Assembly (NCBI RefSeq): GCF_004010195.1
Contig: NC_057719.1
Location: forward strand, 20,006,480 to 20,070,479
Source of the DNA: Chiloscyllium plagiosum
Lineage: Eukaryota
DNA: 64,000 nucleotides
Direction: 5' to 3'
Both the position numbers and the translations under genes were made by a program. Numbering within the stretch: the stretch's first letter is position 1; every line of letters starts with the position of its first letter. A model generated the notes under the pieces. That model was not told where the DNA came from. It was given only the letters and a program-made list of their open reading frames with translations, and did no database searches. Positions 1 to 64,000 of the stretch are shown one piece after another.

Positions 1-1330
1 AGCAACCTCCTTGTACATCTTTTCTGATGGTAGACAGATTCTGAGGAGTCAGCAGTGGAAAGACTTTGTGGAGACTCGCTGTGGTATTCCTATTCCCTGA
101 CCTGCCCTTGTGTCTATAGTAATTATGGGGCTAGTAGAATTCAGTTTCTGGTCAATGAAATCCTCCAGGATGTTGATAATGGGGGATTCAATGCTATTGA
201 ATGTCAAAGGATTTACTCTTTCTAGAAATGGTGAATGTTTAGTACTCATGTGGCAAGAATGCGATTTGCTATTAATGAGTTCAAGTTTGGATGTTGTCCA
301 TCTTTTTCACATTATAGACCACTGTGCTTCAGTATCTAAGGGTTAGTACATAGCAGTCACCATTGTACATTCATCAAAGAACATCCCCATGTCTGACATT
401 ATAGTTTAGGGGAAGTCATTGATGAGGCAGTTAAAGATGATTTGATTGAGGATGCTATGCTGAAGAGCTCTTGCAAAAATGTCATGGGACTGGTATAATT
501 GGCCTCAGACAGCCATCTTCCTTTGTGCTAAATTTGACTCCAACCAACAAAACCAGCTGGCACTCCTTGATGACAGACACATTCTTAATACTTTTTGACG
601 TCAAGTCAGGTCACTCTTGTATCACACCTGGAATTTACTTCTTCTGTCCATCTTTGGGGCAAGACCAGTGAGCACAGGAGCTGGCAGAATCCAGAGTGAG
701 TGTCAGTGATTACGGGTTGTCCGTTTGCAATTGTTGATTAATAATACTGTCGATAACCCTCTCTGTCGCTTTGCTGATAATTCAAAGTAGACTGATAGGG
801 TGAGAATTGGCTGGACTGTATTGGGTCTATACAGGTTTTGTAGCTGTACTGGAACAGCTTAACAAGAGGCATGACTATTTCTGGGGCACGTCTCTTCACT
901 AAAATTGTTGGAACATTGTCAGGGCATAATATTTGCAGTTTTTAGTGCTTTTGCAGTTCCGTGACATCATTCACTAATTGAATTAGTTGAAGTCTTGCAA
1001 CCTATGAGGTTGGGGAACTAAGGATAAATAAATCATCTGCTTTGACCTTCTAGTTAAAGGTGATTGCAAATGCTTCAGGTTTTAGTTTTACACTCCTCTG
1101 CTGGACACCCCCATTGTTGAGGAAGGGGAATTTTGTCAGGCATTTTCCTCATGATTTTTGTTTAGTTATTCACCACTATTCACAACTGAATGTGACTAAA
1201 ATACAATCTTAAATAAGATCTGTTGGTTGTAGGATCATGCAGCCCTGACTATGGCATACTGCTTCTACGTAGCATACAATTATTCCTGTGTTGAACCTTC
1301 ATCAGGCTGACATCTAAGTTTTAGGTATAC
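1..1330 (-). mobile_element. Degenerate non-LTR retrotransposon (CR1/L2 group) RT fragment
   Basis: Minus-strand remnants ESPIINILEDFIDQKLN...TRAGQ.IGI (ORF 49-249). The segment at ~840-930 is the reverse complement of the PDNI...KTCAPEL..LAKLFQYSY region seen on + at 59490-59575. Many stops and frameshifts. Confidence 0.7.
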
Positions 1331-1929
1331 CCTCCCGCATATTCCCAAATAGTTTGGGAAGTGCTGGTGTAGAAGTCATAGGATAAGAAAGAACTTCAGA
1401 CAACTGCAACCCTCTTCAAATGCATAGAATGAATGCATTTGGGATTTATAAACATTGAAGAACATTTAGTGAGGAGCATATCGCTTAATTATTGATTACA
1501 GAACTTTTCTATGATGCAAGATGTGGCAGTGAAGAATTCACAGGTTGACAATATGGAGAGGACCTCAAAAAGTAATTCCATTTTCCTCGACATGAAGCTA
1601 AGCAGAGCAAAATCAAGTGGAGCCTGCAAGCTTATGGGGGCATGGGAGATATGTTTGGAGGGGGTTAGGGGTTGGGTGATAGCATTAACTTGAAGTTACA
1701 GTTCTATTTCTGTAATTTTAGCAGCAAGTTGGCAGACCTATGGGGAAATAATTGAAAATGGCTATTTCTGCCATGTCCCCTTTTCCTGCTCATCTATTTG
1801 TCTCCGAATAAATTTACTGTCAGAGAAACAGGAGAAGTTCTACTGAGCTTCAAGATCAGAGTATTTGATTGTTGAAGATGATAAAATCACTACCCAATGG
1901 GAGAATCAAGATAAATCATAATGCTAAGG

Positions 1930-2252
1930 TGAGGTGATGGCCTAGTGGTATTATCACTGGACTATTAATCCAGGTCAGGTTCTGGTTATTTGGGTTCAAA
2001 TCCCACCACAGCAGATGGTGGAATTTGAATTCAATAAAAACTTGGAATCAAGAATCTAAAAATGACCATGAATTTATTGTTGGGAAAAACCTATCTGGTT
2101 CACAAATGTCCTTTTGGGAAGGAAAGTGCCATCCTTACCTGGTCTGGCCAACATGTGATTCCAGATCCATAACAATGTGTTTGACTCTGGGCAATAAATG
2201 CTGGCCTAGTCAGCAACATCCTTATCCCATGAATGAATTTAAAAAAAAAAAC
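1930..2252 (+). mobile_element. tRNA-derived SINE (second family in the window, not HE1)
   Basis: A-box-like TGGCCTAGTGG, B-box-like GGTTCAAATCC, tail GGGCAATAAATGCTGGCC...CCCATGAATGAAT followed by an A-run. Homologous copies at 20757-21090 and 31520-31760. Confidence 0.75.
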
Positions 2253-3029
2253 CCTAAGGAATTAACACCAATGAATGTGAAGCTGGAGACAAAGACAGAA
2301 ATTGCTGGAGCAACTCAGCAAGAGTTAACATTTTACGTCTGGTGACTTTTCTCCAGAATGTGAAACTTGAGTGCCTTTTCAGTTTAACATGGAAGTGTTT
2401 GTCATTTCCTCTGATAGTACTGCTTGCTAGTTTGAAACTCCGTACTGTAGTATAAACCATTTTTTTCTTTGCAATGTTAATAATATTAAATGGAGGATGA
2501 GTTACAATTATAATCACAAGCTCAAACACGCTTTCAAACAAATTTTCTGGCACATGCAAACTGATTTCCATGGAAACTGGTAGAATCAGTATAATGCATC
2601 ATTAAACACATAAAAGCAATGCAGCCCTGTTTTTCCAGATAATAAACTAAGGTGTAAATGTCATTCAAACACTTTGAAACAAGTCATTCAGTTGCTTTTC
2701 TTTTTCACCATTTCCATAATGACAACAGAGCGTGATGCCCAGATTATTAATTTCACATGAGAACTGAATGCATTTGCGTACTAATAGCATATACTTCCAT
2801 ATTATGCTCTAGCATTTTCACAATAACACATGCACAGCTTGGGTTACCTTTGAGGTACCATTAATAACTATTCTGCAATAGGACATAATTGTCTGATAGA
2901 TTGTGGGACAATATGAACTTGATACAATTTTAGCTGTGAACAATGCCAAGGGAGATCATGAAAACTTGAAGATAAGAGAAACATAGCCAAGCATTGAATA
3001 TGGTTTGAAAGAAAACTGATGCAATAAAA

Positions 3030-4400
3030 AAAGTCAACTTAGTTAGAGGACACTCTAACTGAATGTACACTGCATTCACGATAAGGTAGAAGATTTAAAG
3101 GCACAAGTAGAGATATGGAAATGATCCAATGACCATTCCAGAAATATGGAGATCAAACCAAGCATTAAATATTCAAGGGTATTCAAAGTTTAGAAAGGAT
3201 GGGAAGGCAAAGGAGATGGAGTCATATGTGATATGATTAAAAGATCAGTAAGGGAGGACTTCACATCAGAAAAACAATTTGTTTAGTTGGAGGTAGGAAA
3301 CAGCAAAGTGTAGCAGACATTGTTTGGAGTTATTTATTGGGCGCCAAATAATAGTGGGAGCATGGGGCAGGAGATGAATGAAGCATGTAGCGTAGACAAC
3401 ACAGTTATCATGGATTGTGCCAATAGACTATATAAATTAATTAGTTATTCAAGCTGTGGACGGTGAGTTTCAGGAGTGAGCTAGGGATTTTTTTTTACTG
3501 TAGTATGGAGAGGAAACTTTATTTTGCATCCAGTATTATGTAATGAAAAATGATTAATTGGCAGTCTTGCTGTAAAACATTCTTTAGGGATCAGTGACCA
3601 CAACATGATAACATGTTCGAAAATGAGGAAGATCAATCCAAGTAAGTATGTTAAATTTGAATGAGAGAAAGTTTGAAGGCATGGGACACAAATTGGCTGA
3701 GGTTGGTGAGAAAAATACATTTAAAGGCATGATGTACATTGGAAATGTATAATACAAAGTTTTTTAGGAATATAATGCATGATTTATAGCAACGATGTAT
3801 TCTCTTAATTTAAAAAACCTGAAAAAAAATGACCTGTCAACAATGACTAATAAAGGAAGTTTAGGATTGTCGAAGATTAAAAAAAATGTGTAAAGTTGCT
3901 AGAAATTGGTTTAAATCTGAGGACTGGGAAGTTTTTAGCTTACAGCAAAGGAAGGCCAACAAACTGAAAAGGAAAAGGAAATTAGAATATGAGCGCAATC
4001 TGGCAAAAAAAAACAGACAGGGAATGGAAAACCTTCCACTGATACAAAAAGGAAGTGTTTGGCTAAAATAAATGTGGGGTCATTACAGGCAGGGTAAGAC
4101 GAACTTATAATGGAGAATAAGCAAATAGAGGGAAGCTAAATGATTACTTTGTTTTTTTTCCACTAAGAAAGATATAAGAAATACTAGACCAGACTTAGAG
4201 TTCCCAGTGGTAAAGGAGAGTGAGGAGTTGAAGGAAATTAGTTCTGGTGAGAAGATTGTACTGGAGAAATTAATAGCGTTAAGAGTTAATAAATCCCCAA
4301 GAACTGATAGCCTACATCCCAGAGTGCTGAAGGAAGTTGCCATAGAAGAAGTCGAAGCATTGGTGATTGTCTTCCAAAATTCTATTGATTTTGGAATATT
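3030..4400 (+). mobile_element. Degenerate CR1 LINE ORF2 fragment (endonuclease to start of RT)
   Basis: Ends with KSPRTDSLHPRVLKEVAIEEVEALVIVFQNSID, matching the CR1 KSPGPDGLHPRVLKE motif. Upstream LGISDHNMI resembles the APE SDH motif. Confidence 0.75.
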
Positions 4401-4774
4401 CAGTTCTGGTTCCAATATCACCCTCACAAATTTCATTTGTGCCTTCTCAGTAACTTTATATTGTTTTTACAAAATGTATACCTGTACATAGTAATCAAAA
4501 GTTTAAGTCAACCAAAATTTCATTAATACTTGAAATAGCTTTCAACCCAATGTATTTTAATCATGTGCTTTCCAGGTCCAAAAAGCTAATTTTCGCCAGG
4601 GTTGCCTCAGCACCCAATTGTTCAATGTTTGACATCAGTCAATAATTGGCTGTGTTTAGTGTTATTGTAAAGATTCCTACTAATTGAATCTGCAATGACA
4701 AGTAACAGCAAAGAGCATTAAAAAAAAACTTTTTTCTTACTAATGAGACATTCTGTGATTGCTGCTGTCTTTGG

Positions 4775-4978
4775 ACAACAAAACATTCCTGATGAAGGGC
4801 TTATGCCTGAAATGTAGACTCTCCTGCACCTCGGATGCTGCCTAACTGGCTGTGCCTTTCCAGCATAGACAGGTAGAATCAGGAGGTGCAGATGTCGACG
4901 TTTCTGGTGTAATCCTTTTCAGGACTTTTCAACTCTGATCTCCAGCATCTTCAGACCTTACTTTCTCCAACAATACAT
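4775..4978. mobile_element. PLE terminal remnant (family A), with an antiparallel related terminus and decayed hammerhead cores
   Basis: CTGATGA-AGGGC-TTAT-GCCT-GAAAT-GTA at 4789 (+) and a second decayed core on - at ~4893-4925. Flanked by near-identical CAACAA(A/T)ACAT. Confidence 0.65.
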
Positions 4979-5127
4979 CTGGTTGCCCAGAAACATGATT
5001 ACCACCCCTGTACACATGGCTGTTGATTCCCTTCTGCCACTTATGCCAAGACCTTTGCTACCAGCTGGATCATTATGGAGCAGACCACTAGCATCGCCAA
5101 TAATCCAATTCCAGTGCCTTGACTACT

Positions 5128-5265
5128 TGAGTTGGAGGTGTTGGTGTTGAACTGGGTAGGACAAGGTCAAAAATCACATGCCATCAGGTTATAGATCAAT
5201 GGATTTATTTGAAAACACTAGCTTTCAGAGTGCTTCTCCTTCATTAGGTGATTTTTGAACATGAC
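5128..5265 (-). mobile_element. PLE terminal remnant (family D)
   Basis: Homologous to 28572-28660 and 38423-38590, with a decayed hammerhead (GAAAGCTAGTG on -). Confidence 0.6.
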
Positions 5266-7602
5266 TATTTGAGGGGAGTTCTATGATATTTTCCAGAACA
5301 TGTCTCCAAGTTTGTGGGATGTTGTTGCATTCTCTGAAATGTATTAGGAGTACACGACATTGCCATCAGGTATTTGGAGGCATCCTCAGTGGCATTCAGG
5401 ACCCGTACCCTTCAGGCAAGTACCTGTGAGTACCCACATAAATACAGATTGCCTTAAGATTTCATCTCCTCACTACCATTGCTCCACAATTCGCTAGATT
5501 TTGATCCAGCTGTGAGGTATCATTACAGAGTTCCCTTGATTCAAACTGCACCCACCACAAATCTTCCCCTAATAACAACATCCAATCAACACACCTAAGA
5601 ATATGGGAAAGAAAATGTTTTGGCCTGTGGGTGACTTTGCCAATCTAAATGGTTTGCCACATTGTGATCCAGCATTGTTAGTGGAAGGCTCTTGGCTTTC
5701 ACTTGGGGATGGCCTTGAAAGGTGATATCGAGTCATAAAGTCTCAGCCTTGGAACTCACTGCCTCGGTGTAGTCTTGACTGTTTTCTCTCCATTAATGTT
5801 GCCAGACCTGTGGAGTTTCTCCAGCAATTGCTGTTTTTATGTCAAGGGCATGCCTGGCATCTTGGTGTGTGGACTCATTAGTATTCTCTACACTGTCCCA
5901 CAGCAGTCTTCATCAGGGTCCCCTGGAGTACAATTCATCTGTGACTTCACCCTTTGGTGAGCTGCGTTCCATTTGTGCACGCTAATTTACCACATGTAAA
6001 TCCTAACTCCATATTACCATCGAAGGAAGGGAATCCTAATCTATGGGTCATGGCTTGCTGTTGAGTTATGGGCTGATCAGTTAGGGTCAGGATTTCCAAG
6101 ACAGAAGCAGCAGCTGTGGAATGAGGCTTTAGAGTTAAAAGACCTCGGACTGGCTCTGCAAACTCTTTAAGTGTGTACATGTTTATTCCCTGTGAGTGTG
6201 GCTTAATGTCATGAAATCTAACGCATGATCCCTGACACCTACAGAGCCCACAAAATGTTTCTTTGTGCCTAAGTCCCTGCCACTTCAACAACAACCCTAC
6301 AATCACACTCCTCTGCCCTTATTAAGCAGGGAGCATACCAAGTATAAATCATTTGTTGGCCACGTTAAGTGGACAGAAGGGTGGAGAATTACTGCTCCGA
6401 GATATATACAATGCCTGGAAGGTACATGGCTGTAAGTGTCAGATAAACATGCTCAAAGGCTTTCCTCATGGGTCTATCCATGCTGGATAGGCAGCCATTC
6501 CTGAAAATCTGAAATCAGTGGTGGAATTTCATTGAGGCCTGAGCAACATGGGCTGTGGTCACATTACTGGCAGAATCAGGCTTCTTGCTTTTTTTTTATG
6601 CATCCGTTGAGCTGCAAGGTGAGTCACTTGCTAGTGGCAATTTCCAATTATATTTGCTTATGTTATATATGCTTAAATACCTTATTAATGGCCCAACTCA
6701 TCTCATTAATATTTAGCTTTCTAACTTACCAAACAAGCCAGATCAAGAAGTCTTCACTTGGAAGTCAGCGTGGTACCTGGTGACGTCAGCTTGCTGTTTC
6801 TGTCAAAGGGCATCCATGTGACACCATTATCTCAGGGCACACTCCATAGGCGTGAGCACAGGTGTTGGCTTCCAACATGTGCCAGCCTATGACAATCCTT
6901 CTGGGTTATGTGCATGGAGGATACAAGATACTGTACATTTCAGTGCCGCACATTAATCTGCACCAGCCACTATCAATGTAATGCCACAGCACTTAGGGAC
7001 CCACACCCAGCTCATGGACTGGACCAGGCTGCATTTTAGCAGAGAAACAAAAATAGGAAGCTTGTCAGCAGGCCTCAGTCAAATCAAGGGATATAATCTT
7101 TAGTCAGAGGGTCATTACACAGTATGCTAAGAGCAGTCATTAATATTAGTCCAGGGGCTTAGACATGGTTAGTTAGCCACTTGGGATGGTCAGAGTCAGG
7201 ATGCTTCCCATATAAGGGATGAGGAGCTAAATGCATGTCTTGTCTCCTTTTGTCCGTTGTGGACTGCTTTTGTCCTGGAATGACAAAGAGGCAGGCATTA
7301 TGGAAAGTATTTTAAAGGTTATTAGATCAGGCTAAATATGCAGAGCGACTGTCTCCTACCTCCTCCAAAATAATCCAATTTCTTTCTAGCTTTCAACCCA
7401 TGCCTCTTCCCTTTCCTGGTCTGTGCCCAACACCATAGCCTTCTGCAAACTTGGTCATGACGTCCCATCTTCTCCATATAGTGCCTGTGGGCTTTTCTCC
7501 TATTCACAACTCATTCCACAAAACCCTGTTAATTTCCAGTTCCTCACTTCTTCCTTTCATTCCAGCTGTGGTGACTAGAAGATGGATTGCAAGACATGGT
7601 AA

Positions 7603-7907
7603 TTAGATTACTTTCAGTGTGGAAACAGGCCCTTCGGCCCAACAAGCCTACACCGACTCTCCAAAGAGCAACCCACCCAGACCCATTCCCCTACATTTAC
7701 CCCTTCACCTAACACTACAGGCAATTTAGCATGGCAAATTCACCTAACCAGCACATTTTTGGACTGTGGGAGGAAACCGGAGGAAACCCACGCAGACACA
7801 GGGAGAATGTGCAAACTCCACGCAGACAGTTGCCTGAGGCGGGAATTGAACCCGGGTCTCTGGCGCTGTGAGGCAGCAATGCTAACCACTGTGCCAATGT
7901 GCCACCC
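7603..7907 (-). mobile_element. HE1-type V-SINE, full length
   Basis: Reverse complement has a tRNA head (TGGCACAGTGG; GGTTCAATTCC), a V-domain-like core and the tail GGGCCGAAGGGCCTGTTTCCACACTG..TAATCTAA. Closely matches 39256-39570. Confidence 0.9.
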
Positions 7908-7987
7908 ACAACAGATCTTGCTGTTAAATTTTGTGGCTTGTGATGGAAATCCATAGGTTTGCTTTCCTGACCACGAACTATGTGGAT

Positions 7988-8105
7988 GGAAAGTGAGGAC
8001 TGCAAATGCTGGAGACCAGTCCTGATGAAAGGCTTATGCCCGAAATGTCGATTCTTCTGCTCCTCAGATGCTGCCTGAACTGCTGTGCTTTTTCAACACC
8101 ACACG
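7988..8105 (+). mobile_element. PLE terminal remnant (family A) with minimal hammerhead core
   Basis: GTC-CTGATGA-AAGGC-TTAT-GCCC-GAAAT-GTC-GATTC at ~8019-8054. Confidence 0.7.
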
Positions 8106-9364
8106 CTAAACACTATCTATATGCCCAACTGCTATCTTATAAATATCAGGACCTTTATGTTATTGATTTTGCTGAAATAGACATTTTCTAATGAACATTT
8201 CTTCCAGTTAAATCTTTGTGAATTTTTTACAATTTATTTGAAAGCAGTGAATATCAAAAATCTTGTATGTTTATGGTACTGCAAATTCACAGTGACCTGA
8301 CTAAAATGTCAATATAAATTAAACAAAGCTCAAAATCTGGTTTAACACTGACATTTTGAATGACAGAGCTGTACTGATTGATTGAAGCTACTGGGCTGCT
8401 TAAGCAAGACATACTGGTGATGGAGTTTCCATTTTCTTGAAAACCATCCCCAAGTAGTCATATTGCAGCAAGTTAAATGATGTGTCAGTCATTACTCAAC
8501 CTCCAGTGAATTATTTTGCGTAGAAAATCCTACATAATGTTTTTGACTTGCTAATAAACAATTTAGCTTAAGAATTGACTAGTGTCCAAAGTTATTAGTT
8601 GAATATTCAGTGAATTGTAACATTCCAGCCAGTAAGCGAATCAATATTGAAATATGGAAATAATTTGACTTACATAAAATCAATGGCAGGTAATTCTTCC
8701 TGGCATATGTCGCTGAAGGCTTTATAAAATTAATTTCAAAATTTTTTGACATGCCTATTTGAGTGAAATAGCATTTTGTTATCCTGCATATAAATTCAGT
8801 TAGAAGATGCCAATTACTTCATCAATGTAGCAGTATGATTTTAAGAAGAATGGAATAATATGTAGGAATTGCTTTTGAAATGGGAAAAGCTGATTAGCAG
8901 AACCCGATGATCTAGTCAGGAGTGGTCTTCATGCACATTTGGTTACATATCCACTTCTATTACATGCTGTCAGATGCTTAACAACTAAATGGCTCTGCTT
9001 CTAGAGGGATTTAAGAGTGAGATTATATTAGTGCTTTGTTTCTTTCTGCCTGGCTTACTTGAAATTGGAAATGCTCGCAAGCGAGAAGAAATAACGTCTT
9101 CCGATCTGGTGATCTGAAATTTCAGGCAAAGCTTTTTATGTTAAAAAGATTGCTTCATCCTAGACTGGAGACACCTCAGGTTTGTCAGTCCTCCAGGGTT
9201 GTCATTGAGTATTCAAGAATGAGCAATTAATGCCTTTGACCCGCCATTGCAAGTAACCAATGAGAAAATATCTTAGAGACATTAAAGCTGGCTTTTACAA
9301 AAAAATTTCTTGCTGTGTTTATATTGATTATAAACATAGTGGAGGTGAGGTTGGGGGAGAAACT

Positions 9365-9570
9365 ATAGATTCCTACAGTCCAGAAAGAGGTCATTCAGCT
9401 CATTGAGTTTGCACTGCGCCTCTGAAGAACATTCCACCCATGACCAGGCCCCTATTCTATCCCAGCAACCCTACATTTACCATGGCTAATCCACCTAACC
9501 TGCAGTTCCCTGCAGACAATTTAGCACAACCAGTCCACCAAAAGTGCATATCTTTGGACTATGGGAGAAA
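9365..9570 (-). mobile_element. Partial HE1-type SINE
   Basis: CATGGCTAATCCACCTAACCTGCA and TCTTTGGACTATGGGAG match the other HE1 copies. Confidence 0.65.
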
Positions 9571-10022
9571 TTTACTTTCAAAACGTGCTGGAGGTGGCAA
9601 GTTATTTGATGGAACATTCAGAAATGCACCCAAACAGAGTTAGCACACCTAGAACAAGCAAAGAAAAAAGGAAGAGCAAGTTGGGCCAATATTTTATGAT
9701 CTTCACTTCAGCCTTCTTGCTAACTGAAGCATGAAGCAGTAAAACAGATTGTTCAATTACCTCAGGCATCGGTTTCATTTATATGCTCGAGGCAATAAAA
9801 TCCGATCTGTGCTCAGAAAGGCTCAGCTGGTGATTTGGAGGCACTGATTGCACAGGAGCATTTTTCCCCTCCGACTGATAAAACTTCAAAATATCGGATT
9901 TTTGAACTCCTTCTGAACTGTCAAACAAGGCAAACATATTCTAAAAGATATAACAAGTATCAAATAATATTTAGTATCTCAAAACAAATAGCCTTAGTTT
10001 TAAATTTGTTGCATTTAGTTCA

Positions 10023-10310
10023 ATCTTACAGAGGTTTATAAAGTCGTGAGGAGCAGACAGAAGGTGAGTAACAAAGGTCTTTTCCCTAAGATAGGGGATT
10101 TCAAAACTAGAGGGCATAGGTTTAAAGTGAGAATAGAAAGATTTAAAAGGGACCTGAGGGCAATGTTTACACACAGAGGGTGTTCGGTTAGTGGAATGAA
10201 CTATCAGAGGAAGTGGTAAATGCAGGCATAGTTACAACATTTAAAAGCCTGTTTAGCAAGGACATGAACATGAAACGTTTAGAGGCATGTGGCTCAAATG
10301 CAAGTAAATA
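10023..10310 (+). mobile_element. CR1/HER1 LINE 3' fragment
   Basis: KTRGHRFKVR..RFKRDLRGN-type CR1 C-terminal coding remnant. Confidence 0.8.
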
Positions 10311-10670
10311 GAGTCATAGAGCTGTACAGCATGGCAACAGCTTTTCAGTCCAAATTGTCCATGCTGACCACTTCTGCGAAATTAATCCAGTCCCATTTGC
10401 CAGCATTGGTCTATATTCCTCTAAACCCTTCCTATTCTTATACCCATTTAGATGCTTTTTAAATATATTACAATTGTACCAGTCCCCACCACTTCCTTTG
10501 GCAGCTCATTCCATACATGCACCACTCGCTGCATGAAAAAGTTGCCCCTTAAATCCCTTTTAGATCTTTCTCCTCTCAACTTAAACATATGCCCTCCAAT
10601 TTTCAACACCTCACCCCAGAGAAAAGTCCTTGGCTATTCACCCTATCCATACCCCTCATGATTTTAATAA
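10311..10670 (-). mobile_element. CR1/HER1 LINE 3' fragment (inverted relative to its neighbour)
   Basis: Reverse complement of the CR1 3' end seen at 16250-16612 and 52320-52650. Confidence 0.8.
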
Positions 10671-10671
10671 T

Positions 10672-13600
10672 CATAGAAAATAGAACAGTGCAACACAGTA
10701 CAGACCCTTCGGCCCTTGATGTTGTGCCAAATGTCTATCCTACTCTAAGATCAAACTAACCTACATACACATCATCTTACTATCATCCGTGTGCCTATCC
10801 AAGAGTCGCTTAAATGTCCCAAATGTATCTGACTCTACTACCACTGCTGGCAGTACATTCCACACAACCACCATTCTCTGTGTAAAGAACTGACCTCTGA
10901 CATCTCTCCTAAACCTTGCTTCAATCACCTTAAAATTATGCACCTTCATGATAGCCATTTCTGCCCTCGGTAAATGTCTCTGACTATTCACTCTATCTAT
11001 GCCTCTCATCATCTTATACACCTCTATCAAGTCACCTCTCATCCTTCTTCGCTTCAATGAGAAAAGCCTTAACTCCCTTAACCTTTTTTTATAAGACATG
11101 CCCTCCAGTCCAGGCAGCATCCTGGTAAATCTCCTCTGCACCCTTTCTAAAGCTTCCACATTCTTCCTATAATGAGGCAAGCAGAACTGAACACAATATT
11201 CCAAGTGTGGTCTAACCAGGGCTCTATAAAGCTGCAGCATTACCTCACGGCTCTTAAGCTCAATCCCCTGCTAATGAAAGCCAGCACACCATATGCCTTC
11301 TTAACAACTCTCAATTTGGGTGGCAGCTTTGGGGGAATCTGTGGACATTGACACCAAGATCCCTCTGTTCATTCACACTGCCAAGAATCCTGCCTTTAGC
11401 CATGTATTCTGCATTCATATTCAAACTACCAAAATAAATCACTTCACAGTTTTCCAGATTGAACTCCATCTGCCACTTATTAGACCAGTTCTGCAACCTG
11501 TCAATGTCCCATTGCAACCCACAACAGCCCTGCACACTATCCACCACTCCAGCAACCTTCATCATAAACTTACTAACCCACCCTTCTACTTTCTCATCCA
11601 AGTCACTTATAAAATCACAAAGAGCAGAGGTCCCAGAACAGATCCCTGTGGAACATCAGTGGTCACCAAGCTCCACACTGAATACCATCTTCTACCACCC
11701 TCTGTCTTCTATGGGCCAGCCAAATCTGTATCCAGACAACCAAATTTCCCTGTATTCCATGCCTCCTTACTTTCTGAATGACCTTACCATGGGGAACCTT
11801 ATCAAACGCCTTGCTAAAATCATGTACACCACATCCACTGTTCCATCTTCATCAATGTGTTTTATCACATCCTTAAAGAATTCAGTAAAGCTTGTGAGGC
11901 ATGACTTGCCCCTCACAAAGCCATGCTGACTATCTCTAATCAAACTATGGCTTTCCAAGTAAGCATAAATCCTCTCCAATAATTTGCCCACCACACACAC
12001 ATAAGACTAATTTGCCTATAATTTCCAGGATTATCCCTATTCCCTTTCTTGACCAAGGGAATAACATTTGCCACCCTCCAATCATCTGGCACTACTCAAG
12101 TGCACAGTGAGGATGCAAAGATCATTGCCAAAGGCTCAACAATCTCTTCCCTCGCTTCCTGTAGTGACCTTTGATATATCCTGTTTGGCCCAGGGTCTTA
12201 TCTATCGTTTTGTTTTTTCAAAATTTTCAGCACTTTCTCCTTCTCAATGTCAATCTGTTTCAGCAGATCAGCATGTTTCACGTTGTCCTCACAAATGATA
12301 AGCTCCCTCTCAGTAGTGAATACTGAAGCAAAGTATTCATTAAGGGCCTCACCTACCTCCTCCGACTCCAAGGACCAATTTCCTCCACTATCCCTGATCG
12401 ACCCTACCCTCACTCCGGTCATCCTCTTTTACCTTATATAAGTGTAGAATCCCTTAGGGTTTGTCTTAACCCTACCATCTAAAGCTTTTTCATGCCTCCT
12501 TCGAGCTCTCGTAAGTCCATTCTTCAGTTCCTTCCTGGCAACCTTGTAACTCTCTAGAGCCCTGTCTGATCCTTGCTTCCTCAACCTTAAGTAAGCTTCC
12601 TTCTTCTTCTTGACAAGATGTTCTACATCCCTTGTCACCCAAGGTTCCTTCACCTTATCATCTCTTCCTTAGCTCAGTGGGACAAACCTATCCAGCGCTA
12701 TCAGCAAGTGCTCCCTTAACAACCTCTGCATTTCTGTCACGCATTTTCCTGAGAAGATCCGGTGCCAGTTTAGATTCCCCAGTTCCTGCCTAATAGCATT
12801 GTAATCCCCCCTCCCCCAGTTAAATACTTGTCCTGTGGCTCCTATGCCTCTCCATAACTAAAGTAAATGTCAGGAAGTTGTGATCACTATCACTGAAATG
12901 CTCTCCCATCAAGAGATCGGACTCCTAGCCTGGTTTGTTGCCAAGCATCAAATCCAATATGGCCTCCCCTCTCTTCGGCCTATCTATGTAGTGAGTCAGG
13001 GATCTTTCATGGACACCTAATAAAAACTGCTCCATCCAAACTATTTGAACTAAAGAGGTTCCAATCAATATTAAGGAAGTTGAAGTCACTCATGACAACA
13101 ATCCTGTTACTTCTACACTTTTCCAAGATCTGTCTCCCAATCTGGTCCTCTGTGTCTTTGTTTTCAGGGTTGGGGGGGGAGGGGGGGGGGCTTCTGCAGC
13201 AAGCTCCCAATTAAGTGACTGCTCCTTTCCTGTTTCTGACCTCCACCCATTCTGACTCTGAAGACAAACCCTCCTCAACTACCTCTTTTCCACAGCTGTG
13301 ATACTATCCCTGATTGAACAATGCCACTCCTCCACCTCTTTTACCTTTTATTCCTACTCATTTTAAAACATCTACACTCTGGACCATCCAACAACCATTC
13401 CTGCCCCTGTGATATCCAGGTCTCTTTAATGGCCACAAGATCATAGTTCCAACTACTGATCCATGCTCTGAGTTCATCAGCCTTATTACTGACACTTCTC
13501 GTCTTAAAATCCACACACTTCAACACATCATACTGACTGCAACTTTGCCCTATCAACTGTCTATCCCTTCTCACAGACTCTCTGCACGTTGCATCTGGCT

Positions 13601-14330
13601 GTTCACCAGCTACTCCATCCTCAGGTCAGTAGGTCCTGCTCCCACTCACCTTTCAAACTAGTTCTGACAAATATCCCGCCTAGGATATTGGTGTCCCTGC
13701 AGTTCAGGTGCAACTCATCCTGTTTGTAAGGTCCCACCTTCTCCAGAAGGTGTCCCAATGATACACATATCTGAAACCCTCCCTCCTACACCAGCCCTGT
13801 AGCCACGTGTTCATCTGAACTCGTTCTCTGTTCCTAGCCTCACTAGCTCATGGCACCAGTAGCAATCTTGAGATTACTACTCTGCCCATCCTGCCTTTTA
13901 GCTTCCAACCTAACTCCCTATATTCACTTTTCAGACTCTCATCCCTTTTTCTGGCTATGTCATTGGTACTGATGTGTACCACTACTTCTGGCTGCTCTCC
14001 TTCCCGCTTAAAAATCCTGGACACATTATCCAAGACATCCCTGATTCTGACACCCGAGAGGCAACATACCAATTGGGAGTCTCGCTTGTGACCACAGAAT
14101 TTCCTGTCTGACCATCTAACCATTGAATCTCCTTTCACTATCTCTCCTTTCTCCCCTGTTCCCTTCTGAACCATAGAGCCAGGCTTGGTGCTAGACATCT
14201 GGCTGCTGAGGCATTGCCTGGTAGGTCACCCCCCCCCCCAGGAAAATCCAAAACGGTAAACTTATTGTTGAGGGGGACGGCCACAGGGGGCCCCTGCACT
14301 GTCTGTCAATTCTCTTTCCCTCTCCCAATG
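10672..14330 (-). mobile_element. Large decayed CR1 LINE: ORF1 esterase remnant, ORF2 (endonuclease and RT) and 3' tail
   Basis: ORF1: GDSMVR...CLSGVRIRDV...VVVHISTND (13848-14198). EN: FKTRSVSNKADEL..YDLVAIKETW and VMSDFNF. RT: SQHGFVRGKSCLT. C-terminus: LYRALVRPHLEYCVQF...VWNVLP. Broken by frameshifts. Confidence 0.9.
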
Positions 14331-14999
14331 GCCACCCTTTTAACCTCCAGGGAAATAGTGCCAGCCTATTCAGCCTCTCCCTACTGCTCAAATCCTTCAA
14401 CTGGGAAACTTGGTCGGCGTGGACAAGTTAGACCGAAGGGTCTGTTTCCATACTGAATGACTTTATGTCTATGAAAGGGTTGGATTTGAGGCTCTGTAAT
14501 TTGGAACAGACTGAAATTGTGATTTTTCAGTTAGGGAAGTCATGCTTGTAATGTGTATCTTGTGAGGGAATGCTAATTTACATGGTTTTTTAAGAATGGG
14601 GGTCTCCATCAAAAGTTTTTTTGGGATTTTGTTTTTTGCCCAGCCATCTAGACAGAACAATGAGCATGCATTATAATCACTACATCTCTTCTCAGGGTGA
14701 GAATTTGAACTGGCAGGGCATAAGCAGTCATTGAGACAGTCCATGGGATGGCATCTGAGGGACTTTCAAAGCTGGAGGAAAGTAAGAGAAATTAAAATTG
14801 ACTCTAGTTCCTGGCTAACTATGAAACTCAGCCCCTAAACAGTGTCAATGACAGACTCCTATCACACACATTTACCACTCCCCAAAAACTCCTGACCATC
14901 CTTTATGAACAGGCTGAACTTAACACTTCTCTTCAAAACCCTTCAGATGGGGCCTGACCCTTTCCCTTAGTCCTGCTCTGGACCAGACCGCTCCTTACC

Positions 15000-15410
15000 A
15001 TAAGACCATAAGATGTAGGCCATTCAGCCCATTGAGTCTGCTCCAATATTCAATTATGGCTGATATGTTTCTCAAACCCCATTCTCCTGCCTTCTCCCCT
15101 TGATCCTCATATTAATCAAGAATCTATCTCTATCTTAAATACACTCAGTGACTTGGTCTCCAAAGCCTTCTGCAGCAATGAGTTCCACAGATTCCCTACC
15201 TGTGACTGAAGACATTTCTCTTCAATTTGTTTTAAAGGGTCACCCCTTCTTTCTGAGCCTGTGCCCTCAGGTCCTAGTCTCTCCTACCAGTGGAAGTATC
15301 TTCTCCACATCCATTCTATCTAGGGCTTTCAGTATTCTGCAAGTTCCAGTGAGATACGCCCTTCATTCTTCTAAACACCATCAAGTACAGAGCCAGAGTC
15401 CTTAACCTTT
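15000..15410 (-). mobile_element. CR1 LINE 3' fragment
   Basis: Typical CR1 3' end, reverse complement of the ...GGGCTGAATGGCCTAC..TCTTATG tail. Confidence 0.75.
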
Positions 15411-15865
15411 GCTTATCTTATGAACATTGGAAGTTCATTCATTTTTCCATGGGTCCAACTGAAAAGGCACATCACCACACTTCTGAATTCATTCTGATTT
15501 CTTTTGATGTTCCAGCCATTTGCCAAGGAACAAGATTTCATTGTTGACCTTCAATTAGCTTTTGACTCAACAACTCTCTTTCCTGCACCAGTTATGTCAC
15601 TCTGGATACCAGCACTTTGATTTAAAACATCAGAAAGTACCTTGGGTGTACATTCACCATCAGCCATAGTTTCCAACTGCAACCAAGTTGATTATTTCTA
15701 GAACATAAAATGCAACATGATTATCTGCCTTCTTTCCCAGGTTTTCTATGGAATTATTACTTTTACTTCAAGTGAAACAAATCTTTTGGTCACTGTTCCC
15801 CTTTTCAGTTTTGTTTTATTATTGAATATCAGCATATAATAAACTACATCATGCAAAATAGACCT

Positions 15866-16845
15866 GGGTAGCATGGTAGCTCCCTGGCTAGCACTGCTGC
15901 CTCACAGTGCCAGTGGCCTAGGTTCAATTCCAGCCTTGGGTAAACGTCAGTATGGAGTTTTCACATTCTCCTGTGTCAACATCTGTTTCTGCCAGGTGCT
16001 CTGGTTTCCTCCCACAGTCCAAAGATGTGGAGTAGGTTCTTTGGTGAGGCTGCTTTTTGAATATTGTGTGCAATTCTGGTCTCCTTGTTATAGGAAGGAT
16101 GTTGTGAAACTTGAAAGGGTTCAGAAAGGATTTCCAATGATGTTGCTAGGGCTGAAGAGTTTGAGCTATAGGGAGAGGCTGAATAAGATGGGGCTGTTTT
16201 CCCTGGAGTGTCAGAGGCTGAGGTCACCACCTTATAGAGGTTCATAAAATTGTGAGGGGCATGGATAGGGTAAATAGGCAGATTTTTTTTTTCCCTGGGG
16301 TGGGGGAGTCCAGAACTAGACAGCATAGGTTTAGGGTGAGAGGGTAAGAATTAAAAAGGGACTTAAGGGACAAATTTTTCATGCAGAGGGTGGTGTGTGT
16401 ATGGAATGTGCTGCCAGAGGAAATGGTGGAGGCTGATACAATTACAACATTTAAAAGGCATGTGGATGGGTATATGAATAGGAAGGGTTTAGAGGGATAT
16501 GGGCCAAGTGCTGGCAAATGGGACTAGATGAGGTGAGGATATCTGATTGGCATGGACAAGTTGGACCAAATGGTCTCTGTCCATGTTGTACATTTCTATG
16601 ACTCTGTGACTCTATGTGCAGGTTAGGTAGATTGGCCATGATAAATTGCCAATAGTATGATCCAAGGATATGCAGGTTAGTTGGATTGGCTGTGCTAAAT
16701 TACACTGTCATGTCCAGGAATATGAAGGCTAGGTGGGTTAGCCATGCTAAATAGAGGGAGTTAGGGTAATAGGGAGGAGTTCTGGGTGTGGTGCAGTCTC
16801 AATCGGCCAAGTGGTCTCATTCAGCACTGTAGAGATTCTATGACT
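15866..16845 (+). mobile_element. HE1 SINE split by a CR1 3' fragment (CR1 at ~16035-16612)
   Basis: SINE head 15866-16030 ends in AAAGATGTG. A CR1 block (LFEYCVQFWSPCYRKDVVKLERVQK) follows. The SINE resumes with ATGTGCAGGTTAGG at ~16614 and shows a duplicated core. Confidence 0.8.
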
Positions 16846-17289
16846 TAGCATTTTTTTAGATGTAACTAATTTTTTGAATTCCAACTGCAAGCTACAGAAA
16901 ACACAAAGCTGATACTGTCTCTTGTTAGGTTTTCCACACATTAACCAAATTCATAGAAAAAATTCTTTTAAAATCATATTTCTTTAAAAGAATAGTTTTT
17001 AAGGAGCTTTACCTAAACCTTTAAAAATGGCTATTGATTTATCATAACTCTTAATTACAATTAATTAAGTTTTGCAATCTCAAAATCGTCAGTTGGCCAC
17101 TTTAATTGTTGTCAGTGTAGCAAAATGATTGCTGTTAGGAAACAGCATGTTACTTCTAAGACGGCTTTGATGGGTAAGCTAATCTAAAAGTGGAACAAAT
17201 TAAGTTTAAAAAAGTACCAAATTGGCTTACAGAGCATGGGACTTATTTTCGTGTCTTCTCCAAATGACGTAAAATATCAAACAATATTA

Positions 17290-17370
17290 CTTTAAAGAAG
17301 AACTGTGGTGTTCTCCCTGAGGGCCTGGCTATCTTTTGTCACTGAACCAACATCACACAAACTGATTGTT
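17290..17370 (+). mobile_element. DeuSINE (SacSINE1-like) fragment
   Basis: GAAGAACTGTGGTGTTCTCCCTG...CCTGGC...AACCAACATCAC resembles the Deu-domain 3' part, recalled from memory. Confidence 0.4.
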
Positions 17371-18179
17371 GCAGTGGTAGGTAGCTCAGTAACTAGTGGA
17401 GTAGAATTAAGATGATTGCCACTGAACCAGAAGGGAGATGAGGAATATTTTATTTATATGGTGAGCTGCAGAAGTCGGTATTGGTAAGGTTCTGCCTGGA
17501 ATCTTGTTCAAAACAGATTCATTCTATGCTGTAGGGTCATGTTACTAAACTTTGAGAATAAGTCATGACTTGTAAAGCACTTTGGAGTATGATAGGTTTT
17601 TTATAAATGCATGGTCTTACAGTTGTTCTTATCTATCCCTCAACAACATTTGAAATGCATTGAACATTAAATAGAACAGTATTGATCTATTTTGAAGCAA
17701 GTACAAGGGTACAGCATATGCAGATTGTAGGAAATTACATGTGACCTGACGCAGATGATTATGTCTAATAATTTGTGAATGTTATTCAGTTCTGACATTA
17801 TTGCTACCCCAAGGCACATTTTTGATACTTAACAAGAAATTATTTGTGGTTTACAAACCTAATCAGGTTTAGCAGAGCATATATTTCTTTATGGCTTAGA
17901 AAAGAGTCAGGATAAATTCTCTCCAGAGTATTCTCCAGGAAATCATGATACACACTTAAACATTATCTGCCACTGAGAATTATCATAATTGAAATTTGAA
18001 TGCTATATCTTGAGCAGAACTGTAGGAGAAGTATTACACATGCAGCTATTGAAAGAAAATTTAACAGTGAACTCCCATACCAGAGATTGCACGCTACGAT
18101 AAAGAGTCATGGTAAACATCCTGCTAATTGGTTACTTGTACCCATTTAGCATGACTAGTGGAAGGCTCATTTGCATTTG

Positions 18180-18530
18180 GAAAAGGGGATTGATAATGTC
18201 GACATAGAAAGGATGTTTCCTCATGTAAAGCAATTGAGAGGTCATAGTTTAAGGATAAGGCATATCAGATTTAAAATAGAGATGAGGAGAAATTATTTCT
18301 CTCAAAAGGCCTTGAATCTGTGGAATTCACTACCTCAGATTGTGGGTGATGCTGGGAGATAGAGCAATTTTAAGGAGGACATGGAGACAATTTTAATTAG
18401 TAATGGGTTGAAGAGTTACAGAGAGCATGCACAAAAGTAGCATTGAGGCCAAGGTGAAATCAACCAGGATCATATGAAAGTGTGGAGGTGCTGGATCATC
18501 TATTCCTCCTCCTAGCTCTTGTGTTCTTAT
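18180..18530 (+). mobile_element. CR1 LINE 3' fragment
   Basis: RGHSLRIR..RFKIEMRRNYFSQKALNLWNSLP. Confidence 0.8.
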
Positions 18531-18540
18531 ATTCTCATGC

Positions 18541-18705
18541 AAGGCAAAAGTGAGGACTGCAGATGCTGGAAATCAGAGTTTAGATTAGAGTGGTGCTGGA
18601 AAAGCACAGCAGGTCAGGCAGCATCTGAGGAGCAGGAAAATCGATGTTTCGGGCAAAAGCCCTTCATTCCTGATGAAGGGCTTTTACCCGAAATGTCGAT
18701 TTTTG
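18541..18705. mobile_element. PLE family A fold-back terminus with hammerhead core
   Basis: Inverted pair AATCGATGTTTCGGGCAAAAGCCCTTCA / CTGATGAAGGGCTTTTACCCGAAATGTCGATT. Confidence 0.75.
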
Positions 18706-18949
18706 GCATGCTAACAAAAGAGCTTAAAACAGAGTGGAGAGGGAGAGGGTATAAAAAGGAAAAGGAGGGGGATGAGAAAAGAGGAGAGTAGTGAGCAAGT
18801 GCAGAGGCAGAGATCAAGATGGACTGGTATGATGTGGAAATGATAAAAGGTAACGAAAGAATGGAGAAATGGAAACTGAAAATACTGTGGATGCTGTTAA
18901 TCAGACACAAAAAAACAGAACTTTTATGAACTTTTTCCTAGCTACCATT

Positions 18950-18987
18950 AGTTCTGAAGAAAGGCCACTGGATCTGAAACGTTAACT
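18950..18987 (+). ncRNA. Minimal type I hammerhead ribozyme motif (PLE family C)
   Basis: AGTT-CTGAAGA-[stem II, partly decayed]-GAAAC-GTT-AACT. Stem I AGTT/AACT pairs. Confidence 0.6.
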
Positions 18988-20235
18988 CTGATTTCTCTCC
19001 TCAGATTTTGCCAGCCCTCTTGAGCTTTTCCAGCAATTTGTGTTTTTGGTTGTGTTGCAAAAAATGGAAATGGGTTGCATGGGACAAAGAAAGAGTAATT
19101 TGAGGACAGACAAGTTTGGAAGGGTTAAATGGTTGATGTACAGGGTGGATGTTTTCATGTTAACTTGGAGATTGGTACATATGGAGTCTGTGCATTGCAC
19201 TGGATTCATGCCTTGGTGTGATTTTTCCCTTACTGAGCTGGTATTAAAAATTCCTCTGAGTGAGGGGTAAATCCCTTTCAAAAAGCTATCTCACTCAGCC
19301 ACACAGGAGGTTCTTTGGTTGTGAGTAACATTTCAACTAGTTTGTGTTTAATCGATTCAATCATGACTTCCTGATTATTTCTGATCTTCTCTGGAATATA
19401 TTTCTTGATACTTACATTGCAATGATAAAGCACTACCTGCAAGAAATTTATGAAGAGCACTTTGATATTGATTAAAAAAAAGAGGTTGGTGCTTACAATG
19501 AGCTCTTCCAGCTCCCTTTATTCAACCATTTCAAACTATTGTCAGGTAAAACATGCTTTACCATTTTATTGTCATAATAGGTAGTGGTCAATCTATAAAT
19601 CAGATCATGTTCTGTTTTACTTCCTGATGTGTAAAAATTTAGAAACAATGCAGATGTTATTGCAACAAGAAATGTGATATTAAAACTTTCCAAATGTGTA
19701 TTCTGATAGATTTTATATTTTCCATATTTGTAAAATGTTAATTCTTTCTAAACAAGATGTAAAGTATCTTACTTTTACACAATAATTGTTTCTTCTGCAG
19801 ACTTAAATGCTGCTAATTAGATATAATGGTCTAACATAAAGACAAAGGGAAAAACTTTAAAGCAACAATTTGTTTTGATAAATGCAAAATACTATGGATG
19901 CTGGAAATCTGAAAGAAACACAAAGAATAACAAAGGTCTTGGAGGATCTGAAGAGAGAAATAGAGTTAACATTTTGAGTCTGCAATGACTCTTTTTCTGA
20001 ACTGAAAACTGTTGGAGAATAGTTTTTATTTTATACTTTTGTCAGAGGAAGAGGGCACATGTACAGAGATGCAATGCAAAAGACAAAACTGTTTTTAACA
20101 GTGGAGGAAGGGAAAAAAAGCAACATACAAAAGGTGTAAATTAAGGCATGAAAGGCGTAGGATTGGTCCTTTCAAATTAAACAGAACACAACCATAACAT
20201 TGCTGTGGGGTATGCTGGGGGTGTTGGTGGGTGGG

Positions 20236-20337
20236 TGGAGGAGAATGTAAGAAAAATGAAGAAGATACTTAATGCTGTCAATTTTTGGAGGAGAATGTAA
20301 GAAAAATGAAGAAGATACTTAATGCTGTCAATTTTTG
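20236..20337. repeat. Perfect 50-bp tandem duplication
   Basis: GAGAATGTAAGAAAAATGAAGAAGATACTTAATGCTGTCAATTTTT starts at both 20241 and 20291. Confidence 0.95.
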
Positions 20338-20756
20338 AAGTCATTGAATTCAAAATCAAGACCTTAAAGCTGTCTTGGCAGCAAATGAGCTTCTGTTTGT
20401 AAATCTTGCATTATGCTTCATTGGAACATTCCCACAGTTACCTTGACATAGCTCCTCATATCCTGTTTCCTGCAAAGATACAATTTTATTCTCCAAGTTA
20501 CTCCATCTTTATTGCATCTGATCTGATGATGCCACCTTTCACTGGGCTGTCTCCAGCATGACCTCCTTCTTCTCCAACTGAGGAATTCCTCCACTGTCCT
20601 TGACAGGGTATGTTCATCCCATCTCTTGCATTTCCACACTCACCTTTTCCTCACTATCCCTGATCAATGACAGGTTCTCCTTGTCCTTACTTTGCACCCC
20701 ATTATTTTTAAGCTTCAAAGGATCATCCTTCATCATTTTTACCATCTCTTGCAGGA

Positions 20757-21090
20757 TTGGGTGGTGATGGCCTAGTGGTATTATGGTTGAACTATAATAC
20801 AGAAACTCAGCTAATATTCTGGGGATCTGGGTTTGAATCTCACTATGGCTGATGTGGGAATTTGAATTAAATTTTTTTAAAAATCTGGAATTAAGAATTG
20901 ACTGATGACCATGAACCCATTGCTGATTTTCAGCAAACCAAAAACCCCACTAATGTCCTTCAGTGAAAGCAAATCTGCCTTCCTTACCTGGTCAGGCCTA
21001 CATGTGACTCAAGACTCTCAGCAATGCGGTTGACTTTCAACTGGCCTCTGAAATGGCCAAACAAACCATTCAGTTCAAGGGCAGTTAGAG
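20757..21090 (+). mobile_element. tRNA-derived SINE (same family as 1930-2252)
   Basis: GATGGCCTAGTGGTATTA...GGGTTTGAATC...CCTTACCTGGTC.GGCCTACATGTGACTC. Confidence 0.75.
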
Positions 21091-22284
21091 ACGAACAATA
21101 AATAACAACAGAAGTTGATTGAAAAGCTCAGCAGGTCTGGTAACATTTGTAAAGAGAAACCAGAAGTAACTTTTTGGGTCCGGTAAACCTTCCTTAGAAG
21201 CATTCGGACCCGAAACATTAATTCTGATGTCTCTTCACAGATGCTGCCAGACCTGCTGAGCTTTTCAAACAACTTCTGTTTAATTTTTTGATTTACAGCA
21301 TTTGCAGTTCTTTCAGTTTTTATGATGAACAATAATTGCTGGCCAGCCCATGTGTCATGAGTGTATAGAAAAAAAAGATATTACCACCAAAGACATCCTC
21401 CCCTCCCCTCCACTGTTCACATTCCACAGGGACTGTCCCCTTCCTGACACTCTGGTCCACTCCTTCATCACTCCTAATGATCCCCCACTCTGCCATGTCA
21501 ACTTTCCATGGAATTGCAGAAGGTATAACATTTGCCTATTCACCTCCTCCCTCCTCACTCTCCAAGGCCCCCAGATGAATTGACCTTCTTTCAATCCGAT
21601 CTACCTCATCCACTGCTCAAAAATTGGTGTTATTTTACATTGGCAAGGCTGAATGAAGACTGGACAACCACTTTGCGGAACATCTCTGCTCCGGCTGTAG
21701 GAATGGCCCAGTCCTCCCAGTTGTTCACCATGTCATTAAACCGGCTTGTCCTCATGTGAAGGCATTGCTCTCCCCTGGGACATTACTGTCCTGGGCTTGC
21801 TGTATTATTTCAATGAAGTGAGATTGATAAATAGCACCTCATTTTCCACTTGAGCACGTGAGTCTTAAGGTCTCAATATTGAATCCAATAACTTCAGAAG
21901 CTGACAGCATTATGTCTGTTGTCTACTTTTCTTCATTTTTCTACACCTTTCCCCAACAGTTTGTCATGCGTGTGTCTTGTTTACTTTGCACTTATTAATT
22001 TTCTATCTTTCACACAATAGTTTACACTTTTTTACAACTTCCTTTTTCTTTTTTCCATTATTAACAACACATTTGTCTTTTGCACCAGCACTCTATTCCA
22101 TCTGCTCTCGTGGTCCTACTCTATGCTTGTTGAAACTATTGAAAATAAACTATTTTCTCTGTTGGTAAAATTTCTGTGGCTTTGAGTTGGTGTGTGCTCT
22201 AAGTTTGTGTTATTATGTGATCATTTTACATGCATCATTAACTGGGGTGACATCCCAGAGGGGCTCTTATTGTTCACATTCAGT

Positions 22285-22730
22285 CTTTCAGTTGATAGTT
22301 AGGAAGGCAAATGCAATGTTCACTTTCATTTCAAGAGGCTGGAATACAAAAGCTGTGATGTACTGCTAAGGCAGTGTCAAACTCTGGTCAGACCACAAGT
22401 GGAATATCGTGAGCAGTTTTGGGCCCTGTATGTAAGGAAAGATGTGCTCATGTTGAGGGTTCCAAAGGATGATGAGCTCATCAAAGGAGGAGTAGTTGAA
22501 GACTCTGGGTCTGTACTTGATGGAATTTAGAAGGATGGGGGTGTATCTGATTGAAACTTAGAATGCTAAGACATCTGGATAAAGTGGACTTCCACGGGTA
22601 GGAAAGACTAGGACCCAAGGGCACAGTGCCAGAGTGAAGACAACTCTTTAAACTGAGATGAGGAGGAATTTCTTCAGCTAGAGGGTGGTGAATCTGTTGA
22701 AATCATTGCTGCTGAAGGTTGTGGAGGGAA
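22285..22730 (+). mobile_element. CR1 LINE 3' fragment
   Basis: VRKANAMFTFISRG and TEMRRNFFS.RVVNL remnants. Confidence 0.75.
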
Positions 22731-23499
22731 TGAACGAATCAGAATCCTGTTGTCAAGTAGGACTTTTGCAATTTTCCCCTTAAATTTCAGCCTCGTAATT
22801 TTGCTTTTGAAAATTACTCACTCATTTCTATGCATTTGCATCCGATTAATACTCCAACTCATCTTATTTACACATCACTTCAAATCCTCTCATTCTCTGA
22901 GAAACTAGATGGTTCAAATTCCTGACATGTGAATTAGAGTGGGTACCTGGTGATTGCATCTTACTAATGGCTTGAGCCAGTCATCATCCAGTTATTTTTT
23001 CATGACAATATCACTGCAGATTCCATGAATACCATCCTCCTCAAACTTTCACTTATGCAAGTCAGCGATGTAAATACTGGCTTTACCATATCAACTGGCC
23101 CGCTCTCGGTCTAAATCACTCATTTCAGTCCTTCAAGGCTTTACTTTGGAGCTGAGGGACCACAATGTCTTGCATGCATCTACCAGGGACACACATGCAT
23201 CTCATGCATCTGCACTGGATGCATGTTACAGCTCTTTATTTTTGTACTGCATAGGAGATTTGGTTTTATGTGATAGGCTGTGAGCCTCAGTATTGCAAAG
23301 GGAATAAAAGGTAGCTTGCCAAGGTGAGGAGTACTGAACTGTCAAGGGTGCACATGATGATATACGATAACATGTCACATCAACATCACACTTACAGTGT
23401 GCGCTAGCAATTAATGCAAAAAACATTCCACATATGCTTCAACCAAATGGTCATATGAGAACAGCAAAGATAGTCCATCCATAGTGGGGTGAAGAGTCC

Positions 23500-24320
23500 A
23501 ATGTTACTCAGGGGCATCATCTTAATCAGTCCAGGAGATTGTCCTATTCCAGTCCAGGGGCTAGCCATGGCTAGTGAGATGCTTGCCCCCACCAATGTCT
23601 TGGGATTCCTGTCCTTGCAACTGGAGAGGTGGTGAGCAAGAGTGAGGTTTTGGTGGGGTTAGTTGGGGGTGGAGACACAGTTGGAGGGATGTGGGTAAGG
23701 GGATTAGGCCATAGTCCATCCTGCTGGTCAAGTGCAACCCGTCCAAGGATTTCAGGAGCTGTGGACACCTCAGTCTATGGGATAGCCCAATGTTTCCCTC
23801 CATGAGACAAAGTGCTGGATTGAGTACAGTAGAGGTGAATGGAGGAGCATTAACTGGTGATGCAGAAGCAAGTAGTATAGTGAGGCGTCCCCAGTAAGTG
23901 AGTATAAAATGCAGAGACCATAAAGGGTGAGTAGTTTGGGAGGAAGGGGTAAGTGATAGCTGTTGAGTGGACATGATGCATGGAATTATGAGAATGGTAT
24001 GAGACATTGCATGCAATGGGAGAGATGGAAAGAGTGTTGTCCCTGTGTGTATGAGGCTACAGAGAGAAGATAGTGGCACTTGCTTTTGCAGACCATAGAA
24101 GCTCATTGATTGTTTTTCTCCAAAACTTGGCATTTGTATTCAACTGGCTCACAGCATTAATGCAATTTGGGTCTGGCTTGGCATGATCACATGGTCTGGC
24201 CTCTTGTGGCAGTCTACACGACAAAAAGACTGGCTTTGTCTTATGTATTCTATCCACCGAGACGTCCTCAATCCTTTCCATGAAGTGGGGAGGAGGCTTT
24301 ACTTTCCTCTGGGCCATGTC
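23500..24320 (-). mobile_element. Probable PIF/Harbinger Myb/SANT-like gene remnant
   Basis: MAQRKVKPPPHF...INAVSQLNTNAKFWRKTINELLWSAK resembles the APRF...VNAVS..RT..QCRKK.NDL pattern of Harbinger-associated Myb/SANT proteins. Heavily decayed. Confidence 0.45.
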
Positions 24321-24714
24321 CTCTGTGTTACTGGGTTGAGCTCCACAGTGTGAAGGATAATTCCTCAGTTGCAGCATTCAAACTGATGTACAGCTGGACT
24401 TTAAATATGGTACCAGTGGCCTGAACAGCAGAAGTTAGTGTCCGCGACAAGCTTTATGCCTGTCCTACTGTGTATATCTGCAAAAAAAGGCCTTGAAGAA
24501 CTGAGTGCACAATTAATGAGGTGACAAATGAAAGATTGACAAAATATTTTAACTAAAAATGGAAAAATCCCTTCAGTCTTGCCTTGCAATGTATGACTTC
24601 CTGTGATAGGCCATATTCACAACGTCTGTATACTTTGCTTTTGATCTTGTTCACTAGAGGAATGATGTTCACTGTTTTCGCATACTGACCAACAGACCAC
24701 TTTTTCAGTATAAC

Positions 24715-24892
24715 AATAAAACAAAGAATATCGGATGATGGAGATCTGAAACAAAACAGAAATTGCAGGAGAATCTCAGTAGGTCTGACAACATCTATGT
24801 TTTGAAGAAAGATCAGTGGACTTGAAATCTGCCTTCTCTTCACAGATGCTGCCCAACTTCCTGAGTATCTTCAATACTTTCTGTTTTATTTC
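24715..24892. mobile_element. PLE family C inverted termini
   Basis: CAGAAATTGCAGGAGAATCTCAGTAGGTCTG faces CAGATGCTGCCCAACTTCCTGAGTATCTTC as an inverted pair. Confidence 0.55.
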
Positions 24893-25107
24893 ATACCTAT
24901 TTTGGTCATTAGAATCCATCAATATTTATTATGAATTTAAAATTCTCAGTAAGCTTTGTTTTCATATTCAAATACTTTTCTCAGATCTAATATTTGCCAA
25001 AGAGTATTCACATTTTAGAGTGCACTGGTTCATCAGGGGAAAGGATCATTGAACAGGTTTGTTTTGATTCAAGCAGTTCTTGATTAGCTCGCAGTGAGGA
25101 TGAGATA

Positions 25108-25260
25108 ACAACCGAAAGAACTGTAAATCAGAAACAAAAACAGAAACTGCTGGAAAAGCTCAGAAGGTCTGGCAGTATCTGTGGAGGGAAATCAGAGTTA
25201 ACATTTCGGGTCAAGTGACTGTTCTTCAGAACTGATGGTAGTGAGGAAAATGTTGGTTTA
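25108..25260 (-). mobile_element. PLE family C terminus with hammerhead core (25196-25233)
   Basis: Reverse complement reads AGTT-CTGAAGA-ACAGTC-ACTT-GACCC-GAAAT-GTT-AACT. Confidence 0.7.
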
Positions 25261-26414
25261 TATTATGAAATACATGAATTTGACCAATATATTAGTGCTA
25301 ATTGCATGCTAATTGAATTATCACATTTAAGGAGACATAGCCGAAGGGTTTTCTTTCAAGAAACAACATGAGGACTTATGAAGAAAGACCTCTGGGATAG
25401 TGGGTGTGAGTCACTAAAAGATTGCTGAGTGCAAAGCAGCATTTTGGAAATAAACCATCGATTAGAAAAAAAAACATGTCTAGTTTCATGCACCACAATC
25501 TGGCTTAGAATCCAATTAAAAACCTAAGTATTAGAAGTCCTCAGCGTTCACAACAACCCAGTGTTCAGTCAATTTTATTTGATGAACATGTTTTCTGAGA
25601 GAAAACTATTTTTGCTTTAAGACTTTGAAGGGTACAAATTGATTTAATTTGATGTGACAGGACAAGTGAATAGCTGCTCAGCTGGACCAACTCTGTCCTG
25701 AGTGCAGGAACCACATCAATTCATTTCTGCGAATAATTGACACTGCTGTGTTTTGTTTATCGGTTATTAAGAGTAGCAGGAAAAGTGATGCATCTAGACA
25801 GTTTGAGACAGACAGAGAAAAGGAACATAACAATTTCTGTGTGAAATAAACAGCTTTCAGAGTTCGATACAGAAGTTGAAATTAAGAAATGTGAAGTGAT
25901 GTCTCCTCAAACTAATAATCCAAGTGAGAATTTCCTCCTCAGCATTCAATTTCATACTGATGTCTTGAAAGAGTTGTCAGTTGAACAGTTTCAGATTTGC
26001 TCAAAAACTTCTGTGAGAATATAGAGTATTTGTTGTTTATCCAAATGAACATATTGCTGTTCTAGTCTAATTGATCTGGTGATTCATCATTCTATGCATG
26101 TTACGAAACCAGTGGTTGTACTTGTTAGTGTTAGTAGTGATGTGATGTCTCACAGGAGACAGCAGTAAGAATGAAATGAGGAGTTACAATGAGAGATACA
26201 TAATCCAGTCTTTGCTCCTCCTAAACATTGTTTTTTCTAAAATATGCAATTTATTCTGAACTATGTACAGAGAACAAAATGCAACAAACTATCAATGCAT
26301 TCCCCAAATACTTCAATACACCTTACAGATATTTCCAAATGAGCAGGAGAAGCATTCTACCCTCATGTTTTCTGAAATACCTTAAGTTCCATAATTCATT
26401 CAGGGTTCTTGTTG

Positions 26415-27050
26415 TATTCTGTAAGTCAGAAGGTTGTCTAGGCATGCCCTGTGCCAGATTTGAGCACACAAACTAGGTTGGTCCTTCACTACTGACAGAG
26501 TGCAGCGCTTTTGGAAGTACTGTCTTTCAAATTAAACTGTAAACAAGAGTTCCTTCTGTCTTCTCAAGGACGTAATTGAACAGTTGTCGCATTTTGAAGA
26601 CGAGTAGTGTATTCCTGGTTACCAGGTTAATACTTATTAATATGCATGTTAATTAGTTAATATGTATTCCTGAATCTCCATTAGTATTATTTTCAACAAC
26701 AAAAACATAAATTGCTGCAAAAGCTTAGCGGGTCTGGAAGCATCTGTGGATGCAGTGACCCTTCTTTGGAACTGTCCTGATGCAGAAAACATTAACTCTG
26801 CTGCATCTCCAAAGATGCTGTCAGACTTGTCAAGCTTTTCCAGCAATTTATGTTTTTGTTTCTGTTTTCCAGCATCCACAGCTCTTTGGTTTTATTATCA
26901 TAATTTTGCTCATTGCTGTTAATGGTGCTTTGTTGCACACAAATTGAGATTTCAATGTTTGTCTAAATGATGACAGTGACCCACATCAGGATGAAGTACT
27001 GTGGGATGCACAATTAATAAGATCAGGGATATTCTATAAACATAAATTCT
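26415..27050 (+). mobile_element. DeuSINE (SacSINE1-like) remnant interrupted by a PLE family C fold-back (26697-26895)
   Basis: AGTCAGAAGGTTG...TTTGAGCAC...TGTCTTTC...GGACGTAA...TTTGAAGA.GAG, then after the insert CATTGCTGTT..TGGTGCTTTGTTGCACACAAATTG. Confidence 0.55.
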
Positions 27051-27874
27051 TTCTTTCCTTAAAATACGTTGGAAACACTTCAGTTTAGTAAATTAAGCAT
27101 TCGTTATAATACATTGCTCATATTAGCTTTCAGGCCAGTGTATTATAATGTGCCAATATATCAGTGACATATATAATTTTAAACTTATAACTTGGATGTT
27201 CTACTCAAAATGTTCCTTACAAAAATTCAGAAGGCAAATATTGAGCATATTTTGAAGAGAACATGTTATATCTCATTAAATGGAGTACATTGGAAATCAA
27301 GCATTGCTATTTTTCAAATCATCACAAAAGTTTTTAAAAAATGGGATTAGAACTGACCTTCACACCAAGGTTGCAAGAAATTTTAACAAGAATTACTATT
27401 ATTACAAATAAGTGGACTTTAACTACAGGTAAACAATTATGAACCATCAATATATAACTCTACTTAGCGGGTTCTTGTTGCACTGTAGAATTGTCCCTAC
27501 CTCTGAGCCAGGAGACCTAGGTTCAGGTACCAACTGCTCCAGAGGTGTGTGATAACATCTATAAATGTGTTAGTTAAAATTCTAACTCCCTTATAGGCTC
27601 TCAATTTACACACAGACACAGATGGGGAAAAAAAAGTGATATTAAGAGGCTGAGGGAAAATCTCAAACAGCAGTTCAGTGGTCCCTGTTTACAGATAAGC
27701 TAATCAGTTTATTGATCAGAATGTTCCTGCTCAATCTTCTCTAAATGCTTTCACTTGTTTGCAGTGGCACACAGCACTGATTAACACCCATTAAGCTCTC
27801 TAACTTACCAATTAAAAGTTACAGCTTACAGTAACTGTTTGCACCCAAAGGCTTCTCATTATTTCATACACAGC

Positions 27875-28044
27875 TGGAAATGTGTTGCTGGAAAAGCGCA
27901 GCAGGTCAGGCAGCATCTAGGGAACAGGAGAATCGACGTTTCGGGCATTAGCCCTTCCTGAAGAAGGGCTAATGCCCGAAACGTCGATTCTCCTGTTCCC
28001 TAGATGCTGCCTGACCCGCTGCGCTTTTCCAACACATTTCCATC
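27875..28044. mobile_element. PLE family A fold-back insertion with 13-bp TSD
   Basis: Near-perfect palindrome. TTTCATACACAGC occurs at 27862-27874 and 28045-28057. Confidence 0.9.
27955..27990 (+). ncRNA. Minimal type I hammerhead ribozyme motif (family A), core intact
   Basis: TC-CTGAAGA-A-GGGC-TAAT-GCCC-GAAAC-GTC-GA, giving CUGANGA, a 4-bp stem II, GAAA and a GUC site. Stem I is only 2 bp here. Confidence 0.75.
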
Positions 28045-28296
28045 TTTCATACACAGCCCCAAGTTGTTTAGCTACCATAAAAACAATCATTTGTTTGCAA
28101 GCAGCTGGCTTTTGTCATTAAAGACTGGTCAATAGGCTGAGGTATTTGTGTGTCCTCACCTGAAGTTTGCAGGCAAATAGCCTCAATAGTCACTCCTGCA
28201 TTACAGGTAAAGGGTCAATGTAGTTCTGAGTACCAGAAACTAATTAGCCAGAAAGCTAGCCAGAATTAAACAGGAAAAGGACTCATTCACGCTAAG

Positions 28297-29424
28297 TGTT
28301 ACGAATTAACCATGTTCAAAAGGAAACAAGACTAAAAAATGTAAAATAACCTGCAAAGACCAAGAATCCTGAAATTGATTGTTCAACTATCAATGTTGCA
28401 TGATCGACTCTTCACAAATCATCAAGAGAGACTGATCTGTATATCTTTTAATTTACTTTTTTTTGGACTCATTTCTTATTTTAATCTCTGTGCTATGTTA
28501 CTATTTTTTCTTGTATGTAGTGGCAAGTAAACTCACTGGTTTATTCATTCAAGAAAGCGTGTTTGAATTGGGTTAAAAATCACACAGCACCAGGTTATAA
28601 TTCAACAGGTTGACTTGGAGGCACTAGCTTTCGCAGCACTGCTCCTTCAGCAGGTGGTTGTAGTGGATAAGATCAAAAGACACAGAATTTATAATAAAAG
28701 TTTACAGTATGATGCAACTGAAATTATATATCGAAAAAAAAACTTGGGTTGTTTGTTAAGTCTCTCATCTTTTAGAATGACAATGTTGGTTTCAATTCTT
28801 TCACATGTAAATCCCAGAATGTTTTATTAAAGTTACATTCTCAAGTCAACTTTAAAAATAGGTGCTATGTCATCTCAGATAATGCGTTGAAGGTGTGAGG
28901 TGTCCTGTGTGAGGCTGTCTGTGCCCCAATGTTCAGACTGATTCTATTTCTAAAAAAGAGATTTACAGAATCTACATGGATTCATGCAGTGTTTGAGCAA
29001 AATAAAATACAATTCTGCAAGTATAAATTCACTCCACAAACATACGTGTGAGTATACATGTGGGTGTGTGTATGTGCGTGGTGGGTGGGTGGGGGTGTGG
29101 TAGTACACAGACACTAATACCCAACCCCCACACATACACCCACATGCATACACACACATATATAAGTTTGTGAATCCAACACTGGCACCTCGAAATCATG
29201 TTTGAATTGGCTCCTTTTAAGATGTGAAGTCATTTGGCCTGGGAGAAAGTTATCTATAAGGAAGAAATCCTTTTTAAACTAACCTTGTTGTGACCAACAA
29301 AGTCTCGGAGAATGTAAAAAGAATGGGAGCCTGTTCATCCATCCTCACCCAGATACTAAATAATTTAGGGAATCCATCTGAAACTATAAACTTGGAGGGA
29401 TTTGTACATTACCTGGTTGTAACA
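28297..29424. mobile_element. Possible solo LTR interrupted by a PLE
   Basis: TGTTAC...GTAACA inverted termini. Flanks TAAG/TAAA match at only 3 of 4 positions. Confidence 0.35.
28572..29198 (-). mobile_element. PLE family D insertion with internal inversion and 12-bp TSD
   Basis: TGTTTGAATTGG at 28560-28571 and 29199-29210. Hammerhead on - at 28622-28656 (CAC-CTGCTGA-AGGAGC..GCTGC-GAAAG-CTA-GTG). Inverted TG-rich/CA-rich segment at ~29030-29175. Confidence 0.7.
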
Positions 29425-29429
29425 TAAAT

Positions 29430-30900
29430 CATAACAACTCTCTGCATTAAAGAAAAAAGTTCTTACAATATTTCTTTTCTTTCAATAAATTACCCAGAAT
29501 CCATGCCCTCTGGTTTCCAATGGTTCAGCCATTGTTTGTCTTTATTCACTTCATTAATGTGAAGAGTTTAATTTCTTCATACACCTGTCTCCTGTCAGCG
29601 CAACCACACCTTCCCCAGTTTCTTCACAGAACCAAAGTCCCTCATTTCAGCACCAGTCCAGTAAATCTCTTCTGCAAAACTCTATCATGCTTGCTGAAGA
29701 GCGGCACCTGGAATTTAATACTATACTTGAAAGCCAATCTTTTATATAGAATGAATCTGCTCCTGGGCTCTGTTCCACGACTAATAAAGTAAAGCAGGCA
29801 ATCAGATGAATTTTTCGCAGTCTTCTCAACTTGGTTGTGCCACTTTCAAACAACTTTGAGTACTTATATCTCCAGGCGTATTTGTTCACGGATCACATTT
29901 AAAATTACTTCATTTGGTTTATGTTGTCTCTTTGTATTCTTTTCACAGAAGTGTATCACTTCAGATTCTCATTTAATTGCATCTGCCATGTGTCTGACAA
30001 TTTTCCCAGGCTGCCTATGTCCTCGTAAAGTTTGTTACTAACCACCTCTTCATTCACTCCATGTAATTCCTATCATTTGTTAGCTTCAACATTATGCCCT
30101 GTATACCCTTGTCAGTAATTAATGCACATCAAATCCTTATAACAACCTGGGGATAACATTAACATCTAATTCCTCCTGTACAAAATAAAATTCACCATTA
30201 CTCACGGTTTCTCTTCCTTTTTTCAAATTTACATCCACACTACCATTATTACTTTAGTCCCATGATACAATTGTGCTAATAAGATCGGGTGCTTTATTAA
30301 ACACCTTTTGAAATATCATATACCAGCACATCAAAACACTAGTCTTGTCAACCCACTCCATTACCTTATCAAAGCATTCAGTCTATTATTCAGAGCTTTC
30401 TTTATTCTTTACGGATTGAGAATTCTGTTGGCAAGGTCAGCATTTGTTGATTATCCCTAAATATGAATTGCTATTGGCAAATCTTTGCTAAATTCCACTT
30501 ACTAGCTTTATTATCCTATATTGCAAAAATTTGTTGGTCATTATTATCTTTAAAACTTGCCCCATTATAGACCAAAAGGTTTATAGTTGCCAAGTTGTCC
30601 CTTTCTATCTCTCTTTTTTAAAAGACATATAACATTTGCAATCTTCTAGTCCTGTATCAACTCTTGCAAATCTGAGGAGGGATGAAGGAGAATCTTAATT
30701 TCTACCCTTTCACTCCTTGGTAACATAGGACACATCCCATTTCAATTAACTTTCTATATTGAATACTTCCAATCTTTCAAGTACCTCCTTATCTATTTTT
30801 AACCGATCCAAAAATGCTATTGTCTCCTCCTTTATTGCTACATCAGTAGCAACCTGTTCTCTTAGAAAGATATATTCTCAGAGATAATCATGTCTTTCAT
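29430..30900 (-). mobile_element. Old, heavily decayed CR1/L2-group LINE
   Basis: Scattered reverse-complement RT remnants (e.g. CCTTTTGAAATATCATATAC, TTACCTTATCAAAGCATTC). Confidence 0.45.
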
Positions 30901-31091
30901 CTCACCAAGGAGATATTCTTCTTTTTGGCTCTTCGGATCCTTTCATTTATACAAAAAAAATGCTATCTTAATTATTATGTTTAAAGCTTAGAAGGAGTAC
31001 TTAATTCTAACTCAAGATATAACTGATTCAATTTTAGGATTCAGAAGAGGGTTGGAATATTAGTAGCAGATCTCAATTCTCCTCCATGTTT

Positions 31092-31413
31092 TAGAGTCAT
31101 AGAATCCTGGCAGAGGAGAAACAGACCATTTGGCCCAACAAGTCCATACTGACCCTCTGAAGATCATCCTGCCCAGGCCCATCCCTACATTTCCCATGGC
31201 TAACACACTTAACTTGCACATCCCAGTACACTATGGACAATTTAGCATGGCCAATCCACCTAACTTGCACTTCTTTGGACAGTGGGAGGAAACTAGTACA
31301 AACACAGGAAGAATGTGCAATCCCTGCAAAGATAGTCGCCCAAGGGTGGAATTGAACCCAGGTCTCTGGCGCAGAGAGGCAGCAGTGCTAACCACTGAGC
31401 CACCGTGCTGCCC
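31092..31413 (-). mobile_element. HE1-type SINE
   Basis: tRNA head, CAATTTAGCATGGCCAATCCACCTAAC core and tail. Confidence 0.85.
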
Positions 31414-31519
31414 TTTAAATCTAAATCCAATTTTACTTTAATGCAAAGACACATAAAATTATCTGTAAAATAAATACAGGCCTGCTTTTGTTGGTTCAGA
31501 AGAATCTGCCCCATCAGCT

Positions 31520-31760
31520 AGGAGGAGGCAATGGCATTATGTATTATAACTAGACAATTAATCCAGAGACCCTGATAATATTCTGGGGACCCATGTTCAT
31601 ATCCTGCTCTGGTAGATGGTGGAATTTGAATTCAATAAAAACTGTGAAATTAGATGTTATATGGTGACCAGGAAAAGCCATTCTGATTGGTTGGGGGGAA
31701 AGCCCATCTGGTTCACTAATGCCCTTATAGGGAAGGAAACAACCATCCTTACCTGCTCAC
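31520..31760 (+). mobile_element. tRNA-derived SINE (same family as 1930-2252), partial
   Basis: AATCCAGAGACC...GATGGTGGAATTTGAATTCAATAAAA...CCCATCTGGTTCACTAATG. Confidence 0.7.
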
Positions 31761-32615
31761 TGTGCGTGCACTGGCCACTACCCATGAATATTTGCATTAG
31801 AGGCTTACCCTTTTTTGACATCTAAAACTGGATGGCACTGCCCACGGGGCACTTATATCATGCATCAGCAGGACAAGCAACACTATGAATCTTCAACCAA
31901 TTAACTGAAGAATATTCACTGAGTCCCGGGGAGGACTTCCTAATCCATTTCCACCTTGGCATTTTTGAGTAGCTTGAGAAGTAAAAGTGGAGCAAGAATC
32001 CTTCATGCTGCCATTCAAGAGTCCCCAGCACCATTCTAGACATGAGCATTTCAGAACTTCTGCAATTTTCACAGATTAAACCATGCTTTGCAAGCTTTTC
32101 CAAATCATGTTTGCAGAATGGAAATCTTAAATCAGAGGCAGAAAGAATTCAAAAAGCTGACTAAAAAGGGTATTGCCTCTTTACGGTTCAACATGAAATG
32201 CTGCAATCATTAAATAATGTACTTGTCAGATTATAATTTTTACAAACTGCAAAGCTATCAAATAAAAGAACAACCTTATAGTCAAGAAACCTTCAGATAC
32301 ATGAGCCTAGTCCAGTCTAATTTCAGATCCAGTGATAATTGCTCAAACATTTCCATAATTTTCACTCATTCTCCCAGAAGTGTTCAGCCATCAATTTTCC
32401 CTCTTCCAACTTTGACAGATGCATGAGTTTTTTGCTTCTTTCAAAGACACAATAGGTTTATTATACACTATCCTTTGGGATATGAGATTGATGGCTTTGA
32501 CAGATTTATGAGTCTCTGAAAAGGATAATGGATAATAGGAAAGTGCCTATTCAAATGGACTCTTCTTGTGATTCATAGAAGTCCACGATTCCCATATTGG
32601 CCTCCCAATTGATTG

Positions 32616-33209
32616 GGAGAAAGTGAGGACTGCAGGTGCTGGAGATCAGGGCTGAAAAATGTGTTGCTGGAAAAGCGCAGCAGGTCAGGCAGCATCCAAG
32701 GAGCAGGAGAATAATATTACAATCTGGATGAAGAAACTGAGGGCATTGTTGCTTAGTTTGCAGATGACACAAAGAGCAGTGGAGGTACAGGTAGTGTTGA
32801 GGAAGTTGGGAGGCTGCAGAAGGTCTTGGACAGGTTAGGAGATTGGGCAAAGAAGTGGAAAATGGAATACAATGTGGGGAAGTATGAGGTTACATACTTT
32901 GATAGGATAAATAAAAGCACAGATTATTTTCTAAATGGGAAAAGGCATTGGAAATCTGATGCACAAACAGACTTAGGAGGCAGAGTCCAAGATTCTTTTA
33001 AGGTTACCATGCAGGTTCAGTTGTCATTTAGGAAGGTAAATGCATTGTTAGCATTTATTTCAAAAGCTGAAAATGTAAGTAAGGGGGGAGGTGTGGGCGC
33101 AAGTTTTGCATTTCTTGCAGTTGCAGGGGAAGGTGCCGGGAGTGGAGGTTGGGTTGGTGGGGGGTGTGAACCTGACGAGGGAGTCGCTGATCAGCAACAC
33201 ATTTTTCAG
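32616..33209. mobile_element. Chimeric insertion: PLE family A terminus, CR1 RT fragment, PLE internal piece and inverted terminus, with 14-bp TSD
   Basis: CTCCCAATTGATTG at 32602-32615 and 33210-33223. CR1 FADDTK...LDRLGDWAKKWKMEYNVGK at ~32713-33065. PLE GTFPCNCKKCKTC on - at ~33095-33140. Confidence 0.8.
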
Positions 33210-34235
33210 CTCCCAATTGATTGAGCTGTCCTGCCATACCTTAGCCTTAAAACTTTAAGCCACTTTATTTGCATTAACCTTAGTTACTTTAGCTTACTCT
33301 AACTTTACTATTGTACTATTAACTATAAATTGGAGATGAGTAGAAAGTTGAATTTCTTTGCCTTTACTCACAAATCAACTCCCTCTCCCGTATCTGTCAG
33401 TGTGTGACATTCCCTGTCCGAGTTTAGAAATTTATGTTTTCAAAGTAACTGGAGTTGAAACACAATCCCTAACAGCAGTTACAAAGCAACTAATGAACTC
33501 ATAGCTTTTCTGTAATGGTGCTTTTCAACTGGTTTCGCAGCTGCAGATCCGTCTGTTGCCAGGTCTTCATTCCAGTCCAAAGCCCTGTGGTAGCTTCACC
33601 ATTGCATGATTGGCAAGTTGTTTGACAGTCTTTTCCAAAAATAAATATCGTGGATTGCTCTCCAGCTAATAGGCAAGACCACCGATGCTAAAACAAGTGT
33701 CCACCCGTTAATCAAAGAACACATCTGAACATATTGAAAACATAAAATGATAGAATGCCTTAGATTTTTCACAATTACTGATGGAAACAAAATTTGATTA
33801 TCTGGACCCATACATACACTGGACGGACTCTTGTATGGGTCCAGTCAAAGTGGGCTATGATGAAATTTGTGGCAGAATCAGATGAGGGGTCTGACAAAGC
33901 CCATCTAACATTGGGAGCATCTCACTACTTCTGTTATGCTTTTGCGGAGCAGCAAGGTGATTGTTTTCACTAGGTGCTGGTGAGTTGTCAATGAAGGGAG
34001 ATTACAGCTTGTTAAGGGCCTTATTAATGCCACAACTCACCTTATTAATATTCAGTTTCCTATTCTAACAAGTGCTCCAAAGATGTAGAAGCATTCATCT
34101 GTCATTTCTATGATGCATTATTTTGTAATAAGCTTTTCATTAATTAATTGTGAGTGTGCAGTTATGCATTATGCATTCATTCGGTATTATGCATCATACA
34201 TTATGTATTTCCTTCTACTTCTTTCAACCTATTCA

Positions 34236-34940
34236 ATTCAACTCTATTGGTTATTCACATGCAGCTTACTCTACATTGGCAAGACCAAATGCAGAGTGGG
34301 TGACTGCTTTGCTGCACACTTCTGTTCTGTCCTTAAGAAGGACCTTGACTCTTCAGTTGCTCTTCATTTCAATGCACCGTGTTGCTCTCATGCCAACATT
34401 TCTATCCTAGGCATGCTGCAGTGCACCCAGTGAAGGCCAGCACAAGCTGGATGAACATCACCTAATTTTGTGCTTTGAGCCTTCAGGATTCAATATTGAT
34501 TTCTTGAGTTTAACAAGTTCGCAGCATGAACACTGCACTCCATTTTGATTATGCTTCTTCCCTGATTGCCACATACCACACCCCACCACCTCCACACATC
34601 AGTGCCTTGTTTGCATGGATTTGCTTTCAGCATATCTGACCTGTTTTCTATTATTCATACCTCCTATTAGCACCTATTTTGCTTCTATATCGCCCTCCAA
34701 TACCACCAGCACTCTGTTTGCTTTTTGCTTCGGGACCCTCACTATCTGTTCCACTGTCTCCTCCAGCTCCTTTGTCAATGATGTAAAGAGCTATCATTTT
34801 GCAAGCAGACTTCAGTTCTGAAGAAGAGTCCTAATTGTGCTCAAAACTGTTTCTCTCCACAGGTGCCAGACTTGCTGAGTTCCTCCAGTACTTTTAGCTC
34901 TTATTTCAGAACTTGATCATCAGCAGTTTGGTGCTTTCAT
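34236..34940 (+). mobile_element. PLE fragment: GIY-YIG endonuclease C-terminus and family C terminus
   Basis: CSLLYIGKTKCRVGDCFAAHFCSV...VALHFN. Decayed AGTTCTGAAGAAG core at ~34814. Confidence 0.75.
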
Positions 34941-35199
34941 TGTTTTGAGTTACGTACCACAAGAAAGATGCTGTATTAATCTGCAATGTATTCATTTTTA
35001 CAAAGTTATTTAAATGTTAGTTTACTTCTGAAGTAAAAAATCTTGATTGTTATTTGAAAAAATTCACCCACTTCAAACAGTATTGTTATTTGTGGCATAG
35101 GATTACTAACAACACTGCAATTGGAAACCAATGCATCTAAGTCTTACATTGTGGATTTCTCACTCTTGATCCTTAAAACTTTACAATCTGTAGGCAACA

Positions 35200-35480
35200 A
35201 ATGGGTATATAGGGACATTGCAAAAGAAGTAGGCCAAATAATCCCTTGACCTTTTCTATCTGGTTATGGCTGACTTCCTATCCAATTTTTATATCTGTCT
35301 TTGCCCTTGTATTTTGGTTATCAAAATTGTATCAATTTCAATTTTAATATCAACCATCGATCGATCACCAATTGCTTTTTTTTGGAGAATGCTTCAAACA
35401 TTCTCTATTCTTTATGAAAAACATATCTTCTCTATTTTCACTTCTAAAAGATCTGACATTATTTATTGGTCCCTCCTTCC
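35200..35480 (-). mobile_element. Decayed CR1 3' fragment
   Basis: FRSENREDMFFIKNRECLKHSP is a decayed form of FR.E.R..FF..RV...WNSLP. Confidence 0.5.
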
Positions 35481-35933
35481 TAGTCCTAGTTAACAAATTG
35501 GAAGAATCATGGGATGCCACATGACAAAACCTGCTGTATCTTACTCTACCTGAACCATTGAGTCTAATTCCACTTCTTTCTTTACACGATCTCATTGGAC
35601 AGGCAGATATTGTCCTGAAATATTGAGTAAGTTAAAATGCCACAGAAGGGTCAGTTCCATGCTTTGCTTCTCTTTTCGAACACATTGGGGACTCAAGGGT
35701 TAAACATTCCACTGCCAAAGGACTTACTACAGTATCAGCTGAAAGCCTGTACTCTTACAATACAGACAGAACATCTCAGTAAGGGGGAGGCTGACTGTGT
35801 ATTAGAAATAGAGCCTAGTGGAGCCATACATGTGGATTCCCCCTGTAGCCTCAGACAGAGGGACTTATCCTTTCCAGACAAGACTGATAGCCTTGGCCAC
35901 AACCCTGTTAAACTGCCTCCTGCTCCCGTTGTC

Positions 35934-35999
35934 TTACTTCCCCTCCATATTAGCATAAGTATATGAATACTCCATTTACTTCCCCTCCATATTAGCATA
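35934..35999. repeat. Short direct repeat (~24 bp x2)
   Basis: TTACTTCCCCTCCATATTAGCATA occurs twice. Confidence 0.9.
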
Positions 36000-36592
36000 G
36001 ATATGTGATATCCCCTTTTACAGCAGGCAAAACCCTTCTGCCTTAATCTCTTCCCATCAACACATAATTATGAAGAATACAATAATCAGTTTCTGTAATC
36101 CATTCACACATTATCACAGGACATTGACATTCATCGGGCTTGGTAAATTCATAATTGCTACTTTAAACTATGTAATGACAATCGCCCATGTGACTGATGA
36201 ACGTTTAATTCCTATAAAATATACCATCTCTGTGTGTAGGGCAGAGAGTCGTGAAGAAGTGTCACTACAAGTAGACACACGGCTACTTTGGAGACGCTTT
36301 GAATCTCTCGTTGGCTGTCCGATAAAAGAGCTACTGCTGTTGTACAGAAAACTTGTGTTGTCCGGATTTGTGGAACTAAGCAGACATCAACAATATAGGT
36401 TGCAAAACATGGCAGCCAGTATCAAATGGCAGAGCAGATTCGATAGGCCAAATGGTCTAATTCTGTTCCTGTATATTTGGTTGAATACAATTACTGATGA
36501 GGAAGGCCATAATTCCACCAAAGTTTGTGAGAAGATTTGTAACTCGGGTGCTCGTTGTTGTGGTTCTGTTCGCCGAGCTGGGAATTTGTGTT

Positions 36593-36632
36593 GCAGACGT
36601 TTCGTCCCCTGTCTAGGTGACATCCTCAGTGC
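36593..36632 (-). ncRNA. Minimal type I hammerhead ribozyme motif (family B), intact
   Basis: GCA-CTGAGGA-T-GTCACCT-AGAC-AGGGGAC-GAAAC-GTC-TGC: stem I GCA/TGC, stem II, core and GUC site. Confidence 0.8.
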
Positions 36633-37220
36633 TTGGGAGCCTCCTATGAAGCGCTTCTGTGATCTTTCCTCCGGCATTTGTAGTGGGTTGAATCTGTCGC
36701 TTCCGGTTGTCAGTTCCAGCTGTCCGTTGCAGTGGCCAGTATATTGGGCCCAGATCGATGTACTTATTGATTGAATCTGTGGATGAGTGCCATGCCTCTA
36801 GGAATTCCCTGGCTGTTCTCTGTTTGGCTTGACCTATAATAGTAGGACAACCAGTCGAATTCATGTTGCTTGTCATCTGCGTGTGTGGCTACTAAGGATA
36901 GCTGGTCTTGTCGTTTCGTGGCTATTTGGTGTTCATGGATGCAGATCATTAGCTGTCTTCTTGTTTGTCCTATGTAGTGTTTTGTGCGGCCACTGCAACG
37001 GACAAGCTGGAACTGACAACCGGAAGCGACAGATTCAAACCACTACAAATGCCGGAGGAAAGATCACAGAAGCGCTTCACAGGTGGCTTTGTTTGTCCTA
37101 TGTAGTGTTTTGTGCGGCCACTGCAACGGACAGCTGGAACTGACAACCGGAAGCGACAGATTCAAACCACTACAAATGCCGGAGGAAAGATCACAGAAGC
37201 ACTTCACAGGAGGCTCCCAA

Positions 37221-37260
37221 CCACTGAGGATGTCACCTATTCAGGGGACGAAACGTCTGC
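37221..37260 (+). ncRNA. Minimal hammerhead motif (family B), one stem I mismatch
   Basis: CCA-CTGAGGA-TGTCACCT-ATTC-AGGGGAC-GAAAC-GTC-TGC. Confidence 0.7.
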
Positions 37261-38422
37261 AACACAAATTCCCAGCTTGGCGAACAGAACCACAAAATAA
37301 TTCCACCATTAGGAACCTAACAACTGTAGTAGTTAATACATTTTGAATGCTTCCAGGACTTTTCCTAAATTCTAGAACAGCCAGAGGAGTAGGGCAAATA
37401 TTTGCAAGGAGTAATGGTAGTAAATTAATTGCTTCAATTTTAGGCTGACAAAGAATATTCAGATTTCAAATTTAAAAAACTGCCATTTGCAGATCAGATA
37501 GACCAAAATAAAACCCTCAAGAGAATTAATTAAAAGAGTTGCTATGTCTGTCAATGTCGATGAATCCAACAGCTCCAGTAATTAGTGAAAACTTTTAATC
37601 AGGAATCTACAAGTGCTAAACTGCTCAAATGCATTCTTCTGATTTCTGCAGTTTTCCCAAATTATTTAAATTGGAGCCTGACTGTCTTTTGAATAGGCTC
37701 TAATTAAGCAAAAAAAATTCATTAGGGGAAACAGTCTTTACAGTCAATCATACAAAATGCCATAGAATATATGTTATAGGATCAATTTAGCAATTGAGGT
37801 AAACATTACTTATATAACAATGAAAAATATCGTCACTTTATGGAACAATTCAATTTGTGCATTAATTGATTTCTTAAAAGTCAACAATACATAATGTTAA
37901 CAAAACGTTGATAATCAATTTATTAAAATAAAAACAAACTAACAAATTAGATATGAAATAGTCTATGGAATTAATATAAAATGACCAGAAGATTAATATT
38001 ATTATTTTTAACTGTTTCTTCAAATATTTGTGTCATTGGCAAGAGCAACATTTACAGCAAATTCACGTCTTCTGGAACTGCGTCACTCTCTTGGGTGTTG
38101 GCACATCTAGTGAAATTTCTTTCCCATAGTGTTTTGAGAAAACTATATCCTACTAAGGCAACTCAATGGACACTTAAGAGTCAAGCACATTAATGTGGAT
38201 CTGAAATGAGATCATGGATGAATGACAGATTTCCTGCTCTGAAAGACATCTGTGAATCTGATTGTTTTTACAACTATGCAGTGCTTTCATGATAGTTGTC
38301 AATGAGACTAGTTTTTTTATTCCAGATTTACTAAATTCCTTGAATGGATTTCCCTTGTCTGCTGTGGTGAAATTTGACCTCAGGTCTCAGGACCATTAAT
38401 TCATGCCATTCTATTCCTAATG

Positions 38423-38590
38423 TGGAGGTGTTGGTGTTGGATTGGGGTGAACAAAGGTAAAAATCACAGATCACCAGGTATTAGTCCAACAGGTTTATAT
38501 GGAAGTATTAGCTTTCAGAGCACTGCTCCTTCATCAGATAACTAATAAACCTATTGCAATATTACCTGGGTGTTCTGTGATTTTTAATTC
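38423..38590. mobile_element. PLE family D fold-back terminus with hammerhead core (38506-38540, -)
   Basis: Reverse complement reads TAT-CTGATGA-A-GGAGC-AGT-GCTCT-GAAAG-CTA-ATA. Confidence 0.7.
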
Positions 38591-38819
38591 TATTCATAGT
38601 GCAGTAACATTACCATCATATTACCATTTCTCCTTTGATTGCAGTTTTATTAACTCATTTGATCAAATTCAAAATCACACATTTGCATGTGCCCACTACT
38701 TATCCACACTTGAACAGGAACGTACAGTTTCAGGATAGAGAAAGGTTTATTCACTTCCCACCAATGCTAAACAAATTCAATAGTTGCATAAACTGAACAT
38801 ATTATGGCAAGTCTCTTAT

Positions 38820-38902
38820 CAACGAAAACAGAAATTGCTGGAAAATCTCAGCATGTCTGGCAGCATCTGTGGAGAGAAATCAGAGTTAATGTTTCGGTTC
38901 AA
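38820..38902 (-). mobile_element. PLE family C terminus fragment
   Basis: CAGAAATTGCTGGAAAATCTCAGCATGTCTGGCAGCATCTGTGGAGAGAAATCAGAGTTAATGTTTCGG. Confidence 0.65.
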
Positions 38903-39255
38903 GTCTCTTGGTTGTTATGATGACATTCTGCGTGACGTTCTCCAATTTGCAACAGTTCTAGACAGCGTACCCTAAACTGTCAAGTTCCTGAGTGAACAGG
39001 CATAAACTGGCTCACATTCTTTATTCATACACCTCTCAGTTTGTGGCAACAAGGTTAATTTAAAAATGAACCCTTCACTTGTGGGGTATCTTCCTCCCAG
39101 ATCCAAATCAACTTGAGTTTTAAAAGTAATCAAGTTAACAAGACTTTTTCGAGGTAACAAAGTATGAGTTTATAAGTTATTAAATGCAAGAAACATTAGT
39201 TACACAACATGCATGCATAGATTATAAATAAGAGATTAGATCGAACAGGATAAAT

Positions 39256-39570
39256 GGACGGCACGGTGGCACAGTGGTTAGCACTGTTGCCTCACAGCAC
39301 CAGAGACCCGGGTTCAATTCCTTCCTCAGGCGACTGACTGCGTGGAGTTTGCACGTTCTCCCCGTGTCTGCGTGGGTTTCCTCCGGGTGCTCCGGTTTCC
39401 TCCCACAGTCCAAAGATGTGCAGGCCAGGTGAATTGGCCATGCTAAATTGCCTGTAGTGTTAGGTAAGGGGTAAATGTAGGGGTATGGGTAGGTTGCGCT
39501 TCGGCGGGGCGGTGTGGACTTGTTGGGCCGAAGGGCCTATTTCCACACTGTAAGTAATCTAATCTAAAAA
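39256..39570 (+). mobile_element. HE1-type V-SINE, full length, well preserved
   Basis: A box TGGCACAGTGG, B box GGTTCAATTCC, core GGTGAATTGGCCATGCTAAATTGCC, LINE-type tail with TAATC repeats. CpGs retained. Confidence 0.92.
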
Positions 39571-39766
39571 AAAATCTTTTGAAAGAAAGGTATATAAACC
39601 TGTTACTGAATTGTTCAAAAACAGGGATAGTTGAATGTTATGGCTGTTGCAATGAAGGTTACTGATAACATTAGAGTTGATGGTTTAACAGTCAATTTTT
39701 AGAACTATTTGGTTTTGTAGGCAGGTTGAAATTCTTTTGGTCTAACTCCTTTCTTTAACTGGTTTG

Positions 39767-40585
39767 TACTAAAAACCAACTGAGTTTGATTTTATTGTTT
39801 TTGCCAACCTTAAACCAATGAGACGATCCAATGTTAGGGGTATAAAAGAAACAGGCATTTTGAAAGTCAGTCAGAGAGACCAACTAGCATCGAGAAAGTA
39901 ACTGCCATTGATAGAGACTGCCATTCAAAGCATGCTCTATCAAAGGTACCTTTTTCATATGAAACATCTCTGCAGTAAAAGACAGAAGATGATCCAGGGA
40001 GATCTTCAGCAAAAAGGAGAAGGGCAACGAAGACAACAGCCGCTATGTGGTTTTGAAATTAAGTTGATGTAATTTTAATATGGATTTTTATTGGACCCAG
40101 TATATTGTTATAGAGTTTGAGGCAGATAACAAGCCTTTAAGAGAATGGGCTGAAAAATGTGTTGCTGGAAAAGCACAGCAGGTCAGGCAGCATCCAAGGA
40201 GCAGGAGAATCGACGTTTTGGGCATAAGCCCTTCTTCAGGAATCCTGAAGGAGGGCTTATGCCCGAAACATCGATTCTCCTGCTCCTTGAATGCTGCCTG
40301 ACCTGCTGCGCTTTTCCAGCAACACATTTTTCAGCTCTGATCTCCAGCATCTGCAGTCCTCAGTTTCTCCTTTAAGAGAATGGGGACTTAGAGTTGTGAA
40401 TGATTATTGTTTAATGTTCACTTTTAGAGTTAAGGAATAAATTATTTTATTTTATTTTATTTTATCTTTAAATCATGGAATTTTGTACTTCTCTGTCACT
40501 CATACCTTAACGGATTACGAGGCAGAGTGAGCTTTTCTAGGTGCTTGGTTTAACTAACAGAAGGGTTCACTGCTGTGATGTAACA
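39767..40585 (+). repeat. 5' LTR (left end not matching the 3' LTR; contains a PLE fold-back insert)
   Basis: Aligns to 46242-46798 from TACTAAAA.CCAACTGAGTTTGA onward. Ends in TGTAACA. TATAAAA at ~39841. Confidence 0.85.
40150..40368. mobile_element. PLE family A fold-back insertion in the 5' LTR, 16-bp TSD
   Basis: CCTTTAAGAGAATGGG at 40134-40149 and 40369-40384. The insert is absent from the 3' LTR. Slightly mutated hammerhead cores on both strands. Confidence 0.92.
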
Positions 40586-40588
40586 GTT

Positions 40589-40604
40589 TGGGGCCTCTGG
40601 TCCG
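40589..40604 (+). other. Primer-binding site, tRNA-Pro-like (degenerate)
   Basis: TGGGGCCTCTGGTCCG lies just after the LTR end, compared with the tRNA-Pro PBS TGGGGGCTCGTCCG. Confidence 0.55.
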
Positions 40605-40789
40605 TTATTTGGACAGGTATGAACAGATCCAGTCTGAGATTAGGACAGATTTGAACAGATTTGGGGTACAAAAGATCCCAACCTATTTAAACACCTGTCG
40701 ATTAGTGACCGAGATGTTTAAATAAAACATAGGTGAGACAATTTGTTTAATTTCGGTTACTTGTGCTTGGTTAAATTAAAATAAGACAA

Positions 40790-42300
40790 ATGGCTCTTAA
40801 GACTGCGAAAGAGATTTTGGGGTTTGAAGATGCTTCCTAATTTTGCCAAAAAAGTTTAGAAAGACAGAAGAAGGTCATACTTTTAGAATTGGCAAATAAG
40901 TTGGAATTGGGTTTAACCGGGGACAAGAGGAAAGTTGAAATTTTAAAGGAGTTAGTCAAACACTTAGGTGTGTCAGAGAAACAGACGTGTGCAGTCGAGT
41001 TTTAGATTAGATTAGATTAGATTAGATTAGATTAGATTAGATTAGATTAGATTAGATTACTTACAGTGTGGAAACAGGCCCTTCGGCCCAACAAGTCCAC
41101 ACCGCCCCGTCGAAGCGCAACCCACCCATAACCCTACATTTAACCCTTACCTAACACTACGGGCAATTTAGCATGGCCAATTCACCTGACCTGCACATCT
41201 TTGGACTGTGGGAGGAAACCGGAGCACCTGGAGGAAACCCACGCAGACAAAACGCAGTTAGAAAAACTTAAATTACAATTGAGGCAAATGAAGTTAGAAG
41301 AGAAAGAATAGGAGACAAGTTTCTTCACTGTACAAAGAGAGAGACAAGAAAGAGAAGAACGAGAAAGGGAGAGACAATTTGAACTTTAGAAGTTGCAAAT
41401 TAGTCAGGAAAATCAAGTTAACAGGATGGAGATGAAAAGAGAAGGTAATGATATATATAAATATGTTAAAACACTGCCACATTTTATGAGAAAGATGTTG
41501 AAGCCTTCTTTATTTCATTTGAAAAATTGGCTAGGCAGATGGAGTGGCCAGAGAACTTGTGCATAATGCTAGTTCAGACTGAGCTGATAGGCAGAGCTAG
41601 TGAGGTATTCTCAGTGCTATCAGATGAGGGGTAAAAAGGTTATGCAGATGTCAAACAGGCTATTTTGAGTGCTTATGAATTGGAACAGAAGTGTATAGAC
41701 AACGGTACATAAAGGAGGAACCAGGTCAGACTTATGTTGAGTTCAAAAGAATTAAACATAGTAATTTTGATAGATGGGTGTGGGCCTTAAAAATAGATAG
41801 GATCTATGAGTTTCTAAGAGAAATTATTCTGCTGGAAGAGTTTAAAATCTCACTTCCAGAGATGATAAGAATTCATGTGGAAAAACAGAAAGTTCAGGAA
41901 GTGAGAAGAGCAGCAGAGATGGCAGATGAATATGCTTTGGTGCATATGGCAAAATTTAGCTTCCAGTAAGAATTTCATCCTGCGAGGGATAGAAATTGGG
42001 AGAAGGGGAGATCCTACACTACGAAATAAAGATCAGAGCACACTGGTAATTGTTTACCACAAGTTAAAGAATAAGCCCAAGAAGGTGAAAGCAAGGTGAA
42101 AGGCCTCAGGTATTTCCACTGTGTTAAAGTGGAACGCACAAAGTCACCGTGTTGGTTTTTAAAGAAAGGCACTGGAAAAAGGTGTTTTCACTGTCAGAAA
42201 GCAGGACACATAAAGTCACAGTGCTGGTCATTAAAGAAAGACACTGTGAGAAAAGATGTGTTAATAGAGGCTAAGCCAGTGGCATTAGTGAAAGTAGTAA
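40790..42300 (+). pseudogene. Gypsy gag remnant with SCAN-like segment and two zinc knuckles
   Basis: ATG at 40790. EKDVEAFFISFEKLA..MEWP; LREIILLEEFKISLP...RIHV..QK...VRRAAEMADEY; CFHCQKAGHIKSQC preceded by a decayed copy. Confidence 0.8.
41002..41249 (-). mobile_element. 5'-truncated HE1 SINE inside gag, with expanded (TTAGA)n tail
   Basis: About 11 TTAGA units at 41002-41060, then the reverse HE1 body. Confidence 0.9.
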
Positions 42301-43099
42301 AGGAAACCCTAAGAAAAGTTGAGGAGCTGCTGGAGAGTGCACAGCCTTGGCAGAGGCTGGGTTTGGACTTAGTGCGTGATCTCTGTAAAGACTTTGCCTC
42401 TGTGGGTAAAGTTTACTCAGAAAGAACAGGGGGAGAAGTTATAATTTTGAAAGGTACTGATCTAATCTGTCTCCAACAGTAAGAGATGAACATTTTGCAC
42501 TCTTTCTGACCTGTTACCTGAAAGAATAGTAATTTGTAGGATAGATAGACAGAAATTTAACATTCCACTGTGTAAGATCAGGTTGAAGAGCCAAATCAAG
42601 ACTGGGGAAGTAACTGTGGGAGTTATTGACAGAGTGCTGTTCTAGGAAGATAGTTTGTTCTTGTGAATGATTTAGCAGGATCTAAGATGGGAGTGACACC
42701 CCTTGTTGTGGAGAAACCAAAGAAAGATCAGGGAACTGAGGAGTTCAAAGAAATATACCCCTGATTTTTCCAGACTGTGTAGTAACAAGATCCCACTATT
42801 AAAAGTAACAGCATGAAGCAAAAACGAAAGAGAAAGACGCAGGGGTTGAGGTTCAGTTAGCCGACACCCTGTTTGATGTAATGGTGCAAGAAAATCCTGA
42901 ACAGGCAGAGGGTCAGGCGGAAGTGTTTAGTCCTGAAAGGTTAATGGAGTTACAACAGAAAGACGAGACAATATAAGATATATATATTGATGCATTATCA
43001 GAAATGGAGTGAGAATGTATTCCTAAGGGTTATTATCTTACAGATAGAATTTTAAGATGAAAATAGAGACACGGTGGGTTAGTGCTGAGGAGAAATGGG

Positions 43100-44150
43100 C
43101 AGAAGTGCACCAGATTGTGTTGCCGCTGGAATACAAACAGGAATTGTTATAGTTAGCACATGAATTACCAGTAAGAGGTCACCTAGGTGTGAGGAAGACT
43201 CAGGCCAAGGTACAAAAGCATTTTTATTGGCCTGGAATACACAAGGATGTGGTTAGCTTTTGCCGTACATGTTAAGCATGCCAAATGATAGGTAAGCCAC
43301 AGGCTAATTCCTGCATTCAAAGAATGTTTCACATGAATTATAATTGATTGTGTAGGTCCCTTCCCTAAAAATAGAAGTGGGAACCAATACTTGATAACCA
43401 TAATGGATGTGTTTATCAGATTTCCAGAGGCAATTCCATTACGGAGTATTAAGGCAAAAAGGGTGGTGGAGGAGTTAGTAGCTTTCTTCACACAGTATGG
43501 GCTACCTGGAGAGATTCAATCAGACTAAGGGTCTAACCTTACTGCTAAACTGTTCAAGGAAGTCATGGATAGCTTAGACATACAGCACTTTAAATCAAGT
43601 ACATATCATTCTGATTCCCAGGGAGCTTTAGAAAGGTGGTATCAGACCCTGAAGACCATGCTAAGAGTGTACTGTCAGGATTACCCGAATGATTGGAATA
43701 AATGTATCCCATTCATTTTGTTTGCCGTTCGAGATGTCCCAAACTAATCTACTCAGTTTACTCTCTTTGAGTTAATACTCAGACATAAAGTGAGAGGGCC
43801 TTTGAAATTAATTAAAGAGAAATTGACAGGACCGAAGTTGGAGATCTCACACTTGGATTATGTATTAGAGCTGAGGGAGAGATTAAATCAAGTAGGTGAG
43901 TTAGCTAAACAGCACCTGAAGAGGGCACAGCATAAATTGAAGCAGGGGGAAGATAAAAACTTTAAAATTTGGACATTTTCCATGGGAATGACATATTAGT
44001 ATTGTTACCTATGGTAGGTGATTTCCTTCAAAACCAGGTTTAATGATCCCTATCAAATTGAGAAAAAGTTAAGTCAGGTAAACTATCTGGTAAAGATGCC
44101 GGACAGGAAAAAACTGTGTCGGGTATGTCATGTGAACATGTAGAAACCTT
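43100..44150 (+). pseudogene. Gypsy integrase remnant
   Basis: HHCC: LAHELPVRGHLGVRKT...FYWPG...CRTC..CQ. Core: IDCVGPFPK...RFPEAIPL...IQSD and YHSDSQGALER. GPY/F-like FNDPYQI. Confidence 0.9.
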
Positions 44151-44299
44151 AATACAATAAAGAGAGGGAACTGGAGAAACAGGTATTAATTACTGCCCCA
44201 CAGAGTGAGGAATCAAATCCAGATGTTGTGGAGTTTGATGTACTTCAATATATGTTAAAAGGTTTGTTATAGCAGTATGAAGACATATGCAGAAATAAG

Positions 44300-45845
44300 A
44301 TGGGGAGGGCTAATGCTATTGTGCATGAGGTAGAAGTAGGGAATGCTGTTCTGTAAAACAACACTCCTACAGGCTTAATGCTTTCAAAGCCACCCAGGTC
44401 CAGAAGGAAGTGGATGCAATGCTCAACGAAGATATCATTGAACTGATTCAGAGCGAAAGAAGTTTGCCAATCGTGTTAGTTCCCAAACCTGATTGGTCTC
44501 AACAATTTTGTGTGGACTATTGGAATGGCAATGCCATAACAAAAACAGACTCCAAGATTGAAGGACTGTATAGAGAAAGTTGGACAAGCCAGATACCTCA
44601 CAAAGTTGGACTTCCTGCGTGGCTATTGGCAGGTATCTTTATCAGAGAAAGAGAAAGAAGTTTCTGCATTTGTAACCCCAAATGGGCTAAATAAATTCAA
44701 AGTGATGCCTTTTGGAATGGAGAATGCACTAGCCACATTCCAAAAACTCATGAACAGATTTGTGGCTGGGTTAACAAACTATCTGGATGATTAGATTAGA
44801 TTCCCTACAGTGTGGAAACAGGCCGTTCGGCCCAACCAGTCCACACCGACCCTCCGAAGAGTAAACCACCCAGACCCATTTTCCTCTGACTAATGCTATG
44901 GCTAACACTATGGCCAATTTAGCATGGCCAATTCACCTTACCTTCACATCTTTGAACTGTGGGAGGAAACCCACGCAGACACGGGGAGAATGTGCAAACA
45001 CAGACAGTCACCCGAGGCTGGAATCGAACCTGGGATCCTGAGGCAGCAGTGCTAACCACTGAGCCACCGTGCCGCCCTAATGATGATGGAGTGATCTTCA
45101 GTGAGTCATAGAAAGATCACACGGTGCAGTTGGCAGAACTCTTTTAACAATTAAGAAAAGCAAAACTGGTAATAACCTTAAGGAAAACAGAATTCGCGAA
45201 GGCAGAGGTGATGTTCTTGGGACATAACATCGGTCAAGGAAGGTTGACCCCAAGGAACTCCAGGACGAAGGCCATTGAGGAAGTTCCACACCCATTCTCA
45301 AAGAAAGAGGTACTTCAATTTTTGGAACTAAGTGGTTTCTCCCCAATGTTTGTTCCAAATATCAGCAGCACAGTGGCATCGCTAAACAATTTACTGAAGA
45401 ACACAAAATTCAGTGGACAGAACAATGCCAGCAGCATTTGACAAGTTAAATGCAGTATTAACCATTGTATTAGTTTTAACTACACCAATCAATGCTCGCA
45501 ATATAGGAGTTGGAACTGTTCTGCTACAGAAAGATGATGATGGGATTGAACAGCCAATTGGCTACTTTTCAAAGAAACTCAACACCTACTAGAGAAAATA
45601 CTCTACCATCAAAAAGGAATTATTGAGTTTGGTACCGGCCTTACAATATTTAAGTGTTTGTGTGACGAACAATGTGCCGGAGACAGTTGTGTGCACAAAC
45701 TACAATCCTCTTACACTCTTGAAATGATTTAAAGACAAGAATATGAGACTATTTCATTGGAGTCTTATGTTACAGACTTTTAATTTATAAATAGTACATG
45801 TTGCGGGTCACAAAAGTATGATAGCAAATGCGCTATTGTGGATTT
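44300..45845 (+). pseudogene. Gypsy RT and RNase H remnant
   Basis: PIVLVPKPD..QFCVDY; TKLDFLRGYWQV...AFVTP.GL..FKVMPFGM.NA.ATFQ.LMN; YLDD; FLGH; GVGTVLLQ...PIGYFSKKLN...YSTIKKELL. Confidence 0.9.
44791..45077 (-). mobile_element. HE1 SINE inserted directly at the RT YLDD motif
   Basis: TATCTGGATGA|TTAGATTAGATTCC...GCCGCCC, after which the RT resumes (GVIFS...KDH). Confidence 0.9.
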
Positions 45846-46008
45846 AAAGGATAAAGTATAGATAAGATTGAACAGATACCAATGTTATATTTATGTGTGC
45901 TGAAATCAATATGAACTTAGATTATTGTTTTACGTATTTTATTGTGATGGGGTTAAGACTTAGAAAAAAAATGAAGCCATCCTTTCATTATGATGGTTCA
46001 TTTTTTCC

Positions 46009-46023
46009 GGAAGGAGAGGGAGG
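46009..46023 (+). other. Polypurine tract
   Basis: GGAAGGAGAGGGAGG immediately before the TGTTG start of the 3' LTR. Confidence 0.85.
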
Positions 46024-46798
46024 TGTTGTGAAGTTGAAGGTGTGTACTGTAACTTTGAGAGAGTGAATGCTGTTTTGCACTGAGAGCTTCTAAGTACCTA
46101 TCATATGACTAGCTAGCAGTCTCCAACTGCACTGGAAAATTGAAATTATGTAACATTTGGCTGTGAAATAGATAACTTGAGTTGGTTGCTATTTTGACAA
46201 CAATTCAAATTTAAACAATCAGTTTAGATTATGCCCCAGCATACTAAAACCCAACTGAGTTTGAACCTCAACCTATGAGACGATCTGATATTTGACATAT
46301 TAAAAAAAAAGCACTTTGAAAGTCAGACAGAGAGACCAACTACCATCGAGAAAGTAACTACCATTGAGAGAGACTGCCCTTCAAAACACGCTCTTTCAAA
46401 GGTACCCTTTTCATATGAAACATCTTTGCAGTAAAAAACAGAAGATGATCCAGGGAAATCTTTAGCTAAAAGAAGAAGGACTCCAGAGAAGACAGCCACT
46501 GTGTGGTTTTGAAATTAAGTTGATGTAATTTTAATATGTATTTTAATTGGAACAGTATATTGTTATAGAGTTGGAGGCAGATAACAAACAGTTATGAGAA
46601 ATGGGGGATTAGAGTTGTGAATGGTTGTTGTTTAATGTTCACTTTTAGAGTTAAAGGATAAACTGATATTATTTTTTTCTTTAATTAGTGTAATTTAGAA
46701 CTTCTCTATCACTCATACTTTAACAGATTATGAGGCGAAGTGATCTTTTCTGGGTGTTTGGTTTAATTAGCAGAAGGGTTTACTGCCATGTTGTAACC
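46024..46798 (+). repeat. 3' LTR
   Basis: Starts with TG after the PPT and ends in TTGTAAC(C). Homologous to 39767-40585 over its right ~550 bp. Confidence 0.88.
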
Positions 46799-47819
46799 AT
46801 AGATACATACAATCACTTAGTCCCACTACTATACTACAGTAAAGTTGAAACGGGCTTTCTAACACTCTGTCCCCCATGTGTTCTTCAAATGGAAAAGCAG
46901 AAAATATGTCAGTAATTTTTGGTGTAATCCACAGGAGAATGCTTTGTGTTGATCAGAGGGTTGTCACTCCATGTGATTGTTCTCACCATGAGCGATTACA
47001 GTCCAGTTTATTTGATACTTCAGGTGTTCCTGTCACCAGGTCACCCTTTATTTACACATGGAGAGTTCTTGACACTGATCTAGCTCCCTCAGAGCCAGCT
47101 CTCAGAGTGAACAGAACCTCTGACACTCCTATTTATATCTGTCAGCCAGGGCTCCCTAATTAGACAGATCAACAGCTCAAATCAGGAAACTCATATTCTG
47201 AGATCCACCTGTCTGACCTTGTTACAATCACTAGACTGCCAGTATCTTTAAAAAAAGCACTTTTTAGAAAACAAATTACATTTAGAATTACATATTAAAA
47301 ATGCCCTCTGTACTTTGAGTTTCTGATCTGTAGTCTTTGCAACATCAAGGGAAATAATTGTCTAAGACGTTTCTTGAATTGGAAGTTAAACCAGGATGCT
47401 TGGACTGGAAAGTACAATTGAGAAACATTTACAATAGAAACCCAAATCAAAATTGAATCATTGATATGCAATGATATGTTTCAGTGGAACAATACATCAT
47501 CCTTCATGCAGAGATGAATATTTTAGAATAAAGCTAATTGGTGCACTATAAATCACAAGTGCCAATTCTGAATATTTTCAAAATGTCTTCTGAACCTTAA
47601 TATTAAATTATAGGCTTGAAGTAACTTCATAGCGTTTTTTTATATCAGGCATGATTCAGGAATAAAACCATTCAACTGTACAACTCACAGATTTCTTGAA
47701 AAGAAAAGAGCAGCTCTACTTTAGTTTTCCATTGCAATCAGAGTGAATGTGTCCTTTGATATAATCTGCTAATTCATCTACATTGTCAGATTTGGATAAC
47801 ACTGAAAAAATAACTCAGC

Positions 47820-48090
47820 AAAGATGGGTTTCACTGTCTGGGCCAGCATTTATTGCCCATCCCTATTCGCCCTTGAGAAGGTGATGGTGACCTACTTTCC
47901 TGAACTGCTGCTGTCCAACTGGTGTAGGTAAACCTACTACACTGTTAGGAAGGGCACTCCTCACTCAATGACTATGAAGATTTGGCAATATATTTCCAAG
48001 TCAGGATGGTGAATGACTTAAAGAGAAACTTTCAGGTGTTGGTGTACATATGTATCCTCATTGCTTATTGTTCTAGATCATGGTGATCAT
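47820..48090 (-). mobile_element. 3' end of a CR1/L2-group LINE (tail shared with the second SINE family)
   Basis: GGCCAGCATTTATTGCCCATCCC is the reverse of the SINE tail. The upstream part matches LINE 3' sequence at 50670-50730. Confidence 0.65.
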
Positions 48091-50149
48091 GGGAACTTAC
48101 TTTTAAACACAAGAAACAAGCTTCTGAAAGGGTAATGTGGCCTAAAATCTGTGGCATGCAAGATGTTCAAATATGTTTGATGTTCGAGCAAAAATCACAG
48201 CTTTCTTTTCATACACAAATAATTTTAGGGCATGCCTTAAAATGCAGCAGAGTGAATATCAGTTCGGTTTTTGGCACTTACTGCAAGATTATTTAGAAGT
48301 ATTAGTCTTTTCCTCATTTTAATTCAGGCTTAAATGGAACTAGGATGAAATCTTCCTTTTAAAATCTTAGATTAGAGTTTTTGAAGTATAAAAGCAATCT
48401 TCTGTTCTTTCCTCAAATACGAGTAGCAAACTACAGAGAGTTATTTCTTTATTACCATTGAAGAATTCTCACTGGCCTTCAAACAGCTAAAAGCCAACCT
48501 CTGTGTATGCATTGAAGGATATTTGTAATGAGCACTTCCCTGCTTGAAGGTGATGTGAATGGGCAGCGTAAATTGGTTCTGCCAACTCGAGCAGTTCTCA
48601 AACTCATATAAGTGTAAAGCTGATGAATTCGGTCTAACCGCACCATTAGTTTAATGCAGAGGATGATACTATATATAAACTGAGTAGAAGTTGTCCCAAA
48701 AAGAATATCTGAAAATGCAAAGCTTTGAAACAAGTCATTGGAAAAAGTAGCAAACTGTGTTCGGAAATTGACATTTTAATATGAAAGCTGAGGATTAGAA
48801 TAAAGAAAAGCACATCATCCACGTAGGCCTTTGCTGATCAGTAAGACTCAGGTCCAAAATAGGCAGCTTGCTTAAACCATCGAAGAAACTCCATTTTGCT
48901 TTCAAATGTGGAGGACCTTTTTTTTCACTACCAGTGAAAGATCTCTTTTTTTTTGCCTTTAAATATAGTATTGATGTAAGAATAACTATCTTAAGGCAAT
49001 AATAGGGAGGAACATGAAACACTGAATCATAAGCAAAACTGGGGCCAATTGAAGGAAATTTTTTAAAAAACTTGTCCAAAAGTTCAAGTCATGTCTAACC
49101 AAAAAGCAGAGGATATTGTTGAATAAAAATCATCAAAGCCTCGAGTTTTTGAAATCCATCAGGGGAGCATCCCTGACCCACACAGTTTAGGATGCTTTAA
49201 AAAGAAATTCCCTCTGTTATAATGGCTGACAAAGTGCTTTTTCCTGAAGGTTTCAGCTCCTTTTGAAACCAAGTCAGACTAAAACGTCTACAGTGGACAT
49301 TGGATTCACACCAATGCTGGGTAATGTCATTCCTATAAGCAGAAATAAACAATGTGATCATTATGATTGGGCATGGGTGAGGTATGCTCTAACAAATGAT
49401 TCACCTCCTTATGAAGTAAAATCCCTGCTTAATGTAAAAGCTTATGTCGGAGGTAAGTCGGAATGTTCCCCATTGTCTGAATGCGTGCAGGCAGGAAACA
49501 AGGGATGTCAATTCATTCCAGCTATTCTGTAGATGGTATTGTGCCATGTCGTTGTGCTTAGAGACAGAAACTTTCAAACAGCAACTTTAACTATCAAGAA
49601 CAATGGTATGCTTTAGGAACAGCATATGCACAAGTTCTGTTTCAAAGTTATACCTTGGATATATTGTTATGTCTTCATCACCATAAAGTCAAAAGTCTTA
49701 GGAGATCATATTTTGATCTTATTGTAGCATTATTACAATGTTCTTACATTAGAGAGACCGCAATGGTTCAAGGAACAAGACCAGCCATCACCACCTACCT
49801 CAACAACTTAGCATTGGAATATCATTAAGACCTTGCTAACTAACATGAAAAAAAGGTTTATTTTCCTAACTAATTAAAACAAAAAACATTTGCTTAAATA
49901 TCTAATACTCAATTAAACAAACAACTTCTATATCCCTCTGCTTATTCTATTTCAAATATTGGGCAATGATAGTATATTAAACTCCACCTTCTATGATGAA
50001 TAGTAAGGAATTCACACATTAAATTGTTTTATCAATAAGCTTTTCCTTATTATGAGATCAAAATGAGAAATTTCACTGTTTGCAGAGTGTTTAGTTCCAT
50101 TCACATTTCCACAGATTGAAACAGTTCATGCCTGTATTCAGTGAGATCT

Positions 50150-50890
50150 GAAGAAAAACATTCACATTTAGGCTGATAAGTGTGAATTAATATTCATGCT
50201 ATGTGAGTAAAAGCACTGACAGCCCTTCATGAGAAGTAATCTACCTGTCCCTGCTATTCAATGATAATACTATCACTGAAATCTCCCAGCATCGACAAGA
50301 GGGAGTCATTGGTGTCACCACTGACCTGGAATATAATTAAATCAGCCAAATCAGTACATTGGCTTGAAGAAAAGATCAGAAGCCAACTCACCTCTTGACT
50401 TTCAAATCTTTTCTACTATCAACAAAATCACAAGTCAGGACAATGATGGAAAATTTTCAACCAGTCTAGATTGGTGCAGCGTTAACAGCATTGAAGGCAT
50501 TTGACAACATTTAGGACAAAGCAATCCTCTTTGATTTGCATCCTTTCATCACTGTCACACTATATGTGCAATATGTAATATGTATAGTTGCTTCACTAAG
50601 GCTTCTTCAACAACAGCTCCCACACTGATGACTTCTTTCATCTAAAATGTCAAGGCAACTGATATGTGGAACACCAACATTTGCAAGTTCCCCGTCAAAT
50701 TGTACCAGATCCTGACCTGAAAATATATCACTTTTTGTTTATAGATGCTGGGCCAAAACCCTGAGACTTCCTTTCTTATAAAACTTTGAATGAACCTGCA
50801 AAGATCATTAAAGTTAATAAAGAAAAAAATGTTAGGTGGACAATAAATATGGGATTTGCAAATGATAGCCACTTGCACTGTGTGAATATA
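50150..50890 (+). mobile_element. Decayed 3' part of a CR1/L2-group LINE (family of 1-1330 and 59195-59925)
   Basis: Remnants GGCTGATAAGTG, CAAGTCAGGA..ATGATGGAA and TTGACAACAT.TAGGACAAAGCA, plus the tail GACAATAAAT. Confidence 0.6.
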
Positions 50891-51839
50891 CAATACTGCA
50901 ATTTGGTCAGAAGTACTGTTAATACCTAAGTATTAATTAATACCTAAGGCTGTCATTTAGAATATGGATGAACTATAATTATCACCATAAAATGTTAACA
51001 TTCAGAATTATGTTGGATAGAATGGTAATATAAAATAATTATGCAGGAAGGCAATGAACTACTTCACATTGTTTTATTTGGCAAACTCAGTGAAGATTCT
51101 TAGAAAGGGCATATCCAATTTTTTTCCAGTGATAACTGGTTTGCCACAATAAATAAGATTTGAAATGCTGAGAATGTTTTCATTAGTAACATTAAAGTGA
51201 CACACTTGGATCCATCAGTAGCGTGGTTCAATTGGTTATCACGAACATTTACTGTTTCATGATCTCCAGTTCTAATGATAGTGACAATCTAAACAAGCAA
51301 GTGAAAGCTAAGTTATTCATCATAGTAAAATGGGATTGAGTAAGGAACAAGTACGAGAAAGATTAATTTTGATTAGGTAACCAATTTCACTGAGTACTCT
51401 ATTCTACATGCTAAAAAAAAAACAGATTTTTAACAGCATTACAACAATACAGACATAGCCTGAGTTAAATGTAAAGAACTCAAGATGAAATATTCCAATA
51501 TTATGCTGGAGCTGCATAATGATTAGAATGTGTATCCATTCAGGTGGCATCAGAGTCCAATAGATCCCATCAGTTGATTTTTGATAAATAACTCTCATTA
51601 GAGTTAATATAATGCAAATTTCTCGTTCTCACAGTAAAAATGTCAATCACGATAAAGGTTAATGAGGTTCTCATTGATATTAGTTGGTCATTTACATGCC
51701 AGGTCTGTATATGAGTTTAAAAGCACTTTTACATTTATGTCTAAAAATATTACTGATATAAGTCTCACACGAGATTGCATAAGTCTCAAAATTCCTGCAA
51801 GGGGAACTCAAAGATGGAGGTTGAAGGAGCACCTTATCT

Positions 51840-52030
51840 AATGGGTATCTTCAAATATGTACCATGGGATCTTTTACATCCACATAGATTGCTTAGTTTA
51901 ATGCCTCATCTAAACTGGAGCTTTAACAATACAATGCTTTCTAGGTACTGCTGGAGTGTCAACCCAGCCTATTTACTCTAGTTTCTGCGGCAGGAACCTT
52001 AAACCTAAGCTTCAAGAAAAGCCTGCTAAG
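51840..52030 (-). mobile_element. DeuSINE (SacSINE1-like) fragment
   Basis: CCATGGGATCTTTTACATCCAC is the reverse of the Deu-domain-like GTGGATGTAAAAGATCCCATGG. Confidence 0.6.
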
Positions 52031-52114
52031 TACCCAGTGAAGGTATATACTTAGAAAACAGGCACAGTCTCTACATTTCCAATCAATGTGGAAATGGGAT
52101 TGTTTAAAGGGAAG

Positions 52115-52652
52115 TTGTCATGTTGCAGCTGTACAAGACATTGGTTAGGCCACTTTTGGAACATTGCATGCAAATCTGGTCGCCTTCCTATCGGAAGGAT
52201 ATTGTGAAACTTGAAAGGGTTCAGAAAAGATTTATAAGGATGTTGCCAGGGTTGGAGGATTTGAGCTATAAGGAAAGGTTGAATAGACTGGGGCTGTTTT
52301 CCCTGGACCTTATAGAGGTTTATAAAATCACGAGGGGCTTGGATAGGATAAATAGACAAAGTCTCTTCCCTCGGGTGGGGAAGTCCAGAACTAGAGGACA
52401 TAGGTTAAGGGTGAGAGGGGAAAGATATAAAAGAGACCTGAGAGGCAACCTTTTCACACGGAGGGTGGTACATGTATGGAATGAGCTGCCAGAGGAAGTT
52501 GTGGAGGCGAGTACAATCACAACATTTAAAAGGTATTTGGATGCATATATAAATAGGAAGGGTTTGGAGGGATGTGGGCTGGGTGCTGGCAGAAGGGACT
52601 AGATTGGGTTGGAATATCTGGTCGGCATGGTTGATTTGGACCGAAGCGTCCA
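52115..52652 (+). mobile_element. CR1/HER1 LINE 3' fragment
   Basis: ORF 52120-52602: LYKTLVRPLLEHCMQIWSP...RTRGHRLRVRGERYKRDLRGNLFTRRVVHVWNELP. Confidence 0.9.
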
Positions 52653-54504
52653 TGACTAAAATAAGATTGCTTTTCCAGACATTAGACAATTTCTCAAGAT
52701 TGCATGCAAGAATCAGTAAAATTATTCAGCAGATCTTTAACTACTTTTGGCATTACCCAAGAAGAGACCTGTACTAAGAGGAGAAAGAAGGAGCCTGTAT
52801 CTAATATAGTTATCTTTGTGGGAATCTCACCTCAGCCAATTTACCAACCTACAAGCGGGATCTGAGGCATGCTGTCACTGTTAGAGTGAAAGTGACCACA
52901 ACCTTCAACACTTATGTTACAGAAGCATTACAGGAAACCAGATACAAGGGTATCTGGTTATTAACAAAAATAATTTCTGTCTATTCATGCACAATGAAAA
53001 CATTTATATTGCTTTAGCTCAGTTTGATAATAGTCCCAGATATTTGAATGAAGAGGCAATATATCTGCAGAATTGTGGAGACAACTGTTTGCACCCAAGT
53101 GACATTTCCAAATCTCATCCCACATATTTATATTAAGTGCATCATTTCGAATACTTAACTATTTAATTCATTTCCAACTAAAGACTCTATCCTATGGAAC
53201 TATTCATAACAAAGGCAGCAAGAGGCAGGATGGCTACTGGATAGCAAGAAACACCTGTTACTTATATATCTTAACTCTTTTGTGTACAGATATCAGTTCT
53301 ACAGAAGAGTCTTTGTGAGAATCACTGGGAATTGCAGTCAAGTAGACCATTGCGATGCTAATGGGAAACTTTCTGTATCTGGATAGGTGCCAGGCTTTGA
53401 TGTCAAATGTGTGAGGCATTGTTTTAATGAATTGAATTAATATGTCACCTCTTACATTACTTAGCAATCAGAACAGGACTAATGATCAATATCTCAGATT
53501 ATTCAAGAGATGTTAGTAGTCATTCATCTGTTGTTGACAACCAGCCGGAATAGAACATGAAACGTGTCCATGTTAAGTCTAAAGGCTGTTAACTCGAATT
53601 CTAGGGTCTGAAAATTGTTGGCTGCAAAGATCATGAATGCATTGGTCCTAAACTTCCAGAATTCTTTAAATTCTGAAGGATCCCAGTGCATTGGAAAATG
53701 GCTAATTCAACACCTTTATTCAAGAAAGGAATGAAGCAGAAAGCAAGAGAATGTAACCCAGTTAGTCTAACACTTGTCAAAATGAACATGCGAGAATCCA
53801 TCATAAAGGAGGTTATAGTGAGGTGTCAGAATTTTAAGTCTCCCCTTCAAAAGACTTTTTTCTCACTTTAAAACTGTTTCCATTTTAATCGACTCTCCTC
53901 AATTCAAGTACCATCTCTGATTTTAGATCATTACACAGTTTGACAAGAGAACAGCAGTAGGTTGTTCGGCCCCTTGAGTGTGTTCCACCATTCAATAAGA
54001 TCATAGCCAATCTGACATTCCTCACGTGAACTTTCCTGCCTGTTCCTCATAACCCTTGATGCCCCTACTTACTAAGAACTTATCTATCTCAGCCTTAATT
54101 ATACACAAGTACTCTGCCCTGCAGCTCTACATAGCAAACTCATTACCCTCTGAGAGAAGAAATCCCTTCCCATCTTAGTCTTAAATTCACTTACCTTAAT
54201 TCTGAGACTGTGCCCTCTGGTACTAGACTTTCCCATGATGGGAAACATCCTCTCAGCATTTACCCTGTCAAGCCCCTTAAAAATTCTATATGTCTTAATG
54301 AAATCATCTCCTATTCTCCTAAACTGCAATGAGTAGAGTCCAAACTATAATCTTTGCTTGTAAAACAATCCCTCCATACCAGGGATTATCCTTAGGAACC
54401 ATCTCTGAGATGCCTCCAATGAAATAATGTATTTTCTTAAACAGGTGAGCTTCAACAGTCATAAAACTCCATGTGTGGTCTCAGTACAGTTTCAGTAAGA
54501 CTTA

Positions 54505-55088
54505 GGTAAAAACAATGACTGCAGATGCTGGAAACCAGATTCTGGATCAGTGGTGCTGGAAGAGCACAGCAATTCAGGCAGCATCCGAGGACAGGCAAAA
54601 TCGACGTTTTGGGCAAAAGCCCTTCATCAGGAATAAAGGCAGAAAGCCTGAAACATGGAGAGATAAGCTAGAGGAGGGTGGGGGTGGGGAGAGAGTAGCA
54701 TAGAGTACAATAGGTCAGTGGGGGAGGAGATGAAGGTGATAGGTCAGGGAGGAGAGGGTGGAGTGGATAGGTGGAAAAGGAGTTGGGCAGGTCGGACAAG
54801 TCCGGACAAGACAAGGGGACAGTGTTGAGCTGGAGGTTAGAAACTAGGATGAGGTGGGGGAAGGGGAAATGGGGAAGCTGTTGAAGTCCACATTGATGCC
54901 CTGGGGTTGAAGTGTCCCGAGGCGGAAGATGAGGCCTCAGCGACAGGCCACTATAAATACCGGAGGAAACACCACAGAAGCGCTTCACAGGAGGCTCCCA
55001 AGCACTGAGGATGTCACCTAGACAGGGGACGAAACGTTTGCAACAAAAACTTCCAGCTCGGCGAACAGAACCACAGCAACAAGTACCC
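54505..55088. mobile_element. Fusion of PLE family A (-) and family B (+) terminal pieces, each with a hammerhead motif
   Basis: Family A core on - at ~54600-54635 (CTGATGA-AGGGC-TTTT-GCCC-AAAAC-GTC). Family B begins at ~54936. Confidence 0.8.
55002..55041 (+). ncRNA. Minimal hammerhead motif (family B), GUU site
   Basis: GCA-CTGAGGA-TGTCACCT-AGAC-AGGGGAC-GAAAC-GTT-TGC. Confidence 0.75.
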
Positions 55089-57181
55089 ACAGCTCTGTTA
55101 CAGCTTTATGCAATTTTTCATTTAAGTAATGCACTGTTCTTTAGTTTTCCCTTTCATGATGAACAACTTCACACTCTCCCACATTATATTCCATTTGCCA
55201 ACATTTTGCCCACTTACCTAATCTGTCAACATCTCGCTGTGAACTGTGTATATCCCTCTCGTAACTTGCCTTTCTACCTATTTTTGTGTCATGTGCAAAT
55301 TTGGCTACAGTACATTTGTTTCCTTCCTCCAAATCATTAACACATATTGTAAATAGTGAAATCCCCCTGGCACTGATCCCTGTGGAACCCCACTGGTCAA
55401 GGATCACTAACCTGAAAAAGAAGTCCTTATCCTAACTCACTGTTTTCTGCCCATTAGCCAATTCTCTATCTATGCCACCATACTACCTCCAATACTATAG
55501 GGTCTCTTGACTTAACTTTTTTGTGAGGTATCTTCTAATTCATTTAAAATGAGAAGGGGAAAGTTCAAAGGATATATGAGGGGCTCATTCTTAACACAGA
55601 GAGTGACAGAAGTCTGGAATGTGCTGCCAAAGATGGTGGTGGAGATAGATACAACAGGGATATTTAAGGGACTTGTAGATAAGTATATGAATATGCAAGG
55701 AATGGAGGGATATGGACCTAGGGCAGGTAGAAAGGATGAGTTTAACTTGGTGTCATATTTGACACAACATTTAGGCCGAAGGACCCATTCCTGTGTTGTA
55801 CTGTACAATATGCTATGTTCTAACACATTGACTGGATCCCCTCTATCCATTCGGGTTGAGACATCCAATCAATTAATAGCAATCAATTTCCCTTTAATGA
55901 AGCTATGCTGACTCTGCTTGGTTAGATTATGATTTTTCACTTTAGCATCCTGTTGTTCTAGTTGAATCACATGTCATTACATGCCTCACATCGTTACATC
56001 AGCAAGTCCCTGAATGTGCTGCTGGAGCTGGTGAGATTGTGTCCACACTCCACAGGTGAAAATAAAATTCATTTTTAATCATTTTTTTTGACATTTCTCT
56101 TTGTTTGAACTTAAACCAGTAGAGGAATCATTGTGGACCTAGAATCATAGAGTTATTCAAATTAATTTTTCAAAATTATTCCCTGCTGAATTGCACTTTA
56201 CCTGCACAATTGGTGAGGAATTGGTTCTGTACCTGCACTGTAAATCCTGTTAAAGCCTTCTCTGCAAGCAAGAAGCTTGTTTTCTTCACTGAAACTTTTC
56301 TTAATTTGTTTTAGCTCTAAATGCACAGTACTGCACATATGTGGCGTGGTAATTCTTAAGACACCCCAAGGATGAAAGAAGTTGTAATAGACAAGAATTG
56401 CTCATCTTTCACAACTGACTGACTCGTTGAGTGCGGATAGCATCAGATGTCACAGATCCTTGAACCGTGATATTGATGATTGCAACCAAGCGTGCAAAAA
56501 CATGGAAAGTAAAACTTTTATTCTGTAACAGAAAAGTTGAACGGCTGAAGAAATAACAAAGTCTACATGTCCTCTGTACCAAGGAGGGGCTGCAGAATGT
56601 TAAACAGTTAAATCTAGTCCAAAGCCAGTTCATTCATCCGAGAAGTGGGTTTCAATTAGATTTTCTCTGGTTTCTCACACTCGACAATGCAATGCTCTAT
56701 CCTTGTCTTTTAGAAGACCCTCCCGGTCAATATCCTGATCCTCATTCTATTGGTTGTCCATTTCTTCTGCATCCAGGGCATTTTGCCCTTTACCAGCTCA
56801 AGGGGAGATGGGCACAGTATGCCACGGTGATGTTACACACCCTTGCAAGGCTACATTGTAAGGGTCCATCAGAATGAACCATGCATCAAAACCTCTTCTT
56901 CCAAGGATTCATGGTCTTTTCCACTATGGACCCCAGTGGAAACATCAGCAAGATGCAGTTTCATTCTGTTTCAGTCTGAAGGTCCCATAAAATTTTCATC
57001 AGGCATGTTTGGAGGAGGTAGCTATAGTCTCCCAGCAGCCACCTCTGTAAAGTGCAAGGATATTGATATGAGGCAGGAACCTATGAATTCTCTCTTGTGC
57101 ATGTGCCATGGCAGCCCCTAGAATATTTAGTGTAAATTTCTAACTGTGGTGTCAATTTTCAAGATATGTTGTACATGATGG

Positions 57182-57737
57182 TGTTATGGACCAGGCCAGA
57201 CCCTCTTAAACATTCAAGAAGGTAGCCCAGACCTTAACTTTTCTAAGTGAATATTCCAGGAGTAATGCAGCTGGCACAACCATTCAGTTTTAAACAAAAC
57301 CGAATTTATTTATATACGAACAAAAGAGAACACAGTACAGAAAAACATAACTTATCTGAAAACCCAATTGATTATCGCAACTTAATGATGCTGTTCCAAA
57401 TACTTGCAACATACCATAAACAACCCCTTGACAAGAAAAAAGGTAAAATCAAACACAGGGTCTTATAGGAGAGATATCAGAGAGAGAGAGAGAGGGTTAG
57501 CATGGAACTGTTTCTTTAACCAGCAGCCTCATAACTGACAGCTTGCTAAAACCAAACCAACCAAATCCTGAACTGGGAGAACTGGCTACTCCCCTTTCAT
57601 TGTACAAGTGTTTTAAAAGAAACACTAAAAACATTCTCAGGTAGATATTTTCAGACATATTGGAATCTCTGCCTTTATGAACCCTCTGAAAAAAAACAAG
57701 GATAATCTAACCTCGTTAAAGGAGCAGCATCGTTGCA
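57182..57737. mobile_element. Solo LTR (Gypsy-type 4-bp TSD)
   Basis: TG...CA termini flanked by ATGG at 57178-57181 and 57738-57741. Confidence 0.65.
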
Positions 57738-57749
57738 ATGGAGTTGCAG

Positions 57750-58027
57750 TCTTTTCTGTGATGAAGTCTACAGGTTGATATGAGAAAGCACTTCTACAGA
57801 CGAACGGTAGTAAATGTTTAGAACTCACTTCCACAAATGACTGTGGATGTTGGATCATTTGTTAATTTTGAATCTGTGATAGATCACTTCTTATGAGGCA
57901 AAGGTATTAAGGGATATGGGTTAAAGGCAGGTTTATGGAGTTAGACCAGAGATCAGCCATGATCTCATTGAATAGCAGGACAGGCTCAAGGGGCTGAATG
58001 GCCGACTCCTATTCCTATGTTCCTATG
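57750..58027 (+). mobile_element. CR1 3' fragment
   Basis: GATCAGCCATGATCTCATTGAAT...GGGCTGAATGGCC.ACTCCT.TTCCTATG tail. Confidence 0.75.
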
Positions 58028-58802
58028 ACAGGGTAAAAAGCAAGGTGGGTATAGTCTACAGTACCCTGGACCTGGGGAGGGTTGAAGGCGGAAGACAGTA
58101 ATGATGTAATATTCCACTGCCCAAGCCCCTCCAATCTTCACATCCTAGGAGAAGGATATGAGCAGTGGTGATCTGAAGAAAATGTTTGCACTGGCATCCT
58201 GAATGTATTGATAGGTTGAGGACTTGCAGATGCCATTCAGGTCCTCAGTTATTTAGGGTGTAGAACCTCAACCTCAACCTGAGCTACAAACCTTCACAAA
58301 CCTTCCTCAGTTATTATTTTAAGTGAGTTGCTGAGATAAAAAAAAAAATCAAGGCAACTCTAATCTTGACATCTACTGTGATGAGGTGGCTGTTCCATCC
58401 TTCTGAGTGCAGTCCTTATCAACAGATGATACAATTTTGGTGAGAATCGCTTTACGTAGATTATTATCACTGGTTTCAGCAAAGAGAGAATGTAAAGCTA
58501 ACAAGGGCATGACAATTCACAAATCCATGAGCTTTGTTGCTAAACTGAGCTCATTAATGATTATATAAAAGGTGCTGAACGAAAATGGAAGGGGAGGGGG
58601 TGAAAGATAGTCAAGGACAATGTCACAAAAGGGATCGTGAGTATGAGAGTCCGTGAGTCACTCATGAGAACACACAGTTGAAACATTGGCATCTTCAATC
58701 CACTACACAATGATGAAGTGTTGTCACTGCATGCAAAGTAGTGGAGTAAGTTACTTATCTTTCTTTGGGGGCAGAATAAAATCATTTTAATGTGATTCAC
58801 TT

Positions 58803-59070
58803 AGAATCATAGAACCATTGAATCATACAGTACAAAAGAAGTCCTTCGGCCCGTTAATTCAGTACCACTAAAAATATCGTAGTCCCACTTTCCTGCAGTA
58901 GGTCCATGGGCTTGAATATTATGACATCTGAAGTGCTTGTCCAAGTACTTTTTAAAGATTGTGAGATTTTCTACTACAACTTTCTTCCAGACCCCCACCA
59001 CTCACTGGTGAAAAGGTTTTTCATCAAATCCCCTGTAAACCTCCTGACTTTCACTTTGAAATTATGCAGA
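58803..59070 (-). mobile_element. CR1 3' fragment
   Basis: FKKYLDKH remnant with the CATAGAA..CCTTCGGCCC tail. Confidence 0.7.
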
Positions 59071-59194
59071 AGGATGCCCCTTCAAGAGGAAATTGGATTA
59101 ATATTGCATTCACTGATCGAGAAACACTACGCTTGATTACTTGATTAGCATTTACTAAAAATGCACTTTGAAAATTATTGCCTCAGGCAGATCA

Positions 59195-59925
59195 AATCTA
59201 AACTCTGCAGTCCTGCCACGACCAGTCAGGAATGGTGGTGGACAATTAAACAACACATTGGAGGAGGAGTTTCAAAAATATCTCCACCCTCAATGAGGTA
59301 AGAACCCAACATATCAGCCCAAAAGATAAGGCTGAAAAAATTACAGCAAACGTCAGCCAGAAGTACCGAGTGAATAATCCACTTTGGCCTCCTGCAAGCA
59401 TTTCAGATGCCAGTCTTCGGCAAATTCGATTCATTCCACATGATATCAAAAAACAATTGGAGGCACTGGATACTGCAAAGGCTCTGGGTCCTGACAACAT
59501 TCTCGCAATGGTACTGAAGACTTGTGCTCCAGAACTTGCTGCTGCACGAGCCAAACTTTTCCAATACAGTTACAACTCTGGAATCAACCTGACAATATAG
59601 AAAATTGCCCAGATATGTCCTGGACATAAAAAGCAGGACAAATCCAACCCAGCTAATTACTGCCCCATCTGTCTACTCTCGATCATCAGTAAAGTGATCG
59701 AAGGTGTTATCAACAGTGCTCTCACGCAGCATTTGCTCAGCAATAACCTGCTCAGTGGTGCCCAATGTTTTGGGGTTCTGACCTCATTACAGCCTTGGTT
59801 CAAGCACGGACAGAGAGCTGAATCCCAGAGGTGGGGTGAGAGTGACAGCCCTTGACATTAAGGTTACATTCGACTGAGTGTGACATTGAGGAGCATGGCA
59901 AAACTGGAATCAACGGGGATCGGGC
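59195..59925 (+). mobile_element. CR1/L2-group LINE RT fragment
   Basis: IKKQLEALDTAKALGPDNILAMVLKTCAPELAA..AKLFQYSY...HKKQDKSNPANYCPICLLSIISKV. Confidence 0.85.
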
Positions 59926-61974
59926 ACAATGACGCAGTCCATCCACAGATCTGAGTTATCTGTTTTCTCCAGAATTCTTGGACTTCTCCCAGATAAGTTC
60001 CATGATCATTATTGAGCAAGCTTCTATAGAAATATCAGGAAATTTGTCCTCAGTTTGAGGATTCTGATCTTTTTCATTCTGATCTTGCTTTCCCAAATTT
60101 TCCACCATTATGCTAGCACTTTCAGGAGGAGAGGTACTGTTCTTGGATAGCAATAAGGTTTATTGCATGATAGTAATAAGTACGACTACATTTGATCTGG
60201 CAAGTTATTGAGACATTAGGGAGCCAGTACAGATACATCTGATCCCTTCAAATCTCCTTTCGCTGAATCTTACAGTGTCATTTCTTGCTAAGTTTCATGG
60301 CATGCGCCATCCCATAAGCTTTAGTGAGTTTGCTCAAGCTACCTTCTTAAACCTGCCTCATGAAGTACATATCCCACTCATTATATTCTCCCATTCACCA
60401 TAGACAGAAGTGCTGACCACACGGGCAGTGAGCAAATGACAGCCCATTTTGCCACAAGGACCTGGAGATCCTGGTGGACAGGGAGTGCATGCAGTCACTG
60501 ACCATAGAGAGTGCCCTGAAATGTCAGTGACTGATGGAGGTCCTGAGGAGTAAGTGGTGAGCGGTATGTACCTGGCTACTGTTCTAACTTTCATGTTGTG
60601 AATTGTCATCATCTGGCTTATATCTGGTGGGCAGGAGAATGAGAAACTGCATTCCAATGAGATGAGATGACATTTAAGATTTAATATAATAAATGTAAGA
60701 TGTGGAGGTTAATTCCCAGTTTTAAATGGTAGGTAGCAACAAGTCATATATTAATATTCTTCTAAATGTAGATGGTTGACTCTCCTAATGAGTGCAACAA
60801 TATGCATTGACCTTTGATAAAAATTAAAAAGGACCGTGAACAGTTAGCAGGTCAGGCAGCATCTATGATAAGAGTAAGATAGGTGTAATAATTCAATTCA
60901 GGAACATGAGGCTTGAAGAAATTCTAAATGCGACAAAAACATTTTTAAAAATTACATAAAATTAAGCAAACAAAACTTCAAATGTCACAAGTTCAAACTG
61001 ATTTTATTTTGTATAACTGATAATAATGGCCGGCTGGGGATACATTTGTATCAGAAGACAGTGGAGTGTACCTATTTTAAAACTACCTAAAACATTAGTA
61101 AACCTGTAACTGTATGCATAGTGATTACATTCAATATTTAACATGCTGGCAGTATATATGGAAACACAGGCAGTTCTGTGGTAGAGAGAGCTTTTCAATG
61201 ATACAATGCACTGTCACCTGGAAAAGCTGTAGCTGGGTTGGGGGGTGGGACTATTAAAGTGCCCACTGATCTAACAAGGCCACAACTAATGTATCAGAGT
61301 CATAACAATCCTCCCTAATGTCATTGCCATTAACATTTGACTTATAGAGAGGACAAAGATGCAATTCGTATTATCAATTGTAAATTTTGCATATTCCAAA
61401 CGATGTTTCTTTACTTAAATCATGTGTGCATTACAGTTTTTCAGGAAGGATAATTGAAATGATGTGATTGAACTTAAAGTGCTGTAAGATCTCTGCTGGC
61501 CAATACCCTCAGGTAAACTCATATATGGACATACTGATACTCACCTTTACCCTCATTTTCTTACCTTGACTGACCGTCCTCAAATGTCCTTACCAGAGCA
61601 CCCAGGAGATTAAACCCTGACCACCTTATTAATTTAAGACCCCAACTGCATCCTTTGTCCATCCTGGGATCTCCCTCACACTCCTCAATATTCTAGAGTC
61701 TACTTCACCCACATTCCCCCTCATTCTTTTGGTTCTCAGCCTTAATGCAGGGTGCCACTCTCCTGCTCCCCCACTACCATCACCCCCTTGTACCACAGAG
61801 TTTAGAAAGGGAAGTCATTGGCCAGAAACACAAAGCTGACTGATGCACAGCTCGATTAAACAAATATGATCTGTGTGCAACAAGATTTTCGTGTGCCACT
61901 GATGTTTCCTTGTCTTAGGACATAATTAGGACATAATTTTAAAACAAAAGAATTTACCTAAATGGCATTCATAG

Positions 61975-62658
61975 CATAGAATCCTCACAGTGCAGAAAGA
62001 GGTCATTCAGCCCAGTCAGTCCGTACCAAATCTCCAAAGAATATCCTACCCCTACTAAACCTCCCATCCTATCCTGTAAGCCAGCATTTTACTTCACATC
62101 CCTAGACACTATGGCCAATTTACCATGGAAAACCCACCTAACTTGCATATCTTTAGACATTGGGAGGAAACCGGAGCATCCAGCAGAAACCCACGAGGAT
62201 TATCTACATTCCCATGCATTATCTATAGTGAGGACAATGGTATTGCAAGAGCTTTCAGAAACATCCCAGGCATAACTCTTCTCAATTAAATGTCCTAAGA
62301 CTTGGTCCTGGTGGCCATGTGGGACGATTCTACATCTGACAGAGAGTGCCTTCCATAAGCTGGATGATCTGTATTTAACTTGGTACAAACACTCCAAATT
62401 GAAAATTGGATATCACCTTCCTATTCTCAGAATGATACATGCAGATCTGAGTTGAATCATGAAGAGTCCAGTAATCTAGAAGGTTCTTCATCTTTGTCCT
62501 CCAAACAAAAAGATTTGAGTGCAAAATTCTTAAGAACACACTAAAGTAATTGAAGATTACAGAGAATATACAAACTCCACACAAACAGTCACCCAAAACC
62601 AGAACTGAACCTGGGACTCTGAGGCAGCAGTGCTAAGCGCTGAGCCATCATGCTATCC
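61975..62658 (-). mobile_element. HE1 SINE split by an RPL4 fragment (SINE parts 61975-62195 and 62559-62658)
   Basis: The left part ends in GAAACCCACG. The right part resumes with GAGAATATACAAACTCCAC and runs to the tRNA head. Confidence 0.8.
62212..62558 (+). pseudogene. RPL4: Fragment of a processed-type pseudogene of 60S ribosomal protein L4
   Basis: With frameshifts it translates as [25 protein letters not shown] / [16 protein letters not shown] / [39 protein letters not shown] / NKKI..KNTLK. This is collinear with vertebrate RPL4 ([48 protein letters not shown]). Confidence 0.92.
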
Positions 62659-63204
62659 TATTATATTAAAAGACAGCAATTGATGTCTGTTGTCATGGCT
62701 ACTGCCACATTGATGAGCTTTATATTTCAGATTTATGAACTGAATGTAAATTCTAATCACTGCCAGGGAGGGATTCTGAACCCATGTCCTCAGTGCATTT
62801 ATCTTACATTACTAATCCAGTGATATTACCACTGTGCCACCATATCTCCACACAATGCAAATATTTTAAAAATATGAATGCACCACAGGCCAGACTGAGT
62901 GCTGACATCCCACAATCATATCACGGCTTTTATCTCTGCATCACGACCCACCATTACAAAAATTGAAATCTTGCATCCTGCCTAATGCAGTCACCCTGCC
63001 ATCATCACTCTTGCAAAACAAAACAGCAAAATCTTGTTAACAACATCCCAACGTCCAACACATCTCTGCATGGATATGGCCACATGACATGAAATACTTA
63101 ATCTTTCTGAATGAATTTGAAGAGGTAATTACACAGGTACAACTTTGAAATCTATTCAAAGTCACCACAAAATTGATAAATCGATAAAAATAGCACTCTT
63201 TATA

Positions 63205-63630
63205 CGAACAAAAACAAAAGAACTGAGGATGCTGGAAATCAAAAACAAAAAGGAGAATTGCTGGAGAAATGTTGCTTGAAGAATGTACTGAAGAAGGGCC
63301 ACTGGACCAGAAATGTTGACTCTGCTTTGTCTCCACAGATGCTTCACAGGGTGGCATGGTGGCTCAGTGGTTAGCACTGCTGCCTCGCAGCAGGGTTTCA
63401 AGTTTGATTCCAGGCTCTGGCAGACTGTATGTGTGGAGTTTGCATGTTCTCCCTGTGTCTGGGTGGGTTTCCTCCTGCAGGTCAGGTGCCTTCATCAGAG
63501 GGAAATGGGTCTGAGTGGGTTACTCTTCAGAGAGTTGGTTGGGACAAAGGGCCTGTTCCCACACTGTAGGGAATCTAAACATGTTGCCAGATCTGCTGAG
63601 TTTTTCCAGTAATTTCTGCTTTTGACTCTC
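63205..63630. mobile_element. PLE family C fold-back split by an HE1 SINE (+63349-63578)
   Basis: CTGAAGAAGGGCCACTGGACCAGAAATGTTGACT at ~63288. The HE1 head is GGGTGGCATGGTGGCTCAGTGG. The PLE resumes with TGTTGCCAGATCTGCTGAG. Confidence 0.75.
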
Positions 63631-64000
63631 AGTATGAAGTGGTACTGTCCTGGAGTGTGGATATGTTCATCATATGGGGGGGACATATCAGGTCTACAAG
63701 TCTGTAAATCATTAACTGTTAACAATTTTATTGTTTCAATGACAGAAGAAAATACAACAGAACTGCAGGTCAATGCAGTTGACTAGATTTTCTATATCCA
63801 AGAACTCTGATCTCCCTGAAAATCAGCCTGATGACAAGATTAATTGATTCCTGACTTCTGGATGTGCATGTTTTTCACCATATTATCTGCTTGATATAAA
63901 TTGACAAGTCAACATCACTAAAAATAGATGTCCGGGTCACGTATCCAAGTGTTTTTTTTTTGTGGACAACAATATAAACCTGGAATTAGTTTCTAATCTT

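Follow-up and report, generated by a model that had tools for sequence, protein, structure and literature searches.

Minimal type I hammerhead ribozymes have been known in Penelope-like elements (PLEs) since 2014. They combine a loopless palindromic stem III (15.2-16.2), an extra nucleotide before stem II and a G10.1-C11.1 pair, form several covarying families per genome, and occur mostly as solo copies or opposite-strand pairs. In published work the monomers were inactive and the dimers weak (PMC4209133), or the motifs needed the PLE protein (PMC11167929). No shark family is named in the part of the description consulted; the supplementary figures of PMC4209133 may list shark motifs. In the sections of Craig 2021 (PMC8557442) used here, 5'-truncated, inverted EN+ PLE insertion units carry a 30-40 bp tail, and long and short 3' ends have been described for PLEs there and in Anolis carolinensis (PMC11167929). 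Non-LTR retrozymes (10.64898/2026.07.22.740005) also have a type I hammerhead and a PLE end-repeat (pLTR) origin.

A stretch of 64,000 nt from Chiloscyllium plagiosum (NC_057719.1; here called the window) was analysed. We consider it very probable that its hammerhead motifs are minimal type I ribozymes belonging to the end repeats (pLTRs) of three or more PLE lineages, and that the copies in the window are dead, 5'-truncated products of retrotransposition. The features are listed below by position in the window; signed numbers are positions relative to the ribozyme core, and features without a single orientation are marked unstranded. Letters A to D denote the families of the first-pass annotation, which overlooked about 10 further degenerate arms and a fifth variant, E, at 4922 (minus strand).

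2285-2358, minus: family C micro-insertion, degenerate core, 5' end about -2, 12-bp target duplication
4785-4865, plus: family A arm, core 4789, starts at -4, wobbles at 10.1-11.1 and 15.2-16.2
4866-4968, minus: variant E, decayed hammerhead at 4922, head-to-head with an A-like tail on the plus strand
5132-5261, minus: family D insertion, mutated core 5247, long 3' tail, 14-nt inverted short arm, 12-bp target duplication
5779-5840, plus: family C tail fragment, start near the cleavage site
7989-8103, plus: family A arm, core 8022, starts at -2, inverted tail-only arm before it
18545-18704, unstranded: A-A head-to-head pair, core 18670, junction +3/-4
18870-19073, plus: family C copy, core 18954, 25 nt shared upstream, inverted tail piece before it
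19900-20005, minus: family C copy, degenerate, starts at about -6
21096-21326, unstranded: C-C head-to-head pair, 12-bp target duplication
24720-24895, unstranded: C head-to-head pair, degenerate
25110-25254, minus: family C copy, core 25229, stem II damaged
26690-26905, unstranded: C-C head-to-head pair, internal deletion
27875-28045, unstranded: A-A head-to-head pair, complete hammerhead 27958 (plus), 13-bp target duplication, one long hairpin
28571-29370, minus: family D copy, mutated core 28653, upstream limit approximate, ORF not found
32616-33210, unstranded: composite insertion, 14-16 bp target duplication
34812-34930, plus: family C copy, degenerate, starts at about -6
36521-37296, unstranded: B-B head-to-head insertion, complete hammerheads 36629 (minus) and 37224 (plus), 12-bp target duplication
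36616-36997, minus: C-terminal GIY-YIG half of a Poseidon-type PLE ORF, one frameshift near 36844
38420-38588, unstranded: D-D head-to-head pair, core 38537 (minus), G-U at 10.1-11.1, 10-bp target duplication
38818-38904, minus: family C fragment, starts in stem II, 10-bp target duplication
40150-40368, unstranded: A-A head-to-head pair, junction -4/-2, both cores mutated, 16-bp target duplication
46506-46676, plus: paralogous empty site of the 40150 insertion
54504-54940, minus: family A copy, core 54630, G12 mutated, about 310 nt upstream including a GIY-YIG ORF end (54874-54933)
54941-55088, plus: family B end repeat, complete hammerhead 55005, head-to-head fusion with the family A copy
63215-63345, plus: family C arm, core 63288, starts at about -3, inverted tail arm before it

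The architecture of these copies follows that of the PLE ribozymes. At family level, A to D all have G10.1-C11.1 in stem II and an extra nucleotide after A9, features that are broken in many single copies; unlike the described ribozymes, most window copies are decayed. The stems are shorter than in Schistosoma (stem II 4-6 bp, stem I 2-4 bp). Stem I has 3 bp in families B and D and 4 bp in C, and it is weak in A, with just 2 bp followed by a U-U mismatch and one more pair. When cores were searched in metagenome contigs without regard to stem I, a stem I of at least 3 bp was found in 34 of 53 distinct flank pairs, against a shuffled expectation of 11.1 (maximum 20 of 5000).

The first-pass claim that stems differ between families and still pair was upheld: among nine copies both sides had changed in 6 of 8 pairs, a score reached by none of 500 shuffles, with the independent families numbering only four. 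The proposed palindromic switch in stem III also stands, with ACGT in families A, B, C and E and AGCT in all three D copies. It is read from individual copies, as the MAFFT alignment placed stem III of D in the wrong register. This covariation is a record of selection on ancestral active elements, not of function in the window copies. The four contexts had been called otherwise unrelated, which is wrong for A and C since their tails align (E-values 4e-9 to 2e-4 for the longer matches). Several PLE lineages are present as proposed, about three (A/C/E, B and D) and not four unrelated ones.

Family B is of PLE origin: a Poseidon-type GIY-YIG ORF (87 % identity) ends within its ribozyme, and at 36616-36997 the final codons and the stop lie inside the hammerhead. 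The B fragment matches protein P0002, which carries PF26215 and an RT whose match is under the Pfam cut-off (27.4 vs 29.6 bits). As in Poseidon PAc of Anolis carolinensis (Frangieh 2024, PMC11167929), B has two 3' ends, an uncleaved RNA template, an AC-rich tail and an ATG at the start of stem II with the frame open through the tail; this ATG is a candidate start, P0002 beginning further in. Unlike in Poseidon PAc, the stop of the upstream ORF in B also lies in loop II.

PLE origin is strongly supported for family A, where the evidence for a C-terminal GIY-YIG endonuclease upstream of the pLTR is indirect. One A copy is preceded by a GIY-YIG C-terminus, and its peptide matches the ends of ORFs that precede the same core in metagenome loci (best E-value 3e-7); of three metagenome ORF pieces scanned, one passed the GIY-YIG cut-off and two fell below it. 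Protein searches with two A-type peptides gave no matches, and the exact family A pattern was found 0 times in metagenome and viral contigs. The tail common with A suggests a PLE origin for C, and the insertion anatomy points to one for D; A, C and E form a group that has a different GIY-YIG end and is probably Neptune-like. No GIY-YIG ORF was found upstream of C, D or E copies in the window, and a PLE-type RT remnant is absent from it. The PLE origin and minimal type I architecture first proposed are supported, with ORF links of their own for the termini of B and A and none for C and D.

The composite insertion at 32616-33210 is bounded by two A pieces, a tail arm beginning 1 nt beyond the cut site and a short end, with a LINE-like RT fragment and a linker fragment between them. 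The linker fragment of this A-bounded insertion has a CX4CxxC motif, resembling the CX2-5CxxC linker of EN+ PLE units in the sections of PMC8557442 used here, and is without a database match. Such a linker also characterises the Neptune clade. Pfam searches with it and with three short window fragments gave no matches, and its Atlas matches were rejected as ferredoxin look-alikes scoring <0.9.

The window copies are micro-insertions, many of them head-to-head. Of 20 insertions tested, 9 have target duplications of 10-16 bp, and for one insertion there is an empty site. Families A, B and D each show two kinds of 3' end, long and short. An inverted, 5'-truncated arm adjoining the 5' end and a 30-40 bp tail at one end only, as in the units of PMC8557442, are found in A, B and D (tails and pairs) and in C (pairs). 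Unlike those units, as far as the consulted sections describe them, the window copies have a sharp 5' boundary at the start of stem I, and one head-to-head pair unites two families, A and B. This fusion at 54940 may represent two different RNAs copied into one break.

The 5' boundary lies within -6 to +5 of the core in 18 of 30 arms. Reads from beyond the window (691 bases compared, families A and B only) showed 587 DNA contigs that part from the family A sequence at exactly -4 and not at the cut site. The -4 position in A matches an initiator-like motif, so run-off at the 5' end of the RNA is a plausible but unproven explanation; for a downstream promoter element, sought by eye, the best match had one mismatch. 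Tentatively, the PLE transcript of the A/C lineage may start at an initiator with +1 as the first base of stem I (-4), and reverse transcription primed in the 5' tail copy may run off after about 100-130 nt, the cDNA then snapping back or joining a second cDNA. In Drosophila Penelope, transcripts start far upstream instead. Three other causes were rejected. Cleavage-defined 5' ends are not the main class, with starts near the cut site in just 2 of 30 arms. General stalling at any PLE hammerhead does not hold: of 65 copies, which came from six metagenome families and had been chosen for intact cores, only 5 have an end no more than 7 nt from the core. For family A, a 3' splice site at -4 fails for want of an AG.

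A somewhat less likely reading is that -4 is no true stop and marks where conservation ends between subfamilies whose upstream sequences differ, with a microhomology bias at A/T-rich targets. Joints listed from 54634 to 54730-54754 indicate that other upstream versions exist, and ATT, the sequence at -4 in family A, is preferred by the Anolis PLE endonuclease (PMC11167929). However, at 54634 the loose ends have a median length of 255 nt and low agreement (0.33), unlike the subfamily peaks, with 15-17 nt and 0.57-0.76. In the window, an inverted junction or a target duplication defines many of the boundaries, and family C has no ATT at that position.

The uniform size of the short copies (100-130 bp), together with the sharp boundary, would also suit a separate non-autonomous SINE-like or retrozyme-like family, whose short masters begin at stem I and borrow PLE proteins. 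PLE-derived non-autonomous hammerhead elements are reported from vertebrates, one chondrichthyan among them (10.64898/2026.07.22.740005). We consider this unlikely: boundaries range from -6 to +5 and recur in several subfamilies, and longer copies of the same families reach ORF ends. Moreover, non-LTR retrozymes are head-to-tail tandem repeats, whereas self-comparison of the window revealed no head-to-tail units, its copies being solo, dispersed or head-to-head.

The first-pass annotation also saw in these copies potential self-cleavage sites on both strands, and counted at least 15 that fit the motif. A recognisable copy lies at or near all 15 named sites, six of which (5216, 25196, 28622, 36593, 38506 and 54600) are minus-strand copies quoted by their left edge. 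The CUGANGA ... GAAA ... UH core keeps every letter in 11 of them and is mutated in four (40245 in both arms, 54630, 5247 and 28653). The full descriptor (exact core, G10.1-C11.1, stem II of at least 4 pairs, Watson-Crick 15.2-16.2, UH and stem I of at least 2 bp) is satisfied by four only (27958, 36629, 37224 and 55005), or by seven with G-U permitted (adding 4789, 18954 and 38537), so that the count was sound for recognisable copies and overstated for fit.

That genomic copies act as working self-cleavage sites in host transcripts on both strands is very unlikely, since inverted pairs fold into long hairpins that sequester the ribozyme. Folding predictions for four inverted pairs gave G10.1-C11.1 pairing a probability of 0.0, and solo copies have no own-family, same-strand partner close by. 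The four copies fitting the full descriptor do favour activity, as do the presence of families A and B in the RNA run, a strand bias of about 7:1 for B (202 vs 30 at 55002-55025) in this single-cell poly(A) library, which is no test of starts or cleavage, and the retention of G12 in most family A sequence of the DNA run (3.6 of 4.8 million depth, 54610). Against this, 11 of 15 sites are damaged, monomers were inactive in PMC4209133, and a loose-end peak at the cut site is absent among the rows listed.

That the motifs are chance matches or an artefact is already refuted, for although Rfam returned no hammerhead at E<=1, 300 versions of the window simulated with an order-4 Markov model contained on average 0, 0 and 0.03 matches, and stem covariation and ORF links speak against it. 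Rfam microRNA matches at 27915 and 40196, with scores far under the gathering level, were rejected as inverted pairs.

Under the favoured reading of dead PLE end repeats, full elements would carry the ribozyme at or after the ORF end, and cleavage would occur only as a same-family dimer through the palindromic ACGU or AGCU stem III, as established for the class. Against this reading, the hammerhead dimer was predicted to be suboptimal in all five copies tested, and the lowest-energy fold in none. The PLE protein would make a staggered cut and then start reverse transcription downstream of the ribozyme, at either of two sites separated by about 35-40 nt; what is observed of this step is the presence of two 3' ends and of duplications measuring 10-16 bp. 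The template is uncleaved RNA, since the sequence of most copies continues across the cut site. Judging from the boundaries in A, C, D and E, the cDNA usually halts 2-6 nt short of the core, and it would often fold back or join a second arm at 1-3 nt of microhomology. Later decay of the copies would be chiefly at CpG.

The ribozyme class was known already, and what the finding chiefly adds is its presence in a shark-type genome; the one unusual feature is that many copies begin immediately ahead of the motif. The sharp genome-wide boundary before the ribozyme, and not at the cut site, offers a precise, testable position: it indicates that copying was from uncleaved RNA, and it may mark a start site. 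Double-stranded RNA is likely to arise from the long inverted pairs. If the initiator and run-off reading is true, hundreds of micro-insertions would form a fossil map of the transcription start, and the origin of inverted PLE ends would be explained.

When the 15 named sites were scored position by position (20 arms, each arm being one copy), a copy of hammerhead family A, B, C or D was found at every site, with all core letters intact at 11 and altered at four. A descriptor run on both strands gave four complete motifs (27958, 36629, 37224 and 55005), or seven when G-U pairs were permitted, and the chance expectation was a mean of 0 to 0.03 in 300 Markov simulations. Thus, the first-pass annotation that at least 15 copies fit is true only loosely: the signal is real and all 15 sites are recognisable, but the full descriptor finds only four or seven. 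CpG decay (CG to TG or CA), affecting stem III and positions 11.1/12, accounts for much of the damage. Rfam did not detect these minimal forms in the window. Nor are the four contexts otherwise unrelated, as had been proposed, since sequence comparison revealed a downstream tail common to A and C, and a fifth variant (E) is present at 4922.

Double-sided changes were observed in six of the eight named pairs when nine copies were aligned using MAFFT. Pairing cells amounted to 72 % compared with 57 % in shuffles and 21-48 % in slid controls, which agrees with the proposal that the stems differ between families but still pair, in a small sample of four families selected by its author on these very features. 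Stem I was tested independently with a metagenome pattern fixing the core and stem II and leaving stem I free (at least 123 loci). The matches (at least 127, 124 with flanks) were collapsed into 53 distinct flank pairs, of which 34, among the matches listed, had a stem I of at least 3 bp; in 5000 permutations the number averaged 11.1 and never exceeded 20. The D copy at 38501-38545 has TAT/ATA in stem I instead of CAC/GTG with pairing retained, by either a compensatory change or a junction accident.

Family B's minus arm at 36616-36997 codes for the latter half of a GIY-YIG domain, interrupted by one frameshift. When the first piece of this ORF was used as a protein query, two matches were obtained, both labelled Chiloscyllium punctatum. 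The match P0002 carries a putative reverse transcriptase (RT) and PF26215 and shares 87 % identity with the B ORF across the last 76 residues. All three B copies match the same ORF end, whose last codons are the ribozyme core, with the stop in loop II. A reading frame begins with an ATG where stem II starts and continues through the tail, as likewise described for Anolis Poseidon in the excerpted text of PMC11167929. The protein P0001, annotated as a C. punctatum MAP3K7 isoform, has a Penelope-like retroelement (PLE) GIY-YIG sequence at its end, through exonisation or an annotation artefact. Between the B arms, 36961-37115 is internally rearranged: it contains part of an end repeat in inverted orientation, and 30 nt from the GIY-YIG start are duplicated. 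In RNA run X21, the B end repeat at 54954-55097 showed a strand bias of about 7:1 and A was unbiased; oligo-dT may have primed on A-rich tracts.

In the A copy at 54504-54940, the end of an ORF (20 residues) lies about 245 nt upstream of the core. Many metagenome loci have matching ORF ends upstream of this same core (best E-value 3e-7). When three upstream pieces of such metagenome ORFs were scanned for GIY-YIG, one was over the cut-off and two were under it. A single consensus continuation was found at 54935 in 193 DNA contigs. Another A-bounded insertion includes a CX4CxxC-motif fragment, beyond which the Neptune label for the A lineage is our assumption. The fragment fits the Neptune linker named in the excerpt of PMC8557442. 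Family C is linked to PLEs through its tail only, and D through insertion anatomy only. Four metagenome contigs (L032, L038, L093 and L102) carry head-to-head hammerhead pairs and related GIY-YIG ends.

Head-to-head pairs are common among the copies. Clear target duplications of 10-16 bp were found at nine of 20 tested insertions and no clear one at 11, and for the pair at 40150 a paralogous site without the insertion is present at 46600. [quoted passage not shown] At 54504-55088, A (minus) and B (plus), two different PLE families, are fused head-to-head within a LINE fragment. A target duplication was looked for at this fusion and not found, and either two RNAs were copied into one break or two insertions followed each other. 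At 32616-33210, a single insertion flanked by a target duplication combines an A tail with pieces of a LINE-like RT and of a PLE linker and with a short A end, which suggests several template switches.

The dispersed family listed below presumably resembles a tRNA-derived shark SINE, and we take the LINE fragments to be CR1-like. Inverted copies of the former (39365-39567 and 41047-41249) share 96 %.

Other repeats in the window
7602-7907, 15866-16032, 31098-31425, 39250-39567, 41045-41249, 44789-45078, 61975-62195, 63348-63578: dispersed abundant family
10025-11270, 16041-16605, 52108-52645, 55543-55736: decayed LINE 3' fragments, from translations
42075-44694: decayed LTR-retrotransposon-like fragments, with zinc knuckle and pol-like peptides

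Among the 30 arms with any ribozyme part, 18 start within -6 to +5 of C3, the core start (A 8/10, C 7/13, D 2/3, E 1/1, B 0/3), and only two start close to the cut site; the starts of two C arms and of one A arm were assigned by eye, and the count leaves out eight arms consisting of a tail only and one interrupted by a SINE. When four runs were compared with 54450-55140, loose ends peaked at 54634, which is -4. DNA run X1 supplied at least 587 contigs to this peak (median 255 nt, agreement 0.33), whereas X21 supplied 202 reads and X15 supplied 95 contigs, the figures being drawn from 18 of 1040 table rows. Depth dropped across the boundary in all three runs with matching sequence. The remaining X1 peaks, with short, concordant loose ends, reflect subfamilies. 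Joints from 54634 to 54730-54754 count against the boundary, as subfamilies with different upstream sequence contribute to the ends there. The boundary was rejected as a general property of PLE hammerheads because only 5 of 65 copies in six metagenome families end within 7 nt of the core. No description of a 5' boundary at stem I was found in a literature search of mostly open-access main texts.

A transcription start at -4 together with reverse-transcription run-off is a tentative joint reading, which we consider less likely than not. In the three copies of families A and C that retain upstream sequence, the sole match within -40 to +10 to YYANWYY, which we take to be the initiator consensus, has its A at -4 (background 0.013 per position in the window); this post hoc match might weakly suggest a start site. 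Against it, the match lies at -3 in 11 of 81 metagenome flanks. Drosophila Penelope also differs, its start lying 46 nt ahead of an intron of 75 nt, the end of which falls in helix I, according to the excerpts of PMC2377424 and PMC4209133.

The copies had further been proposed as potential self-cleavage sites on both strands, which the folding results argue against. In all four inverted pairs folded (plus strand only), G10.1-C11.1, the closing pair of stem II, had a probability of 0.0 because the inverted arms pair with each other, and in five copies the predicted energy of the hammerhead dimer exceeded that of the best cofold by 5 to 21 kcal/mol. Stem I pairs poorly across families outside the group formed by A, C and E, and the D palindrome is unable to pair with those of other families; thus, dimers would be lineage-specific. 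In the excerpted text of PMC4209133, monomers of minimal PLE hammerheads are inactive and dimers have low activity, and in that of PMC11167929 the PLE protein assists cleavage, which is dispensable for insertion. Given the arm-arm pairing, the unfavourable dimers and this weak published activity, the copies are read as probable fossils of functional ribozymes rather than active sites.

A search for Penelope hammerhead ribozymes in sharks gave only a match in which "shark" was a name; the excerpt of 10.64898/2026.07.22.740005 includes one chondrichthyan. According to the excerpt of PMC4209133, minimal hammerheads form several covarying families per genome and are mostly solo or placed on opposite strands; the dimer claim is reviewed in that of PMC6765202. 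Hammerheads of this kind are thus already known in PLEs, and the window adds further members.
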